Part shown: positions 1-64,000 of the stretch, piece after piece
Layout: the number at the start of each line of letters is the position of its first letter
Position numbering within the stretch: position 1 is the first letter of the stretch
DNA from: Leucoraja ocellata
Lineage: Eukaryota
Reading direction: 5' to 3'
NCBI GenBank assembly: GCA_036785375.1
Contig: JAWMAR010000276.1
Coordinates: forward strand, 1,364,001 to 1,428,000
Length of the DNA: 64,000 nucleotides
Notes under the pieces: model-generated
Told to the model about the DNA's origin: nothing
The model's input: the letters and a program-made list of their open reading frames with translations, nothing else
The model's database searches: none
Made by a program: the position numbers and the translations under genes

Positions 1-639
1 TTTTAATTTTGTAGGCTACAGATAAACAATCTGAAAGAAATTTTAAATCTGCCATTTGTCAAATTGACCCACACACTGCAAATGTCTTACATACAATATA
101 TACTATACACTATACAATAGTGAACAGATTAGATCTCGCAATATTTTAAATACTGTAAGACTTAAAATACTATCTTGCCCTTCTGATTTCATCTTTATAA
201 ACCTTACATATGCCCCCTCTTTCGTTTTGGCCAAATGTACAACTTCTTTGGTCATCTAAGTTTCCCTTAATTTGCTAACCTTATCTCTCCTCCTCACTGG
301 AACATGTAATTCCTGAACTCTGATCAAACACGAATTCCACATGTCAGAGGTCGACTTGCTCAATAACAGTAAGTTAGCATGTGAAACTAAATTAGGTGGC
401 ATCATAGATAGTGAATACGGTTATCATAAATTACAGCAGGTCCTTGATCAGATGGGCAATTGGGCTGAGGAATAGTTAATGGAGTTTAATGAAGATAAGC
501 GCGAGGTATTGCACTTTGGGAAGTCAAACCAAGGCAGGATATTCATAGTGAATGGTAGAGCCCTGCATGGTGGACAAACCCTCCAGCAGGTGCTCACTGA
601 GTGCCATGTGACAGTCTCCCCGAATAGTAAAGCAACTAG

Positions 640-940
640 TAGCGGCACAGCGGTAGAGCTGCGGCCACAATGCACCCGAGATCCGGGGGTCAATCAAGAC
701 TGTGAGTGCTATCCGCGTGGAATTTGCACATTCTCCCTGTGACTGCGTGGGATTGCTCTGGGTGCTCCGGTTTTCTCCCACATTCCAAAGTCGTGCAGAT
801 TTGTTGGTTAATTGGCCTCAATAAATTGCCCTCAGGGTGGGATGCAAAACTGGGTTAACATAGAACTAGTACAAACAGGTGATCGTTGGTTGGTGTGGAC
901 AAAGTGTCTGTTTCCACGCTGTATCTCTAAACTAAACTTC
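640..940 (+). mobile_element. tRNA-derived V-SINE (HE1-like)
   Basis: ggcacagcggtagagc head, ttctccctgtgactgcgtggg...ctcccacattccaaag core, taaac-repeat tail; similar copies at 24410-24680(-), 25920-26220(+), 62300-62480(+). Confidence 0.7.
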
Positions 941-1659
941 ACTGCCTCTTTAACCTTCCTCACTATCATGTCTGAAACATTGAAACCCTGGAATGTTGAG
1001 TATCAGTCCCACCTCTCTCACAGCTAAGTCTCTGCAAAGGCTACAACCACACAATTCTGAGCACTGATCCAGGTTCTAAGTGAATCTGCTTTACCCACAC
1101 CATGTTGTTGGAATCAACACACTTCAGCCTATTCATTTCACCAAATTCCTTAACGTCTCCCTGCCTATCCTTTCTTTGAGACTTACTAGTTATAACCTGT
1201 ACCTTCCCGTCAGTCCTTCCATTTGCTGACCTGCTCTGGTTCCCACCCCATGCCACACTAGTTTAAACCCCCCCAAGTAGCATCAGCCAACCTTCTTGCA
1301 AGGATATTGGTTCCCTTCAGTTCAAGTACAATCTGTTCCTCTTTTCCTGAAAAAAAAAAAACCAAATGGTCCAAAAATCCGAATCTGTGCCAGCTCCTCA
1401 GCCACGCAAACTCCTCAGTCACACATTTGTCTTATTTTCCTCTTCCTACCCACATTAGCATAAAGCACCAGGCATAATCCAGAAATTACCACCCTCAAGG
1501 TCCTGCTTTGTAACCTTTTGCCTAATTCCCTATATTCACTCTGCATGACCTCACCCCCTTTTCTACCCATGTCATTTGTGCCAATCTTCTACAAAGTATC
1601 TATGAGATGCAAAACGTAACTTTTTTTTTGCAAGTTGTTTTCATTGTTGATTAACTTAC

Positions 1660-1779
1660 CTGAATATTTGTGAGCTCTGTTGCCATTAAGAGTGCAATTG
1701 TGACTCCAAGTGAAAGTCCGACAAGGGCAACCTTGCCTTTGGCAACCTTTGGATGGTTATTCAAGGCAACAAAGGCCTC
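1660..1779 (-). CDS. ACOT exon with catalytic Ser ([25 protein letters not shown]...)
   Basis: acceptor tacag, donor gtaagt, 120 nt, phase 0-0, GxSxG. Confidence 0.9.
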
Positions 1780-4700
1780 CTGTATGTCAGTGAATAATAT
1801 ATTGCAGTATCTTGTTATTTAACAGCAACATCACCAAATCCAACAATAGTACACATCAAACACTTAAATTGTTTTGATCCTGGAATCATGAGAGACCAAC
1901 ATGACTTCTGCCAAGCTTTGCCTGTGCATGGACTGCCACGTTTTACCTTCCTTACCTCGAAATAAGAAAGTTTTGGTTCAAAGACTTCCTTTGACGGTGG
2001 AACATCTTTATGTCCTGTATAAGCCAAGGCGAGCACTGCATATCCTCTGGATGCAAGTAGAGCTGCTCGGTATTCCATTAGACCTCCTCCACCACCCCAC
2101 ATGTCCAGGATTGCAGGAAATGGTCCAGGGCCTAATAAATACATCAGGATATGCAGTTCTGAAAGGCAGCCAACAGACTGTTTGAACATAGAACAATATG
2201 TACAGCATCTTAATCATGATGTCTGCACTGTGAAAAACATCCATTTATATAGCACCTATAGACCCATTAAGGTGGAATATATGTGCATATACTGCATTTC
2301 GTTGTCTCTGTACTGTACACTGACAATGACAATTAAAGTTGAATCTGAATCTGAATTAGAGACAGTCTAGGGTAGGTTCTCTGTCAATTAATGGGATGTA
2401 GGGACTGACTGCTGAGGGAAGGTCAAGCAACTTCGGACTATGCTCAAAGAAGTTTAGAAGAAAGAAAGGAAATTTAGATATTGAGAAATTAATTCTCCTG
2501 GTGGTGGCAAAATCTGAAAAGTAGAATGAGAGGCATCCATGCAAGAAAGATGATGGGGAATTTCTTGAGAGTTTTTGAATTTCTTGCACTCTTTTACTGA
2601 TAAATATTGAAGGCCAAGATAGATGTTTGGTTTATAGGGACATCATCAGTTTTCGGAAACAGATAGGAAAATGAAGCCAAGTCCATGAATGTATTGATTG
2701 GCTGAGTATACATGGGCTGTATAAGCCTCCTCCGATTCTAATTATGTTTAAGTTAAATTATTGTAATATGAAGATTGCTGCAGCCAATTTCCACACAGAA
2801 GCTCTCAATCATCAATTGCTGCATGACAGAATTGTAGTTCATGCTAGTGGGTTTTACTTCCCACGTATTAAAACGGTTACATTTTTAAAAATAAAAATTG
2901 CCAAGTATAGCTAATTTTGTATCTGCAGGTGCTTGTTTTCTATTTTGCTGATATCTGCATTGTTAAAGAATTCTAAGGCTACAGTATGAAGTGATCCAAA
3001 TTCGAAGCAGTTTGATGGCTCAGCTGAGTGACATTGGACTTCCAAATATTTAATAATTGGAGAAAATATCTGCTCATCTGTGACTGGATTTCAGACAAGC
3101 AGATGGGCAATTGAAAGATGATGGGGTTGAGAATGAGGTTGAATCAATGTACTGAAATGTTTTGTTGGTTTTGCGAGCATTTGGAAGGGGCCAGGCATTA
3201 ATCCTTGAATGACAAATGGAATTCATAGTGGAGGTAGTTGAAGCAGGTAACATCGCAATGTTTAAGAGACATTTAGACAGGTACATGGATAGGACAGATT
3301 TAGAGGGATATGGACCAAACGCAGGTCGGTGGGACTAATGTAGATAGGACATGCTGGCCGATGTGCGTAAGTTGGACCGAAAGGCCTGTTTCCACACTAA
3401 GACTTCATGACATCAAAGACACCAAAACAGTGTGGTGTGCGAGCTGGAATAAAAATCAATGCTGGGATTCTCTGATCTTGGGTGCAGTTTCAAATAACAG
3501 AACAACAATAAAAAAAAGATGTAATTAAATCGACCATCGGTGGCGAGTCAAGAAGAATAAAGAGGGATAATCTATTCTTGGCATCATCACATTAATGTCC
3601 TTTGTAACCTTGATAACAGTAATGTTTCAGTGCTGTGGCATGAGAATACATCCAATTACAAGGATTAAACGTGGCATTCAAGAAAAGATGAACATGGACA
3701 TGGAAGGTAACATCACTAGACTACATCACTAAAACAATGATTGTAATAATTTGTATATTAATATCATTGATCCCGAAAGTAAAGAGCTCAACCTTATATC
3801 ATATCAGAATCAAAAAGAATAAATTAATAGCATATAATCTATGTGAATATTTTGTACATGTCCAGATCATGCAAATATTACATTACTTGTTCTGGGTTTT
3901 ATAACTTTGGAAGGGAATTAAAAATTAAGTTGGAATCTCCAGGATTTATTTTCTCATGTTTTTCCATTAATTGCAATTGTATTTTTTTTAACACATATTT
4001 TTATATCACAAGGCAATTTATAAAGCTATTGAAAACATTAACTTGTCAAGACCAAGAACTGATTTGTAACATTCAAGAAAGTTTGTTGAGCTGAAAAATC
4101 TTCACGCCCAATTTTTGATTACCCAGGGCAGGGGCAGAGGGTCATTGAGATGGCTGTTTCCCAGAGATTCACTTTGGAATATATGAATGACCCTTGTTAG
4201 CCTTGACATCAGAACTATAGGACATTGTTAAGAAACTAAAGAACTTAAACCCATTAAACAATATCATATCAAAGTTGAAAAGAGTAAAACAGCAGACATA
4301 CACATTAAATCATATGGCGTGAAGGCCGAGTCATCAGAGGGAAGGAAGGAAGGAAGGAAGGACTGGAGGTAGGACATGCAGTGTATTGAAGTCTTGGGAA
4401 ATTGACAGTGACGAATGAGGCTTTCTGTAGAGCATTAATTTCAATACATTGGGGATCATGGGATGAAGAATGTGCTGATGGCTCTTTTTGGAGCTTAGAA
4501 ACAACAAGAGGAAATTTCAGAGAACAACACCACAATAAAATATACCATAACAGAGGTCATGATGCCATGAAATCTGTCAGCTCTGAATACTGGGGTAATG
4601 TAACGCATATTCTAGAACAAGGGGTCACAAGGATAAGGGGGAAGTCTTTAGGACCAAGATGAGAAAAGCATTTTTTACACAGAGAGTGGTGAATCTGTGG

Positions 4701-7700
4701 AATTCTCTGCCTCAGAAGGTAGTTGAGGCCAGTTCATTGGCTATATATAAGATGTGGCCCTTGTGGCTAAAGGGGTCAGGGGGTATGGTGAGAAGGCAGG
4801 TACAGGATACTGAGTTGGATGATCAGCCATGATCATATTGAATGGTGGTGCAGGCTCGAAGGGCCGAATGGCCTACTCCTGCACCTATCTTCTATGTTTC
4901 AATGTTTCTATATGAAATTAATTGAATCAAACACACCTTACTAATCCTTCTCCAACCTCCCTTTCCTATTTTAAAGATACATTGGGTATGCAAGCAAATA
5001 ATTTAATTGTGCCTAGTCACATGTGACAATAAAGTATTCTATTCCAAGATCGGAATGCTCAGAACAATCTTGCTCGAGGAACAAACTTTTACTGGATTTT
5101 CAATGAAAAGGGTAAAGGGTAAAATGCAAAATAGTCAGTTAGTGCATCAACACTATTTCAGAGGTCAAAAAATTGAGCCAATACACCTGTGTCTCCCTAA
5201 ATAGGTTGAAACTTAAACTTTACTTGCGAGAACAAGTATATCATCTGAATCATTAGTGAGAATAAATTGCATCCTCCAAGATGTTGCCACGTTGAGGGAT
5301 CATTATTTGCCTCTTTCTATGGCAGGGTCTTAGGGTTCGCCAACCTAGATTTTTTGCTAGGCTGCATCATCAACAGAAACATTTTGGGCAAAAAATTCAA
5401 AAATCTGAACACACGATCTTGCTATACAAGAACTGTTTGACGTATTTTCCTAAATATCCTTCAATGTAATTCACTGAATTCAAGCCATATTGGTATACAT
5501 GAATACATACTAAACTACATAACATCATATTTTTCTGTATTTTTCATGGTATGGAATCAGGTAGGGACAAGAAAGAAAATGACATAGTTTGAGAATAATT
5601 GCAGTAAATTCCAAGAGGAACACGAGGTGAAAGGAAATAAAGACAAAGGATGGAATATTATCACTCTGCAGCACTGCATTCCATTACCTGGTGGAAAGAA
5701 TAGTGTTCCAACGACACGGCCCTCTTTGAACTCTAACCTGGTGGCGCCTGGGGCCATATAAAAGCGTTCTAATACAACTGATGCCAGAACTACAGCCTTG
5801 TCAAAATTACTGGAAATCCAACCATCATAAACTGAAACAGTTACTGTAAGTGGGGTGGTCATATTCTTCTTCCTTAACCTAAAAGGTAAATTGGCAAATT
5901 TAAGACATAAAAACCTGTATCTGAACATCAAAGGTTTAAAAATGGGAAAAGGGCTAGTGGGGAATTGTATAAACTTATTCTTTTGCCGTTCCTTAAAGTA
6001 GGAACATATCCTGTGGATAAAAAGGAACTAGAGATACTATATAGTATATTTGCATTCGAAGAAGGCATTTGATAATGCATTTGATAATCCAGTTATTACA
6101 ACAACAAAAACTGATGGTCTCGGAGAAAACACATAGGCACAGATAGATGATTCAAGAAAGAACTGCAGATGCTAGATGATTGTTTGGCTCATAGAAAAAA
6201 GAACGCAAGATTAATAGGCCTTTTTCAGATTGGCAAAATGCAACAAATGGGTACAGTTGATAATTTTAAAGGGTCACAACGGGCACATAAGTTGTGAAGA
6301 GTACTCAGGGATGCTGCAAAGATATACAGTGCCCTCCATAATGTTTGGGACAAAGACCCATCATTTATTTATTTGCCTCTGTACTCCACAATTTGAGATT
6401 TGTAATAGAAAAAAAATTACATGTGGTTAAAGTGCACATTGTCAGATTTTATTAAAGGCCATTTTTATACATTTTGGTTTCACCATGTAGAAATTACAGC
6501 TGTGTTTATACAGGCCCCTCCCATTTCAGGGCACCATAATGTTTGGGACACATGGCTTCATAGGTGTTTGTAATTGCTCAGGTGTGTTTAATTACCTCCT
6601 TAATGCGGATATTCAATTCAATTCAATTTAATTGTCATTTGGACCCCATGAGGTACAAACGAAATGCCGTTTCTGCAGCCATACATTACAAACAAATAGA
6701 CCCAAGACACCACATAATTTACATAAACATCCATCACATCGCTGTGATGGAAGGCCAAAAAAACTTATCTCTCCACTGCACTCTCCCCCCCCCCCGATGT
6801 CAGAGTCAAAGTCAAAGCCCCCGGCTGGCGATGGTGATTGTCCCACAGCCATTAAAGCCACGCCGGGTGGTGCGAGGTCGCACACCGGGTCTTGGTGTTA
6901 GAGCCCCCGGCGTGCGCTCGCAGAGTCCCGCGGCCATTCCAAGCCGCGCGGGGTGGTGCTGTAGGCCCCGTTCCAAGAGCTCTTCGACCCCGCAACTCGG
7001 GCGGGAGAAGTCGCCGTTGCAGGAGCCCTGAAAAGCGGTCTCCCTCCAGGGACCCGCGGGCTCCCGGTGCTGCCGTCCGCCAAACCCGCAGTTGCAGCCT
7101 CCGAATCTCTGGAGGTCGGGCCGCAGCAGCAGCAGCGCTCCACCCGCTCCGGACTCGGCCAGCTCCGCGACGAGGTGAGTCGGCACCAGAGTCCCCGGTC
7201 TTCTCCTGTTGGAGGCCGCTCCACATTGCAGCCCCAACGACAACGGAGACCCGACAAAGAAAAGGTCGGGTCTCCCGTGCAGGGAGAGATTTGAAAGTTA
7301 CCCCCTCCCTCCCACGCCACCCCCACCCCCCACACACACACCCCAACAAAAAATAACAAAAACTACATAAAAACATAGACAAAGATAATAAAAACGCGGA
7401 CGGGCTGCAGAGGCTGCTGCTGACGTGAGTCGCGCCGCCTACGTAAGAGAGCTTTCAGCACCTAATCTTTACTCCAGTCTTTCCATCACCTTTGGAAACT
7501 TTCATTGCTGTATATAAACACGAGGACCAAAGTTGTGCCAATGAAAGTCAAATAAACCATTATGAGACTGAGAAACAAGAATAAAACTGTTAAGAGACAT
7601 CAGCCAAACCTTAGGCTAACCAAAATCAATTGTTTGGAACATCATTAAAAAGAGAGCACTGGTGAGCTTACTATTCGCAAAGGGACTATTCGCAAGTAAG

Positions 7701-10700
7701 ACCTCCAATCCCCAAACACCTGTCTGACAGATCAGAAACACTATTCAGGAGTCAGGTGTGGATTTGTCAATTAACAGAATTTCATGAACAGAAATACAGA
7801 GACTACATTGCAAGATGCAAACCACTGGTTAGCCACAAAATAGGATGGCCAGTCTACAGTTCGCCAAGAGTACTTAAAAGAGCAACCAGAGTTCTGGAAA
7901 AAAGGTCTTGTGGACAGATGAGACGAAGATTAACATATCAGAGTGATGGCAAGAGCAAAGTATGGAGGAGAGAAGTAACTGCCCAGGATCCAAAGCATAC
8001 CACCTCATCTGTGAAACACAGTGGTGGGGGCGTTATGGCCTGGACATATATGGCTGCTGAAGGTACTGACTCATTTATCTTCATTGATGATACAACAGCT
8101 GATGATAGTAGCATAATGAATTCTGAAGTGTATAGACACATCCTATCTGCTCAAGTTCAAACAAATGCCTCAAAACTCATTGGCCGGCGGTTCATTCTAC
8201 ACCAAGACAATAATCGCAAACATACTGTTAAAGCAACAAAGGAGTTTTTCAAAGTTAAAAAATGGTCAATTCTTGAGTGGCCAAGTCAATCACCCGATGA
8301 ATTAATGAATTAATAAGCTTATTGGCCAAGTATTCACATACAAGGAATTTGCCTTGGTGCTCCACCCGCAAGTGACAACATGACATCCAGTGACAGATAA
8401 GAATGATACATAAAACATTAAACATTAATAATAAAAACATTATTGATTAAACATGTGAATTAAATAAAATACCAGAACAAAAGGAGGCAACAAATTTTTG
8501 GTTATTGAGTAGAGTTATTACTCGTGGAAAAAAAGCTGTTTTTATGTCTGGCTATGGCAGATTTGAATCCATTTGAGCATGCCTTTTATATGCTGAAGAG
8601 AAAACTGAAGGGAACTAGCCCCCAAAACAAGCATAAGCTAAAGATGGCTGCTCCATACAGGCCTGGCAGAGCATCACCAGAGAAGACATCCAGCAACTGG
8701 TGATGTCCATGAATCGCAGACTTCAAACAGTCAAAGGATATGCAACAAAATACTAAACATGACTACTTTCATTTACATGACATTGCTGTGTCCCAAATAT
8801 TATGATGCCCTGAAATAGGGGGGACTATGTATAAACTGCTGTAATTTCCATATGGTGAAACCAAAATGTATAAAAATGGCCTTTATTCAAATCTGACAAT
8901 GTGCACTTTAACCACATGTGAATTTTTCTATTACAAATCTCAAATTGTGGAGTAGAGGCAATATAAATAAATGTTGGGTCTTTGTCCCAAACATTATGGA
9001 GGGTACTGTAGATAGGTTGAGTGGCCAAAGACCTGGTAAATGGAGAATTATGCTGGAGAATGTAAAATTATTCATCTTTAAGAAAAATAAATAACATTAC
9101 CTAAATGCTGAGGTATTACAGAGGTATCAAAGTATTCTTGTACATTATATCAAAAAGCTTTAAGTTTCAGCTCCAGCAAATAATTAGGAAAGTGACCAAT
9201 TATTTTTATTTATTACTAGGAACATTGAATATAATAATTGAGAATTTATGTTTCAAATGTACGGCATAAGAGTATAGTATTTGTCTTATTTATGGATAGA
9301 AATGCACTGGAAGCTGTTCAGAAGTAATTGGATGACCAAGAGCAGTACAAAGAGCAATGCAAATTGCTGAATTTATATATTATGCACCATCAGTTATGGC
9401 AGCCTCGCCAACGGTCTGTCTGTCTATTCGTCCTTTTGTTATTTTTAGGGTGTTTTAAAAAGTATGTGTTAATGTTCTCTGGTTTGTTTTATGTGGGGGG
9501 GGGGGGGGGGGGGGGGGAGGGGGTTGGAGGAAACTTTTTCTCAATCTCTTACCTTGCCGGAGATGCGATTGTTTTTCAGTTCGTATCTCCGGTCGCTCTG
9601 CGGCCTAACATCATGGAGCTGGCCGCCTTGCACGGAACTGACTTTGAGCCCCACCGCGGGGACTTACCATCGGAGCCTTGCCTGGGATCGTCACTCCAAC
9701 TGCGGCCTGCGGATTTCAACATTGAGGAGCCTGATGTCGGGAAGTCGCAGAATGTTTGACACACCCCGACCAACCGGCGTGGGGAGCTGAGATCCCCCTG
9801 ATGCGGGAGAATGATTGCCCCGATGCGGAGGGCCTAACCTCCGGCTATGGGAGCCAAGATCGTCCCGTCAACGGAAGGCTCAAGGCCCCACACCGTGGGA
9901 GAATAAAGAAGGGAAGAGATTGAACTTTTTTTTGCCTTCCATCACAATGAGGAATGTGGGGGAGTCACTGTGGTGGATATTTATGTTAAAATGTATTTTG
10001 TGTGTATTGTTGCTTCTTATTGGTATGACTATATGGCAAATCAAATTCCTCATATGTTGCAAAATATACTTGACTAATAAAGTATGATTATTATTACGAT
10101 CTAAAACACACAATCATCCCACCATACACAAGGTGCTTAATTGCACCTTGTAAGGTTTCAATGGGATCTTGCAAACTCATGTGTACTGTCTGGAGGAGGT
10201 AGAAGCTACATGGAAACATCATTAATGACAGCTCCCCTCCATGTCACAAAACAGGCTTATTCATAAATATAAAGATACTTTCGTCATCATTAGAAATCCT
10301 GGAATTCCCTACCTAATAACACTTTTGGAGTAGCTTCATCACATTAACTGCAACATTCTTTTCAAAAACTTTTGGAACTAGCAATCTCTGTTCTATTAGC
10401 TTTAAAACAGTTATGTATAAAGACATGGCGGGCCCACAACTTAAATTTCTGAATTGGGCCAGGGCCAAGTTTGATGGTATTAAACTGGAACTTGCTGAAG
10501 TCTATTGGAGTAGGCGGTTTGCTGGCAAAAGAACGTCCAATAAGTAGGATTCTTTTAAAAGTGTGACGTCAAGAGTTCAGGCCATGCATGTTCCTGTTAC
10601 GAGTGAAGGGTGAGAGGAATTGAGGCTCTGGTCGGGAAAGGAGGTATGGGACATGTATAGTCAGCTGGAATCAAATGTATCCCTGGAAGTTTCAGAATGA

Positions 10701-13700
10701 TAGGACATTGGCTAATGTTGTGCCTCTATTTCAGAAGACTTAAAAGAAAAGCCTGGGAACTATAGGTCAGTGAACCTAACATCTGCCATAAGCAAGTAAC
10801 AGGAGAGCATGTTGAGCCATAAGATATACGCACTTGAACAGATAGGGGCTGAGACTCGACGACTTGAGCTACAGCGAGAGGTTAGGCAAGCTAAGACTTT
10901 ATTCCTGGAGTGCAGGAGGCTGAGGGGTGACCTTAAAGTGGTGTATAAAATCATAAGGGGAATCCATAGGGTGAATGCACAGTCTTTTACCTAGATTAGG
11001 GGCATCAAGAACCAGAGGACAGGTTTAAGGTGAGAGGAGAAAGATTTAATAAAAACCAGAGCGGCTATTTTTCCACACCAGACGGTGGTGTGTATATGTA
11101 ACGAGCTGCCCGAGGAGGTAATATATCAGGTACTATAATAACATTTAAAAAACATTTGGCCAGTACATGAATAGAAAAGTTTTGGTGGGATAAATGGAAA
11201 AACACAGGCAGGTGGGACGAATGTAGATGGGGCATCTTGATCGGCATGGGCAAGTTGGGCCAAAAAGGTTCCGTGTTATATGACTCTATAAATGCTCTCC
11301 TTGTCAGAATGTCCCCATTTCATGAGTGGAAGAAAATAAATGCAACAACAGCCACCAAGCCGCAAAAACAAATTAAAAAACAACACAGAAAAATAACTCC
11401 ATGTTCCATCCATTTAATCATCATAAAAAAACAATACCTCATTGCTGGACGATTATCAGGTGCAAGCTTCATGCTCCAGATTAAGCCCATTGACTCTTGA
11501 CCAATGTAGGTGCCTCCCAATGATTCATCTTGGCTGACTATGACATTAAAAATAACATTTTTTTTTAAACTTACCAAAGTTTTACTTACACTTCCATCCA
11601 GATGAAAATGTTGAACTGTGTGGATCTACATGATTTATTTATTGATGTAACAATGTTTTTTCCCCCAGAGACAAGCCATATTACAAAGTTTAATGTTACA
11701 AAGTTTAATGATAGGGGTAGATGATCATTCTCATATTGACTTGGAAACAGATAAAAATCAAATGAAAAGTTATTTTCTTTCCTCCCCTCATCTTATTTCA
11801 CCATTAAACGCACAAGAACAAGCTACATTGATTGTGTGTAGTGTTTTAGTCTTAGTCACGCCAGATTGATCACGAAAACATTTTTCTATTTAGTTGCATA
11901 ACCATTACATAGTATTGCAAAAACAAGAACCATAGATCACAGAAACAGGTTTGTGCCACCTCTGATAAAACCAGAGAGATTTATAAAAACTATTATTTCC
12001 TCTCTATGTTCAAAATATCTGTCAAGCATAACATTGTCCCAAGTATTAGCAATGCAAAACTTCTCAGTAAAAGGCAAAATGTGAATGGTGTAATTTAGCT
12101 GTACGAACCTCGGACGATCCCCTTCGAATCACTGATGTAGTGGGCATACGCCATCCACCAATCATCATCCTCAGACAGAAGCTGCGAGTGCAGTGTAATC
12201 TGCTGGTTTGGAACTAAATGTGCAATCTCAAGCTTGACTGGTTCATCCACAAGCCCCCTTGTTGGCTCAGCTTTGATTATCGGTGCCACACCGAGACTAT
12301 TACTCATTGCTATACCTAAATTTAAAGAACAAATATCCATGGGAATATCCATATAATAGCACATAACAATGTTATTTCACTTATTTATGAACAACTAATG
12401 ATGAACAGATACCGGTATACCAGAACCAAACACAATCAGTCAATGAAAAAATAATATGTACAAATCCAGAATCACCAATTCACCCCCGGGTAGGCCTCGG
12501 GGTAAATGTACCCCACATTGGGAACCCTTGCGGGACTAACCCATCCATTTATTTCTGCTTTATTTTAAACTGTAGTTCTCCATGCTGTTTAAAAAAATAT
12601 TGCAATTATTTTTTGCATCACTTCAATATCTCCTCCAAGAAGAGAAAAGTTTCAGTTTCAGTTCAGTTTAGTTTATTGTCATGTGTACCAAGGTACAGTG
12701 AAAAGCTTTCGATGCATGATAACCAGTCAACGGAAAGACAATACATGATTACAATCAGACCATTCACAGTGTACAGTAGAGAATAACATTTACTGCAAGA
12801 TAAACCCAGCAAGGTCCGATCAAAGATAGTCCGAGGGTCACTGTGGAAGAAAATATTAATATCCTTTCTTACTTAATTTTGAATAGGACTGTAAACTCTG
12901 ATCTCACATGGGAGTAATTACTGTTGTGTCTTTTTTTTTTAATGTAAATACTGGTTCTGTTCTGTTGCTTTGCACAATCCCGCAGATCATTGCCACTTTC
13001 ATTTCACTGTACATCTTGTATGTGTATGTGACAAATAAAGTTGACTTGACTTGACTTGATTGGAATTGAACAAGGTAACGAAAGGGTGTTTGGATGTGAC
13101 AATTGGCATCTATCGTTGACCAGGTTTAGAAGAGGTTTGTTGGAATTGGCTAAGTAAGATTAGACGTATTACCTCTTATCTAGGAATGTGTTGAAGGGTG
13201 GATGGTAAATGTGAACATGAAATAGTAGACGAAGATAAGGAAGCTTGTTTCTCTCAGCAGTGTGTTACAGTAGACCACCCGCGCCCCCTACCGCTAGTTA
13301 CGTAGATACATTGCAGTAAATGGGGGGCTTATGATTGGCTCGGACAGGGGATTGTGGCGCCGTCACCTAAAAGGTGAGATAGAATAATGTCAAGATCCCC
13401 TATTATTGTGTTTGACTTGTATTAAGCATCTGTTGTAGAATAAGATTGACATTAACAACAAGTATGTTATGACTAATGAAATAATTGGTACCCATGTAGT
13501 AGATAGTAAATTTTCGTATAGTTGTATCTAACAAAAAAACAAAAGTTGTTTACTGCACAGTGTAACTGTCGGCTAATTCTGCTGTGTAGTCAGGGAACTG
13601 TTGAGCATTTAACTGCCGCCATCTCTCCATGATATCATGTAATAAAGTCTCTTGACCTGCGAAGTCTCCGCTTTCATTTTCCTCTAAATTAATTTCTTCC

Positions 13701-14295
13701 ACAGTCACCAATGAGGAGATAGCAGTTCAGGACTGCTCTCTAGTTGCAGTAAGATGGTTCAGTTGCCTAATTAACAGCTGGGAAGAAACTGTCCCTGAAT
13801 CTGGAGGTGTGCGTTGTCACTCGTCTGTACAGTTTGCCCGATTTGAGAGGGGAGAAGAGGGAGAAAAGGGAACTAAAACGAAAATGTAACCTAATGCTCT
13901 GTATATGTTGAATTGAATTTCAAATAATTTTTTATGAGCTTTTAAAAATCTATTACACTACATCCACATCATTCACTTTCACTATAAACGTTTACAGAAC
14001 TTAGTTTACATTATGTGATATTAGGTAAATGAACTGGAAATTATGGCAGTTTAACAGCGTCTTCTCATTCCTTTCAGTGGATTTATTAATTAAAATTGAT
14101 TATGTTGCAAGATATCATTAAATAGCATTAAAAAAATTAAAAAACCATATATCATTTTTCATTAGATCAAAAAGGTGAGGTCCTACCGTACAATACTGTA
14201 CCTGAAGTGAGCAGTCTTCTAATAGATGGTTTTATTTTATAGGAATTACTATAATAGCTGCCTCTTAAGAATCGCAGTATCCAAAAATATTTCAT
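1660..14295 (-). CDS. Type-I acyl-CoA thioesterase (ACOT1/2/BAAT family), spliced model, 5' six coding exons; 3' end probably lies left of the window
   Basis: join(complement) 14202-14295, 12109-12315, 11438-11537, 5688-5878, 1956-2131, 1660-1779; all GT-AG with compatible phases. Family motifs [66 protein letters not shown], nucleophile elbow GLSLG. Confidence 0.92.
1956..2131 (-). CDS. ACOT exon ([17 protein letters not shown]...)
   Basis: acceptor attag, donor gtaagg, 176 nt, phase 1-0. Confidence 0.92.
4585..4912 (+). mobile_element. CR1-type LINE 3' end
   Basis: gtggtgaatctgtggaattctctgcc...gggccgaatggcctactcctgc with (tatgtttc)n tail. Confidence 0.75.
5688..5878 (-). CDS. ACOT exon (LRKKNMTTP...ERFYMAPG...GTLFFPP)
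   Basis: acceptor tttag, donor gtaatg, 191 nt, phase 2-1. Confidence 0.92.
6327..9008 (+). mobile_element. Tc1/mariner transposon, degenerate, IR/DR-type long TIRs, two nested insertions
   Basis: TA|cagtgccctccataatgtttgggac ... gtcccaaacattatggagggtactg|TA; transposase remnants [31 protein letters not shown] at ~7540-8755. Confidence 0.92.
6612..7443 (-). mobile_element. GC-rich non-autonomous non-LTR element nested in the Tc1
   Basis: (attga)n 3' tail on minus strand; 3' region shared with 55336-55795(+) and similar to 9392-10095(+). Confidence 0.65.
9392..10095 (+). mobile_element. GC-rich non-autonomous non-LTR element
   Basis: 3' block tgccttccatcaca...gtggatatttatgt shared with the 6612 and 55336 copies; aataaa plus (tta)n tail. 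Confidence 0.6.
10430..11290 (+). mobile_element. CR1 LINE fragments
   Basis: degenerate [10 protein letters not shown] and [16 protein letters not shown] motifs, then CR1 3' UTR. Confidence 0.75.
11438..11537 (-). CDS. ACOT exon ([22 protein letters not shown]...)
   Basis: acceptor catag, donor gtattg, 100 nt, phase 1-2. Confidence 0.92.
12109..12315 (-). CDS. ACOT exon, start of thioesterase N-domain; second in-frame ATG at 12307
   Basis: acceptor tttag, donor gttcgt, phase 1-1; [24 protein letters not shown]. Confidence 0.9.
12842..13703 (+). mobile_element. Solo LTR
   Basis: TGTGGAAGAAA...TTTCTTCCACA termini, 5-bp TSD GTCAC (12837-12841, 13704-13708), AATAAA near the 3' end. Confidence 0.85.
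14202..14295 (-). CDS. ACOT first coding exon, putative mitochondrial targeting peptide
   Basis: acceptor ttcctttactag 3 nt before ATG, donor gtacag; [31 protein letters not shown] is basic, has no acidic residues, and is in frame (phase 1) with the next exon. Confidence 0.72.
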
Positions 14296-14685
14296 TATCT
14301 AGTAAAGGAAAGAATAATGTGACAATGAAAATAGACCAAATAACTTAAACAATGCCACCTAATAAGTATTTCCCATCCCATCTTAAACCTACATCCTCTG
14401 GTTCATGATTCGCCTTCTCTGGATAAAAGACACTGTGCATTCACCCTCTTTAGTCTTCTCATGATTTTATACACCTCTATAAGATCACCTCTCAGCCTCC
14501 TGCACTCCAAGGAATAAAGTCCTAGCACGCCCAACTTCTTCCTATAGCTCCATCTTAATGACATCCTGACTATAGCAGGGTGACCAAAACTGAACACAAT
14601 ACTCTAAATGCTGCCTCATCAATGTAACTGTGACATAATAACCCAATACAATGCTATATAACTCTATACAATGCTGGAAAAATCG

Positions 14686-14933
14686 AAGGTACACAAAAAT
14701 GCTGGAGCAATTCAGTGGGTGAGGCCGCATCTATGGAGCGAAGGAATAAGTGACGTTTCGGGTCGAGACCCTTCTTCAGACTGTTGTGGGGGGGGGGGGG
14801 GGGGCAGGAAGAAGAAAGGAAGAGGCGGAAACAGTGGGCTGTGGGAGAGCTGGGAAGGGAAGAGGAAGGAGGGAGAAAGCAAGGACTACCTGAAATTGGA
14901 GAAGTCAATGTTCATACCGCTGGGGTGCAAACT
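14686..14933 (-). mobile_element. Penelope-like element 3' end with minimal hammerhead motif
   Basis: minus strand SLHPSGMNIDFSNFR* followed by CTGAAGA-AGGGTCTCGACCC-GAAACGTC (14752-14779). Confidence 0.7.
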
Positions 14934-15637
14934 TGTTAATCATACCTTCTGCATTCCATCCAAATCATTGATTTCAATCACAACAGCAATGGGTCCAATA
15001 CTGATCCCTGAAACATCCCCACAGCCACAGGCCTCCAGGCCAAAAAAAACAACCATAATTTTCTGCTTCCTTCCATGAAACCAATTCTCTATCCAATCGG
15101 CTAGTTTGCCCCAGCTCATATACGATCTAACCTTCCAGAACAGCCTACCCTGCGAACCTTATCGAATGCCTTGCTCAAGTCCATATTGGCAACACCCCTA
15201 CAGCTTTGCCTTTGACAACCTTTTTGGTTACTTCTTCGAAAAACTCCATTAGGTTCGTAAGGCACCATCACGTTACATGTGACACCATTTTCAGGGAACT
15301 AAATACCTGCATTCCTAGATCCCACTATACTAAACCAGACTGACTATTCCTAATCACCTATGTTTATCCAAATGCATATACATCTTATTCCTCAGAATCC
15401 TCTCGAATAACTTGCCCATCACAAATGTTAGACTCACTGATCTATAGTTCCTGGATTTTCATTGCAGCCCTTCTTAAATAGAGAAACAATGTTAGCTACC
15501 CTCCAATCTTCCGGCACCTCATCCACGTCAAATAATGATTCATATATCTCACCCAGGGCGCCTGCAATTTCTTCTCTAGTCTCCCACCGTGTCCACTGAT
15601 ATACCGGATCAGGCTCAGGAGATTTATCTACTCTCAT

Positions 15638-16664
15638 CATCATCATCATCAGCGGTCACTCAAAACGAGTATGACTGTCCACTCCTCTCCATAGGGTCGT
15701 CTACTTGTGGATCTGTAGATGTCTGTAGAGGCTGATCCGCGATCCACACACCTTGGTGCAATGTGGGTGGGCAGTGGAGACTGGCGGTGGTTGGTAGTCG
15801 TCGAGCCCCCTTCACTCTCTCCTTACGGTGCTGTCGCTTTGTCTAAGTGACACGGCGTAGTTCCGTTTCATGACGAGTTGCTCTACAACATTCCAGAGCA
15901 AGGAATGTTCAGTGCAATGTGCTCCCAGTTGCTAGATGCGATGTGAAATTTCTTCTGACTGTTCTTGATGTTGTCCTTGAAACGTTTCTTTGGCCCGCCG
16001 GGGGCTCACCGACCTTCCTTCAATTGAGAGAACAGGATCAGTTTAGGGATACGCGTGTTGGACATGCGGATGACATGGCCAGTCTATCGAAGTTGCTGCT
16101 GCATTATTGTGGTGGTGATGCCGGCCATGTTGGCTTCCTCCAAAACGCTGATATTGGTGCGTTTGTCCTCCCAGCTGATCCTCAGAATCTTTCGTAAGGA
16201 TCTTTGATGGTATTGTTACAGGGCTCTCAGGTGCCTGCTTTTGGTGGTCCATGAATCGGCTCCATACAACAGGGTGGGGAGGCAACAGTCTGTAGACCAG
16301 CAGTTTTGTTTGAGCCTTTAGGTCAAAGACTCTTTTCCTGAGTCTGGCGTAGGCTCCACTGGCACAACTCAGGCGATGGTTGACCTCAGAGTCAATGTCA
16401 GCTTTTGAGGAAAGAATGCTGTCAATGTAGGGGAAGTGGTCAACGTTTCAAGAGTGGTGTCGTCCACTACCGGCTGGGTAGACAGCTGGTTGGGTGGAGG
16501 TTGATGAAGGATCCCATGGCAGCTCTTCACCAATGAAGAAGTATGGCAGCAATGAAGACGACAAACAGGGTGAGTGCGATGATGCATCCGTGTTTGACCC
16601 CCGTTTCCACAGTGAAGGGTTTGGACTCAGAGCCGCAGTTGGTGAGCACTGTGACTGACATGCC
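15638..16664 (-). mobile_element. 5'-truncated RTE-clade LINE inserted in a CR1 fragment
   Basis: TGVKHGCIIALTLF, GHVIRMSNTRIPKLILFSQLKEG, FKDNIK motifs; (gat)n tail; 12-bp TSD atctac(t/c)ctcat at 15626 and 16665. Confidence 0.85.
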
Positions 16665-17490
16665 ATCTACCCTCATATGTCTCAAGACATCCAGCACCTC
16701 CTCAACCATAATACAGATAGTCCTCAATACATCTCCATTAACTGTGCTAGGTTCCCCAATCATGTATTTCTCCACAGTAATGAGAAATACTCATTGACGA
16801 CCAGACCCAACTCCTGCTGCTCCACATTGAGATGACCACTATGATTTCCGAGGGGCCCTATTCTCTCTAGTTACCCTCTTTCCATGAACGTACTTACAAA
16901 GTCTCTTAGGGTTTTCATAAGTTAAGGGTTCATAAGACATAGGAACAGAATTAGGCCTTTTGGCCATCTTGTCTACTCAGGCATTCAATCAGGACTGATC
17001 CATCTTTCCCTCTCAACCCCATTCTCCTGGCTCCCCCCCGCTCCCCCCATAACCTTTGGCACCCTTACGAGTCAAGAACCTGTCAATCTCTGCTTTAAAA
17101 ATACCCAAAGCCGGCCTCCAATGCCATCGCCAGTAATAGATTCCACAAATTTTCCTTACTATCTGCTAGAGCCATTCCCTACCCCTTTTTTGCCCTCTGA
17201 TTCCTTCTTACTTATGCTCCTCAGTTTCCGAAAATCCTCCAAGTACACGTGTGCCCCACTGCCTACAGCTGTCCCAGGCTTTCTTGTTTTTCCTGACCAG
17301 AGCCTCAATTTCTCTTGACATCCAAGCTTGCTTATTCCTGCCTGCCTTGACATTTACTTTCACCAAAACATGCATGCTCGAACTCATCATCACACTTTTA
17401 AAAACTACCCACTTTTGCCCTCAAACAAGTTTTGCAAGCTCCTGTCTCATACCTTTAAATTAAAGTTGGTCTTTCCCCAATTCAGAATTT

Positions 17491-18167
17491 CAATAGACAA
17501 TAGGTGCAGGAGTAGGCCATTCGACCCAGCACCGCCATTCAAAGTGATCATGGCTGATCATCCCCAATCAGTAACGCGTTCCTGCCTTCTCCCCATATCC
17601 CCTGACTGCTATTTTTAAGAGCCCTATCTAGCTCTCTCTTGAAAGCATCCAGAGAACCTGCCTCCACCACCCTCCAAGGCAGAGAATTCCACAGACTCAC
17701 CACTCTCTGTGAGAAAAAGTGTTTCCTCGTGTCCGTTCTAAATGGCTTACTCCTTATTCTTAAACTGTGGCCCCTGGTTCTGGACTCCCCCATCATCGGG
17801 AACATGTTTCCTGCCTCTGGCGTGTCCAAACCCTTAACAATCTTATATGTGTTAATGAGATCACCTCTCATACTTCTAAACTCCAGAGTGTACAAGCCCA
17901 GCTGCTCCATTCTCTCAGCATATGACAGTCCCGCCATCCCGGGAATTAACCTTGTTAACCTACGCTGCACTCCCTCAATAGCAAGAATGTCCTTCCTCAA
18001 ATTAGGATACCAAAAGCACACAATACTCCAGATGTGGCCTCACTGGGGCTCTGTACAACTGCAGAAGGACCTCTTTGCTCCTATATTCGATTCCTCGTTA
18101 TAAAGGCCAACATGCCATTCGCTTTCTTCACTGCCCGCTGTACCTGCATGCTTACTTTCATAGACTG
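17491..18167 (-). mobile_element. CR1 LINE 3' end
   Basis: KDILAIEGVQRRLTRLIPGM...RGDLI...FFSQRVVSLWNSLP; (ctattgt)n tail. Confidence 0.9.
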
Positions 18168-18674
18168 AATTTCAACTTGTGGCCTTATTCATAACTATTT
18201 TAAAACTAACAGAATGATTGTCATTGGTCCCAAATGGCTCACCCATGGACACAACAGTCACTTGCCCATACCAATTTCCAAACTATATTGGGAAAATTTA
18301 AATCCCCTATGACAATTTGTCTTATAGCTGCATGTAATATCCAGGCCAATATTTTTTCTTCTAATTCTCGCTGCTATTTGAGGACCCATCGTACATTCTC
18401 AACAAGGTGATAGTTTCCTTTATATTAGGTAGACAAAAATGCTGGAGAAACTCAGCGGGTGAGGCAGCATCTATGGAGCGAAGAAAATAAGCAACGTTTT
18501 GGGTCGAGATCCTTCTTCAGACTATATGTTGCTTTATATTTCTCAGCTTGGTTTCTTGGTTTCCTGGTCCTCCAAAATATACAAAATGGAATTGGAGGTG
18601 GTGGAGGGAGGACTTAAGCCAGAAAGGGTTCTTGGGAAGAAAGAGCTACCTTAAATTTTATTGCATCTGGTTGG

Positions 18675-19000
18675 GTAACTATGGTAGGGTGAAGACTATT
18701 CCATGTTTTAATTGTGCGGGGGAAGAATGAATTACTGTACACATCTGCCTTGGTAACTGGTATCTCAAATTAGATCGAATGCCCTCGTCTGCTCCTAATT
18801 GGTTTGGGTTTGGTGTAGGTTTTGTAATTATGTCGAGCTTGCCATTTAGCATTTTGTTAAAACAGGTCAAACGGTGAGCTTCATGTCTGTCTTGGAGAGC
18901 GTTCCATCCCAGTGAATTCAGAAGTTTGGTAACACTCGCTTCTCTCTCATAGGTATAAGTAACAAATCGAGCTGCCTGTCTTTGGACACGTTTGGTGGAA
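18675..19000 (-). mobile_element. CR1-group LINE ORF2 C-terminal fragment, family distinct from the local CR1
   Basis: RVQRQAARFVT...SVTKLLNSLGW...; frameshifted SFFPRTIKTWNSL. Confidence 0.75.
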
Positions 19001-19999
19001 GAATTTTTTTTATTTGATGAAAGTTGCATCTCAGAAAATTTAGGAGACCTGTTGCTTTCACCGTTGCATGAGTCTGACCACCCAAAAAGCCTGATTGATA
19101 TTGGTACTATCGTCTCAGACCACTGCCGTGACATTCTTCTTAATCAATAAAGCTCTTTTACCTCTCCTTCCATTGTACTTGTACCCTGGAACATTAAACT
19201 GCCAGTCCTGCCTTAGCTTGGTTTACATAGCAACTACAACATCCCAGTCACACATACCTATCTAGACCCAGAGTTCATCCACCTTGTCCGTCACGCCTCC
19301 TGCATTAAATTACATACAATTTAATCCCACTGTGCTCCTTGCCTGTCCACTGAATTTTCTTTAATCACCTTCCATACCAACTTTGAGCCTCTCACCTGCA
19401 CTGGATCCCACATCCCTGCCAATCTAGTTTAAACACAACACTAACAGTAACAACCCTGCCTGTCAGGATATAGGTTCCTCGCCAGTGGATCTTGTGTCAC
19501 TGTATAATCAACTTCTGACCTGCTTTGCCAGCCAGTCCAGTTGAATTTCTGGTCAAATCCTGACCACAGGATATTGATGGTGCAGGACTCAGCAAAATTG
19601 TCTCAAGAAGTTAGACTCTCTTATTTTCCAACACTTTGGCAGCACAAATATCATTTGCCACATGTCAGCCCATTCGTGAATATTACTGAGGTATTCTGTC
19701 ATGCAGCTACAATTGTTTCATTTGCTGCGAAACTGCGAATTGAATTGGGTATTGGTAGTCCGAAGACCAACATTCGATCTTACAGCCAAAATATTGATTC
19801 AAAAGCAAACTCGACCTTCTTCGCTTTAAAGTATGACTCTCGACCAGCCTCACATGAAATACTGTGTATCAGTTCACCTGGAGGCGGAAATGGCCAGCTA
19901 CTAAAAGCCGTACTACAGGTAGACGGTGCTCAGTGGTGATAAGTTATGAAGCTATTAGTAACTGAATGCAATTTTTTTTGGTACAAAATAAATGTGACT

Positions 20000-20450
20000 G
20001 ACCTGAACCTCCCCTTGCAGCAACTGGCCCCGACCGACTTCAATGATAAAACCATCTCGATGTGCATGCGCACTCAGTCTCTCGGGGCGGACTGAGTGCG
20101 CATATAACACTAGGTTTCCGTGCTCGTACATACCTGGCACCCTGCCACCTATTCATGTTTCTACCAGCTCGGTGTTCGCCCATGGCCCGCTGCTGCAGGT
20201 GGCGCTGGGCGATGGCGGTGGCGACGACGGCGACGAATGGAGGAAGGAACCGCTGCTTCCAGCAGCCGTCACGTGACGCGCCCGCGCTCCAGGCCTAGTG
20301 CGCGCGGCCGTCCGTTTAACGGTTTCCGACCAACATCGAACGTTGCCGATCCACGTCCTCCAGAGATACGTTCACTCTTTGCACAAGCGACGCTTCGCTC
20401 TTCCGGAGATGCCGCCGCGGTTACTCCAGCGCTCAGTGCTTAGCCAGCTC
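20000..20450 (-). promoter_or_regulatory. CpG-island promoter and candidate non-coding first exon(s) of the ACOT gene
   Basis: CpG-dense; NRF1-like TGTGCATGCGCA 20061-20072, GC box near 20084, YY1-like GATGGCGG 20211, palindromic E-box GTCACGTGAC 20268-20277; minus-strand donors CAG|gtatgt (20133) and CAG|gtcagt (~20002). Confidence 0.65.
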
Positions 20451-20559
20451 GGTTCATGGAAGCTGTGTGCAATCTGCTTGTAGTGGGCGAAATCTTTACT
20501 TCAGAACTCGTCACACGTCTAGCCAGGCTGTTTCAGTACAGACACAATATGGCATTTAT

Positions 20560-21850
20560 TTTACCTAGTCATGTGGAAAATCAGACTTCTATTTGTAGAC
20601 TACAGCTCTGCTTTCAATACCTTTGTCCTATTCAAGCTCATCTACAAACTCGTGGATGTTGGAGTCAACTGGCTTCCAACCTCACTTCCAGCCCAACAGA
20701 CCACAAGCAGGGAGGACAGGCAGGGGGGTGGGGGCAACAAGTGCCATTTGGCATGGGCCGCAATGCTTCAAAGGAATCCTGATTTGGGGGCCTCTGCTTG
20801 ATCTTGGTTTGGAGGCCACTAAAATTGAAACTGGCCTGAGCCTCAGTTCATCTAAGAGAGGGCCTGAGGACAGGTGACAAATCATCCTCGACGATAATCT
20901 TCAACACCGATGCCCGGCAAAGAGGCATCCTCAGCCCCCTTGTTCACTCCATGTACACCCAGACGTGCAGCCAAATGCAAAACCAACAATGTACAAATTT
21001 GCAGACAACATCGTAGGGGATCAAATACCAAATAATGACGAGACGGAGTACATGAAGGAGATTGACAACCTCGTAACCTAGTGCCAAGACAACAACCTTT
21101 CCCTCCATGTCAGCAAGACAAAGGAGATTGATAAACTTCACCAAGAAAAGCTTTACACATAGTATGGGGGGGACTGCTGTGAGGGAGGTGGAGGGAGAGG
21201 AAAACAAAGGAGGACCCGGCATGGGGGGGGCGGGGGAGAACAAAAGAGGACCTGGTGCGGGATACTTTGTAACTTTGTCAGTGCCTTTTATCTGGTGACT
21301 ATTTGCATACCCAAGGCGTGCAAGCAAAGAATTTCACTGTGACTTGTATTCATTCATTCATATTGATGGTGCTGAAGTAGAGATGGTTGAAAGCTTAAAG
21401 TTCTTCGGCGTAAATATCACCAACAACTTGTCCTGGGCCAGCCATATCAAAGCAATGGCCACAAAAACACACTAATGTCTCTACTTCCTTCAGAGGCTTA
21501 AGAAGTTCGGCATGTCCCCAACAACTCTCACCAACTTCCACAGATGTGCCATGGAAATCATTTTATCAGGATGCATCACAGCATTCTCCATTCAAGACTG
21601 CAAGAAATTGCAGAGAATTGTGGAAACAGCCCAGACCATTTTGCAAATCGACCTCACTTCCATTGATCCATCTACACCACGCTGCCTCGTCAAGGCCAGC
21701 AGCACAATCAAGGATGAGTCTCACCCCGATCACTCCCTTCTCCCATCAGGCATGAGGTACAGAAGTGTAAAAACGCATAATTTCAGATTCAAGGAAAGTT
21801 TCTTCCTAGCTATTATCAGGCAACTGAACCATCCTATCACCAACTAGAGA
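20560..21850 (+). mobile_element. Rex1/Babar-type LINE fragments
   Basis: RLLFVDYSSAFNT, KFADN, LYFLQRLKKFGMSPTTLTNFHRC...ILSGCITA; a related minus-strand fragment at ~35895-36250. Confidence 0.8.
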
Positions 21851-23534
21851 GCGGCCCTGACCGCCCACCTACTTCATTGTCTCTATCACAGGCGACAGAC
21901 TATCGACTGATGTCTACTACAAACCCACCGACTCCCACAGTAATCTAGACTCCTCCTCCCACCTACCTCTTACAAAGACACTATGCCCCACTCTCAATTT
22001 CTCCATCTCTGGCACATGTGCTCCCAAGATTAGGCTTTCCATTGTAGGACATCCCAGATGTCCACTTTCTTTAGTAAATGTGTTCTCCCCCTCCTGTCTT
22101 AGATGCACCTAGCAAAATTGAAGTCAACATTTCAATGATTAGAGTTTTATCTTACCGGGAAGATGGTTGTGGATGCTGGAAATCAATAATCCTAGGATGT
22201 CAGTGCAGACGTTCCTCAAGTCAGTGTCCTAGTCCCATCATCAGCTGCTTCAGCAAATATTTTCCTTCCACGACAAGCTCAGAGGTGATGATGGTCCCTT
22301 CTGGTCATACCATTTATAATTTCATTCACAGCTTCTTGACAAGTGAATTAGTCCATGCCTGCATGCTGCAAATCTGAGCAACATTAGACAAAAACTGATG
22401 AGTGGTAAGTAACATTGGGGCCAAAAGTGCAAGTCCATAGTGTTCTTCAGCACGAGGTTCCAATTATTTACCATTGATATTACCATTGCTGAGTGGCTCA
22501 CCATCAACATCCTTGGGATCACGACCTACCAGTAACTAAAATGGTTTGGTCTTATAAATACTGTGATTACAAGAGCACTACGAAGTTTTTCCACCATCTG
22601 AAAGATGTCAGATATATGTGATGGAATACTCTCCACTTGTCTTGATGACTGCAGTTCCAACAACACCCAATAATGTTAACACTGCCCACAAAAAGCAGCT
22701 CCCTTGATTACTACCCCATCCAACACCCCAAAAATTAATTGACTCCAGCATTGATAAAGTTGCTGCAGCGTGTGTCATCTACGTAATGTATTTCCGTTGC
22801 TCCCCTAGGCTGTCCGTCAGCACTTCCCAAACCAGATACCTCTGCTACTGGGAAGGAGAGGAGCATCAAGTGCAGGGGAACATCATTACCTGCATGCTTC
22901 ACTCCAAGACGTACACCATCCTGCTCCAGAAATATATTAGATTCAGATTCAGATTCAATTTTCAGATTCAGACTCAATTTTAATTGTCATTGTCAGTGTA
23001 CAGTACAGAGACAACGAAATGCATTAATGTTCCTTTGTTGACATTAAATTGAAATGATCCACTCCTCCCCTTCACAACTGTACTGTGGAAATATCTGAAC
23101 CATTTCAAGTTTGTAAAGCACCACTTCACAAGGGGAATTAGTCATACACACAAAGTATTTGTTTAACTCCTTTGCCATATCCTTATACCCCCTCAGAATT
23201 TCTTCCAACTCTGTTTCTTCAAATTCTGGCTCTTGAATTTTTTTTTGTTCAAACATCTACTCCCACAATCAGCCACCTCAGGAAGATTTGGCAATGTATA
23301 TATGTTAATTCCCTTACTCATTAATGTTGGATTCAGTACGTTTCCAAACCTGGAGTTTCAATGTCATTGTTCAGGTTTACAGTTTAACAGAATGTTTTAA
23401 AACATAACAGAGGTCACTGTGCTACCTGATTATCTTGAAATCCTTCATAATGCTAAAATAAGTCACCGGTGAAAATTAGCCCTGATTTATAGAGTGAAAG
23501 TTTTCTGATGGAATTCAGTGTAGATATATGTACA

Positions 23535-24050
23535 TGATTAATTTGCAGATTAACTTTTGGGAATCCTGCACCAGCACTCTCAAGTCCCTTTGCACCTTCG
23601 ATTCCTGGATTCTGTCCCCATTTAAAAAATAGTCTACGCCTTTATTCCTACTACCAAAATGCACACCTGCACAATTTGCTACACTATATGCCATCTGCCA
23701 CTTCTCTGCCCACTCTACCAACCTGTCCAAGTCTTTCTGCAGAGTCCCTGCTTTCTCCACACTACCTGCCCCTTCACCTATTTTGGTATCATCCGTAAAC
23801 CTGGCCACAAAGCCTTCAATCATCCTAATCATTAATATACATCATGAAGAGTAATGGCCTCAGCATCGACCCCTGCAGAACTCCACCAGTCACTGGCGGC
23901 CAACCAGAAAAAGCCCCCTTTATTGCCAGTCTTTGCCTTTTGCCATCCAGCCAACCTGCAGGCCATACTAGTATCTGCCCTTTGATACCATGGGCTCTCA
24001 TCTTCCTTAGCAGTTTAACGTGTGGCACTTTATCAAAAGCTTTCTGAAAA
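23535..24050 (-). mobile_element. CR1 LINE RT fragment
   Basis: GGVLQGSMLRPLLFMMYIND, ARFTDDTKIG. Confidence 0.85.
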
Positions 24051-27000
24051 TGTAGTTAAGCAACATATACTGATGGTACTAAAGGTGATATGGTTCCTAG
24101 GAACTGAGATGTTTGAGGGGCAGCAGGATGGTGATTGGGTCTTGTCATTGAGACCGGGGAGCAAGATGTTTATGCAGATGGGCAGGATCCCCACTATCAT
24201 CTTCTGAACATGTGTTTGAGAGAATGCTCACATTATTTGCACAATAGCAAGTGCCAACAACAGCTAAACGAATCACCACCTACATAAGTTTCCATCAACC
24301 TGGCCTCCAAACAGATCATATAATTGAAGACCAATTTCTGCTTCACCTATTATATGTCCTCTCGAGGTTATGATGGGATTCCATTCTTAAGAATCTGAGC
24401 AAGTGCCCACCGAGTCCACACCGACCAGCGATCCCCACACATTAACACTATCCTACACACAGTAGGGAAAATTTTACATTTACACCAGACCAATTAATCT
24501 ACAAACCTGTACGTCTTTGGAGTACGGGAGGAAACCAAGGATCTCGGAGAAACCCTACGTAGTCATGTGGAGAATGTACAAACTCCATACAGATAGCACC
24601 CGTAGTCAAGATCAAACCCAGGTCTCCGGCTGTAAACGCTGAAAGGCAGCAACTCTACCGCTGCACCACCGTGGCCGCCCATTAAGTGTACATAATGGGC
24701 GGCCATATTGTCCACAATTAGTGATAATTTTGCTTTTGTTTTGTTTAAAAAATGCTGGCATTTTTACAACTTTAAAAGCTACGTCTGAACCGCATGTAAA
24801 CTTTCCCCAATCAGCTTCTCTTTCTACAAAGTTAAAGGTTGTTAACTTTGGTACCTTGTTCCATCACAGATGCATGTAGAATCTCTATAAGATTGAAATT
24901 TCCAGGCATTACTAAAGGGGTAAATTAATTTTGAAGACGAAACCTGATTTTCCAATCATTTAATCCCAATAAACTGCCAAAAAATAAATAAAGCTGAGAT
25001 TTTAAAGGCCAAATTCAATTGCTCACATAAACAGATTTAAATTTCTCAGGTGAAGCTGGGGATTCAGGGCTTTATGCCTGCCATTTTGTGGGCTGATTTT
25101 ACTGCTACCTAATATCAGGCTGCATCTCTTAAAGTGGAGATATATTTTCATTAGGTACACAAAGATGCTGGAGAAACTCAGCGGGTGCATTGATTTTCAT
25201 TGGCAGGCAGTGTTGGCAAATATACTGTGTTGCCTAATATTCAGTGGCCGTACACTTGAGGTTAAGATTACCAAATACAACTTATCAGCTTCACCACCAC
25301 CTGCGGCTTCATCATTGGCTATGAATCAGGTCACACATTTCAAATTTTGAATTAGGATATAAATACAACATTGAGGCAGGAAATAACAACTGGTCAAAAA
25401 TCATATATAAAGAAACCTAGATTTGAGTTGTAAGCAGACAATGGAGCAGCTAACAGCTCATTCCCATTTTAGGGCAAACAAAGTGAATGTTATAATGCAT
25501 GAGTTAGATATATGAAAAGTTGCATTTATTTTATACGTATCCTTTGCAAAGGATAATAAAGCATCACATTGGAATTAGACTGAACTGACCTGCTTCAGAA
25601 AACAAAACTCTGCAAGTCCAGCAACAAGTGTGAAAAGAGAAACCAGTAAATGGAACTCTTCTGAGGACGATGGTGTTTTGATTGACTGAGTTCTTCCAGC
25701 ATTTTCATCCACATCAATGCGATAAAACTCTCTACGATGTAATTTGAAAGTGCAATCGGTGAGCCACTCAACTATTCTTTTGAGCTATTTCATACCTGAT
25801 TATACTTCAATTCTCCTTTTTCCTTTGGAAAGCACTATGGGATTTCTATTACAAAATTAATTCTGCCAATCTTATGCAAAGAATTATCACAACAACTGTT
25901 CACCGGTTCATTAGGTGAAGGCGGCACAGTGGTGCAGCGAAAGAATCGCCAGAGATCCTGACCTCGGGTACTGTCTTTACAGAGTTTGTATGTTCTCTCT
26001 GTGACTGTTTGTACGTTCTCTCTTTGATTGAAATTTTGATGAAAGTTTCGCAGGTTTCCTCCCACATTCTAAAGATGTGCAGGTTTGTAGCTTAATTGCT
26101 TTCTGTAAATTGTCCATAGTGTGAAGGATTAAACTAGTGTACGAGTGGTTGCTGGCCGGCGTGGATTCGGTGGGTCAAAGGGCCTGTTTCCACACTGTAT
26201 CTGTAAACTAAATTAAAACTGAACACTAGGAACAAGGGGGAAAAATCTCCAGTGCAAAGTTCATGCAAAGTGCTACTCTAAATTTCCGGTGAGATCTTTC
26301 TTCAAAATTCTTCCATTGTACCTCACAGCTTTTCTATGGAAGCATGATTGAATCAACAGTTACTGGCGTACAAGTTATGTTGGTCTTATGTAAACTTTCA
26401 AAGTCTGATTGTCTTTTCTGGGGGACAATTTGCAACCTTGTCGTCGTCGTCTGTTAGGGCCTCCCATGCTGAACAGGTCGAAGGGTAGAGGCGAGACAAA
26501 GAGTGATCCACTGGTCCTCTTAAGCACATGGCTAACACCCCTGTCTCGTAAAACAAATGTTACGGAAACAGCAATTGACAGGAGTGGAGGACCTTTGTTG
26601 CTGCCCTACATGCCAGGAGGTATAATAGGCAGTAAGTAAGTAATTTGGCATGGCACCAGTTTAAATCGTATGAGCTTGTCTGAACAAAAAATATTCTGCA
26701 TGTAAAGATCAAGCCACAAACTTGTATATGTGAAATTCTGAATCCCCCGCCTTAATTGGTATGTTTAAATATTTCATTTTCTATTATGCTGCATTGAAAA
26801 ATGCAAATATTTTTCATGCAATTTTGCTTAAAAAGTTACCAGTTTAGCCACACTAAATGTTTCTTTAGCATACTCAATCTATATTTGTGGTAAAGATCAG
26901 AGTCGTGACGTACAAAAATTATACCAATCACATGTGCCCAATGCCTTTGCATAAAAGCCAAGAGGAATTAGTGGTCTAACAAAACTTGCAACAATTATAC

Positions 27001-27129
27001 TCGTCTGCCTTCACACATTGTATCTTTGTATGTAAAGAAACGGATCATCTGATGATTTACAAGAAATAATAGGGTGAGCTGCGTTGTGGTTGCTGAGAGT
27101 TTCATGGTCCAGCTGGTGACTACGGTGAC

Positions 27130-27178
27130 ATGGAGACATCATTTTACATTATCCTACAGCTGTTAATACCTTTTGCAG
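27130..27178 (+). CDS. VJ-C1 receptor exon 1, signal peptide METSFYIILQLLIPFA
   Basis: gacATGg context, hydrophobic, G|gtatga phase 1. Confidence 0.8.
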
Positions 27179-30100
27179 GTATGAGACCCAACTGTAATAC
27201 TTTATACAGAATTTGATTTCACCAAGCAAATGGAGATTGCTGATGTTGGAATCTAGAATTGAAAAAAGAGTGCTGAAAGAACTTGGTGATCAAGGCAAAA
27301 AGTGTAAGTCATTATTTCATGATGAAATTCTAAATCAGTCCTGATCAGGGGCTCGAACCAAAACATTGACCTACACTTTTTCATAGTCATACGGCGTGGA
27401 AACAGGCCCTTTGGCCCAATTTGCTCACGCTGACTGCATTTGTCCCAACTACCTGCATTTGGCCCATATATTCTTCTAAACCTATCCTATTCATGTACCT
27501 GTCCAAATGTTATTTTTTAATATTGTGAAAGTACCATTTTTTTTGCCTTCACAAATGCTGTTTGATCCACTGATTTCTTCCAACGTTGTGTTCTTTAATT
27601 TTATCAAATTTGGATAGGCATTAAGTTCATACTATATGTTGTCAATTGCATGGAATGTAACAGTCAAAGTGAATGATAGCAAAATTGATGTGATTCTACT
27701 TTTGTTAGTGCATTTTGTGTTGAATTTACTTGATGAAATTGAAATGGGTTAGCAACACTGAATGTTTGCTATTACTTTATTTTCAAACCATCTTGAACAT
27801 TCACAATTGTGTTTTTTATTTTCCTAAGTTGAAATGACTAATATATATTGACACTTTTAAATTTCATGATATAGCATGCCACAGCCATTTGAGCTTTTAA
27901 ACTTAAAGAGCATTAATTTAAACTTTCCAAAACTTTCATTGTAATTCAGAAATGTGGTATTCCATGTAAGCCTATGATCCCCTGGTGTTGAGACCCTTTG
28001 TGCATTTATCCTTTGTATACCTCATTGTTCTTATGTTGCTTGTTTTGTTCATTTGTTTCAATCTGGTGATATTTTGTTAAAATACCATAATAGTCTCAGT
28101 TCATAAAATGGCTACAGCTGGCATTATTTTCCATTCCATGCCTTATTGTGTTGTTACATGGTACCTAATGGATTTGTTTTGGGAAGTATTGTTCTTGCAG
28201 CAGAGATAGAATATATCTTGAAAACAATTCTGTTCTATGGTATTTGAATGTTTAAAATTCCTCTGTTTACATTTTTAAAACATGCAGGAGCAGTGTTAAA
28301 ATTGTACTCCAAATACAGCTGCAAATGTACTAATATGAAGTGTTAAGCTATGAAGTTTCTCTACAAACAAAGAAATGTAATGTGTTGACCACTCATATGG
28401 CAATCGCAGAGGAGGTTCAAACAAGCACAGTTACATTTATTACAATTATTACCGCGGGGAAGATTAACTTTGACATACGGCATTTTAATTACATTTTCTG
28501 AATCTCCTTTTCTCAGCTGTACACAAGACAAATAATGATTTACAACAACCTGATACCCTTACCATCGCAAAAGGACATTCGATCTCATTACATTGTTCCT
28601 ATTCCATGCATTATCTATCAAGATTTACAGTAAAGTGGTTTTTATGCAATGATAGCCCATATTCTTTAACGATAATCGCAAACCTATCTACCGATAAACC
28701 TTGGGTTTCTCATTCTCGATATTGCGTAAGGCATAATTCTACATTGAAGGCATTCATCTTAACAATTATCGATGTTCAAGTCAGTGACAATGGAATCTAC
28801 TGCTGTGAGGTGATTCGGTTGGCACCACCGCCAACTTTAACAGGCAAAGGAAATGGCACCCTACTGAATGTAACTGGTAATTATTTTTTTAATTCTTTAA
28901 AAAGTGTTTTGGCAGTTTTACTTGGAACATTAATGCAAACTTTTGCAGCAATTAACTTTGTACAGTTGTGTCAGTTATATGAGAGATGTGTCAGATATGA
29001 TCATCACACGGCAGTGAGTTAGCTCTAAATCAGCATGCTGGCTGAAGTTCTTAATTTGTCCTTAGTGGTCCGGAATAGGAAGGTTTAGGACACATATATT
29101 TTTGGCAGGTTGGACCTACTTTTGAGATAACAAATAAAAACAGGAAACACTGGATATAATGGGACAGGCAGAGCCTGCAGAAAAGGAAACAGAATAAATA
29201 TTTCATATCTTTCTCCTTTTGTCAGAACAAGGAAATATTTGAAATTACTTTTTGTGCCTGTTTGTGTGAAAATTGAAGGTAGCATGATTTATCAATTTCA
29301 ATGATAACTATCTATACTTCCAAATGATATTTATCTTATTAAGGACTATTTTATTCATAGCTTTCACTGTTGTGAGAAATAAAGGAAGTTTAACTTAATT
29401 TTCATCAAAAGGCACAAATATAGGACTAACATCAGTCATGCTTGTTCTTACAGCAGTAGAGTGGTCTGAATTAGACATGAGGCCAAATGTGTTTCAAATC
29501 GACAGTGTAGTTGTGCTTGATTTAGATTGACAGTGAGATAATTTCAAGTTAATTTATCAGCAAAGAGAGGAAGCACAGTAGAATCGGGCATAGTCAAGGC
29601 TTATAGCCAAATCAGACCAGAATCCTAATTTATGATGCTGTTATACTAGAGACAGGAATTTAATTGACATAACGAACACATCATGGTTACAAAATAGACA
29701 CAAAAAGCTGGAGTAACTCAGCAGGACAGGCAGCATCTTTGGCGCGAAGGAATGGGTGATGTTTCGGGACAAGACCCTACTTCTTGACCCGAAATGTCAC
29801 ACATTCCTTCTCTACAGAGAAACTGCCTGTCCTGCTGAGTTACTCCAGTTTTTTATGTTTATCTTCGGTTTAAACCAGCATCTGTAGTTCTTTAACAGAA
29901 TGGTAACAAAATATTTTGCTTTAAATTTACAGCACAGCGGAGACCTTTTGTCCTTTGTATAAAAGCTATGTTTTATTCGTGCTGTACATTTTGCACATAC
30001 CATCATGGTTGACAAGTATCGGATTTTGTTGCATTTTGCTACCGAATGTATAAATTGTGTCAATATTTAATTGGTACTTTATTGTCTCAATTATGGTATG

Positions 30101-33100
30101 TGCTTAATGGTCAATTCTCTACTGCTTATGGATCAGCTTTGAAGAAACAGAAGAGAAAATAGAATCTTTATGAATGTCAATTTTCCTGATTAAGATCTAC
30201 AAAAATCCAACTGGCTCATTTATGACAAGAAAAAATGAAAGTAGATTTGCATCTATTGAAGGCTGCAGCAAACACATCTACCTTGAAGATAAACAAATAA
30301 GTAACTTTAATTCAGTTCTTCTCTGATTAACCATTAGAATGGATTGAAAATGATAACTAGACTGTTGTATTAAATGACACTCTTATGTGCAGTGAGGAAG
30401 CATTTAGGATTTGGTTGTTGGTTGTAGTATTGTGTGAGAACATAGTGGTTAACTTCAATTGACATCGATGGAAGAGGAAATTTGAAAAGGCTGATACAAC
30501 CAAAGCAAGAGGCCAAGAATGATCGTGGAACAGCATAGTCAACATGATCAAGACCCACAGTCAGAGAAGGCCAATTAAAATAAGTGAATGAGTAAAACAA
30601 AAAATAAGCACATTACTATACACATATGTCTGAAGAAGGGTCTCGACCTGAAACGTCATCCATTCTTTCTCTTCAGAGATGCTGCCTGTCCCGCTGAGTT
30701 ACTCCAACATTTTGTGTCTACATAGTATTCGAGTTAGGTTGGAAATGCGTGAAAGTGGCTAGTTATATGTGTGTCCTTACAGGATTGGAACAATAGTGGG
30801 AATAGGATGGTTGGGATGGGGATGAATGCTTTAGAATGAGGAAATAAGAGCAAAACATTTTGTATAATTATAGAGCTTCATATATATTTGTAGATTAAGC
30901 AAACAGAAAATATTCAGGTGTTCAGTTCTGCATAGAAAAATCATAACTGATTTCAAGAAATGTATATTTATAATTAGTACTGTTTATGTAATTAAATATG
31001 AACCTCAGTACCTTTGTAATTTGGATACCTTTGAAGAATGATATGCCACTTCAGAATTATACCATTGCTAATCTAACGAAAGCATGATCATGTTTCACAC
31101 CTTTTGGCCTCTCTCCACTGGCTGCCTATTCAGTATAGGATTCGTTTTAAAATTATTTTATTTACTTTTAAATCCCTAAGTGGTCTTGCCCCGTCCTACC
31201 TATCTGAGCTTCTTCACCCTTATTCGCCCTCCCGCTCTCTCAGGTCAGATGATCAGCTGCTCCTGATTGAGCCAAAGACTAAGCGGAAGCTCAGAGGGGA
31301 CCGTGCCTTTGCTGTGTCGGCTCCGAGATTGTGGAATGAATTGCCTCTGCACGTTAAACAGACCCCTTCTCTAGCTGTTTTTAAGACACTCCTGAAGACA
31401 TATCTGTTCTCCATGGCCTTTGTAGACCAGTGAGGTGTTAAATTGTTTATTAACTTTATTTGCTTGGTTTTGCTGCGTTGTTCGTACTCGTGTTTTATGT
31501 TTTTTAATTTATTGTTTGGATTTTTGTATGTAATTTATGCGCCTCGTGTTAGTTGTATGTTCTGTTGTTCTGCCTGTTTTATGATGTCTTGCTTGTTTTC
31601 TTTTTTCTGTACAGCACTTTGGTCAGCTTTGGTTGTTTTTAAGGTGCTTAACAAATAAAGTTGTTATTATTATTATTATTATTAATCTATCTTTTTTTTA
31701 TTACCAGCTTGTCCTTCTTTTCGGCTCATGGAATCTTACGACAAGATTTCTTCTTCACCATCAATTATCATTACATGCTTAGCATATGGGTTTTATCCAA
31801 ATATTATTACATTTTGGATACAACCAACCTGTCTCACCCACAGGCGCATCAGTACAAGCAACTCAACCAATCCCAATGGAACCTATAACTACAATGCAAC
31901 GTTTAGCATCTCCACAGAAAATTGCTCCAACTCCACTGAATTCATGTGTGTAGTTCAACATCCAGCATCACAGACCGAGCTAAATGTTACTATCATCATA
32001 GATGTTCATACAGTTGCTCAAGGTAGGATGGTATCATAAAATCAATTCAGCAGGAAGGCCAACAAAGCCCCTGCTGGAATGTGTTGTAAAATAAATGCTT
32101 TACTAGATATAAAGAAAGTGTGATAGAAATAAAGAAGGCCAAATTTACTTTTTTTAAATCAAATCAAACTCACTTTATAATATTACCTTATTAACAGGCA
32201 CACCTTATTTTTCTGGCTGGCTAATTGTTGTTTCCCACTTGAATTACTTCCTTGACATACAATCTCTGCTCTTCCTGATTTATGACACCCTCAAAGGAGG
32301 CACAGTTTTATTTCCTGATATCAACAAAATGATATCAAGAAATAATGTTGTGCCTCCTTTGTGGAAATTAACAAAAATGTATAATTATGTGATTGTAATC
32401 AGAATAAGAGTTCACACGCTAGATTCCTGGTGAAGAACCATGCATACTGGGGAAAGAAATGTTTAAAGCAAAGTCGCCAGACTTCTGGAGTTTAACATTC
32501 AATTCTGGAAATTAACAGGTTAACATTCCGGCTGCTGCAAGCTGAAGAATTAAGAGAAAGCTTATCAGTGCTCTCTATCCGATGTAGAATTCTTAACCCA
32601 AAAACCTTCATTACGATAAACTACATGTAAACACTGTGACTGCGAAATACTGCCATGAGTGTCCTTTGTTTAGGTAGGATCTGATGCCCTGTGTGAGCTG
32701 CTTTGCCTGTGGCTGCTTAGGGCTCCATGCCAACAAATTTATACATGTTGGGTTCCTTTCAGGCCAGAGCTGGAAATAGTCATGTTATTTCCTGATTTGC
32801 CGTCCACTTTTATTGAAGGGAAGTCACCGTTGCCTTCCAGCAGATCACATATTTGTTCTTGCTAGAGACAAGCAAGTGGATTGAGCACACACATTTGGAA
32901 TGGTTGTTGTCTTCTCAATGCTGCTGAATGTCATTGACGCACCCATGCTGCATTGCAGGATTCACATATCAACACAGGGATGTACCACAACTGGTATAAA
33001 ATTTATTCCCTTAATAGCCAGTGCATGCACAAGCATACCCAGTATTCTGGCAGCAGTATAAACACCTATATTCTTTGGTGATGCACTGTGTTTCAGTGCT

Positions 33101-36100
33101 TGAGCATCAGCAATAAACATAAAATTGGCAAGTGGAAACAAGGACATTAAGCTGAACATATGATACCGCAACACATGGATAGTATGCATATTATGAATAT
33201 CATGCCGGCATATACAGTCTGATGGAACAGACAGTCATAGCATCACATGGCCACCAATGGATTCGGGGATGACAAGGCCCTTCATTTCTGCCATATAGGT
33301 AGCTCCTCACTTACCAGAACCTTCTCAAATGGCTCAATCATACCATATTAGCAGAATTTTTGTGATAAACTAGATTAAGTGGGACCCGTTGGCTCCCTGT
33401 CACACGGATGCAACCGGTTCCCCAACACAATAGTCCACTCACCCGTTCCCCCAATGCAACCTGTCCCCCCAACTCAATATTGCACCACTCATGCATAGCC
33501 CTCACCTGCGCAGGCACGGCTCATTTCCCCTAATCCCCCAGCACTCCCTCCCCCTCTTCACCCTCCCTCTTCTTTCCCTTCTCCTCCCCAATCCCTCCCT
33601 CACCTCTCCCTCCATCTACTTTCCCCTACCCTCAGTCACTCCCTCTCTCCACAACTCCTCTCCCCTCCCTACCCCCCTCCTATCCCTCTATCCCCCACTC
33701 CTCACCTCCCCTATTCCCCCCACTATCCTTCCTGACCTCCCCCACTGTCCTCGTCTGCCTCTATTCCCCACTCCCTGCCTCTCCCACCCCCCCTCATCTC
33801 CCTCTATTCCCCCACTCTCCTTACCTCCCCCACTTTCCCCCTCTCCCTCACTACCCTTTCCTCTCCCTCAATCCCCCCACTCTCCCTCCTCATCTCCCCA
33901 GGATCTTTCCCCTCTCCTCCTCCCCTCCCCAATCCCTCCCTCTCCTTTCCCTTACCCTCAGTCACTCCCTCGCTCCATCCATAAAGAGCAGCATCTACAG
34001 TTCTCTCCTCCACAGGTCATCCATTGTTAGATGTGGTTTAGATCCAGTTGACTTGACGATTGGACCAGTTTGCATCGTGTGTGTGAGTTACTCAAACTCC
34101 GCGCAAACTGCTCAGCCACTCTGCAACCCGACTCTAGTAGAAGCAATGTGACACCCCACTCTGAGAGCTCAGGAAATTTCCTTTCTACTTTCAGCTTAAT
34201 TCACTTGGCAACATTCTAATTCAAGTCTGAAGTTTAAACTCCATTAATGGCATATAAACATTATCCCGGAAAACATTCCATCCATACATGATCTGGTGTA
34301 CATCATGCTGTTGTTTTCCAGACATTGTTGAGTATGAATCAGCCACGATATTTACCTTTGTTACAATTCAAGACATTTATTTTAGTTTTTGTTTAGTTTA
34401 TTATCACATTTACAGAAAAACATTTGTTGCGTGCTATTCAGTCAGCAGAAAGACAATACATTATTACATTCGAGCCATTTACAGTGTATAGATAGATATA
34501 TGATAAGAGAATAATGTTTAGTGCAAGGTAAAGCCACCAATACCCGTTCAAGGATAGTCTGAGAGTCATCGAAGAGGTGTATATCTATATATATATATAG
34601 ATATACACTTATTCTAATTACGTTAAACTTTTTTATTAGAAATTTTTTATTAGAAATTTTAATTAGAAATTACATATATATATAGATATAATTTCTAATT
34701 AAAAAGTAAAACATGTCATTAGAATAAGGATCCAAAAGCTGGGTTTGATTCTAAACTAAATTGAGGAATTACAAAACTTTGTCACTTTACATGACCTAAA
34801 AATTGTGCAAACATTTTCCACACACATTTCCATTTCCTCTATTCATAAAAAAACATGTTTTGTGGTTTTTGGTGTTGTGCTATTTCTAAAGGTCAGCAAA
34901 TAGATCTTTTAGTTCAGTTTATGTATGACCAGGTCTAATCCAGTCAAATAACTTTGTGCATTGTTATTTTTAAAGAAAATGAAAAGCATAAACCCCGATC
35001 TGGAAGGTGAATATACTGATGAAATAATTCAAATATGTTAAAGCATTTAAAAATAAATTAACTAAGAATTAGTGAAATCAAATAACTTTATGTAATCAAA
35101 ATTAAAGATCTCACTATAAAATAATTTCATAAACTAACAGCAAGAAAGAAAAGGACTTAAATGAACATAACAATTGAAAATAGTTATAGAAAATGGAAAA
35201 CCTGAGCACAACATTTGAATGGAGAGGTGGATTGATTTTTAAATGTGGTGGAAGTTATAAATAAAAAGCCTTCAAATGTTTGGTCCCAAGTTCAGATCAG
35301 ATTAGTTTATTATCATCTCCAAGAGGGTGGTCCTTGTTTCTTGTTCATATGAAGCTCACAGTGTATCAGTAAACATACACTAATGATAAATACAACAATA
35401 TGACGACGAGAGTAAAACAGCAGAATTGTACACGATTGTCATGCAAAATCCATGTAGTGTAAAAGAATATTAAAATACAAAAATAGAATAATCAATGAGG
35501 TAGAGCATCTCTGGAAATGGGGTGTAAAAGAGATGATTGTTTCAGGAGTCAGTTAGCAATGGGGAAAGTGGCTCTTAATTCTGGACATCTGGGCTTTCAC
35601 GCTCCTGTATCCTCTCACAGAAGGTATAAGGGGGAAAAAGGAATGGCCGGGACAGCAGGTACACTTGACAATACTTCCAGCCTACCTGATGCAATGCACC
35701 ATGAGGGTGGACTGTATGGAAGGAAGAGACAAGCCTGTGATGGACTGGAGATACAGGTAAACAAAATAACCATTGCAGGTCAGGGTGAGTGAGTCTGAAG
35801 AAGGGTCCCGATCTGAAACAGAGCCTACCCATCTCCTCCAAAGATGCTGCCTGACCTGCTGAGTTACAGTACTCCAGCATTTTGTGTCCTGTGATGGACT
35901 GTTTTGTGTTCAGTACTCTCTGCAGGTTCAGATGGTCAAGAACAGAGCAGATCCCATACCATTCTGAGATGCACCCTTCACAATGCATCCGGTAGTGCAT
36001 CTATAGAAGTTTAAGAAAATCCTCATGAAAAAGACATGTTGAATCTTCTCAGGCACATAAGAGAGTAAATGTATTGATGAGCTTTCCTGATCACTGCGTT

Positions 36101-39100
36101 AGTGTCAAAGGACCAGGTTAGGTTGTTGCTGATACAGATACAAAGAAACATTAAGCTGTCGACCGTCTTCACAGCCGCTCAGTTAATGAGGACAGGGTTG
36201 GGTTCATCCCCTCACCAGCCCTATTTCCTTAGGTCAACGATCAACTTTGGTAACAGTCCTGGGACTAGATAATGGAATCGCCAAATGAGGAAGAGTTAAG
36301 AACCTCTGTGAAGGTTTTGTGTAGGTGGTGCTCATCTCCGCTGCACAACCTCAACCATAAATAGACTTACCCTGAAACTGTAACTTGTCATCAGCGATAG
36401 AGATATTTTGGGAGAGCTGTTTTCAGAAAGATGATTTCCGCAATCTTTCAGAGAACCATTCAGATCCACGTCTTTGTCAGATGGACTTTGCTTTTTACAA
36501 AACTGTACGCCCTTGCTTTGCTGAATGAGGTAATCTGCTAACTCACTCTTGTTAATGTTGATGATATTATAAAGCAGAAAAGATCAATCATTAACATGCC
36601 ATCCTGATCATTCCCAGTTGGACCTTGAAAGCTCAGACATCCGGACTTAATAACAACAACTCTCCCATTGCTATCCAACTCCTGAACTAATCATCTCATT
36701 TCACACCCCTTTCCCCAGAGGTGCTGCCATGTAATCTTATTCTTAACTCTATCTCACTCGGTTTTCCACTTTTCCAATTTTTTTGTACTATTTTCAGATT
36801 GTACTATAATCTTTACACCATTCTCATGTTTTGCATTTGCCACTGCATTTATTGTTCATGTATTTATTGTTTACTCTATGAGCTTCATGCAAACTAAGAA
36901 TTTCAGTGTCCTACTGGAGTCTATAACAATAATCTAATCTGTATTTTCATTATTTTGAACAACAAATGAAGCCTCACTCTTTGAGAACTTTTCCCAGGAT
37001 CTTCATTGGCTTTTCAGGCCCAATGGGTTTTTACAAGTTGAAATCAAACTCCAGTTTTTATCAAATTCAAATGGGGTGAAATGGCATTATTAACTGGCCA
37101 AGCCAAAATATTCTGATTGATAACTTAAATTATATTTGTACAGAACTTTGTACATTTATACAAAAGGAAAACGGCTTTGAGACGACGCAAACTATAAATT
37201 ATTATTAATACTGCAATTATACTTTGGTAATGATTAATTGGAAGAGAAAAGAAAGTGTAAAGTGCAGGGAAATTAATAGTTGTAAAAAGTTTCTATAAAT
37301 AAAATGATTAAATGTATTGAACTTGAAATCGTTCTGGAGAGTTGTTTAAATCGACCATGCATAACGTGATTTAACAATTCCAATTTTCCACAGATCATAA
37401 ATGGAGTACCTGGATTTCCATTTTACTTTCCATAAGTGGAGGAACAGCTTGCCTTTTCCCTCTTGTGCTCTTCCTTATAAAATGTGCATGCAGTAAGTGA
37501 CTTCACAGCCAACTTTCCCAAAAGCAAACAATCCAGTTTTAGGTGTAATCCTGATTCTGTACAGTGATTCTCCCTTCATTAATTCCGTGTTTGCATCTAT
37601 TGTCCCACTTTTTAAAATTGACATAATAATATGAAGTAAATTATTAGATATGTCTACTTTTGAAGCTACATAATATATTCCTAACATGACATAAGATATC
37701 TAGTATTATGTTGATTCACATGCTTGATCAATGGTGTTTTATCATTAATGTTTTATTATTATTGTTTAGTGTTTTTTGAGTCGTTCGTAACTGTCAATGT
37801 ATGTCATGTTGTTACTTGAGGGCAGAGCACGAAGGTAAATTCCTTGTGTGAATACTTGACCAGTAAACCTACTTACTTACTTACTTACTTACTTATAATA
37901 TAGTTCACTTTACTACAGACTTTAAAACTAATTATTCCACTTCATTATTATTTCTCATAGAAAGGAAAGGAATGCAAGAGCAAACAAGAATTCAAAGTAA
38001 TCGAACTTTGAACCTTGAATGGAATAACATGGTAAATATTTGATTTTTTTTTAAAGATAATGTATATTTAGTCTTCTTTGGTTACTTATTCAACGCAAAT
38101 GTTGGACTGTCTGTCCCTTCTCAGAATTCTCTGGGATTTCCACATAAACAGACCAAGAGAAGCAGGCTTGTGAGTTTGAATGTATGTATGACAATGTTTA
38201 ATAGCCTGATGTGGACCTTGGATACTCCTGCAAAGTTTTAATTGCAATTACAAAATCAAGCAAACAGCTCATTAGAAATAGAAACATAGAAACATAGAAA
38301 ATCGGTGCAGGAGGAGGCCATTCAGCCCTTCGAGCCAGCACCGCCATTCATTGTGATCATGGCTGATTGTCCCCAATCAATAACCCGTGCCTGCTACTAG
38401 TAGGCTAGTCCTGATACTATGTATCACATGGTGAGGAAACAGTAATTAAATGAGTGATCCTATGGATTTTTTGGTAAATAGTGTAACAATAATAAATGAA
38501 ACAAAACTAGGTGATTCATCAATGGTAATGCCATTAAATGTCAAGGGTAGGTGGTTACTGTCACACTTGTTGGATATGGTCAGTGCAAATGGTTAATTTC
38601 GCTTGAAGTGGCAAACGATTGTTGGGCATAGCACATTGCCTGGAGGAACCCCTGATGAGATATCTGATGACTGGTATAAGTGATCAGCAGCAAAGTACCA
38701 TTTTGCTTTCTTTGAAGTATGATTGCATATTGGAGTGCTTTCTCCTTGATGCCCATTGACTTTTGACTGGCCAAGGATCTAGAATATCGTACCTGGCCAT
38801 CTGCAAAGTCAATCTTCTCACCTCTGAAAGGTGATGAGGACAGGAGCTGTGAAAATCTGGCAAAACCTAAACTGGACATCAGTGAACCATTTATTAGAAA
38901 GTCAGTGCAGCTTCACTGGCGCTTCCCAATGCTTTGTTGATGACTGAGACTAAGATGCCTGAGAACATGCTGAGTGGTTGGCACATTAAACCATTAGAAG
39001 TTAATGCACTGTGTTTTGCTATTTTGTAGAATGAAACCAATGAGGAAGAGATCTGCTATGCCAAACTGCAATGGGCAATGACACGGAGAGCTAGAAAGGA

Positions 39101-39146
39101 GGAGGAGGAGGTGGAGGAGACTGTGTACAGCCCAGTTCTTCAGTGA
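27130..39146 (+). CDS. IgSF inhibitory receptor, leader-VJ-C1-TM-ITIM/ITSM (CD28/NKp30-like V domain), 351 aa, 7 exons
   Basis: join 27130-27178, 28517-28876, 31708-32022, 37394-37492, 37961-38031, 38125-38169, 39030-39146 = 1056 nt; all GT-AG, phases 1,1,1,1,0,0, no internal stops; AATAAA at 39194 and 39208. Confidence 0.87.
28517..28876 (+). CDS. VJ-C1 receptor exon 2, V-set domain with germline J-like G strand
   Basis: ISLHC...VKWF...LTIIDVQVSDNGIYCCEV...APPP...GKGNGTLLNVT; 360 nt, phase 1-1. Confidence 0.93.
31076..31682 (+). mobile_element. 5'-truncated L2 LINE with open C-terminal frame
   Basis: SLHWLPIQYRIRFKI...GDRAFAVSAPRLWNELP...FKTLLKTYLF; AATAAA 31654, (tta)n tail, TSD TAATCTA at 31069 and 31683. 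Confidence 0.9.
31708..32022 (+). CDS. VJ-C1 receptor exon 3, C1-set domain
   Basis: ITCLAYGFYP, NPNGTY, FMCVVQH; 315 nt, phase 1-1. Confidence 0.92.
33535..33985. repeat. Polypyrimidine (C/T-rich) low-complexity tract
   Basis: ~450 bp almost devoid of G on the + strand. Confidence 0.85.
37394..37492 (+). CDS. VJ-C1 receptor exon 4, transmembrane
   Basis: WISILLSISGGTACLFPLVLFLIKCAC; ttttccacag and gtaagt; 99 nt, phase 1-1; no charged residue in the TM core. Confidence 0.85.
37961..38031 (+). CDS. VJ-C1 receptor exon 5, cytoplasmic
   Basis: KRKGMQEQTRIQSNRTLNLEWNNM; tttctcatag and gtaaat; phase 1-0. Confidence 0.78.
38125..38169 (+). CDS. VJ-C1 receptor exon 6, cytoplasmic
   Basis: NSLGFPHKQTKRSRL; cccttctcag and gtgagt; 45 nt, phase 0-0. 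Confidence 0.75.
39030..39146 (+). CDS. VJ-C1 receptor terminal exon with ITIM (ICYAKL) and ITSM (TVYSPV)
   Basis: attttgtag acceptor; NETNEEEICYAKLQWAMTRRARKEEEEVEETVYSPVLQ*. Confidence 0.85.
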   Translation, partial: NETNEEEICYAKLQWAMTRRARKEEEEVEETVYSPVLQ

Positions 39147-40146
39147 AAGACTAATGGAGAGGGCAGCTGCAAATAATGAAACCATTCAATACAAATAAAC
39201 ATGCTTGAATAAACCTTGGATCAAACCTTTGCATCCAAATCTTCCTATGTGATCATTCTCAATGTATTTCTCTTAATTCTGTTTACTTTGTTGATTAGAT
39301 GTAATTCATGTTTGTAGGTTTTCCAACATTCCTCTTTGAGCTGTGCTTGGGTGAATATTTTGCCTGTTTTGTATGAGCTGCCTTTGAGCTCCTTTCACCT
39401 TTATGGAAGTTCTAGTTTTGTCATCAGTGGTGTCCCAGTGTCATGTATTATTATGTGCAAGCATACAATCATGTGCATGTAACCTAAAACAATGATTATT
39501 TTAGCCACTGTGTAAATATTTTTTTTAAGAATCTTTAAAACCAAGTATCTAAGTGCTTCAGCTAGAATTAAATATAAATCCTAACAAGGACCAACTTGCT
39601 GCGATTATTTCCCTGCCCACTAAAGCACACTCTTGGAGTAAATCACAGATGTGAAACTCTTCAGGTCAGCTGATATCAGGTGAACACAGCAAAGGCCAAC
39701 ACAGCCAGAAAGACCTTTGTGTTTGTAACGGGCAACTCCACCCACAAAACCACTTTGATAGGCAATTGGACGTGCACAGATTAAGCCCCCAGGAGTCTGC
39801 GGCTCTTGTGTGGCCAAACTCAAGAACCGATGGATTCAGGGGGAGCTCGCTGAGCCAGTCCCTCACAGCCAAACTCAAGACCTGGCAGATCCCCACTTTA
39901 TGGGTTACATATAAGAACAAAATTGAACTGCATCACCATCTAAAAATTTTACTTCTACGTTGAGCCATGTTTTTAAAGATTGCCAAGGCTTACTGACATT
40001 CAGTGATCACTCTATTCACATATTGAGCATAATCGTCACACCAGCCTACTCTGCCCCAAACCCCACTCCAAATTCCACTTTAAAATTAGTACTGCAGTCA
40101 AAAGCGGTTACATTTGTCAGCATCTGATCTGCAGTAAATTTCTGAA

Positions 40147-41065
40147 TTTTACTTCGGAGTCACATGAGTGACTACGTGAAGAAGGCCGTCCTGGCGCACG
40201 CGCGTCATCTCGTCAGACGCATTGCGCTGCGACCGCGGTAAGAGGACGGACCTCCAAGCGGTGAGTGCAAGAAAACCTGAACGTTAGTATTTTACTTTCA
40301 TTTCAGGCTGCTTTCCTCCGTGGAGACCGCGTGCAGAGACACAGGCAAGTCTTATGTATGGAGAAGGGTGGGAGGAAGAATGGTAAGTGCACCGCAGTAA
40401 GCACTCAATAAGACAAAGTGTCTGAGAGTAGCGGGCGCCCGACTAAAAAGTCGATTGTAAAGAAATAACTTTTACACGGGGGAAAAAGTCCCGTTGTAAC
40501 TCCCACAGGAAACTGGTGAAGGAACAAGTCGTTTGTACCCGCATACACAATATTGGCGTACGATCCCAGGATGTGGAGGACATGGTTATTCCCACAAGGG
40601 GCAAGGTACAAAGAGTGACACCAGCAAATCCTGAGGTAGGTGGTTCTGGTTCTGAGACAAACATATCAAATGTGTCCTATTCACAAATTGGGGGAAAATT
40701 ACAATTCTTCCTAATAGAAGGGCAACAAATAACATCTGATGCCTATATACTGTGCAGTATAATGGGGTTTAGAATTGAATTCTACCAAAAAATGAAAATT
40801 CCCCTACTCAACATATTCCAAAACGAATTCATGTTCTCTAAAGAAGAGATTAGAATTATTCAAGTAGAACTTGACATATTGAGTAAAAAAGGGGTAATTG
40901 AGAAAACAACTTATCAAAACCACCAGTGCATATCTAGTATTTTCTCTATACCTAAAAAAGGATGGTGGCAGTAGAATCATTTCGACCTTACAAGTCTCAA
41001 CCCTTTTGTACAGTATAAACATTTCAAAATGGAGACATTTACTTATGCTTTGCAGTTAAATTCAA
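40147..41065 (+). mobile_element. DIRS1-like (tyrosine-recombinase) retrotransposon fragment
   Basis: GGKLQFF...ITSDAYIL...GFRIEF...KGVIE...SIFSIPKK and DLTSLNPFVQYKHFKMETF resemble the DIRS RT N-terminus. Confidence 0.75.
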
Positions 41066-42884
41066 CAAGCGATCTCTCTGTCTCCATCACAGGGGACAGA
41101 CTACGGACTAACGTCCACTACAAACAATTAGGTTAATTAGCCTTTGCAAATCACCCTTCGTGTAGAGAGTTGACGAGGAAGTGGAATAACATTGATCTGG
41201 CTTGAATAGGCGGTTAGTGGGATAAAGAGCCTGTTTCAATCAAATAGTTGTACCATAAACTTTCTGCACTTGCAGAGTTAATGAAAACAAGTATCCAATG
41301 TTCTTGTTTGATAATTTATTTAATTCTTCTATTTGGCTGAAGACGGTGCCTGACCCGGGACGTCGGCTTCACATGTTCTCCAGAAATAGTGTCTGACCCG
41401 CTGGGTTACTGAAGCACTTTATGCCTCTTTTTGTAAAGTAGTTCCTTGTGGCAACAATTTATCTACATGTGTTGTTATAGTTGGGGATCCTTACATATGG
41501 GCATTGAAGCCCGTCTGTTCCTCAATACTTACCATTTACTGTGTATGGCCTTATCAGTCCTCCTAAAACATAAGACATATCCCCTAACATGGTGAATGCG
41601 GATGTGAAACGTCCACATCCTCACGTCGGGCACACTGGTCTCGACGGGGCCCTAACTGAAACTGCCCGGACACAATGAACTCTACCGTAATGTGACCGGG
41701 TTAACAACTAAGTACACCGTTTTCAGGGCATGGTGCGGCGTGTGACCCAAGTACCCGGTAAAATGCTACCTCAGCCGTTGCAGAAATTATCCATGAGTTC
41801 TATTTTCTTAAATGTGAAAGAGGGTGGATCCGCAGAACTGCTTCCGTGTTGCCATTGCGCACACAAAATTAGCTATTTATTTATTTTGCACAGCGTTCTG
41901 CTGTAAACGAAAAAGTGTTTAACTTTGTGGAGGTGGCCGAGTTATTTATTTTTCAGGGGGTTTTAGTGTCCGAAAAAAACAAGGGGAGAGGCTCAATTCG
42001 ATTAAAATAACGTGTGTATTTAGATCATCGTGGATAAAAGCTGATGGCTCACTGTGTTGGAAGGAACTGCAGATGCTAATTTAAATCGAAGATAAGACAC
42101 AAAATGCTGCAGTAACTCAGCGGGACAGGCAGCATCTCTGGAGAGAAGGAATGAGTGACATGACGGTCTGAAGGGTCTCGACCCGAAACGTCTCCCGTTC
42201 CTTCTATCCAGAAATGCTACCTGTCCCACTGAGTTACTCCGGCATTTTGTGCCTCACTGTTGGTCCCGCCTTCACATTCACCGCCTCGACGTTTCAAGTT
42301 CAAGGGCGGGGAGGGTTGGCGAGAAATAGGAGCGGGGCACAAAGGGGGGGGGGGAAGAGTTGTACGGGGCGGGCACAAGGGTTGACGAGGAAGAGGTGAC
42401 GGTGCGGGAAGGGAAGGGCGCAACAGATTTTATCGCGCATCAGCCTGGTGTTCAGTAACGTGTGTTGTTTACCAGAGTATATGTTTCTCAGCAGAGTGAT
42501 GCAAGAGGTGGAGACCAAAGACGGACGGGACCAATAGGATACGTCCATAGGCTCCACCTCTAGCTTATAATGTCTCTGTGTGCTTGTGTTTGAAAACAAA
42601 TTCATTGAAACGCAAAGAACTACACACTGTGGCTGACAAACCAGACTCAAAGTGCCGGAGAAACTCGGCGAGTCGGGCGATAACTCTGGAGAACGTGGAT
42701 GAGTGACTTTTCAGTCAGGACTCTTCTTCAGGCGGATTGAAATGGGGGTAAAAGAAAGCAGGGAGCGAGGAGACGCTGGACGCAGTGTGTCAGGTGATGG
42801 GGAGTCTCTGGCGATGGTTTTTTTTTTAAAGTGTGGTAGAAAAGGAGGGCTATGGGGTAGGAGGGAGGCGGTGGTTTATAGGGG

Positions 42885-43585
42885 TTACCTAAAATTGGAG
42901 ATTTAAATGCGCATACAACTGGGTTGCAAGTTATCCAAGCAGAATATGAGGTGTTGGCCCTTCAGTTTGTATGTGGCCTCGCTCTGGCAATGGTGGAGGC
43001 CTAGGAAAGAAAGGTCAGTGTGGGAATGGGAAGAGGTGAGGGGGAGGGAGGGGTTAAAATCAAAGATCTTAGAGCGAGGGTTAAAATGGTGAGACACCAT
43101 TGAATGGTGAGACACCGGGAGATCCAGTAGGCCTTTGCTGTCCAAGCGCAAGTGTTCGGCAAAATGGTCATCGATTCTGGGCTTGTTCTTGGCAATATGC
43201 AGGAGGCCACGTTAGGAACACCAGATGCAGATGACGAGATTAGAGAAGGTGCACGTGAACCACTGTCTTACTTGGAAGCACTGCTGGGTGCCTGGATGGA
43301 GACGAGGTTGGATCGCCTGTGAATGTAGATGCAAATACCTGGGAATGGAGTGGATTGGGAGCGAAGGGATGAGTGAAGCAAGGAGATGCGAAGGAAGCGG
43401 ATCTGTGGAAGGCAAAAAGAAGTGGAGATGGGAAGATGTGAGTGGTGGGATCATGTTGAAGGTGATGGAAATGTCGGAGAAAGACGTGTTGGATGCAGAG
43501 ACTGGTGGGGTGGTTGTGAAGATCAGGGGAACTATCCTCGTGTTGGATATGCAAGAGTTTTAGGGAAGAGGGGTGAAACATAGTC
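42885..43585 (-). mobile_element. Penelope-like element, GIY-YIG endonuclease region
   Basis: FQVRQWFTCTFSNLVICIWCS, HFAEHLR, SHSHTDLSFLGL...QHLIFCLDNLQP. Confidence 0.8.
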
Positions 43586-43670
43586 TCTGATACCTCTCTG
43601 CCCTAAATTCTATCTCTCCCCATTTCTTGATCTGTCTTCATAACAGGGGACAGACTATCGACTGACATAT

Positions 43671-44547
43671 AGGGAGGTTTCACGGCAGTCGGGTCACGAC
43701 CCATGACCCGTACTGTTGCTACGCTACTCCAAATGGATTACACGCGATGTACTGCAGGTAGGCACTTACCATTGTTTCCAGCGTAGCGGGCCCGTTAAAA
43801 CCCGCTGAAATTGTCAATTTTAGCGCTGTAAATAATTATGTTAATCGGGACAAGCGTGAGAGACATTTAGCCTACTTCAGAATTCCAAAAGTGAGGCGAA
43901 ATGACGGTAGATAGAAACAAGAGCTGAAGGGACAACAACAGCCTGAGTGCTTGGCGAACATTGGCCGTTTGCTCACTGCATTTCATCAACGGTAAGGCAT
44001 TATTTGTGTTTTTTCTTGATCCCTTTGGCATCTAAAAAGTTTCAGAAGTGATAAATCTGGCTGTAATTTTTTTTAATCGCCCATGGTTCTCGTGGGTTTT
44101 TACATACAAAATGAAAACGCATCTGAAGAAAAATTTACAGCCAGATTTATCACTTCTGAGAATTTTTAGATACCAAAGGAATCAAGGAAAAATACAAATG
44201 ATGCCTTACTTGATGAAATGCAGTGAGCAAACGCGATAATTCCCAATATTTTCAATGTTTACCAAGCACTTTAGCTGCTGTTGTCCCTTCAGTTCTCGCT
44301 TCTCTTTACCTTCATTTCACTTCACGTTTGGAATTCTGAAGTTGGGTGCATGTCTCTCACACTTACCCCGACTCCCACAATTTTTTTCAGCGCAAAAATT
44401 CAACATTTTGGCGGTTTTTAACAGGTAGGAAAGTACTCGTTTCTAGCATTAATAACATATACCGGAAGTGACGGATGTCTTCCAGTTGGATTTAGCGGAT
44501 CTGTGCGTCGTGCCCTATGACCCTTGCACCTTTCGTGCAACCTCCCT
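43671..44547. mobile_element. Non-autonomous ISL2EU-like (PIF/Harbinger-related) DNA transposon with THAP remnants on both arms
   Basis: TIR AGGGAGGTT(T/G)CACG, AT duplication, long internal inverted repeat, FRIP...VCSLHF on both strands. Confidence 0.75.
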
Positions 44548-44689
44548 ATTACAATAAGGTTAATGGGGCTCTGTATATTACCCTTCTTGTGTAGGGAGTG
44601 GATGAGGAAATGTGATGAGTTAGAACTGGTGTGAATGGGCATGGAGTTGCGACAAAGTACTTGGTGCCGTTTTTTGTTTTCAACGAATC

Positions 44690-45605
44690 AATCAAATAAT
44701 TTGGATGATGGATTTGATGGCAGTGGCCATGTTTATGGATGATACAAAGATATGTGGAGGAGTAGGCAGTATTGAAGCAAGGCGTTTGCAGAATGACTTA
44801 AGACAGGTTGGAAGAGCGGGCAAAGAAGTGGCAGATGGAATACAGTGTAGCAAAGTGTGCGGACACGCACTTTGGTAGTAGGAATGAAGGTGTAGATTAT
44901 TTTCTAAATGGGAATTCAGAAATTGGACGTTTAAATGGACTTGGAAGTGCTGGTGCACGATTCCTAAAGGGTTAATTTGCACGTTAAATTGTTAGTAAAG
45001 AAGGCAAATGCAATGTTAGCATTTATTTGGAGAGAACTGGAATATAAAAACAAGGATGGTAATGCTGAGGGTTTATAAGGCACTGTTCATACCGCATTTG
45101 GAATATTGTGAGCGGTTTTGGGTCTCGTATTGGCAGAGGGATGTGCTGGCATTAGAGAGGGTCCAGAGGAAGTTTACGAGAATGATCTTGGGGATGAATG
45201 GGTTAATATGTGATCAGCGATTGACGACACTGGGCCTGTATTTGCTTGAGTTTACAAGGATGAGGGAGGGGCCTAATTGAAACTTACTGAATAGCGAAAA
45301 GCAAAGATATGCCTGCATAGAATGGATGTGGACAGGATATTTCCACTAATGGGGGAGTCTGGCACCAGACCTTAGAATAAAAATAAATATATTTAGTCAG
45401 AGGGTGGTGAATCTGGAATTCATTGTTGCAGACGACTATGGAGGCTGTCATTGGGTATTTTAAAGCAGAAATTGGCATAAGGGTGTCAAAGGTTACAGGG
45501 AGAAGGTTGGCGAATGGAATTGAAAGTGATAGATTAGCCAGCATTGAGTGGTGAAGTAGACTCGATGAGCTAAATGGTCTAATTCTGCTCCTATAATTTA
45601 TAAAC
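44690..45605 (+). mobile_element. CR1 LINE RT and 3' end
   Basis: FMDDTKICG, YKALFIPHLEYC...LERVQRKFTRMILG. Confidence 0.85.
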
Positions 45606-48408
45606 TTACGAACTTCTAAATGGTTGTACGGCAACCTTTCTACCCTTGCAAAGCGAATGAAAACTAGTATCCAACGTGCTTGCTGGACAATTTTTCCAGT
45701 TATTCGACTTGAAGAAGGGTCCTGACCAGAGTGTGGTATTTCCATTTTCTCCAGAGATGCTGTCTGAGCCGCGGAATTACTCCAGCACTTTGTGTCACAA
45801 CGTTTGCAGCCCCTTGTGTCTATAATGTATCTACTTGTGTTGTTACAGTTGGGGATCATTTCATATGCGCACTGAAGTCCGTCCGTCCCTCTGTACTTGC
45901 GGAGTTCTACATTTTACCGTGTATGACCTTCCCCGTCTCTCAAAATACATCCCCTAACATGGTGAATACAGATGAGAAATGGCCAAGTCCACGCTTATGG
46001 CTACACACTTGGCTCGATTGTGCTCCACGGAAACTGCCCGAACAGTGAACTGTCTCAACGAAACCGAGTTAAGAACTTAATGCACCATTGTCGGGGCAAG
46101 GTGCAGCGTGTGATCCGAGTGCCCGGAAAAAGGCTGCCTCGACCGTTGCAGAAATTGTCTATGAGACGCATTTTATGAAATGTGGCGAATCAGGACTTTT
46201 GAAACTCGTCAGAGAAAAACAAGTGGGCGTGTGGCATATTTGCCGTTGTGAGTGGTGATATTGCTGTTTGTTTCCTGGTTTCCTTTATTAACTTTGCACC
46301 GCGTCCCGCTGCGAAAACGCTGTAGAGATGACCGCGATTTTTCAATATGAGGGTTTTAGTGTCCTGACAACCCAAAAGGAGAGAGGACAAATGCAACCCG
46401 AATAATTAGTGAGTGTGTTTCGGTTGACGTGGCATGAAACTGATAGTTCGCTGCAAAGATCTATAAAATCTTTGGTTCGCTATTGGTTTCATATTCACGG
46501 CTCGAACATTCAAGGTTCAAGGGCGAGGAGGGTGAGCGGTGACGGATCAAAGGGGGGAGCGGGGCGAGGGGCAAGGGTTTGGGGAGGAAGAGTTGCGCGG
46601 GACGGGCGGCAATGGGCAGGGAGGGAAAGGGGACGGGACAGGGCAAGGGGAGGGGGAAGCGGGGACGGGGCATGCGGAGGGGGTGGTACAAGGGGAGAAG
46701 GACAGAGGGGAGGATGAGGAGCGAGTGAGGAAAGAGGGACGCGATGAAACTATATAGTAATATGCAACAGATTCCACAGACTGGTGTTTAGCGAGGCCGT
46801 GTTGTTTACCAGAACACTTTACAAACTGCGCGACCCGATGAGTTGCTCCGGAAGTTTGTGTATTTTGCTATGTAAAAACAGCATCTGCATTTCCTTGTGT
46901 CAATAACCGTGCTGCTGCCGTTGTTGGGTGATTGTGAAATGTGACCTCTAGGTCCCTTTGTTTCTCAGTATTCGTCCTCACAAAACGTATCAACTAATAT
47001 GGCGAATACAAATAAACATGTTTAATCCTCTCTTGCGACCTCGGGCTCCACACACGGTTGAGTCCTGCTCTTCCCCGCCACTTTCTATAGGCGGGGCAGC
47101 AAAATGTCTGACTGTAAACAAGTTGTTTTCTGTCCGGACACAATAAACTCTACCGCAATGAGAGCGAGTTAACGACTTAGTACAGTGTTCGGGGATTATA
47201 CAGCGTGTGTGACCCAATGATCCGCACTATGATCCGCCGACCACTGCAGACATTTGTATACGTCGCATTTTATAAAAAAGTTTGAGTGTTAGGCCGTTTG
47301 AAACTTGTCAGACAAGAAAAGCAAGAAAAGACAAGGAACTGCAGATGCCAGAGAAAGATACACATAGTTTGGAGTAACTCAGCGGGTCGTGCAGCATTTC
47401 TGGAGAACATGGATAAACGAATCTTAAGAAGGGTCCCGAAACAAAACGTCGACCATCTATGTTCTCCAGAGAAGCTGCCTGACCCCAGCCTTTTGTTCAT
47501 TTATAACACTAATAAACAGATGGAGTCGTTGAGGGTCTTTCGGCTTCGTTTCCGCACAGCCCCCTGCCGCGAATGACGGATGTGGTCGAACCGAAGACGG
47601 TACCTGGCTCCGGACAACCCAAAGGGAGAGGATAAATGCGATCCAAATACTTTGTGAGTTTGTGTTTGGATCATCTTGCTTTAACGCCGATAGTTCGCTG
47701 TTGGGTTCACCTTCGCATTCGCGCCCCGAACATTTCAAGTTCAAGGGCGAGGAGGGTAGGCGAGGGAGGGCGGAGGGGGGTAAAGCAAGAGAGGGACGTG
47801 GACGTGAGTGGGGGGGTGGGGGAAGGGAAGGAAAGGAGATGAGCGGTGGGGGAGGGAGAGGGAAACCGGGCCGGGGGGGGGGGGGTGGGGGTGAAATAAG
47901 GACTCAGGGAAGTGAAGAAGAGTCGCAATGAAATGAAACAATCTGGTCGACACAGCGATAGAGTTGCTGCCTCACAGCGCCAGAGACCCTAAAAATAAAA
48001 TAGAAGGCAAAGGATCCCACCGCGGACCAGCCTGGTGTACAGTGAGGTGTCACACAAAATGCTGGGGTTACTCAGCGGCACAGGTAGCATCTCTGGGGAG
48101 AAGGAATGGGTGACATTTGTGGTCGAGACACTTCTTCAGATTGAGAGTCAGGGGAGAGAGAGACTAGAGATATGTAGAGTAAAGTGTGAAATGCTAAATG
48201 CATTTCGTTGTCTCTGTACTGTACACTGACAATTACAATTTAATCTGAATCTGAAAGCAACTTCCTTGAGGCGTGTTGTTTACCAGAACCCATTTATATT
48301 TCTCGGAAATGTTACTCAATTGGTTAGAGGTGGAGCTAATGGGCTGGACCAATAAGATACCAACCACCTCCTTCCCCCTCCGCCCCCCCCCCCCCCCCCC
48401 CTCTGAGC

Positions 48409-49898
48409 CAAAGATCTTATAGCGGAGCAACATGGGTTACTCTCACGCAAACGTGTAGTACGCTCATGGGTGGATTCATGGGTGATTATGATTCATTTTA
48501 GCAACCAGCCCCCGCCATCTTGTTCTGCCCAAAGATTGGATCCGCAGCGGGGAGAGGGAGTGTGGGGTCCGGGGCAGCGGGGAGAGGGGCATAGGAGGGG
48601 GGGAGACATTGTAGTGTGGGGGCAGGCGAGGGAGTGCCGGGGGGGGGGGGGGGGGTAAGGCCTAGTGTGTGTGAAGTTGCAGGGAGGTTTACAATGTTTC
48701 TTATTTACAATATTTCTTATTTAATGTCCCTTGTCTAGTCTGAAATAAAGTTCATCATTGAATCAGAAGAAATATAATTATGTGTGTTATATGATATATA
48801 TTTATATGATTTTCATGTATGTATGTTTATAAACATTTTATTCTTTAACAAGAATTAACAGAATTATGAACTAACAGATTATGAATCTAACCCTTTCTCA
48901 CACACAAAAAGTCCCCCCCCTGTCAATTACCCTGCGAGTCGGGTCGGTTCCGGTTACTACAAAATCAACTCAAACACTGCTTGTGAGCCATTTAAAAAAT
49001 AAATGATTTAAAAAAAATTCAAAAAGACAATTACCAGAGTAAAATTTTATTCTTGACAAGAAGTTTGAACTGGCAGATTTATGAATCTAACCGACACAAA
49101 CTGTTGCCCCGCAACATTGATTACACTGCGAGTCGGGTCGGGTCAGGTAGGCTCAGGTTACTAAAATGGGCGGCGAAAAATGCCCAGGATCATCCTCCAT
49201 AGCGCACTACACGTCAGCCCATTGCATTTAGCAGGAGTAGCCTATCTTGCTCCGCTATAAGATCTTTGGCCGGGAGAGGGAGTGCGCGGCCCGGGGATAG
49301 GGAGTGTGGGGCCCGGGGATAAAGCCTAGTGTGTGTGAAGTTGCGGGGAGGTTTACAATGTTTCTTATTTAATGTCCCTTGTCTAGTCTGAAATAAAGTT
49401 CATCATTGGATCAGAAGAAATATAATTGTGTGTGTTATATGATTGTATACATTTATATCACATTCATGTAGGTGTGTTTATAAACATTTTATTATTTAAC
49501 AAGAATTAACAGAATTATGAATCTAACCCTATATCACGCACAAAAACTTCCCCTGCAATGCCAATTACCCTGCGAGTCGGGTCGGTTCAGGTTACAAGAA
49601 AATCAACTCAAACACTGCTTGTGAGCCATTTAAAAAGAAATGATTTAAAATATATTAAAAAAGACAATTACCAGTCAAATTTTATTCTTGACAAGAAGTA
49701 TGAACTGACAGAATGATGAATCTAACCCTATATCACACACACAAACTGTTAATTGATTACACTGCGAGTCGGGTCAGGTAGGCTCCGGTTACTAAAATGG
49801 GTGGGGAAAAATGCCCAGGATCCCCTCCGTAGCGTACTACATGTCAGCCCATTGTATTTAGCAGGAGTAGCCTATCTTACTCCGCTATAAGATCTTTG
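48409..49898. mobile_element. Non-autonomous DNA transposon (P-superfamily-like), internally duplicated
   Basis: TIR CAAAGATCTTATAGCGGAG, perfect 8-bp TSD CTCTGAGC (48401-48408, 49899-49906), extra right end finishing at 49268. Confidence 0.85.
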
Positions 49899-50289
49899 CT
49901 CTGAGCGGCAGTGAGCAAGTGACGGCTCTGTGTGCTTGTGTTTCAAGATCAAGTCGTTGAGACACAAGGAACTGCAGATACTGATTTACAAAAAAAGAGA
50001 AAGAGTGATCTTGCATTAATGATCTTGACACAAAGATAGATACTTGATTAGTACGGGTGTCAAGGGTTATGGGGAGAAGGCAGGAGATTGAGGTTCAGAG
50101 GGAGAGATAGATCAGCCATGGTGGAGTAGACTTAATAGGCAGATTGGCCTAATCACATGACCTTATGATGGAGTAATTTAGCAGATTGAGCGCATCTCTG
50201 GAGAACATGGGTTAATCTGAAGAAGGATCCCAACCTGAAATGTCACCAATGCTGCCTGACCCACTGAGTTACTCTAATACACCAGAATT

Positions 50290-51530
50290 ATAGTCATATG
50301 GTGTGCAAATGGGCCCAACCTGCCCATGTCCCAACATGTCCCATCTAGATTAGTCTAACTTGCCTGCGTTTGTTTGGCCCATATCCATCTAAACCTGTCC
50401 TATCCACATACCAGTCTAATTGCTCCTTAAACATTGCTATAATCCCTGCCTCTGCCATCTCCTCCAGCTGTTTGTTGCATACACCCAGCACCCCTTGCCT
50501 GAAAATGTTATCCCTCAGATTCCTATAAAATCTTTTCCCCTTCACCTTATAACTATGCCCTTTGATTTGCGATTTCCCCCACCCTGGGCTAGAAACTCTG
50601 TGTGTCCACCTGATGTATTCCTCTCATGATTTTATACACCTCTATAAGATCACACCTCGTCATCCTGCTCTCCAGGTAATTGAGTCCCTGACTGCTCAAT
50701 CTCTCCCAACAGCTCAGATTCTCGAGTCCTGGCCACATTCTTGTAAATCTTCTCTGCACCCTTCCCAACTAAACATATTTTCTATAACACGGTGCCCAGG
50801 ACTGAATGCAATCCTCTAAATGTGGTCTCACTGACATCTTGTATAATTGCAATATGATCTCCCAGGTTCTATACTCAATACTCTGACTGATGAAGGCCAA
50901 TTTTCCAAAAGCCTTTTTGACCACATTGATGCTACTTTCAAGGAATGATGTACCTGCACATAGATCCCTCTGCTCTACAGCAATTCACAGAGCCTGACCA
51001 TTCACCATGTAGGTCTTACCTGTATTAAACTTTCCAAAATACAACGACTGAATTTTTTTCTGTATTAAATTCCATCAACCATTTCAGCTCAACATCCTGC
51101 TGCAATTATTGACAACCATCTTCACTATCTGCAATACCACCCACTTTTGTATCATCTGCAAATTTGTTAATCTTGCCATGTACACAGTGGTAGACTGGCC
51201 AGGGTGTCAGCTTGCCCGATGGCAAGTGAGCCCCTGATGAAGTGGGCCCCCTATATCAAGTGGGCCCCCTTTGTCTCCTGACAACCAATATTTTTAGACC
51301 CAGTCCGCCACTGCATGTATATACTCATGCAAATCATTGAAATAGGTACCAAATAGTAATGGGTCCAGCACCGAACCCTGAGGCACACTATTAGTCACAG
51401 ACCTCCAGTCCAAGAAGCAGCCTTCCACCATCACCCTCTGCTCCTTCCAAGAAGCTAATTTTCTATCCATTCAATTATCTCTCCATGGATCCAATGTGAT
51501 TTAACCTTCCAGAGCAGCCTAACACGTGGT
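50290..51530 (-). mobile_element. CR1 LINE fragment
   Basis: degenerate RT (KFADDTKVGG on minus strand at ~51140-51170) and CR1 3' UTR. Confidence 0.8.
51185..51313. mobile_element. hAT-type MITE nested in CR1
   Basis: cagtggtagactgg...ccagtccgccactg TIRs; 8-bp TSD catgta(c/t)a. Confidence 0.8.
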
Positions 51531-51838
51531 ATTGGCTCATGGAAGTCATTGAGTATTGACATGCACTGAAGCACATGAGATCATCGGTCTTAGGATCACA
51601 ATCCACAGGCCAAGGGTCCAGTGTTAGCCCAGCCGTGTCAACAGCAGTGCCCTCTGACAATAAAGGTCAACCCTGTGACCCTGGAGGATGTGGACCATTT
51701 ATTATTTATTTGGAGCAGTCTTCTGATGAAATTTTGCATCAACTTGGTTTGTTATCCATAGCTCCCGAGACACTGTTCCTGAAGATTTGGAGAAGATGCT
51801 TAAAAAAATAACTTGTTCTAATTTTAATCTTCAAGGCA

Positions 51839-51893
51839 ATGGATTGTACGTTGAGAAAGATGCTGTTGTCATTGCTGCTGTTCCCTAGCTTGG
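51839..51893 (+). CDS. IgV-NLR signal peptide exon MDCTLRKMLLSLLLFPSL
   Basis: gcaATGg; G|gtgagt phase 1; acceptor-like cttcaag at 51835 suggests an upstream UTR exon. Confidence 0.8.
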
Positions 51894-54800
51894 GTGAGTG
51901 TTCATCTGAATGGGGAGATTGTGTACATTTGTCATCCACTCGCTGGCTGCTTCTCACAAGTTATGAATCTGATCTTAAAGGCAATTAAGTTTTCTGTTTT
52001 ATTCGTTGCCTAATTTAAGATTGAAGAGTAAACCCTTTGCTCAACAATATAACAAAGATGCTCACACAATTTTTCTTTCATTGCTTATTTGCCTATTGAG
52101 GTGACATTATTCTCCTGCTTTTACCTTCATTTCAATCCTTTTTCCCTTCATTTCATTTTGTAACTAAAGTAATATCTTGTAAAGTGTGATAGAGTCAGTC
52201 GATGTGGAAACATGTCAGTGGATTGGATTTGTGGCATGCTGGAAGCTTTAGCATACCACAGCCAGAGAGCAGTGCTGAACTACTATCTACCTCTTTGGTG
52301 ACTCTCAGACTTTCCTTGTTCGGACTTTGCTGGCTTTACCTTGCACTAAACATTATTCTCTTGTCCTGCACTGTAATACACTGTAAATAAACTGTACACT
52401 GTCTGGCTCAATTGTTATCATGTACTGTCTTTCTATTGACTGGATAGCACGTAACAAAAGTATTTCACTGTGCCTCGGTACACGTGACAATAAACTAAAC
52501 TGAACTCTGTTGGAGCACAGGAAGTTTGGAGGTAGATGACTCCAACTTTATCTGCAAGTTAACGCATGCATTTTCATTTCCTCTATTTTCCCAGCTGAAG
52601 GATCTTTCTCTCGATCCTATGGGATCTTGACTAGAGACATCCTGCTGCCCTGCGCCTTCCATGCTTCATCTAATTTCAATCTGAAAAATCTCATCATCAC
52701 ATGGCAGCGGACAGGCAGTCTCGCCGTGGTTTACAGTTTCTATTCTGGAACAATCCATCCGGAGCATCAGGACAAAGCATTCCTGGACCGCACTCAACTA
52801 TTTCTCTCCGAATTCACCAAAGGGAATGCGAGCCTGAAATTGGAAAGAATGTTGTTATCGGATGTGGGAAACTATACTTGTTTTGTAACTGTAGATGATG
52901 GAATGCCACACATTGAGAACGTGGTGGAACTAAAATTAAATGGTGAGTGCATCTTGTGACAGATAGATCAATGTTTTGTTGTGTAAATTTCATAGAATTG
53001 TAAAGCACAGAAAGGGAATCTTTTGGCTGTCTCATGCCAATGCTATTCTCTGCAAATCCCATTTGTCTGCATTAGACCAGTGTCTTTCCCATCCAAGTAC
53101 CTTTCCAAATGTCTTTCAAACATTGTCATAGTATCACTTTCTACTACTTCCTCTGGAAGCTCATCCCAGATATTGTCATCCTGTGTGTAAACATTCTCAT
53201 CAGATCTCTTTTAAAAGTCTCTCCTCTCACCTTGAACCTGGTTTTTGACTCGACCCGCAATCTTATCCGTCCATTTCCCTCCGTGGATGTCGAGTTTCTC
53301 CTGCATTTTTGTATTTTGATCAAGTTTCCAGCATCTGTCACAACTTGCATCCCCATTAAACCTGTGCCTTCTAGTTCTGGCTCCCTGCGGAAAAAGACTG
53401 ACTATATCCCATTGATATCCAATTTAAACTGGTAGAGGCAGAATCCCCGGTTGTCTGGCATTCCAGTGAGTGAAAAACCAGCCTTTCCATTTTCTCATTA
53501 TAATTACAGTCCACTATTCTGGGCGACATGTGCTGAATATCTTGTGAATGCTTTTACAATAACAATTCCTGTAACGTGACAACTGGAACTGCACTCAGTA
53601 TTCCAAATGCAGTGTAAGCAGTGTTTAGTACAGCTCCAACATGATGTTCCAACTCTTGCAGTCATTGCCCTGGCCTATGAAAGCAAAGAGACCATCTGAT
53701 TTGTGTTTTGCTATCTCTGGTGATAGGATTGGAAGTGCAAGTGAATAAGTGCCTCATCTAGGAAGTCTGTATCCCTGGACAGTGGGAAGGGAAGAGATGA
53801 AAAAGCAGGTTTTGCAACTTCTGCGATTGCATGAGAGAGTTTCCCAATCTTGGGAGCGATTGATAATACAGAAGACCGGACCAGGGCAATACATATAATG
53901 TAAAACAGTGCAGCACAGGAACAGGATATTCGGCCTGCAAGGTCCACGCCAAACATGATGTCAGGTTAAAATAACTGCCCTCTGCCTGCACTCAAACTTT
54001 CTTCAAAATGCTGAAAAGGGAGGAGAGGAAAGTAGTCTGAAGAAGGGTCTCGACCCGAAACGTCACCCATTCATTCTCTCCAGAGATGCTGCCTGTCCTG
54101 CTGAGTTACTCCAGCATTTTGTGTCTACCTTCGATTTAAACCAGCATCTGCAGTTCTTTCCTGCACAGAGGAAAATATATGTTTGGTGGTCAAGTCTTGT
54201 TGGAGCTGCTGGAATTGGCAAAGATGATCCATTGAACAGAGAGACAACTGGGTCCAGGGAACTCTGTTGTGTAGGAAGGAACTGCAGTTGCTGGTTTACA
54301 CCAATGATCGACACAAAAAGCTGGAGCAACTCAGTGGGTCGGGCAGCATCTCTGGAGAAAAGGAATAGGTGACGTTTCAGATCGAGACCTTTCTGTTCAG
54401 ACTGCAATATCAGTTTGTCGCTCGCCAATCCCTGAACTGACAACAGAGATCCAGAAAGAGAAGGGGAGTGTCAGATGCTGTAAATTGGAAGCAAAAATGG
54501 AAGGCATTTGAGTTGTGCCTGAGTGCAGGAAGCAGCACTGATATAATCGTCGATGTACTAGAAGATGAGTTGAGGGGTGTGCCAGAGTTGCCCCAAAACA
54601 GTGATAGCTTCCTATATCCCACAAAAAGACAGGCATAGCTTAGCCCATGTGAACTGCACTGTTGATCTGGAGACTATGGTCATGGTCCATTTGTGACAGG
54701 TTTGTATCGTGTGAGCACTTGTTGCTTATAAAAAATTGTATTCAAAATAGAAGACTTACACTACTATTACACTTGCAATAAAAAAAGGGTCCATCAGATT

Positions 54801-57800
54801 TTCACAATTCTGTTCCCAAATGCAAATTATAAAATTAATTACATTATAATATATCTTGATTTGAAAATGTGGTTTAGCTCAATTCTTAATTGAACACTAA
54901 CCATTTGTTTTTTTTTGTGTTCTGAACATCGTAGATATATCGGAGAATAATACATGCGGTGGCACCGATCCAGCTTCAGAAAGGAAAAAGGTTGTACTCA
55001 TACTTCCATTGCTACTTGTCATTTTAATTGCAGTTGGAATTTTGCATTGGCAAATGAAAAACAAGGAGAAACCAGATATTGAAGAGAGTGAGTAAAATGT
55101 TTAGGATTTTGGCCATTAATCACACAAACTGAATACCTATTCGAGAATGTGTTCAGAACACTGCATTGGGAATGGATTTCTAGGCACTTTCAGCCATAGT
55201 GTATATGACATCCTTTGAGAGGAACATGTTCTAACATGTGGTTTATTCTATTTCTTTTTAGTGATTCATTTACTGGAAGACAATATAAAAGGTAAAGAAC
55301 CAACCTCTGTTGAGATTTTCTTAAGTTATGCAGACTTACCTACGTGGAGCTGGCCGGCTTCGGGGCGTGGAGAGCGGCGGTGGCACGTTGATGCGACCCG
55401 GCTCCAGTGGATGGTAACACCGGGAGCTCGCGGATCCCCGGTGGGAGACTGCTTTGCGGGGCACCGGCAGCGGCGACTTCTCCAGCCCGAATTGCGGGGT
55501 TGAGAGTGACCTGGAGGGGGGCCCTACAACGCCCTGCGCGGCCTTAATTTGCCGCGGACTAGCGCCCGCCGGGGGCTTTGACCTCGACTTCGGGAGGGAA
55601 ATGGAGTGCAGGGGAGAGACAAGAACTTTGCCTTCCATCACAGTGAGGAGGAGAGCCACTGTGATGGATGTTTATGTGAATAGTGTTGATGTGTGTTTTG
55701 GTTCTTTTATTGTATTGTATGGCTGCAGAAACTACATTTTGTTTGAACCTCATGTGAGGTTCAAATGACAAATAAAGGTATTGTATATTGTATATAGTTT
55801 CTGCCCACAATAGTAGAAGTGGTCTCCTTGTCCACTACTGGAATCTGCCATGGAATTCAGCCTTATTTCACCCTTCAGAAGGGTGTGAAATAATTGTTTT
55901 TAGAATGTGGTCGTTGAATGAATAAAATAATTAAATATGAATTTTGAAAGAAAGAACATACAAAATATATATAAAATCCAGACCTGTTTGAGCAAAGTAT
56001 CTTAACAATAAATTAATTTTATTCTTTTCAGGAAGCCCATCCAGTCTCACAGCTCATTCAGCAGCTTGACCTTTTAAGCCACATCAGGCTAGAATGGCAG
56101 ATAACTGAAATTATTGATGCAGATGGAATTTGACGGCAGTCTTGTCACTTCCTCATCACCTTTACTGAGATTGTTTGAATCTTCAATTCCACAGCTGCTG
56201 TGGTGGGATTTAGGCTGATGTCACTTGATCAATGGTCCAAGCCTGTAGATGTTAATCACTATGCCAGCATACTCCACTGCTTGCCCTACTCCTCTCTGTA
56301 CAGCCTCATAGTGAACCTTGACACCATTGGTTCAATCAGTGTCCCTCACCCCTTGGTTTGGTGTAATCATATAGTGACCAAAGTAGAGTCCCACCAGTAT
56401 GTCCTGAATGGTACCGTAGTGTTGGGTGCAAGGATAGTCCCTTGTTTCTCACTCCGTTTTGCTGCCCTCCAAACCATGGATCCATTCTACAATGGAGTTG
56501 CATGCTGGAAGACCATAATCTAGCCATTGAGTATTATTTGGCAGGAGCATCATCATTCTGCATCATCCCCAAGCACCCAGGAATCCAAGGTTCACCTTCA
56601 AACTGTATCAGATTTTATTATGTGAAATATTTCCATAATATGGATATTTTGAACTGTGTAACAAAGTGCCAACCAAAAGCTGGTGTAGATGATGAATGGA
56701 AAATCTGCAAGATTTTAATACCTGTGTCAGCAGGGCATACTGACCAACAGTTGGCAAATGGAATAGTATAGGTGGTTACTTGATGATTGGCATGTACAAG
56801 GTGGGCTGAAGAGCTTAAACCTGAAGCGATGTGGGAATTCTTAAAGGGGATCAGCAACTTGATGGATATCTGATGCTCACAGTTCTCACATTTTGTTAAT
56901 CCATGATAATAAAATACTTGCTCGTTCTGAGAAATGTGTTTTTTTTCCTTCAGATGCCATTCTGAATTATAAAGAGTACATCTTGAAAGATAAAATGCAT
57001 TTATGTTGTTCATTAACACAACGGCGAATCGAAAACTATTCGGTTGCCAGAACCATCAATGTTACCAACTTGAAGGAACAAGACCCAGACGTTGATCTTA
57101 TCAGGAGCGATGACTCAAATATTGCACAAGAAGTACAAATTTCACAACTGCTGTCATTGCTTCGGAAAGAAAACTTCTCAAAGCGAGTCCTGCTGGTAGG
57201 TGATGCAGGAGTAGGGAAGAGTTGGACTGTTGTCAGCATGGAGCAAGAGTGGGCATCTCAACCAACCCACCCCTTGAGGTGCGTCTTTGTTCTCAGATTC
57301 CGTGACTTGAATGAGGTTAAAGGAAAGACATCTCTCCGGGATCTGCTGAAGAAGCATTGCACACCTTTGTCATCAGTCCTAACAGAACTCCTCTCGAACC
57401 CTCAAGATGTGTTGATCATTTTGGACGGGCTGGATGAATTCGCCCATCAGTTGCAATGGAATCCATCAGGCTGTGATTTCAACCTGGATAGTGAGGCTGA
57501 AGTAGGTGTTCTTGTTTCCAACCTAATATCCAAGAACCTCCTTCGAGAAGCCCAGGTGTTGGTTACCTCCCGGTGGAATACCAAGCAGATAGAATTTAAC
57601 AAGAAGTACTTTGATCAGCTTTTTGTTATCTCTGGCTTTACCAATGATCAGCTGAAAAGATATTGTGAGGTGTTTTGTGGAGAGAAGCAAAAGGCGGAAG
57701 AAATGTTTCAACGCATTACAGAGAATGCAACCATCAAATGTCTGGCTTCCAATCCCCTCAACAGCTTCATTCTGTGCAATATTTTGGACAAGTGTACCAG

Positions 57801-60800
57801 CTGTCAACGAGCGACTGCAAATGTACCAGTGACAAATAGCAAAGTGTTTACATTGTTGCTGTACAGTCTGTGTAACTGCAGCACGAGTAAAGAAACAGAC
57901 GCTGAGAATAAGAGTGAAGAGGAGAAGCAATTGTTTAAAGACACCATCCTGAAACTGGGAGAACTATCCTTCAACTCTCTGCTATCAGGGAAACTTAAAA
58001 TAAATGTGACTGATCTGAAGACCTATGGAATAGACCCAGACATCCTTTCAAAATATCTCTCAAATCTTGTGCTGGGCTGTAAATGCCAAGGAGTCTTTGA
58101 GTTCCACCATGCATTGCTGAAGGAACAATTTGCAGCTTTGTATTGTGCTACTTTACTCAACAATGAAGCTGAAGAGTTGGTCAAGTGTCTGGATCTGTGG
58201 TGCTTTGGGAAAAGGCCACTAAATCAAATGAGCCAATTTTATTTGCAATCTTTTCAACCTGACCACACAGAGAAACTGTACAATTTTCTGAGGTTTCTCA
58301 CTGGCTTCTTAACCGCAGGAAGAGATGGCAAGTTGTGGAACTATACAACTCCTCTCCCCCCTTCTACAGCCAGAGCTCTCACAACATGGTTCAAAAACAG
58401 CTTTCAGCGAGACATTAAGAAGGCAGAATTGCTGAATTTGATGCACTGTCTCTTTGAACTGAATGATGCCACTGTAACGGCAGAAGTATCTCCTTGCATC
58501 CGAGATGTGGATTTTCACAACGTTTCTCTGAGCCCACTCGATCTGCGTGCTTTGTGCTACTGTCTCAATCATTCCACCGTGGAGGAGATGGATTTGAGGC
58601 ACTGTAGCATTGGTGATAAAGGAATAAAGCAGCTCCAAGAAATACTAGTCAAGTGCAGAACTCTTCTGTGAGTAATGATTTTCAACAGAATATTAAGCTC
58701 CAGTTGCACTAATCTACCTTCTTGCATGCACAATGTTTGTCGACATGTTTTATATCTTTGTCACATTTTATGCCCTGCATGTCCTGATTTATTCTAGCCC
58801 AGCTAATATTTGTGCCTGAAAGTTGTAATGAAATATATACAAATGGAGATACTACTCTTCAAGACTAGAATGGAAACAATTTGTGCAATTATCTCCCTCA
58901 CCTACATTGTTCTATGGTAACCCCACCCTCCTCCAATGTTGCCCTGTGGAGCCACAGAGCTGCATTATAATAACCACAAGGGCAGGGATTTAATTATATG
59001 CATTCATTCTAGTTGTTGCTCTTATGAATACACTTGCATTGATCACTATAAAAAGACTTGGGGGCGGTTTGCTTTATCTGCAAATACACCTGTTGGGGGT
59101 TTGACCTTTCTGTAAATCTTGCCCCACCCCATTTCCAACGCAGCAGTGTCAATGGACAGGTATTCATAAATCTAGAGGAACAGCATCTCCTATCTCACCT
59201 GGGTGGTCTACAACCTAATGGCATCAAATTCATGTAACCCCTCTGTCTATTTGTTGTCTCATGATACACCTAGATTATCTGTATGTCACTGTATGTCATG
59301 TTGTTACTTGTGGGTGGAGCACCTAGGCTAATTCCTTGTATGTGAATACTTGGCCAATAAACTTACTAACTTACTTACTTGTCTCATATGCCCCTTCTTT
59401 TCAAACCCAACCCCTCTTTCAGTTTCTGTAATCACCCTACCCCATCCCAAATGATTCCATCTGTGTACACACCCACTTGATTTCCCAATTCCCTCCACTG
59501 TTCCCCTTTTGCCCACTATCCCACCCTAATGTGGTTCCACTCACCATTATCCTTTCTTATCAGATTCTATAATCTACCCATGTACCCATTATCACCTCCT
59601 CAGCTTCAGGTTCATCTCAGCATTCCTCATCTGGGCCCACCTATTACTTAAGGACACAAAGTGCTGGGGCAACTCAGCAGGTCAGGCAGCATCTTTGGAG
59701 AACACGGATCGCTGACATTTCAGTTCGGGACCCCACTACAGACTGATCATTAGTTTGAAGAAGAATCCTGACATGAAACATAATCTATTACGTTCTCCAG
59801 AGATGCTGCCTGACCTGCTGAGTTACTACAGCATTTTGTGTTCTTTTGTGTAAATCGGCATCTACAGTTCCTTGTTTCCTCTTTTACTGTACCACTCTAC
59901 TGCTTTTTTTTTAATTGCTGTTTTTTTCCCTTTTTCCTTCCGCCCACAATATCTAAAAGAATATGTGATTCTGTTCCATTCTGTTTGTAGTTTGTTTGTT
60001 TGTTTGTCTTTTTGCACAAAGTCCGCGAGCATTGCCACTTTTCATTTCACTGCACATCTCGTATGTGTATGTGACGATTAAACTTGACGACTTGACTTGA
60101 CTTTATGCTCTAAATCCTCGACCGCAAACATCGACTGTCTGTCTGCCGCCACTGATGCTGCTTAACCCGCTGAGTTCCTCCACCAGTTCATTTTTGCTCC
60201 AGATTCCTGCGTTTGCTGTCTCTTGTATATCCAAATATCCAAACATTGATTATTATCAACAAGGTTGAATTGATTTTGTGTATTAGAAAGTGCTCAAGCA
60301 GAAACAAAGGAGCTCTTAAACTATGTAATTACCTGAAGTCATTTTAAGCCCCATTTGCACTATCGTTCAAAAATCATTGCCCAGACACACGTGTTAGACT
60401 AAGGTTAGACTCTGCACTCCCAGCAGTGCCATAACTGTTTATTTTGCAGCTACCTTTGCAGGCAGCAGTTTGTGAGGATTGTGTTCTGTCCCCAGGCACT
60501 CAGGTCTCTAATTGTTTTCAACGTCTTGTGTTTCCAGGGTAAGCTCCAACAAACTGACTGTAGAGTCAGCAAAGAGTTTGAGTGCCGTCCTTGAAGACCC
60601 AAAGTGCAGGATTGAGACATTATCGTGAGATTTTTCATCACATAAATCCTCTTGTAAAATTCTCCAAGTTTCTATAGAGCTTCTAATCGCTGACATTTGC
60701 CATTTGGTTCCGTTTTCAGGTGTGGTACAAACTCTTTTGGTTCGGCGGGGGCTCAGATTCTGTGGAAAGCTCTGGCACAAAACAGAAGTCTCAAAATCCT

Positions 60801-62396
60801 TCGCCTGTATGACAATGGGATCACAGTTGAAGGCACAGAGAACATGACTCAGTACCTGACATGCAACAAAACTCTCCAGAAACTCTTGTAAGTAGCTGGT
60901 AGATGTGAGAACATAAGCAGTATATTTGATAAATGCTCACACGGATTGGTTTGTGTGCAATTATGTTGGCGTTGGTGAGTTTGAGATGTGTTATGTAAAT
61001 GTGAACATGTAGAAACAAGGTGCGGCAGATGCTAGTTTACCCGGGAAAGACACAAAAAGCTGGAGTTATGCAGCGGGTCGGGCAGCATTCCTGGAGAACA
61101 TGGAAAAGTAACGTTTTGGGACAAGACCCTTTGCTCAGACTGATTAGTCTGAAGAAGTGCCCCGACCTGCAGGTTTGATGAATCTGATTGATCAGTTTGA
61201 TCTGATTGATCAATTCAGACTGATTAAACTGAAGAAGGGTCCCGACTAGTAATATTATATATCCATGTTCTCCAGGGATGCTGACTGACCAGCTGAGTTA
61301 CTCCAACATTTTGTGTCTTTCCTTGTATAAATGTGGCTTTTTTTTTCTTTCCCAGTCTCCATAGGACCCTCTACCACACAAGGAACACTGCTGTTCCAGG
61401 CATGACCGTATGTTTTTGTTTCAGTGTGAAGGAGCGGCAGGAAAGGAGCAATGATGGAGAGAGCATTCTAACTCAAGACTGTGGCTGAATCACCATTAGC
61501 AATTGCACTAAGATTAGCTGGCAAAGATTACGCCTTTCGGAAGGAACTGGGCACATTCTTAATTGAGTAATAAATAAAAGAAACGAGTTGTGGGTTTGGA
61601 AATAGTTTAGATCAGTAAAAGGAAATTAGGATATAAGGGAACATGTTCAAATTTTCAAATAGGAATAATAATATTTGAAGAAGAAACATTTGCATGGATA
61701 AGAGAAAGAGTAGAAAGAGTGAGCAAGTACAAAGCTCCCTATATGTCTGCACAGTCAGGATGCTGAATGGCCACTTCCTCATTGTAGAATTTGATGATTA
61801 TTAAGACAACGTGAATGAGATGGTTGGAATTTATTTTTCTAATTCCTGATTTAAATACGATTGAAGCATTCACTAATTTTCATTGCCTTGTTGCTTTCAG
61901 TTTGTGTGCAAACAAACTTGATGACCTTGAACAGAAAAACATTCAACAAGTCGAAAAGCTGTGTCACGGGCTAAAGATCATCACTAAAATCAGAGACGAT
62001 GAAGAGCTCTTACTCCGAGTTGAAAGTCATGTTCAAATGCTTGCCTCCCTTGAGCAGAGTTACGGCACAGAGTGGCTGTGCAAACTATTGAAATCCATTC
62101 TGAAAGACCTGGGAGATGAGAGTACCATACCCGATGTGGACACACGGGTAAGGATAGGAAAGATAAAAGCAAATATTAACAAATATCTTCAGATGAACAA
62201 AGTCACCATAATTGATGTTCCAGACACGGAGAATGTGTTGCAGCTCCATACCCCTGCACCACTTCCTCGAAACAACTTCCTTAAACGTTTCTTTTCTACG
62301 TCACAGTGGTGCAGCGGTAGAGTTGCTGCCTTACAGCGAATGTATCGCCGGAGACCCGGGTTCTGTCTACACGGAGTTTGTACGTTCTCCCCGTGA
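51839..62396 (+). CDS. Predicted membrane-anchored NLR: signal peptide - B7-family IgV - TM - NACHT - LRR - C-terminal non-LRR domain, 1016 aa, 8 coding exons
   Basis: join 51839-51893, 52595-52942, 54935-55087, 55262-55291, 56954-58667, 60538-60624, 60720-60887, 61901-62396 = 3051 nt; all GT-AG, phases 1,1,1,1,2,2,2, uninterrupted frame. The 55291-56954 junction is inferred, not shown by a transcript. Confidence 0.75.
52595..52942 (+). CDS. B7/butyrophilin-family IgV exon (CD276/VTCN1/HHLA2-like)
   Basis: DILLPCAF...LIITWQR...VVYSFY...EHQDKAFLDRTQLFLSEFTKGNASLKL...SDVGNYTCFV; 348 nt, phase 1-1. Confidence 0.93.
54037..54064 (+). ncRNA. Minimal hammerhead ribozyme core in a Penelope-derived repeat (best + strand copy)
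   Basis: CUGAAGA-A-GGGUC-UC-GACCC-GAAA-CGUC; matches CUGANGA...GAAA...UH. Confidence 0.55.
54935..55087 (+). CDS. Stalk plus transmembrane exon
   Basis: ...RKKVVLILPLLLVILIAVGILHWQMKNKEK...; cgtag and gtgagt; 153 nt, phase 1-1. Confidence 0.85.
55262..55291 (+). CDS. 30-nt cytoplasmic mini-exon (MIHLLEDNIK)
   Basis: tttctttttag and G|gtaaag; phase 1-1, frame-preserving. Confidence 0.7.
55336..55795 (+). mobile_element. GC-rich non-autonomous non-LTR element (family of 6612-7443)
   Basis: gccgggggctttgac...ccttccatcacag...ggctgcagaaac...aaatgacaaataaa with (tattgta)n tail. Confidence 0.65.
56032..56069 (+). CDS. Candidate alternative terminal exon (GSPSSLTAHSAA*) giving a short IgV-TM isoform
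   Basis: strong acceptor ttttattcttttcag, phase 1, TGA at 56067-56069, AATAAA at 56908. Confidence 0.45.
56954..58667 (+). CDS. NACHT exon (NBD, HD1, winged helix, HD2, first LRR-like repeats)
   Basis: Walker A GDAGVGKS, Walker B LIILDGLDEF, sensor-1 VLVTSR, WH FEFHHALLKEQFAALY; acceptor ttttttttccttcag phase 1, donor CT|gtgagt phase 2. Confidence 0.95.
60538..60624 (+). CDS. LRR exon (one 29-aa RI-like repeat)
   Basis: VSSNKLTVESAKSLSAVLEDPKCRIETL; 87 nt, phase 2-2. Confidence 0.88.
60720..60887 (+). CDS. LRR exon (two 28-aa repeats)
   Basis: CGTNSFGSAGAQILWKALAQNRSLKILRLYDNGITVEG...NKTLQKL; 168 nt, phase 2-2. Confidence 0.9.
61901..62396 (+). CDS. Terminal exon: last LRR/cap plus non-LRR tail; last 31 aa SINE-derived
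   Basis: ttgctttcag, phase 2; FLCANKLDD... open to TGA 62396. Confidence 0.8.
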
Positions 62397-62480
62397 CCTG
62401 CATGGGTTTTCTCCGAGATTCGGTTTACTCCCACGGTCCAAAGATGTACAGGTTTCTATGTTAATTGGTTTAGTAAATGT
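62300..62480 (+). mobile_element. HE1-like V-SINE overlapping the end of the NLR reading frame
   Basis: cacagtggtgcagcggtagagttgctgcc...gagtttgtacgttctccccgtgacctgc as in other copies in the window. Confidence 0.8.
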
Positions 62481-62739
62481 TTTTTAAAAAATTAAAGCTT
62501 TTCGAAGGAAAAATTAAAATACTGGCAGAATTATTTCTGCTAGTATTTTTCAAATAAAGAGGTCCCATAAAGTGGGCAAATAACACAATATAAGATATTG
62601 GGTTGTCAGCACGCAATATCCAACATTTTCATATATTTTATATTTCATATATCCAACATCCACATATTTTCTTACGGTGGTTGTATTTCTTTCAATGCGT
62701 CTTTTCTTAATTTCCCAATTATTTGAGAGTTAATTATGT

Positions 62740-63778
62740 GGGTATGTTACAAAACCTACCTGAATCGTCATTGAGAATCTGCCCCAGGCCGTGTGCGCGA
62801 TTTTGGCGCTGTTTAGAGGGGGCGGGTTTAAAACGCGATTTTTACTAGGCTGTTCCAATCGAAGATGTTCAGCCTAGTAAATCATTAACGAAAAATCGCA
62901 GAAAGATCCCGTCGCAAAAGGTATTATTAGTTTTTATGGCCTTGTATAATAGTTATAGTAGTTTAAAAATCACTCTCTAAACCTGCGACCTCTCGCAGCC
63001 CCAGGGTTTTATAAAGTAAACAATTAAAGGTATGTACTTTATTTTTACACTAAAAGGGGCTTCTTATGAACCCTGTATATAAAGTTTTCTATAGCGAGTA
63101 GCTTATTTTGGGCTCTTTATATGCCGCAGTATTTTTCTGGGTATTTGAGGACACAAATCCAGCGCAATGTGAACGTTCTAAACCAGCGCGTTCACAGGAT
63201 CCCACTAGAAAGCCGATTTAAAATGGACTTTAATTTACAGCAATTGAACACTAAATTCCTTCCATTTGGCCTATAAATTGATGTAAATGAGATTTAAAAA
63301 TCATGTTTTGTTGTGAATTATTGGTGAATATTATTTGGACACTTAGGCTATTTAAAAATGTTAATCATTTATTAAGAAATGGATAGATGTTTAGATCTAG
63401 TAATTGAAGTTTGAAATTTGCTACACTTGGGTAACTAACTAATTATATGCTTTAATTTCAGGTCATCCAAGTTAGATTATTTTATGTTTGTTTCAGAATG
63501 GTTCAATCTACGATAACTGAAAATTTCATTCAGTTCTCTTAATTTTTAAGAAGGTTATGGCCTTTTGACAGCACGCGATCACAGCTTTTTTGTTATGTCC
63601 ATAGAAAATCAATAGGGAACAAGATGCTAATTTCCGAGTATGAAAATGGCCACAACTTTTTAAATACTTGAGATATGAAAGTGAATTAGGTGTCAAATTA
63701 AACTTCTTTTTATACTTTATCTGATGGGATAAATTACAGACTTGATTTTTTTAAATCTCAAAATGTTGTAACATTGCT
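62740..63778. mobile_element. Probable non-autonomous DNA transposon
   Basis: imperfect TIRs (ATGTTACAA ... TTGTAACAT); flanks taattatgt / aaattatgc resemble a decayed 9-bp TSD. Confidence 0.45.
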
Positions 63779-64000
63779 AAATTATGCAGGGCCAAGCTCA
63801 TCAGTGTCCAGTGACAGTAATTCCACGTAATGTTGCCTATCTCAGAGAGCCTTTGCAGTGACATCAGTGTGGCCTTCAGCACTTCTTCCAGTAGAAACAA
63901 GCTTCCAAACATGCCTTCACATTCACGTAGTCTACCTTAGAGCACTTCCCGGGTGAGAAAGTTTCCATTGCAACCAGGAAGTAAATGTTGACAGTCTACA

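Follow-up and report, generated by a model that had tools for sequence, protein, structure and literature searches.

A conserved non-rearranging V-C1 gene of the skate with a CD28-like proline loop and a paired-tyrosine tail

Several described receptors resemble the gene reported here, among them PRARP, the subject of Fu et al. in 2019, which is said to have a VJ-joined V domain and two ITIM/ITSM motifs, with V-C1 orthologues in bony fish, amphibians and reptiles and a degenerate C1 in birds. In the part of the source cited here, PRARP is listed among the VJ genes in the MHC (PMC10751288). The CD28 family, as set out in the sections of a 2024 survey used here, has nine members, each with a single extracellular V domain by definition and with a proline motif in the CDR3 loop that is often accompanied by GxG; these sections cover single-V proteins only and leave the origin of the family open (PMC11599192). 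The same sections already describe GxG in CTLA-4, CD28X, SIRP, NKp30 and PRARP, and they provide CD28 and CTLA-4 as the model for an F-G loop acting as ligand site (PMC11599192). PD-1, in the excerpts cited here, has one V domain, a stalk and no proline loop, and its tail carries the motifs (I/V)(D/E)Y(A/G)(E/V)L and (T/V)EYATI; in primitive PD-1 the threonine at position -2 is often replaced, and PD-1 together with BTLA forms the basis for inferring SHP-type tandem-SH2 recruitment (PMC12151841). UrIg and UrIg2, again as excerpted, are elasmobranch non-rearranging V-C1 genes with 3 to 11 C1 domains that have the Trp pin, located in the MHC or the Ig/TCR complex (PMC12227049).

In the window analysed, a skate genomic stretch of 64,000 nt at C276:1364001-1428000, six exons on the + strand join into an open frame of 1011 nt encoding 336 aa, in which the sole stop is the terminal one. 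The layout is leader, V, C, transmembrane segment (TM) and a tail split over two exons. A sequence-only reading of the window had proposed a receptor at this place, and every feature that it named lies where it had been put:

27130..27178, + strand: exon 1, leader of 16 aa with a phase-1 donor; leaders are alike in the Mobula, Hypanus and Narcine models
27243..27303, + strand: start without a leader at ATG 27243 and further donor site at 27303, both alternatives within intron 1, in agreement with the N-termini of P0001 and P0005
28517..28876, + strand: exon 2, the entire V domain including the G strand (Pfam, alignment; V model pLDDT about 75-90)
28819-28833, + strand: LAPPP loop, within the V exon
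28843-28872, + strand: GxGT strand, within the V exon, without the F/W of a J segment
31708..32022, + strand: exon 3, C1-type domain (Pfam, alignment, C model pLDDT 88)
37394..37492, + strand: exon 4, uncharged TM with a conserved S-x-x-GG-x-A-C stretch (elasmobranch comparison)
37961..38031, + strand: exon 5, cytoplasmic spacer (gene model)
39030..39146, + strand: exon 6, ITIM ICYAKL (39051-39068), TVYSPV (39120-39137) and the stop (motifs, gene model)

All five introns are GT-AG, with phases 1, 1, 1, 1 and 0, and the chance of five compatible phases is about (1/3)^5 = 0.004. The joining of these exons is supported by the in-frame phases and by RefSeq models of other elasmobranchs in which the same parts are joined. 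The protein is 98% identical to the little skate model and 97% identical to the thorny skate model. A protein from a 1,354-nt contig likewise has V, C, TM and the start of the tail joined, with 96% identity over 263 aa; the record begins within intron 1 at the alternative donor and shifts frame in exon 5. We infer that this contig is spliced RNA from a related skate, since the joined parts extend over about 10 kb in the skate genome. Readings of the gene as a pseudogene or as a chance open frame were rejected. Pfam assigns the V exon to V-set (E=7e-15) and the C exon to C1-set (E=2e-7), and the ectodomain has 11 sequons. The full-length structural model has a mean pLDDT of 49 and is weak outside the V domain; its Foldseek matches, to TCR-alpha, were set aside because the model is poor beyond that domain.

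Both the LAPPP loop and the GxGT strand fall in exon 2, and the absence of an intron or recombination signal sequence (RSS) between V and G strand, as read earlier from the letters, held up. We scanned the entire 64,000-nt window for RSS-like words with up to 3 mismatches to the consensus; of the 4 weak matches in the window the nearest is at 30059, and the V exon and its flanks are free of them. A rearranged Ig or TCR gene was dismissed on this whole-window scan, which gave no RSS-flanked V and J segments. The description of the G strand as J-like survives in part: the GxGT is present, but the F/W position characteristic of a J segment holds F or W in 0/21 V rows of the family and K in the skate receptor. 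The second Gly of GxG is found in 16/21 rows. The likeness of the loop to CD28 and CTLA-4, by comparison, proved to be under strong constraint. P103, P105 and G111 are invariant across the 21 rows and P104 is kept in 20, so that the full PPP is present in 20/21; the residues around these near-invariant prolines vary.

The C domain was claimed to be a single C1-set domain, and this stands as regards the Pfam assignment, which is above the cut-off, and the C-type fold, but the domain is an atypical C1. It has the canonical C160-C217 pair, lacks the C-strand Trp and has an extra conserved pair, C178/C209, which probably forms a second disulfide. In alignment A4 the Trp is missing and the extra Cys pair present in 19/19 family rows, whereas the 7 non-family rows have the Trp and lack the pair; the family rows were partly picked by this very signature, and the V tree groups the same rows independently. 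The model of the C exon has seven strands (pLDDT 88). Its top fold match is SIRP-gamma (Z 12.3, rmsd 1.8, 88 aligned), and the others lie close together, with butyrophilin and IgY at Z 11.5 and B7-H6 and IgNAR at Z 10.8. All named relatives keep the C domain.

The TM, called uncharged in the sequence-only reading, indeed has zero charged residues in exon 4, and it is the most conserved region among elasmobranchs (0.76 vs 0.56-0.62). Y308 and Y331 of the tail are 23 apart. The inhibitory type of the tail is supported by its paired ITIM-type tyrosines, given that the proximal ITIM and the distal [VIT]VYS motif each occur in 12/12 elasmobranch tails, at a spacing of 19-22 (23 here). An ITIM and an ITSM at this distance had been proposed, and in the skate protein both motifs and the spacing are as described, the distal one fitting an ITSM. 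Nevertheless, T at -2 of the distal motif is found in just 3/12 elasmobranch tails, and the conserved feature is therefore a double ITIM and not an ITSM. The pair of tyrosines is kept in gar and in one axolotl copy; the other axolotl copy lacks it, and so do newt and all three turtle tails compared, so inhibition would not be a property of the family as a whole.

A search with a batoid profile retrieved 9 proteins, all 9 from elasmobranchs (rays, skates, Pristiophorus, Heptranchias, Heterodontus and Chiloscyllium). A wide search gave 888 matches at E<=0.001; among the best 150 of 888, with 10 proteins looked up, it added Scyliorhinus, Stegostoma, chimaera, gar, coelacanth, axolotl (two copies, with adjacent accessions), newt and turtles, along with some further members. 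A wide word search, in which 7,994 candidates were scored, contributed turtles and a chimaera protein as the only extra members, and no bird protein was found among the named matches of either search. Databases name the members by loose similarity only, several RefSeq models carrying SIRP-alpha-like names, and the atlas look-alikes of the receptor are generic IgSF clusters. The V tree groups the family at 82/84 with 49 of the 58 rows and at 91/86 and 94/86 with 39 of them. In the C tree (39/44 rows) the family has 99/98 support, and inside it the branching of gar, coelacanth and tetrapods follows that of the species. Rows left out of the two trees were long branches, near-copies and fragments, and both trees were built without human, HL3, NKp30, UrIg or PRARP sequences. 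The family is marked by a PxP loop and a C1-type domain without the C-strand Trp and with the extra Cys pair, and its distribution dates the lineage to the split of sharks and bony fish or earlier. The proposal of a non-rearranging V-C1 receptor is thus upheld by an intact gene conserved in skates, rays and sharks, with relatives in chimaera and bony vertebrates; judged by its sequence, this is a real, old and conserved non-rearranging V-C1 gene of jawed vertebrates.

On its contig (C276) the order of genes is fascin, DUF829, acyl-CoA thioesterase-like, the receptor, a B7-like gene, tetraspanin, AdoHcyase-family, a weak STRIP, TMEM209 family and NRF1, which we take to correspond to FSCN3, TSPAN33, AHCYL2, STRIP2, TMEM209 and NRF1 of human 7q32. 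Of 2,985 candidates, 300 were taken into the ORF scans of the neighbourhood; for STRIP, the family search gave no match and the ORF scan a weak one below the cut-off. Exons resembling acyl-CoA thioesterase/BAAT lie at window 1818-12376 on the - strand. None of the 11 MHC class I matches is on C276, the contigs being short, and PRKAB and PLA2, the markers of CD28HL3, are on other contigs. A tandem block of 330 kb with the receptor occurs twice on C276 (967277-1296683 and 1301319-1627565) at 97-99% identity; receptor exons 1-5 are identical in the two copies, and the V exon of the B7-like neighbour differs at 8/349 bases. This is likely a haplotype duplicate, with two haplotypes in one contig, and we doubt a true gene pair. 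Apart from the block the receptor is single-copy.

The B7-like gene lies 13 kb downstream of the receptor:

52595..52942, + strand: V exon of the neighbour, B7-H3/B7-H4/PD-L1-like; not part of the receptor gene, a candidate ligand only
52595-52942, 54935-55087, 56954-58667, 60538-60624 and 60720-60887, + strand: exons of the B7-like gene, GT-AG and phase-compatible

Joined, the five exons, among which a leader and the 3' end were not located, encode an uninterrupted 822 aa, comprising a B7-like V domain, a transmembrane segment, NACHT and LRR-like exons, and the product is predicted to be a membrane NLR with a B7-type ectodomain. After the LRR-like exons, an open frame of 193 aa at window 61815-62393 (+), with no Pfam match, may be the last exon of this neighbour.

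The same genome has a second V-C1 family at C175:1081000-1236000 (L096, L138, L169, L174 and L175), with an EIPPP loop and the canonical C1 Trp, which is also present in chimaera. Two of its three V exons there are followed by B7-like V-C-V genes, a layout like that of HHLA2. The V domain of this second family groups weakly with CD28H/HL/X (86/82).

Against the V profile of the receptor family, the second V-C1 family scores 65-80 bits, CD28H, HL1 and HL2 score 56-65, and antigen-receptor-like V domains 29-45. With loop and G strand removed, CD28H/HL score 33-39 vs 28-39 bits, and the CD28-like lead is almost gone. The two skate CD28/CTLA-4 V domains reach 21-32 bits over their full length. Among solved structures, mouse CTLA-4 and a TCR V domain tied as the best match to the V exon at about 31 bits, and whole-ectodomain searches ranked SIRP-alpha, TCR-mu and UrIg2 first. 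In the V tree, the antigen-receptor-like rows (labels assigned in this analysis) are set apart together by a branch with 97/90 support. AU tests rejected neither a tree joining the family to these rows (p=0.315) nor one joining the two V-C1 families (p=0.093), and the V tree cannot separate a CD28 from an antigen-receptor affinity; the link between these families proposed in the sequence-only reading is accordingly no more than possible.

Compared with the CD28 family as excerpted (CTLA-4, CD28X, CD28H and CD28HL1-3), the receptor shares a YxC-x6-PPP-x5-GxG loop and G strand and a tail with tyrosine motifs, the ITIM pair of CD28HL3 in particular resembling its own; in contrast, it has a C domain, no YxxxxT motif in the TM and a locus of its own (PMC11599192). 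Membership was rejected on the published definition, the gene having an in-frame C exon beside its V, and neither synteny nor orthology with the nine members being found. Its accessions from skate and gar are absent from supplements 2 and 4 of the survey (PMC11599192). Separate V exons elsewhere in the genome match published CD28H, HL1, CD28X and two CD28/CTLA-4 motifs, one more being HL2-like, and the receptor locus is apart from these known CD28-family genes. A one-to-one orthologue was found neither in PD-1 nor among the listed CD28-family members. With PD-1 as excerpted it shares two tyrosine motifs about 20 residues apart and a variable residue at the second pY-2, although its motifs do not fit those of PD-1 (PMC12151841). 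The PD-1 trait claimed for it fell away, with the ITSM threonine not conserved and skate PD-1 a different protein: thorny skate PD-1 is XP_032887962 and the receptor orthologue XP_032895918.

SIRP-alpha and SIRP-gamma likewise combine a V domain with GxG, C1 and an ITIM tail and are the top profile and fold matches, but the receptor differs in having one atypical C1, a proline loop and a single gene. UrIg and UrIg2 share the non-rearranging V-C1 arrangement; identity with them was rejected, as the receptor has one C exon without the Trp, neighbours other than the MHC or Ig/TCR complex, and an ITIM tail. The antigen-receptor trait of the sequence-only reading keeps its unsplit G strand and its V-C1 layout and is otherwise weaker than stated, there being no J F/W and no canonical C1 Trp and GxG being known elsewhere. 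The receptor is thus CD28-like in its loop, and its resemblance both to an antigen-receptor relic and to PD-1 is weaker than the sequence-only reading had it.

The reading that we consider probable is a membrane protein of V-C1 type, non-rearranging and belonging to an old lineage of jawed vertebrates, likely inhibitory, with a proline loop likely for a B7-family ligand and a tail for SHP-1/SHP-2. Engagement of a B7-family ligand by the loop would lead the two tail tyrosines to recruit SHP-1/SHP-2. By analogy with PD-1 and BTLA, ITIM-type tyrosines 19-23 apart very probably bind the tandem SH2 domains of SHP phosphatases. By analogy with CD28/CTLA-4, the ligand would be B7-like and would bind at the invariant PxP F-G loop, which we hold to be nearly as likely as not. 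More tentatively, the C domain could be a glycosylated spacer held by the second disulfide, and the conserved TM might drive dimerisation. The open frame, the conservation, the uncharged TM, the tyrosine pair, the constraint on the loop and the V-profile ranking argue for an inhibitory, B7-binding receptor, while the loss of the CD28-like lead without loop and G strand, the AU result of p=0.315 and the SIRP/Ig top matches argue against it. Circumstantially, the B7-like gene 13 kb away and the adjacency of the C175 V exons to B7-like genes point to a B7 ligand; gene neighbourhood alone is weak evidence of B7 binding.

The receptor could quite possibly be orthologous to PRARP, or to a VJ-C1 gene from Ohta et al. 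2019, and so represent that gene in cartilaginous fish, although we stop short of favouring this. A PRARP/VJ-C1 gene reportedly has an unsplit V with GxG, a V-C1 layout and two inhibitory-type (ITIM/ITSM) tyrosine motifs, all of which the receptor has, and the range of the family (gar, coelacanth, salamanders, turtles), its unusual C1 and the adjacent accessions of its two axolotl copies suit that description. The receptor, compared with PRARP by description only, differs in being found in sharks, rays and chimaera, and it sits among 7q32-type markers on a contig without MHC class I, at odds with the citation of PRARP as an MHC VJ gene. The second paired V-C1 family on C175 is a competing candidate for the same identity, and the lack of a bird protein among the matches named above and the turtle tails without the tyrosine pair also count against it. 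Were it PRARP, the name and the novelty would change and the mechanism would not; the PRARP family would be extended to cartilaginous fish, with J and C1 shown to be atypical and hence a weaker standing as antigen-receptor remnant. No description of the gene was met in the literature searched, which does not include the likeliest sources (Fu 2019, Ohta 2019, Flajnik 2023), so absence from print is not established. The SIRP-alpha-like names, the rank of SIRP-alpha as first PDB match to the wide profile and SIRP-gamma as the top C fold match would suit a SIRP-like "self" receptor of myeloid cells with a non-B7 Ig-family ligand and a convergent proline loop. We regard this as unlikely, since the one SIRP-like row falls outside the family in both the V and C trees (its branch in the V tree being long) and scores 27 bits on the V profile, and the receptor is single-copy apart from the duplicated block and has one C domain.

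Descent as a direct relic of a pre-RAG antigen-receptor gene, comparable to UrIg/UrIg2, would account for the V-C1 layout, the unsplit G strand, an origin of the lineage no later than the shark/bony-fish split, UrIg2 as the top PDB match of the batoid profile and the AU value of p=0.315. It is nonetheless very unlikely in view of the J F/W in 0/21 rows and the C1 Trp in 0/19, the antigen-receptor-like rows on their own side of the branch (97/90), the lack of an MHC class I match at the locus, and a one-codon-class leader exon and long ITIM tail unlike Ig/TCR. It is also highly improbable that the receptor is a CD28HL3 that gained a C domain, and so the member not found in Chondrichthyes in the sections cited (PMC11599192). 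The loop of HL3 resembles that of the receptor, and its tail reads V(C/Y)YxxL...(V/T)YxxV, but gar has both the listed HL3 and a separate family member (XP_015207742), HL3 having been compared by motif and locus, and the PRKAB and PLA2 markers of HL3 lie apart from C276. A bolder scheme, which we hold to be a long shot, is an overlooked C1-bearing branch of CD28 type with at least 2 lineages (the receptor and the C175 family), each beside its B7-like ligand. The CD28 family would then have arisen from V-C1 by loss of C1, tying checkpoints to the pre-RAG stock, and the ligand here, the predicted B7-V/TM/NACHT-LRR protein, would couple the brake to NLR signalling. The receptor, likely inhibitory, puts a CD28-type loop on a V-C1 frame, predates the shark/bony-fish split and is recognisable by a simple sequence signature; as a candidate for an ancient inhibitory checkpoint it can be tested, the neighbouring gene being a named candidate for its ligand.

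Other V exons of the genome were noted in passing. L102 (C271:841076-841396, -) is a V exon with a CD28HL2-like loop; HL2 is given as not found in rays in the sections of the survey cited (PMC11599192). L136 (C531:816900-823600, -), with copies on C531 and C384, combines a V exon whose loop reads NPPS..GNG with a TM-like exon and a tail of at least 2 tyrosine motifs, no C exon being seen, and is possibly an inhibitory single-V receptor; beside it, C1-like exons recur by the dozen at intervals of about 12 kb. L133 (C76:8012241-8016989, +) and L134 have three tandem V exons, each with its own GxGT strand, and read as another non-rearranging VJ-type gene.

Follow-up and report, generated by a model that had tools for sequence, protein, structure and literature searches.

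Gene content of the locus

The window, a stretch of 64,000 nucleotides from the skate Leucoraja ocellata, contains two genes that we refer to as gene A (27130-39146) and gene B (51839-62396). Both are + strand genes whose introns are of the GT-AG type and whose spliced frames are open, and the stop of A (39146) is separated from the ATG of B (51839) by 12,692 bp, in agreement with an original prediction, made from the letters of the window, of two adjacent and co-oriented genes ~12.7 kb apart. The absence of a further gene between them was also borne out, as none of the 70 open frames of at least 60 aa in the gap matched Pfam (E 0.001), a scan that small exons and non-coding genes could escape. 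The flanking neighbours of A, an ACOT/BAAT-like gene and a tetraspanin gene, are not the CD28-family synteny markers of PMC11599192 (~160 kb, 150 of 284 flanking frames scanned).

The 336-aa product of the 6 exons of gene A (Pfam V-set and C1-set) starts with a signal peptide, after which come an Ig domain of joined VJ type with the PPP loop, a C1 domain, a transmembrane (TM) helix without charge and two tyrosine motifs. Gene B has 8 exons encoding 1016 aa (Pfam V-set, NACHT and HD2), in the order signal peptide, B7-family V domain, TM helix, NACHT, LRRs and helical cap.

27130..27178, + strand: A exon 1, leader; ATG, GT donor, phase 1; matches the N-termini of the Mobula, Narcine and Heterodontus orthologues
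28517..28876, + strand: A exon 2, Ig V domain of joined VJ type, carrying the PPP loop and, in the G strand, GxGT; Pfam V-set E 7e-15
31708..32022, + strand: A exon 3, Ig C1 domain; Pfam C1-set E 2e-7; best PDB matches IgM constant domains and UrIg2
37394..37492, + strand: A exon 4, TM helix without charged residue, with conserved Ser-Gly-Gly-Cys pattern; hydropathy peak 2.17
37961..38031, + strand: A exon 5, cytoplasmic; aligns in orthologues
39030..39146, + strand: A exon 6, tyrosine motifs, namely an ITIM (Tyr308) and a second ITIM/ITSM (Tyr331), and stop
51839..51893, + strand: B exon 1, leader; N-terminus identical in P0001 and P0040
52595..52942, + strand: B exon 2, B7-family Ig V domain; Pfam V-set
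54935..55087, + strand: B exon 3, short stalk and TM helix; hydropathy peak 3.05; in run X1, lies between V and NACHT after splicing
55262..55291, + strand: B exon 4, 10-residue cytoplasmic linker; its length explains the gap in contig X1 record 1
56032..56068, + strand: B alternative last exon, used by a B7-V/TM isoform without NACHT; AG acceptor 56030-56031
56954..58667, + strand: B exon 5, pre-NACHT helix, NACHT (Walker A/B intact), winged helix, HD2 and first LRRs
60538..60624, + strand: B exon 6, LRR; length agrees with contig X1
60720..60887, + strand: B exon 7, LRRs; frame and X1 contig
61901..62396, + strand: B exon 8, final LRR followed by the three-helix cap and the tail; helices from the model

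Gene A as a likely inhibitory VJ-C1 receptor

The sequence of gene A points to a likely inhibitory immune receptor of the VJ-C1 kind, with two ITIM-type motifs and a CD28-like V loop. V and J features are found in a single exon, which is followed by a C1 exon, as in the non-rearranging VJ-C1 receptors, a type proposed as the antigen-receptor precursor. The best PDB matches of exon 2 are TCR delta and CTLA-4 (E about 2e-6), and the CD28-family proline motif of the CDR3-like loop is present together with the G-strand GxG. In the orthologue alignment the PPP loop and GxGT are each found in 9 of 10 rows and the C1 domain is kept, while the TM is uncharged, with its Ser-Gly-Gly-Cys pattern, in 11 of 11 orthologues. 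The two tyrosine motifs are retained in all 11 species; the ITIM/ITSM tail originally described holds for the window and for 3 of these species, where the second motif has Thr at -2 (ITSM, TxYxxV/I), but not for the other 8, which carry two ITIMs. Some A orthologues bear the automatic RefSeq labels SIRP-alpha-like or Ig light chain-like.

Several candidate identities for gene A were rejected. CD28X and PD-1 are among them, and CD28 and PD-1 have no C1 domain; NKp30, with its V-only ectodomain and a charged TM residue for adaptor pairing, differs from A in both respects, as C1 is present and the TM is uncharged in 11/11 orthologues; and UrIg and UrIg2 have three or more C1 domains where A has one. 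The earlier designation of A as a CD28/PD-1-like receptor is upheld for the CD28-like V loop and the likely inhibitory tail but not for family membership, because the CD28 family is defined by a single extracellular IgV, a TM and a cytoplasmic tail (PMC11599192), and the extra C1 places A outside that published definition. In the parts of the same paper available to us, the family (nearest motifs CTLA-4, CD28X, CD28HL3 and PD-1) has YxC-x6-PPP and the G-strand GxG in common with A, and PD-1 and CD28HL3 likewise have a tail with an ITIM plus an ITIM/ITSM, whereas A is without EYEDM and YxxxxT and has the additional C1 (PMC11599192). None of six A identifiers or motifs occurs in the text, figure images not included, of the nine supplements of that paper. 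With PRARP, UrIg and UrIg2, as far as the accessible portions of their descriptions go (PMC10751288, PMC12227049), and with SIRP-alpha, A shares a single-exon VJ followed by C1, and it differs from them in having one C1 only, a TM with two inhibitory motifs, and the PPP loop.

Gene B encodes a transmembrane NLR with a B7-family V domain

Gene B was originally described as a B7-like ligand with an NLR tail, and this is confirmed: a B7-type V domain, a TM helix, NACHT and LRRs occur in a single spliced transcript. In run X1, a single contig of 2,604 nt carries the V, TM, NACHT, LRR and last exons joined together with the introns skipped, and in run X5 a contig links V and NACHT, both runs being classed as RNA by software guess and not by record; in X24, a declared RNA run of which about 5% was read, the B exons have a depth of about 1-3, too shallow for splice joints. 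The NACHT-less isoform is represented by P0130 (214 aa), which ends in the peptide of the alternative exon, and contigs from three runs cover 55883-56799. A deletion of 1 nt near 62268, by comparison with a second genomic copy and P0001, gives rise to the last 34 codons of B in the window; both forms of the tail were seen in sequencing-run contigs. The skate assembly carries duplicated stretches.

Such duplications, and the existence of P0130, might suggest that two neighbours, a B7 gene and an NLR gene, were wrongly merged into B during annotation or assembly. We consider this extremely improbable and have rejected it, unless the contigs are themselves misassembled: because spliced contigs in two runs join V, TM and NACHT without introns, the fusion is not an annotation artefact, and it is common to the 17-18 species and 12 distant proteins described below.

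The best PDB matches of the B V domain are CD276 and VTCN1 (per-domain E values around 1e-13), followed by MOG, PD-L1 and butyrophilins. An N-terminal IgV of B7 type is therefore present, although not the V plus C ectodomain typical of B7 proteins, as the V exon is spliced straight to the TM exon. The remainder of the protein is an NLR by its NACHT with Walker A/B, winged helix, HD2 and C-terminal LRRs; exon 5 matches Pfam NACHT (E 8e-27) and HD2 (E 2e-15), and its model is closest to NOD2 (Foldseek E 2e-31). Pfam and the structure model revealed no CARD, PYD or TIR in B, nor any of the N-terminal domains (AD, BIR, CARD or PYD) that mark NLRA/B/C/P; the RefSeq NLRP/NLRC3/NOD1-like names are automatic. 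The NLR effector position is instead taken by the V-TM exons, which are joined in phase 1 to the NACHT exon, and the TM-to-NACHT link is modelled as low-confidence stretches and is probably flexible. For the C-terminal cap the top VIA match was the NLRX1 C-terminal bundle 3un9 (Z 8.5, rmsd 2.5, 64 aligned), a score not clear of other bundles (next 7.9) and one that helical bundles reach by chance; Foldseek gave no match at E 0.001 (E 2.1).

To our knowledge, the NLRs described in vertebrates are found in the cytosol or bound to organelles, and the B7 ligands have short tails. Gene B has a NACHT-WH-HD2-LRR fold closest to that of NOD2, with a B7 V and TM in place of the CARDs. NLRX1 and B both lack a death-fold effector, and the modelled three-helix cap after the LRRs of B has a tentative likeness to that of NLRX1, yet the N-terminus of NLRX1 is a mitochondrial targeting sequence and that of B a signal peptide, B7 V and TM. 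Compared with CD276 and VTCN1, B shares the B7-type V but is without the Ig C domain and has NACHT-LRR in place of a short tail. The sea cucumber Apostichopus japonicus has two proteins, AjNLRC4 and AjNLR-new, that share with B a membrane Ig-TM-NACHT arrangement (PMC8699970, PMC13133943). Going by the parts of these papers at hand, AjNLRC4 is the nearest transmembrane NLR that we found; it has two Ig domains, two TMs, no LRR and microbe binding (PMC8699970), whereas B, a vertebrate protein, has one B7-type V, one TM, LRRs and a helical cap. Our literature searches yielded no account of a vertebrate Ig-TM-NACHT-LRR protein, although earlier work on PRARP, B7 evolution or primordial immune complexes may list A or B; six B accessions were named in no paper, and the accessible parts of a whale shark NLR survey and a 2025 fish NLR review show no such transmembrane Ig NLR. 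Gene B is a solid novelty that is well supported alone, while its pairing with A is put forward as a proposal.

Conservation and linkage

The layout of B is found in 17-18 shark and ray species (the Rhincodon model is without the N-terminus) and, alike, in 12 more distant relatives (<50% identity) among the 150 matches listed; the count of 12 leaves out P0135 and P0175, whose V and NACHT are arranged differently, and P0074, which has no clear TM. The V domains of the family group apart from the other B7/butyrophilin genes of the skate genome (tree, 90/92), the NACHT regions form one clade (SH-like 100), and Walker A and B are canonical in every elasmobranch row but P0060. In Amblyraja, the first cysteine of the B V domain has been lost, and P0085 has an identical NACHT-LRR-cap layout with a weak CARD match where B has V-TM. 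Matches to A were found only in elasmobranchs (9 among 4232 candidates) in a word-index search, which returned no A for 8 species that have B; as this search is insensitive, the missing matches are not proof of loss.

Linkage that was not conserved in other species had been named as counting against the original prediction, and this did not occur. A and B are on one chromosome, as judged by contigs of equal length, in 9 of the 9 species with accessions for both, and their accessions are consecutive in 6 of these, one shark included, accession order being a proxy for gene order and the count having no control neighbour pair. Gene order in sharks is generally slow to change, and classical CD28/B7 pairs are unlinked in mammals. 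The copy numbers are uneven: Pristiophorus has two B and one A, and in Amblyraja B models also lie on a second chromosome, where no A is listed.

Does A bind B?

Prediction of the A-B complex, which had been suggested as a check, gave an ipSAE of 0.57 against 0.00 for the best of 3 controls, these being unrelated proteins and not other B7 domains and the score carrying no interface detail. Runs agreed in at least 92% of contacts, with a partner pLDDT of at least 87. The pass is a weak one: the mark is reached by 51/78 solved pairs and 2/108 mismatched pairs, and scores of 0.60 or less include just 5/78 solved pairs, yet all 4 passing mismatches. The score may also be a memory of PD-1/PD-L1, because like complexes have been solved (PD-1 and PD-L1 chains in 4zqk). 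No co-evolution of the V domains beyond the species tree was detected in 8 species (partial r 0.46 for A-V against 0.45 for the A-C1 control). We put the chance that A binds B at close to even.

It may be that the genes are neighbours by history, with B having another CD28-like or VJ receptor as its partner and A another ligand, a possibility that we hold to be substantial though on balance unlikely. It would accommodate the uneven copy numbers, the 8 species in which B is without a found A and the lack of co-evolution signal, and family likeness could explain the weak complex score. There is also no shortage of other candidates in the genome, with at least 7 other contigs carrying A-like V exons and about 50 other B7/butyrophilin-like V matches. 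Against it, the linkage holds across the shark-ray split, and one of those 7 contigs, C175, again pairs A-like V genes with B7-like genes within 100 kb (rough post-hoc chance 0.009, with Ig-gene clustering ignored). At C175, two V-C-V B7-like genes are interleaved with three V receptors that have an EIPPP loop, a C1 exon being found for two of these receptors; V-domain trees do not join A or B with the C175 genes, the placements being separate or unresolved.

A possible inside-out checkpoint

Our leading interpretation, to which we assign a probability of roughly one in three, is that A and B are a genetically linked receptor and ligand, with B7 clustering controlled from inside by the NLR tail and A applying a phosphatase brake. 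The tail of B would sense in the cytosol, and NACHT oligomerisation, which in this family clusters the N-terminal part, would here cluster the TM and B7 V at the cell surface. A on an adjoining immune cell could then read the clustered V domains, its ITIMs recruiting SHP-1/2 as expected from family knowledge, and the NACHT-less isoform may be an unregulated ligand.

The original prediction had the signal run in both directions, with A binding B in trans and clustering of the ectodomain driving or restraining NACHT oligomerisation in the B cell. The linkage and the weak pass of the complex score suit this module equally, the Walker motifs are intact, and AjNLRC4 is reported, in the portion of the paper available to us, to oligomerise once its Ig ectodomain binds ligand, acting via actin (PMC8699970). 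The outside-in half, however, has no obvious effector to work through, given that CARD, PYD and TIR are all absent from B and that its sole extra element is the three-helix cap, with its tentative likeness to that of NLRX1; the probably flexible TM-to-NACHT link also argues against it. We find this version doubtful, and the inside-out arrangement fits better because the B7-V/TM takes the place of the NLR effector domain.

Still less probable is that B works as AjNLRC4 does, its Ig domain binding microbes directly and its NACHT tail driving uptake, with A incidental. AjNLRC4 is an Ig-TM-NACHT protein that binds bacteria, by the available part of its description (PMC8699970), and in a comparison of features P0072 comes closest to echinoderm V-set+NACHT clusters (0.92 and 0.90). 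The V domain of B is, however, like CD276 and VTCN1, B has the LRRs that AjNLRC4 is without, and its core is closest to vertebrate NOD2/NLRP structures.

In the inside-out reading, we tentatively suggest that B represents an old jawed-vertebrate class of transmembrane NLRs, with a B7 domain replacing CARD/PYD, that converts cytosolic sensing into ligand display for the linked VJ-C1 inhibitory receptor. If so, the output of this NLR would be an immune checkpoint between cells, and the conserved NLR and B7 protein would be a direct physical link from innate sensing to lymphocyte co-signalling at the base of the jawed vertebrates. Were A to bind B, a cell with internal danger could signal straight to a neighbouring immune cell, and with A as its receptor B would belong to an orphan-free B7 pair on a non-rearranging VJ-C1 receptor. 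A comparable layout is that of NKR-P1:Clr, in which an inhibitory receptor gene adjoins that of a putative self-ligand, according to the parts consulted (PMC4041007, PMC3819593); those proteins are C-type lectin-like, whereas A and B are of the Ig superfamily and their binding is weakly predicted. Of the butyrophilins, BTN3A1 shares the B7-type V domain with B but carries B30.2 where B has NACHT-LRR. In BTN3A1, this cytosolic B30.2 sensor domain is coupled to an ectodomain read by lymphocytes, which is an inside-out logic.

Organization of the locus

The A-B locus is real: gene A, a VJ-C1 receptor gene, and gene B, coding for a B7-type V domain, a transmembrane segment (TM), NACHT and LRR, both yield open frames after splicing, with GT-AG introns, and the window's proteins are 93–99% identical to Leucoraja and Amblyraja records, which places the source among the rajid skates. 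The original prediction placed the two genes side by side, co-oriented and ~12.7 kb apart with no gene detected between them, and this arrangement was confirmed, as they lie on the same strand at a spacing of 12,692 bp and none of the 70 intervening open frames had a Pfam match. The assembly (G000, 3.44 Gb) holds the window at C276:1364001-1428000, with the following features (window coordinates unless a contig, C, or extracted stretch, L, is named):

27130-39146, plus strand: gene A
51839-62396, plus strand: gene B
1818-12376, minus strand: acyl-CoA thioesterase/BAAT-like (ACOT/BAAT-like) exons upstream of A, with Pfam PF04775 at 5560-6027 and 12098-12376
G000:C276 about 1460600-1475400: tetraspanin gene ~35 kb downstream of B (L034:2608-3078 and L035:6989-7378)

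The closest solved relative of the tetraspanin is TSPAN15, and we take the gene to be TSPAN33-like. An LTR retroelement with a long open pol frame (RNase H, integrase, chromodomain) lies just downstream of the window (L031:178-2355). A second copy of the whole region lies on this contig, ~333.5 kb upstream (C276 about 1030000-1130000 vs. 1363600-1464700), with 97–99.5% identity across the 100 kb compared. Gene A is almost unchanged between the two copies, its exons being identical bar a 3-nt gap; those of B differ by ~2%, and gene B and the sequence beyond it by ~2–3%. Additional loci of the assembly are likewise present twice, and the second copy may have arisen by recent duplication or represent a haplotype that was retained.

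Gene B is a B7-type V domain joined to an NLR

The B product (1016 aa) is encoded by exons for a leader, V, TM, a 10-residue linker and a single large NACHT exon, followed by three more. Its V domain is B7-type (CD276, VTCN1), and its cytoplasmic part was modeled as NACHT-WH-HD2-LRR, nearest NOD2 (pLDDT 80; Foldseek E 2e-31), ending in three predicted helices that most resemble the NLRX1 cap, with a score that helical bundles often reach. No CARD or PYD was found in B; TM and B7 V fill the N-terminal (effector) place of an NLR and join the NACHT exon in phase 1. The B fusion is transcribed, because contig 1 of X1, a sequencing run that the tool guessed to be RNA, runs through V (52675-52941), TM, NACHT, LRR and the last exon without introns, with gaps that match two small exons of B in length, and the V-NACHT join is also present in a second such run, X5. 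The prediction of a B7-like domain with an NLR tail was thus borne out in one spliced transcript. An alternative last exon at 56032 gives a NACHT-less isoform (protein P0130). A 1-nt deletion at about 62268 extends the C-terminus by 34 residues of repeat-derived sequence; the sequencing-run contigs include the long form and the form without the extension, and the long one is also seen in a model from Amblyraja.

Of 7996 proteins scored against the NACHT exon, 14 matched at E 1e-60, 12 of them with a listed V-set domain; these matches and their cluster members place B in 18 named elasmobranch species, with no chimaera among them. Among 150 proteins listed by a profile search against 1.84 billion representatives, 15 resembled B in V as well as in NACHT, and the V-TM-NACHT layout was shared by 12 (33–50% identity to B in V, 25–42% in NACHT). 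Judged by clustering, these 12 are probably from other vertebrate lineages, because a single 50% cluster takes in the sharks and rays. B and its relatives form one group in trees of V (90/92) and of NACHT (SH-like 100; 21 of 37 rows). In this genome there is no close B paralog beyond the second copy, vs. at least 148 other NACHT loci at ~30% identity. Three NLRs without Ig or TM (P0085, P0091, P0105) carry the same post-LRR helical cap and are possible cytosolic relatives; P0085 has a weak CARD match at the N-terminal place held in B by TM and B7 V. Two Ig-TM-NACHT fusions (P0135, P0175) have other ectodomains (V-C1; repeated butyrophilin-like V), and since these differ, the fusion seems to have arisen more than once.

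RefSeq names for B proteins are automatic (NLRP-, NLRC3- or NOD1-like), and B likely represents an undescribed transmembrane NLR family. Ig-TM-NACHT receptors are known in sea cucumber, although, as described, they have no LRR, which B has (PMC8699970, PMC13133943). No description of a vertebrate Ig-TM-NACHT receptor was found in the literature searched; an earlier mention in comparative VJ-C1/B7 work is possible.

Gene A is a non-rearranging VJ-C1 receptor

The A product (336 aa; exons for leader, V, C1, TM and two cytoplasmic exons) is a non-rearranging VJ-C1 receptor. V and J features are united in a single exon with a PPP loop, the best solved relatives of the V domain are TCR delta and CTLA-4 (E about 2e-6; PD-1 is weaker), and the second Ig domain is C1. 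The CD28 family has been defined by a single IgV-TM-tail plus synteny (PMC11599192); A, with its added C1, is therefore CD28-like in its ligand loop and not a member, and the predicted CD28/PD-1 likeness holds for the loop. A word-index search of limited reach gave orthologs from 11 named species, all of them sharks or rays, and none from elsewhere. The predicted ITIM/ITSM tail held in part: the uncharged TM and two tyrosine motifs are kept in 11/11 orthologs, the second motif being an ITSM in only three and an ITIM in eight. From these motifs A is likely inhibitory. Expression of A is supported by P0024, an assembled product in which V, C1 and TM are joined; P0024 and P0046 have a frame-shifted tail that lacks both motifs, and P0026, without C1 and TM, is possibly a soluble or aberrant form.

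Linkage and predicted pairing of A and B

Conservation of linkage, proposed as a check on the pair, is indicated by proxy in both sharks and rays: in all nine species with accessions for both genes, the contigs of A and B have the same length, and the A-to-B accession gaps, taken as a proxy for gene order, are as follows:

Gap 1: Leucoraja, Amblyraja, Mobula hypostoma
Gap 2: Hemitrygon, Hypanus, Chiloscyllium plagiosum
Gap 12-13: Narcine, Mobula birostris
Gap 368: Heterodontus

Against a strict pair, eight species have B with A not found, Heptranchias has A with no B listed, Amblyraja and Pristiophorus carry additional B models for which no A is listed, Amblyraja B has lost a V cysteine, and there was no A-B co-evolution signal. 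Complex prediction of the two V domains, also proposed as a check, was made without alignments and scored 0.57 (0.56–0.59) vs. 0.00 for three unrelated controls, a result that the tool grades weak and that is to be read with the caveat that solved structures exist for such complexes. Contact agreement between runs was ≥92% and partner pLDDT ≥87. The score mark was reached by 51/78 solved pairs and 2/108 mismatched pairs; scores at 0.60 or under, however, included only five of the 78 solved pairs yet all four passing mismatches. We put the odds that A V binds B V at about even and regard a ligand-receptor pairing as plausible; that the genes are neighbors whose products do not bind, as the exceptions to a strict pair would allow, we consider nearly as probable.

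NACHT oligomerization in NLRs clusters the N-terminal domain, and BTN3A1 controls its ectodomain inside-out via B30.2. By analogy, NACHT oligomerization in B would cluster the TM/B7 V ectodomain as an inside-out signal, sharing its logic with BTN3A1, in which the sensor is B30.2, and the two ITIMs of A would bring about SHP-1/2 inhibition in the A-bearing cell. The original prediction had a bidirectional contact module, with signaling outside-in through B; this is improbable, because B has no death-fold effector and ectodomain clustering is its simplest output. Direct binding of microbes by the B ectodomain, as in AjNLRC4, seems more improbable still.

In a further cluster (C175:1081500-1237100, L002-L017), three EIPPP-loop V receptors and two B7-like genes of V-C-V-TM layout are intermingled over less than 160 kb. 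V-C-V is the layout of HHLA2. The EIP motif marks CD28H, the receptor of HHLA2 (PMC11599192). A C1 exon was found for two of the three receptors (1142120 and 1201997), one candidate TM starts with an arginine and another is uncharged, and no Walker A frame was present in 200 kb. These features suggest paired receptors beside HHLA2-like ligands. We counted C175, one of seven other contigs with A-like V matches, toward the A-B pairing; descent of the two pairs from a common ancestor is not seen in the trees. Other V exons of CD28-like type, with GxG and a proline loop, occur on G000:C531, C384, C524, C999 and C271 (L041-L046).

What the first reader, a model, noticed from the sequence alone, without database searches (positions are those of the whole stretch)
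51839..62396. Transmembrane NLR: B7-like IgV ectodomain joined in frame to an intact NACHT-LRR
Seen: signal peptide, B7-type IgV, TM and mini-exon all end in phase 1. The 1714-nt NACHT exon begins in phase 1 behind a strong acceptor 1.66 kb downstream, and I found no CARD/PYD exon or separate first exon in the gap. The 3051-nt join has no stop and keeps Walker A/B, sensor-1 and winged-helix motifs. Known: characterised vertebrate NLRs are intracellular, usually with N-terminal CARD/PYD/BIR-type domains; B7 proteins have short tails and butyrophilins carry B30.2. Inference: a cell-surface or endosomal receptor coupling an extracellular Ig interaction to a STAND ATPase switch. I do not recall this architecture being characterised, but I cannot search the literature.
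Basis: partly seen in the sequence, partly recalled or inferred. Interest (0 to 1): 0.95.

Follow-up and report, generated by a model that had tools for sequence, protein, structure and literature searches.

The report
Membrane-anchored NLR with B7-like ectodomain
This skate gene really does splice a B7-H3-like immunoglobulin ectodomain and a membrane anchor onto a complete NACHT-LRR immune switch, and the same unusual protein is conserved from chimaeras to alligators but seems never to have been studied in a vertebrate.

Summary
Confirmed. Spliced transcript contigs from three studies, plus raw oligo-dT RNA-seq reads, carry the four GT..AG joints, including 55291>56954.

The IgV is B7-H3/B7-H4-like. 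The large exon encodes a complete NACHT-WH-HD2 module.

Corrections:
- The start codon lies in an extra exon at 47636-47653.
- The gene also makes a 214-aa IgV-TM-only isoform through an alternative last exon at 56032-56069.

The architecture is not restricted to cartilaginous fishes. Full-length homologues occur in gar, lungfish, all three amphibian orders and alligator, and they form one clade with 100/100 support.

The 30-nt mini-exon supplies the leucines of a conserved juxtamembrane [DE]xxxL[LI] motif.

Eight literature searches found no vertebrate description. The nearest characterised thing is the sea-cucumber Ig-TM-NACHT receptor AjNLRC4.

Function is inferred, not shown: a type I membrane STAND receptor that traffics through endosomes.

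The scan noted a similar gene 271 kb upstream in this genome (s1-884577).

The joined 3051-nt model was neither built nor searched.

The parts
47636..47653 (+). First coding exon (coding part only): ATG plus 5 codons (MRSKYF), with a GTGAGT donor at 47654. The 5' UTR extent is unknown.
   Evidence: Found by six-frame search and read. The 6 residues are exact in 11 stored proteins, including P0201 and P0024. The splice to 51836 is inferred from those proteins and was not seen in reads, because the laid stretch began at 51800.
51836..51893 (+). Signal-peptide exon. The acceptor is caag|gca. Ends in phase 1.
   Evidence: Sequence read. The translation is exact in 11 stored proteins. The joint 51893>52595 is in 3 contig runs and 3 raw reads.
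52595..52942 (+). IgV exon (348 nt, phase 1-1), B7-H3/B7-H4-like.
   Evidence: Pfam V-set E 3.8e-6. Best PDB sequence matches are CD276, 9e-30 for the 4Ig form and 1.8e-14 for the 2Ig form, and VTCN1, 5.7e-14. The joint 52942>54935 is.
54935..55087 (+). Stalk, single transmembrane helix and Lys-rich stop-transfer segment (153 nt). Its last full codon is the acidic residue of the dileucine motif.
   Evidence: Translation. A hydropathy peak at the homologous place is found in 18 of 19 aligned homologues. The joint 55087>55262 is.
55262..55291 (+). 30-nt mini-exon encoding (M)IHLLEDNIK. It carries the LL of a juxtamembrane [DE]xxxL[LI] motif.
   Evidence: Sequence read. E191, L195 and L196 are at least 90% conserved in 19 homologues. 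The joint 55291>56954 is. Gar isoform X2 (P0183) lacks the homologous 10 residues.
56032..56069 (+). Alternative last exon, coding part: G-SPSSLTAHSAA-stop. It gives a 214-aa IgV-TM isoform. Its 3' UTR probably runs to the AATAAA at 56908-56913, 40 nt before the NACHT acceptor.
   Evidence: P0201 and 4 cluster mates, from unnamed Logan contigs of 1135-1655 nt, end in exactly this peptide. Read depth over 56000-56800 is similar to exon depth in the oligo-dT run. The joint itself is not among the 15 listed; 64 further joints were not shown.
56954..58667 (+). Large exon (1714 nt, phase 1 to phase 2): pre-NACHT linker, NACHT NBD, HD1, winged helix, HD2 and the first LRR.
   Evidence: Pfam NACHT 8.2e-27, NLRC4_HD2 2.1e-15, NOD2_WH 4e-4. 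Best PDB matches are NLRP3 3e-18, NLRP6 and NOD2. X1 contig record 2 lies on 56952-57790 with 0 mismatches.
60538..60624 (+). LRR exon (87 nt, phase 2-2).
   Evidence: Sequence read. 93-96% identical to contiguous residues of skate proteins P0024 and P0025. The joint was not covered by the laid stretch.
60720..60887 (+). LRR exon (168 nt, phase 2-2), two ribonuclease-inhibitor-type repeats.
   Evidence: Pfam LRR_6 E 0.014, below its cut-off. 96-98% identical to skate proteins. Repeat cores found by regex in P0001.
61901..62396 (+). Last exon: final LRR, a conserved C-terminal helical-looking domain of about 70 aa with no known family, then a variant tail that reads into a SINE-like repeat.
   Evidence: Sequence read. 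No Pfam, NCBIfam or PDB match. The domain is conserved out to alligator by a sub-profile built here. All 164 residues are 94% identical to A. radiata P0024.

Best explanation
Shown.
This is one gene of about 14.8 kb (47636-62396, + strand) in a skate. It makes two mRNAs.
- The long mRNA encodes a 1023-aa protein in this order: signal peptide, one B7-H3/B7-H4-like IgV domain, short stalk, one TM helix, a Lys-rich stop-transfer segment, a juxtamembrane acidic-dileucine motif, a linker of about 75 aa, NACHT-HD1-WHD-HD2, about five ribonuclease-inhibitor-type LRRs, and a conserved C-terminal domain of about 70 aa with no known family.
- The short mRNA uses an alternative last exon whose poly(A) signal lies 40 nt before the NACHT acceptor. 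It encodes the same ectodomain, TM helix and motif with a 12-residue tail.
The long architecture is an old jawed-vertebrate family. Its tree follows the species tree: cartilaginous fishes, then gar, lungfish and tetrapods.

Inferred.
- Signal peptide, single TM helix and positive-inside rule place the IgV outside the cell or in the endosome lumen, and the NACHT-LRR in the cytosol.
- The [DE]xxxL[LI] motif would engage clathrin adaptors, so the protein cycles between surface and endosomes or lysosomes.
- Because the LRR is short and the ectodomain is conserved, the IgV is the likely sensor of a conserved ligand.
- Ligand-driven clustering would release the ADP-locked NACHT, which would oligomerise on the cytosolic face of the membrane.
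- With no CARD, PYD or BIR, output would go through the conserved C-terminal domain or the pre-NACHT linker.
- The short isoform would act as a non-signalling competitor for the same ligand.
For: - Gene structure.
- RNA: four GT..AG joints, each in 3 of 3 contig runs (3 studies) and in 3, 1, 2 and 1 raw oligo-dT reads. X1 contig record 2 (2604 nt) links IgV, TM and NACHT exons with 0-2 mismatches per piece.
- Domains.
- Switch residues invariant in 19 homologues: Walker A G284/D285/G289/K290/S291, Walker B D359/G360/D362, sensor R408 and WHD H584.
- TM peak present in 18 of 19 homologues.
- Cartilaginous-fish homologues: 14 of the 16 top hits list V-set with NACHT.
- Bony-vertebrate homologues: V-set plus NACHT by Pfam in 6 of 9 scanned. 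IgV, TM, NBD, LRR and C-terminal sub-profiles all hit in lungfish P0211 and alligator P0212.
- Tree: the clade of all these has 100/100 support, the cartilaginous subclade 100/100 and the bony-vertebrate subclade 96/86.
- Even conservation, skate versus chimaera: IgV 46%, NBD 60%, LRR 53%, C-terminal domain 44%.
- Motif: present within 40 aa after the TM helix in 39 of 59 family proteins, against a background of 0.094 per 40 aa.
- Short isoform.
- The adaptor-binding role of [DE]xxxL[LI] is recalled textbook knowledge and comes from no call.
Against: - No functional or localisation datum exists for any vertebrate member.
- No effector domain was identified.
- The 59 proteins of the motif count include isoforms and close relatives, so 39 of 59 overstates independence.
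- The motif is absent in lungfish, Pelobates, Mantella, second paralogues of Pleurodeles and Discoglossus, and Pristiophorus B.
- The first Ig cysteine is Ser in both A. radiata paralogues and in P0029.
- Of 18 listed coding differences between the window and transcript contigs, 11 are non-synonymous. Short-range constraint is therefore not obvious. That list was truncated by the tool.
- Three of the four runs are RNA only by guess. The recorded RNA run gives 1-3 reads per joint.
- Exon joints downstream of 57790 rest on homologous proteins, not on reads.
Confidence: 0.55

Rival explanations
1. Inside-out ligand. The cytosolic NACHT-LRR senses an intracellular cue. Its oligomerisation then clusters or redistributes the B7-H3-like ectodomain. 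The cell thereby displays a co-signalling ligand to lymphocytes only when its interior is disturbed. The short isoform is the constitutive ligand.
For: - The ectodomain is most like the co-signalling ligands CD276 and VTCN1. Stand-alone models of it are auto-named VTCN1-like or CD276-like in whale shark and crocodilians.
- The NACHT-LRR is complete and constrained.
- A V-set receptor exon with a CD28/CTLA-4-like PPP...GNGT signature lies 23 kb upstream in the window. The resemblance is judged by eye.
- Alternative polyadenylation gives a ligand-only form.
Against: - No counter-receptor is known.
- About five LRRs make a small sensing surface.
- Nothing in the data shows the direction of signalling.
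- Linkage to the V-set gene was seen in this window only, and synteny could not be tested (closed).
Confidence: 0.2
2. Phagocytic or endocytic pattern receptor of the AjNLRC4 type. The Ig domain binds microbes or glycans directly, and the cytosolic NACHT region drives uptake through the cytoskeleton rather than through a signalling platform.
For: - The only characterised Ig-TM-NACHT protein works this way (PMC8699970, abstract and section 29; PMC13133943, passages).
- The conserved dileucine endocytic motif fits an internalising receptor.
Against: - AjNLRC4 has two Ig domains and two TM segments and lacks LRRs.
- Homology to it was not tested. Independent origin is likely, because the vertebrate NACHT groups with vertebrate NLRs.
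- A B7-type IgV is a protein-protein interaction module in its known relatives. This point is recalled and comes from no call.
Confidence: 0.15
3. Membrane-tethered inhibitory or scaffolding NLR, in the manner of NLRC3 or NLRX1. The ectodomain serves mainly to place it on a compartment, and the NACHT-LRR sequesters signalling partners there.
For: - There is no death-fold effector domain.
- Automatic names are mostly 'NLRC3-like'.
- The LRR is short.
Against: - The automatic names only reflect best BLAST hits.
- The IgV is as conserved as the NACHT over the chimaera-skate split, which argues for a specific ligand rather than a mere anchor.
Confidence: 0.07
4. Read-through chimera of two neighbouring genes, a B7-like gene and an NLR, with no functional fusion protein.
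For: A stand-alone IgV-TM mRNA with its own stop and poly(A) signal exists.
Against: - The fusion joint is in every contig run examined, 3 of 3, at the same contig depth as the other joints.
- No alternative first exon or start for the NACHT exon was found.
- The same architecture, TM helix and junction region are conserved in sharks, rays, chimaera, gar, lungfish, amphibians and alligator, in a clade that follows the species tree.
Confidence: 0.03

Closest known systems
AjNLRC4 of the sea cucumber Apostichopus japonicus (PMC8699970; also AjNLR-new, PMC13133943)
   Same: An extracellular Ig domain, a membrane span and an intracellular NACHT domain in one polypeptide. It is shown experimentally to be a membrane receptor that is internalised.
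   Different: AjNLRC4 has an Ig-like and an Ig domain, two TM segments and no LRR, and it acts through actin/Arp2/3 in phagocytosis. The skate protein has one B7-type IgV, one TM helix, LRRs and an extra C-terminal domain. Sequence homology between the two was not tested here. The vertebrate NACHT is nearest to NLRP3, NLRP6 and NOD2, so convergence is likely.
Vertebrate NLRs of the NLRP/NOD group (NLRP3, NLRP6, NOD2)
   Same: NACHT-HD1-WHD-HD2 followed by ribonuclease-inhibitor-type LRRs. Walker A, Walker B, sensor-1 and the WHD histidine are conserved. A large single NACHT exon is followed by short LRR exons.
   Different: No PYD, CARD or BIR. A signal peptide, IgV and TM helix stand in that position. 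There are only about five LRRs. There is an added conserved C-terminal domain. The protein is predicted to be an integral type I membrane protein rather than soluble or peripherally attached.
B7 family ligands CD276 (B7-H3) and VTCN1 (B7-H4)
   Same: IgV sequence (E 1.8e-14 and 5.7e-14 to single IgV domains). Leader, IgV and TM exons all in phase 1. Type I topology. The short isoform has a B7-like short tail.
   Different: No membrane-proximal IgC domain. The long isoform has a cytoplasmic region of about 840 aa.
Butyrophilins (IgV-IgC-TM-B30.2)
   Same: A B7-related ectodomain is fused across the membrane to a large intracellular innate-immune sensor module. BTN3A IgV matches at E about 1e-5.
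   Different: The intracellular module here is NACHT-LRR, not B30.2/SPRY. No B30.2 hit. No IgC.

Membership tests
NLR (NACHT-LRR STAND ATPases) | NACHT nucleotide-binding domain with Walker A and Walker B | tested here: met
   Pfam NACHT E 8.2e-27, 94.5 bits against a cut-off of 26.7. Both motifs found by regex in P0001. The residues are invariant in 19 homologues.
NLR (NACHT-LRR STAND ATPases) | Helical and winged-helix modules after the NBD, including the ADP-contacting histidine | tested here: met
   NLRC4_HD2 E 2.1e-15, above its cut-off. NOD2_WH E 4e-4, 20.9 bits, just below its 23.1 cut-off. H584 is invariant. The role of that histidine is recalled.
NLR (NACHT-LRR STAND ATPases) | C-terminal leucine-rich repeats | tested here: met
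   Four repeat cores by regex, plus one by eye, at P0001 residues 741-879. Pfam LRR_6 hits are at or below cut-off: 14-15.8 bits on single exons and 23.4 on P0001. The array is short.
NLR (NACHT-LRR STAND ATPases) | N-terminal CARD, PYD, BIR or acidic effector domain; cytosolic protein | tested here: not met
   No such Pfam hit in any exon or in P0001, P0010 or P0016. Signal peptide, V-set domain and TM helix occupy the N-terminus.
B7 family | B7-type IgV domain | tested here: met
   CD276 E 9e-30 (4Ig form) and 1.8e-14 (2Ig form). VTCN1 5.7e-14. PD-L1 and BTN3A about 1e-5.
B7 family | Membrane-proximal IgC domain and a short cytoplasmic tail | tested here: not met
   Only one Ig hit in P0001 (V-set, residues 36-139). 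No Ig-like ORF between 52942 and 54935. RNA joins 52942 directly to 54935. A short tail exists only in the 214-aa isoform.
Butyrophilin / BTN-like | Intracellular B30.2 (PRY-SPRY) domain | tested here: not met
   No SPRY or PRY hit. The window ends 1.6 kb after the stop, and homologues end at the same place.
Echinoderm membrane NLR (AjNLRC4 type) | Ig ectodomain, TM segment and intracellular NACHT in one chain | tested here: met
   Architecture only. AjNLRC4 features are taken from PMC8699970 section 29.
Echinoderm membrane NLR (AjNLRC4 type) | Common descent (sequence homology beyond the shared domains); two TM segments; no LRR | not tested
By the paper's description the TM number and LRR content differ.

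The most novel reading that the evidence does not exclude
Jawed vertebrates ancestrally possessed a type I transmembrane NLR. It is retained from chimaeras to crocodilians and was not seen among the best 150 hits for mammals or birds. Its B7-H3-like ectodomain and cytosolic STAND switch form a two-way device.
- Ligand engagement outside triggers NACHT assembly inside.
- Conversely, NACHT assembly clusters a checkpoint-type ligand on the surface.
- A poly(A)-versus-splice choice 40 nt before the NACHT exon sets the ratio of signalling receptor to plain B7-like decoy.
This would be a direct molecular bridge between the B7/CD28 co-signalling world and the NLR world.
Probability: 0.25. Interest if true: 0.9.

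Novelty: new variant of a known kind. Interest (0 to 1): 0.8.

Why it matters
Vertebrate NLRs are taught as cytosolic sensors, grouped by an N-terminal CARD, PYD, BIR or acidic domain. Here a conserved, expressed family replaces that domain with a signal peptide, a B7-type IgV and a membrane span.

Three consequences follow.
- It gives vertebrates a receptor class that could pass information across a membrane into a STAND oligomerisation switch. Until now that was documented only in a sea cucumber.
- It ties a B7-H3-like domain, whose own receptor is still unknown (recalled), to a defined intracellular machine.
- It offers an experimentally tractable system (gar, newt, frogs, skate embryos) for asking how NACHT activation can be driven by induced proximity at a membrane.

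It also shows that automatic names such as 'NLRC3-like' and 'NLRP1 homolog' hide a distinct family. Gene models split into 'VTCN1-like' or 'CD276-like' fragments may have kept it out of published NLR censuses.

Tried and rejected
- ESM Atlas on the C-terminal part of P0001: the sequence is not held. I did not try a homologue.
- PDB sequence search with the last exon gave only chance-level hits, E 0.76 and above. Pfam at E up to 1 and NCBIfam gave nothing for it.
- dN/dS: no orthologous coding DNA was available. A crude count on the 18 listed coding differences between window and transcript contigs gave 7 synonymous and 11 non-synonymous. The list was truncated and mixes alleles and paralogues, so I draw no conclusion.
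- I considered a FISNA domain before the NACHT, on a resemblance to NLRP3 recalled from memory. Pfam gave no FISNA hit, so it is not claimed.
- PF27087, listed in the precomputed column, is not in the local Pfam copy and could not be identified.
- Separate-genes reading: rejected (see rivals).
- Chondrichthyan-specific reading: one search suggested it, with scores dropping from 562 to 111 bits after Callorhinchus. The index-free profile search overturned it.
- Literature: eight searches and passages of PMC8455134, PMC4852459, PMC11258412, PMC5094078 and PMC2858798 showed no vertebrate V-set/Ig-TM-NACHT protein. The library lacks most subscription journals, and supplements were closed. The supplementary NLR tables of PMC8455134 and PMC11258412 might list these genes.
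- The alternative-exon joint 55291>56032 is not among the 15 joints shown; 64 more were not shown. It rests on stored proteins only.

Full report
**What is in the sequence**

I read 51700-57100 and 58500-64000 directly.
- a 55-nt leader from the ATG at 51839 to a GTGAGT donor after 51893;
- a 348-nt exon, 52595-52942;
- a 153-nt exon, 54935-55087;
- a 30-nt exon, 55262-55291;
- a 1714-nt exon, 56954-58667, behind a T-rich tract and CAG;
- then 60538-60624, 60720-60887 and 61901-62396.

The phases are 1 up to the large exon and 2 after it. Each exon translates without a stop in its phase.

Everything was done exon by exon. Stored database proteins served as full-length stand-ins.

**Domains**

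Pfam:
- V-set on the 348-nt exon, E 3.8e-6.
- On the large exon, NACHT (8.2e-27) and NLRC4_HD2 (2.1e-15) pass their cut-offs. NOD2_WH (4e-4) is just below its cut-off.
- Weak LRR_6 hits.
- No CARD, PYD, BIR or B30.2 anywhere.

The 153-nt exon encodes a stalk, a 19-residue hydrophobic segment and a Lys-rich stretch.

Against PDB sequences:
- The IgV is clearly of B7 type: CD276/B7-H3 at 9e-30 (4Ig) and 1.8e-14 (2Ig), VTCN1/B7-H4 at 5.7e-14, then MOG, PD-L1 and BTN3A.
- The NACHT exon is about equally close to NLRP3 (3e-18), NLRP6, NOD2, NLRP5 and NLRP1.

Walker A, Walker B and sensor-1 were found by regex in the 96%-identical P0001.

**Is the fusion transcribed?**

Yes. I laid 51800-57790 (5991 letters) on three contig runs from three studies and on one recorded oligo-dT RNA-seq run of the same organism label.

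Four joints appear: 51893>52595, 52942>54935, 55087>55262 and 55291>56954. All are GT..AG. Each is in one contig in each of the three contig runs, and in 3, 1, 2 and 1 raw reads respectively.

One contig (X1 record 2, 2604 nt) lies on the IgV, TM and NACHT exons, with 1, 2 and 0 mismatches on the three listed pieces. The window's own copy is therefore expressed as the fusion.

Caveats:
- The three contig runs are RNA only by guess, although intron-less GT..AG joins in 25-45 Mb contig sets can hardly be anything else.
- Raw-read support is thin.
- The stretch ended at 57790. The three downstream joints rest on contiguous matches to skate proteins.

**Two corrections to the model**

1. All skate proteins start seven residues earlier. 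A six-frame search found six of those residues as a small exon at 47636-47653 with a GTGAGT donor. The seventh is the first codon behind an acceptor at 51835|51836. The product is then 1023 aa, the length of Amblyraja radiata XP_032895919 (P0024).

2. The last about 45 residues differ from most orthologues and run into a SINE-like repeat. P0024 shares this tail at 94% over all 164 residues of the exon. It is therefore an old variant of this paralogue, not an assembly slip.

**A second product**

The index-free profile search returned a 214-aa protein cluster from unnamed Logan contigs of 1135-1655 nt.

P0201 contains, exactly, the window's translations of the start exon, leader, IgV, TM exon and mini-exon. 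These are followed by the 11 residues encoded at 56034-56066.

The alternative last exon noted earlier by the scan (s1-885594) is therefore real. Its AATAAA at 56908-56913 lies 40 nt before the NACHT acceptor.

In the oligo-dT run, depth over 56000-56800 is of the same order as exon depth. That fits a 3' UTR.

Both forms exist.

**Distribution**

A word-indexed search with the NACHT ORF found 16 cartilaginous-fish proteins of 810-1024 aa (skates, rays, sawfish, sharks, Callorhinchus). Of these, 14 list V-set together with NACHT. The next hits scored far lower.

This looked chondrichthyan-specific. A HMMER profile of 19 of these proteins, run against 1.84 billion representatives, showed otherwise.

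Single-stretch, end-to-end matches turned out to be:
- spotted gar and alligator gar;
- West African lungfish;
- Pleurodeles;
- the caecilian Rhinatrema;
- many frogs (Discoglossus, Hyperolius, Pelobates, Pelodytes, Mantella, Ranitomeya, Pyxicephalus, Engystomops);
- both Alligator species.

Pfam confirms V-set plus NACHT in 6 of 9 scanned. The other three are a Spea protein with CARD plus NACHT and two Alosa proteins.

Sub-profiles built from the cartilaginous-fish alignment hit IgV, NBD, HD, LRR and the C-terminal domain, in order, in lungfish P0211 and alligator P0212. Each also has a hydropathy peak between IgV and NBD.

**Tree**

I built a maximum-likelihood tree of the NBD-to-HD2 region: 53 rows, careful search, LG+C20+F+G4.
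- It puts every one of these proteins in one clade (UFBoot/SH-aLRT 100/100), apart from the CARD, PYD and B30.2 NLRs.
- Inside it, cartilaginous fishes (100/100) are sister to bony vertebrates (96/86). There gar branches first, then lungfish, then tetrapods.
- Rows without an IgV inside the clade are either shorter isoforms of the same genes or fragments that begin at the NBD.

The simplest reading is one fusion event before the split of cartilaginous and bony vertebrates.

I cannot say from these data where it was lost. Mammals, birds, squamates, turtles and most teleosts are simply not among the 150 best representatives.

**Conservation and the mini-exon**

In the 19-protein alignment these are invariant: the Ig core (Trp, the DxGxYxC segment), Walker A, Walker B, the sensor arginine, the winged-helix histidine and many LRR positions.

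Skate-chimaera identity is similar across modules:

| Module | Identity |
|---|---|
| IgV | 46% |
| NBD | 60% |
| HD1-WHD-HD2 | 48% |
| LRR | 53% |
| C-terminal domain | 44% |

The stalk/TM region (12%) and the linker (24%) are free to drift.

Within that drifting juxtamembrane region one short motif stands out, [DE]xxxL[LI], 10-25 residues after the TM helix. Its acidic residue is the last full codon of the TM exon. Its leucines are in the 30-nt mini-exon.

It occurs in 39 of 59 TM-bearing family proteins, against a background density of 0.094 per 40 residues in the rest of the same proteins.
- Present in every main-line cartilaginous-fish sequence and in gar, Pleurodeles 1, Discoglossus 1, Hyperolius, Ranitomeya, Pyxicephalus, Engystomops, Rhinatrema and alligator.
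- Lacking in lungfish, Pelobates, Mantella, the second paralogues of Pleurodeles and Discoglossus, and Pristiophorus B.
- The 59 include isoforms and near-identical sequences, so the count is not a set of independent trials.
- Gar isoform X2 skips exactly these ten residues.

That such a motif is the classical adaptor-binding endocytic/lysosomal sorting signal is recalled knowledge, not a tool result.

**How it most likely works**

Shown:
- one polypeptide with a cleavable-looking leader, one IgV, one TM helix, basic residues after it, and a complete NACHT-LRR;
- a truncated isoform with the same ectodomain.

Inferred:
- Type I topology: IgV outside or in the endosome lumen, NACHT-LRR in the cytosol.
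- Adaptor-dependent cycling between surface and endosomes.
- The conserved IgV is the ligand-binding part, because the LRR array has only about five repeats.
- Ligand-induced proximity drives NACHT oligomerisation at the membrane.
- Output goes through the conserved C-terminal domain of about 70 aa or the pre-NACHT linker, since no death-fold domain is present.
- The short isoform is a competitor.

I put about 0.95 on the gene structure and on conservation. I put about 0.4 on this particular direction of signalling.

The rivals are:
- an inside-out device that displays a B7-like ligand under NACHT control;
- an AjNLRC4-like uptake receptor;
- a tethered inhibitory NLR;
- a meaningless read-through chimera, which is very unlikely.

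**Comparison with what is known**

- NLR: it passes the NACHT, helical-module and LRR tests. It fails the N-terminal effector and cytosolic tests.
- B7 family: it has a B7-type IgV. It fails B7 membership on the missing IgC and, in the long form, on the tail.
- Butyrophilin: it fails for lack of B30.2.
- Sea-cucumber AjNLRC4: this is the only characterised protein with the same logic. It is a membrane receptor with extracellular Ig domains and an intracellular NACHT, and it mediates Vibrio uptake (PMC8699970, abstract and section 29; PMC13133943, passages). It has two TM segments and no LRR. Homology to it was not tested.
- Membrane-bound NLRs are also mentioned as predictions in sea anemones (PMC5094078, one passage).

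**Is it in print for vertebrates?**

Eight full-text searches gave no paper describing a vertebrate NLR with an Ig or V-set ectodomain or a TM segment.
- The whale-shark NLR census says nothing of it in the passages holding 'V-set', 'transmembrane' or 'NACHT' (PMC8455134).
- The zebrafish NLR paper does not either (PMC4852459).
- Nor does the cross-vertebrate inflammasome survey that includes alligator, caecilian, lungfish and gar (PMC11258412).

In whale shark and crocodilians the ectodomain exists as separate short models named 'VTCN1-like' or 'CD276 antigen-like'. That may be why censuses missed it.

The library omits most subscription journals, and supplements were closed. 'Not described' is therefore limited to these searches.

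**Other copies**

The scan's notes hold a similar reading 271 kb upstream in the same genome (s1-884577). I could not inspect it.

The X5 contigs carry a variant of the IgV exon with the substitutions seen in P0001. That would fit a second expressed copy or allele.

A. radiata has two annotated genes of this kind on different records.

**Verdict**

The structural interpretation is right. The function remains inference.

I rate it a new variant of a known kind: an NLR with a new, membrane-spanning N-terminal module, with an invertebrate analogue. It has high interest because it is old, conserved, expressed, unnamed and directly testable.

The look-up of encoding contigs and structure prediction, and hence fold search, were closed. 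The Atlas could not read the query.

Noticed in passing
window 27130-39146 (V exon ORF 28606-29022, + strand): A V-set exon (Pfam 1.4e-8) ends in a ...PPP...G-x-G-N-G-T...V stretch that, by eye, resembles the CD28/CTLA-4 ligand-binding loop and J-like strand. It lies 23 kb upstream of the B7-like NLR on the same strand. The scan has a separate note on it (s1-884893). It could be a counter-receptor candidate. Conservation of the linkage was not tested.
   Followed up: partly
window 1815-5931, - strand: Exon-sized ORFs of an acyl-CoA thioesterase/BAAT-like gene. Pfam Bile_Hydr_Trans gives E 3.1e-6 on 5557-5931. The ORF at 1815-2189 looks like the esterase part by eye, but Pfam gave no hit.
   Followed up: partly
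window 54000-54400; similar stretches near 47380-47480, 59640-59840, 61030-61320: A short interspersed repeat in the intron between the IgV and TM exons collects enormous summed contig depth (up to about 39,000) and hundreds of loose ends and strand-switch joints in all four runs. It is a highly expressed, genome-wide SINE-like element and not part of the gene's mRNA.
   Followed up: no
window 62280-62396: Relative to most orthologues, the reading frame of the last few codons is shifted, and the ORF runs about 40 codons further into a tRNA-like/SINE-like sequence. A. radiata P0024 has the same tail at 94% identity. The 982-986-aa skate proteins end a few residues after the point of divergence.
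   Followed up: partly
alignment A1, column of the first Ig cysteine (P0001 residue about 45): The canonical B-strand cysteine is Ser in both Amblyraja radiata genes (P0022, P0024) and in Pristiophorus P0029. The F-strand cysteine is invariant. So the intradomain disulfide is dispensable in some lineages.
   Followed up: no
P0183/P0184 (Lepisosteus isoform X2) against P0033 (X1): The gar isoform differs by exactly the ten residues that hold the dileucine motif. This suggests the mini-exon is alternatively spliced and the sorting signal is optional.
   Followed up: no
P0113 (Narcine bancroftii, 1168 aa) and P0041 (707 aa): P0113 is an NLR outside the family clade that also has a weak IgV hit and a hydrophobic peak. 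It is either an independent Ig-NLR combination or a chimeric model. P0041 runs NACHT-LRR-Cterm-IgV-TM, as expected from read-through between tandem copies.
   Followed up: no
window 7756-8313, + strand: A 185-aa ORF that by eye looks like the C-terminal DDE part of a Tc1/mariner transposase. Pfam gave no hit at E up to 0.01.
   Followed up: partly
window 54953 region (stalk, codon for Cys in ISENNTCGG): The window and P0200/P0201 have an unpaired stalk cysteine where P0001, P0129, P0198 and P0199 have Ser. This is a polymorphic or paralogue-specific site that could allow disulfide-linked dimers.
   Followed up: no
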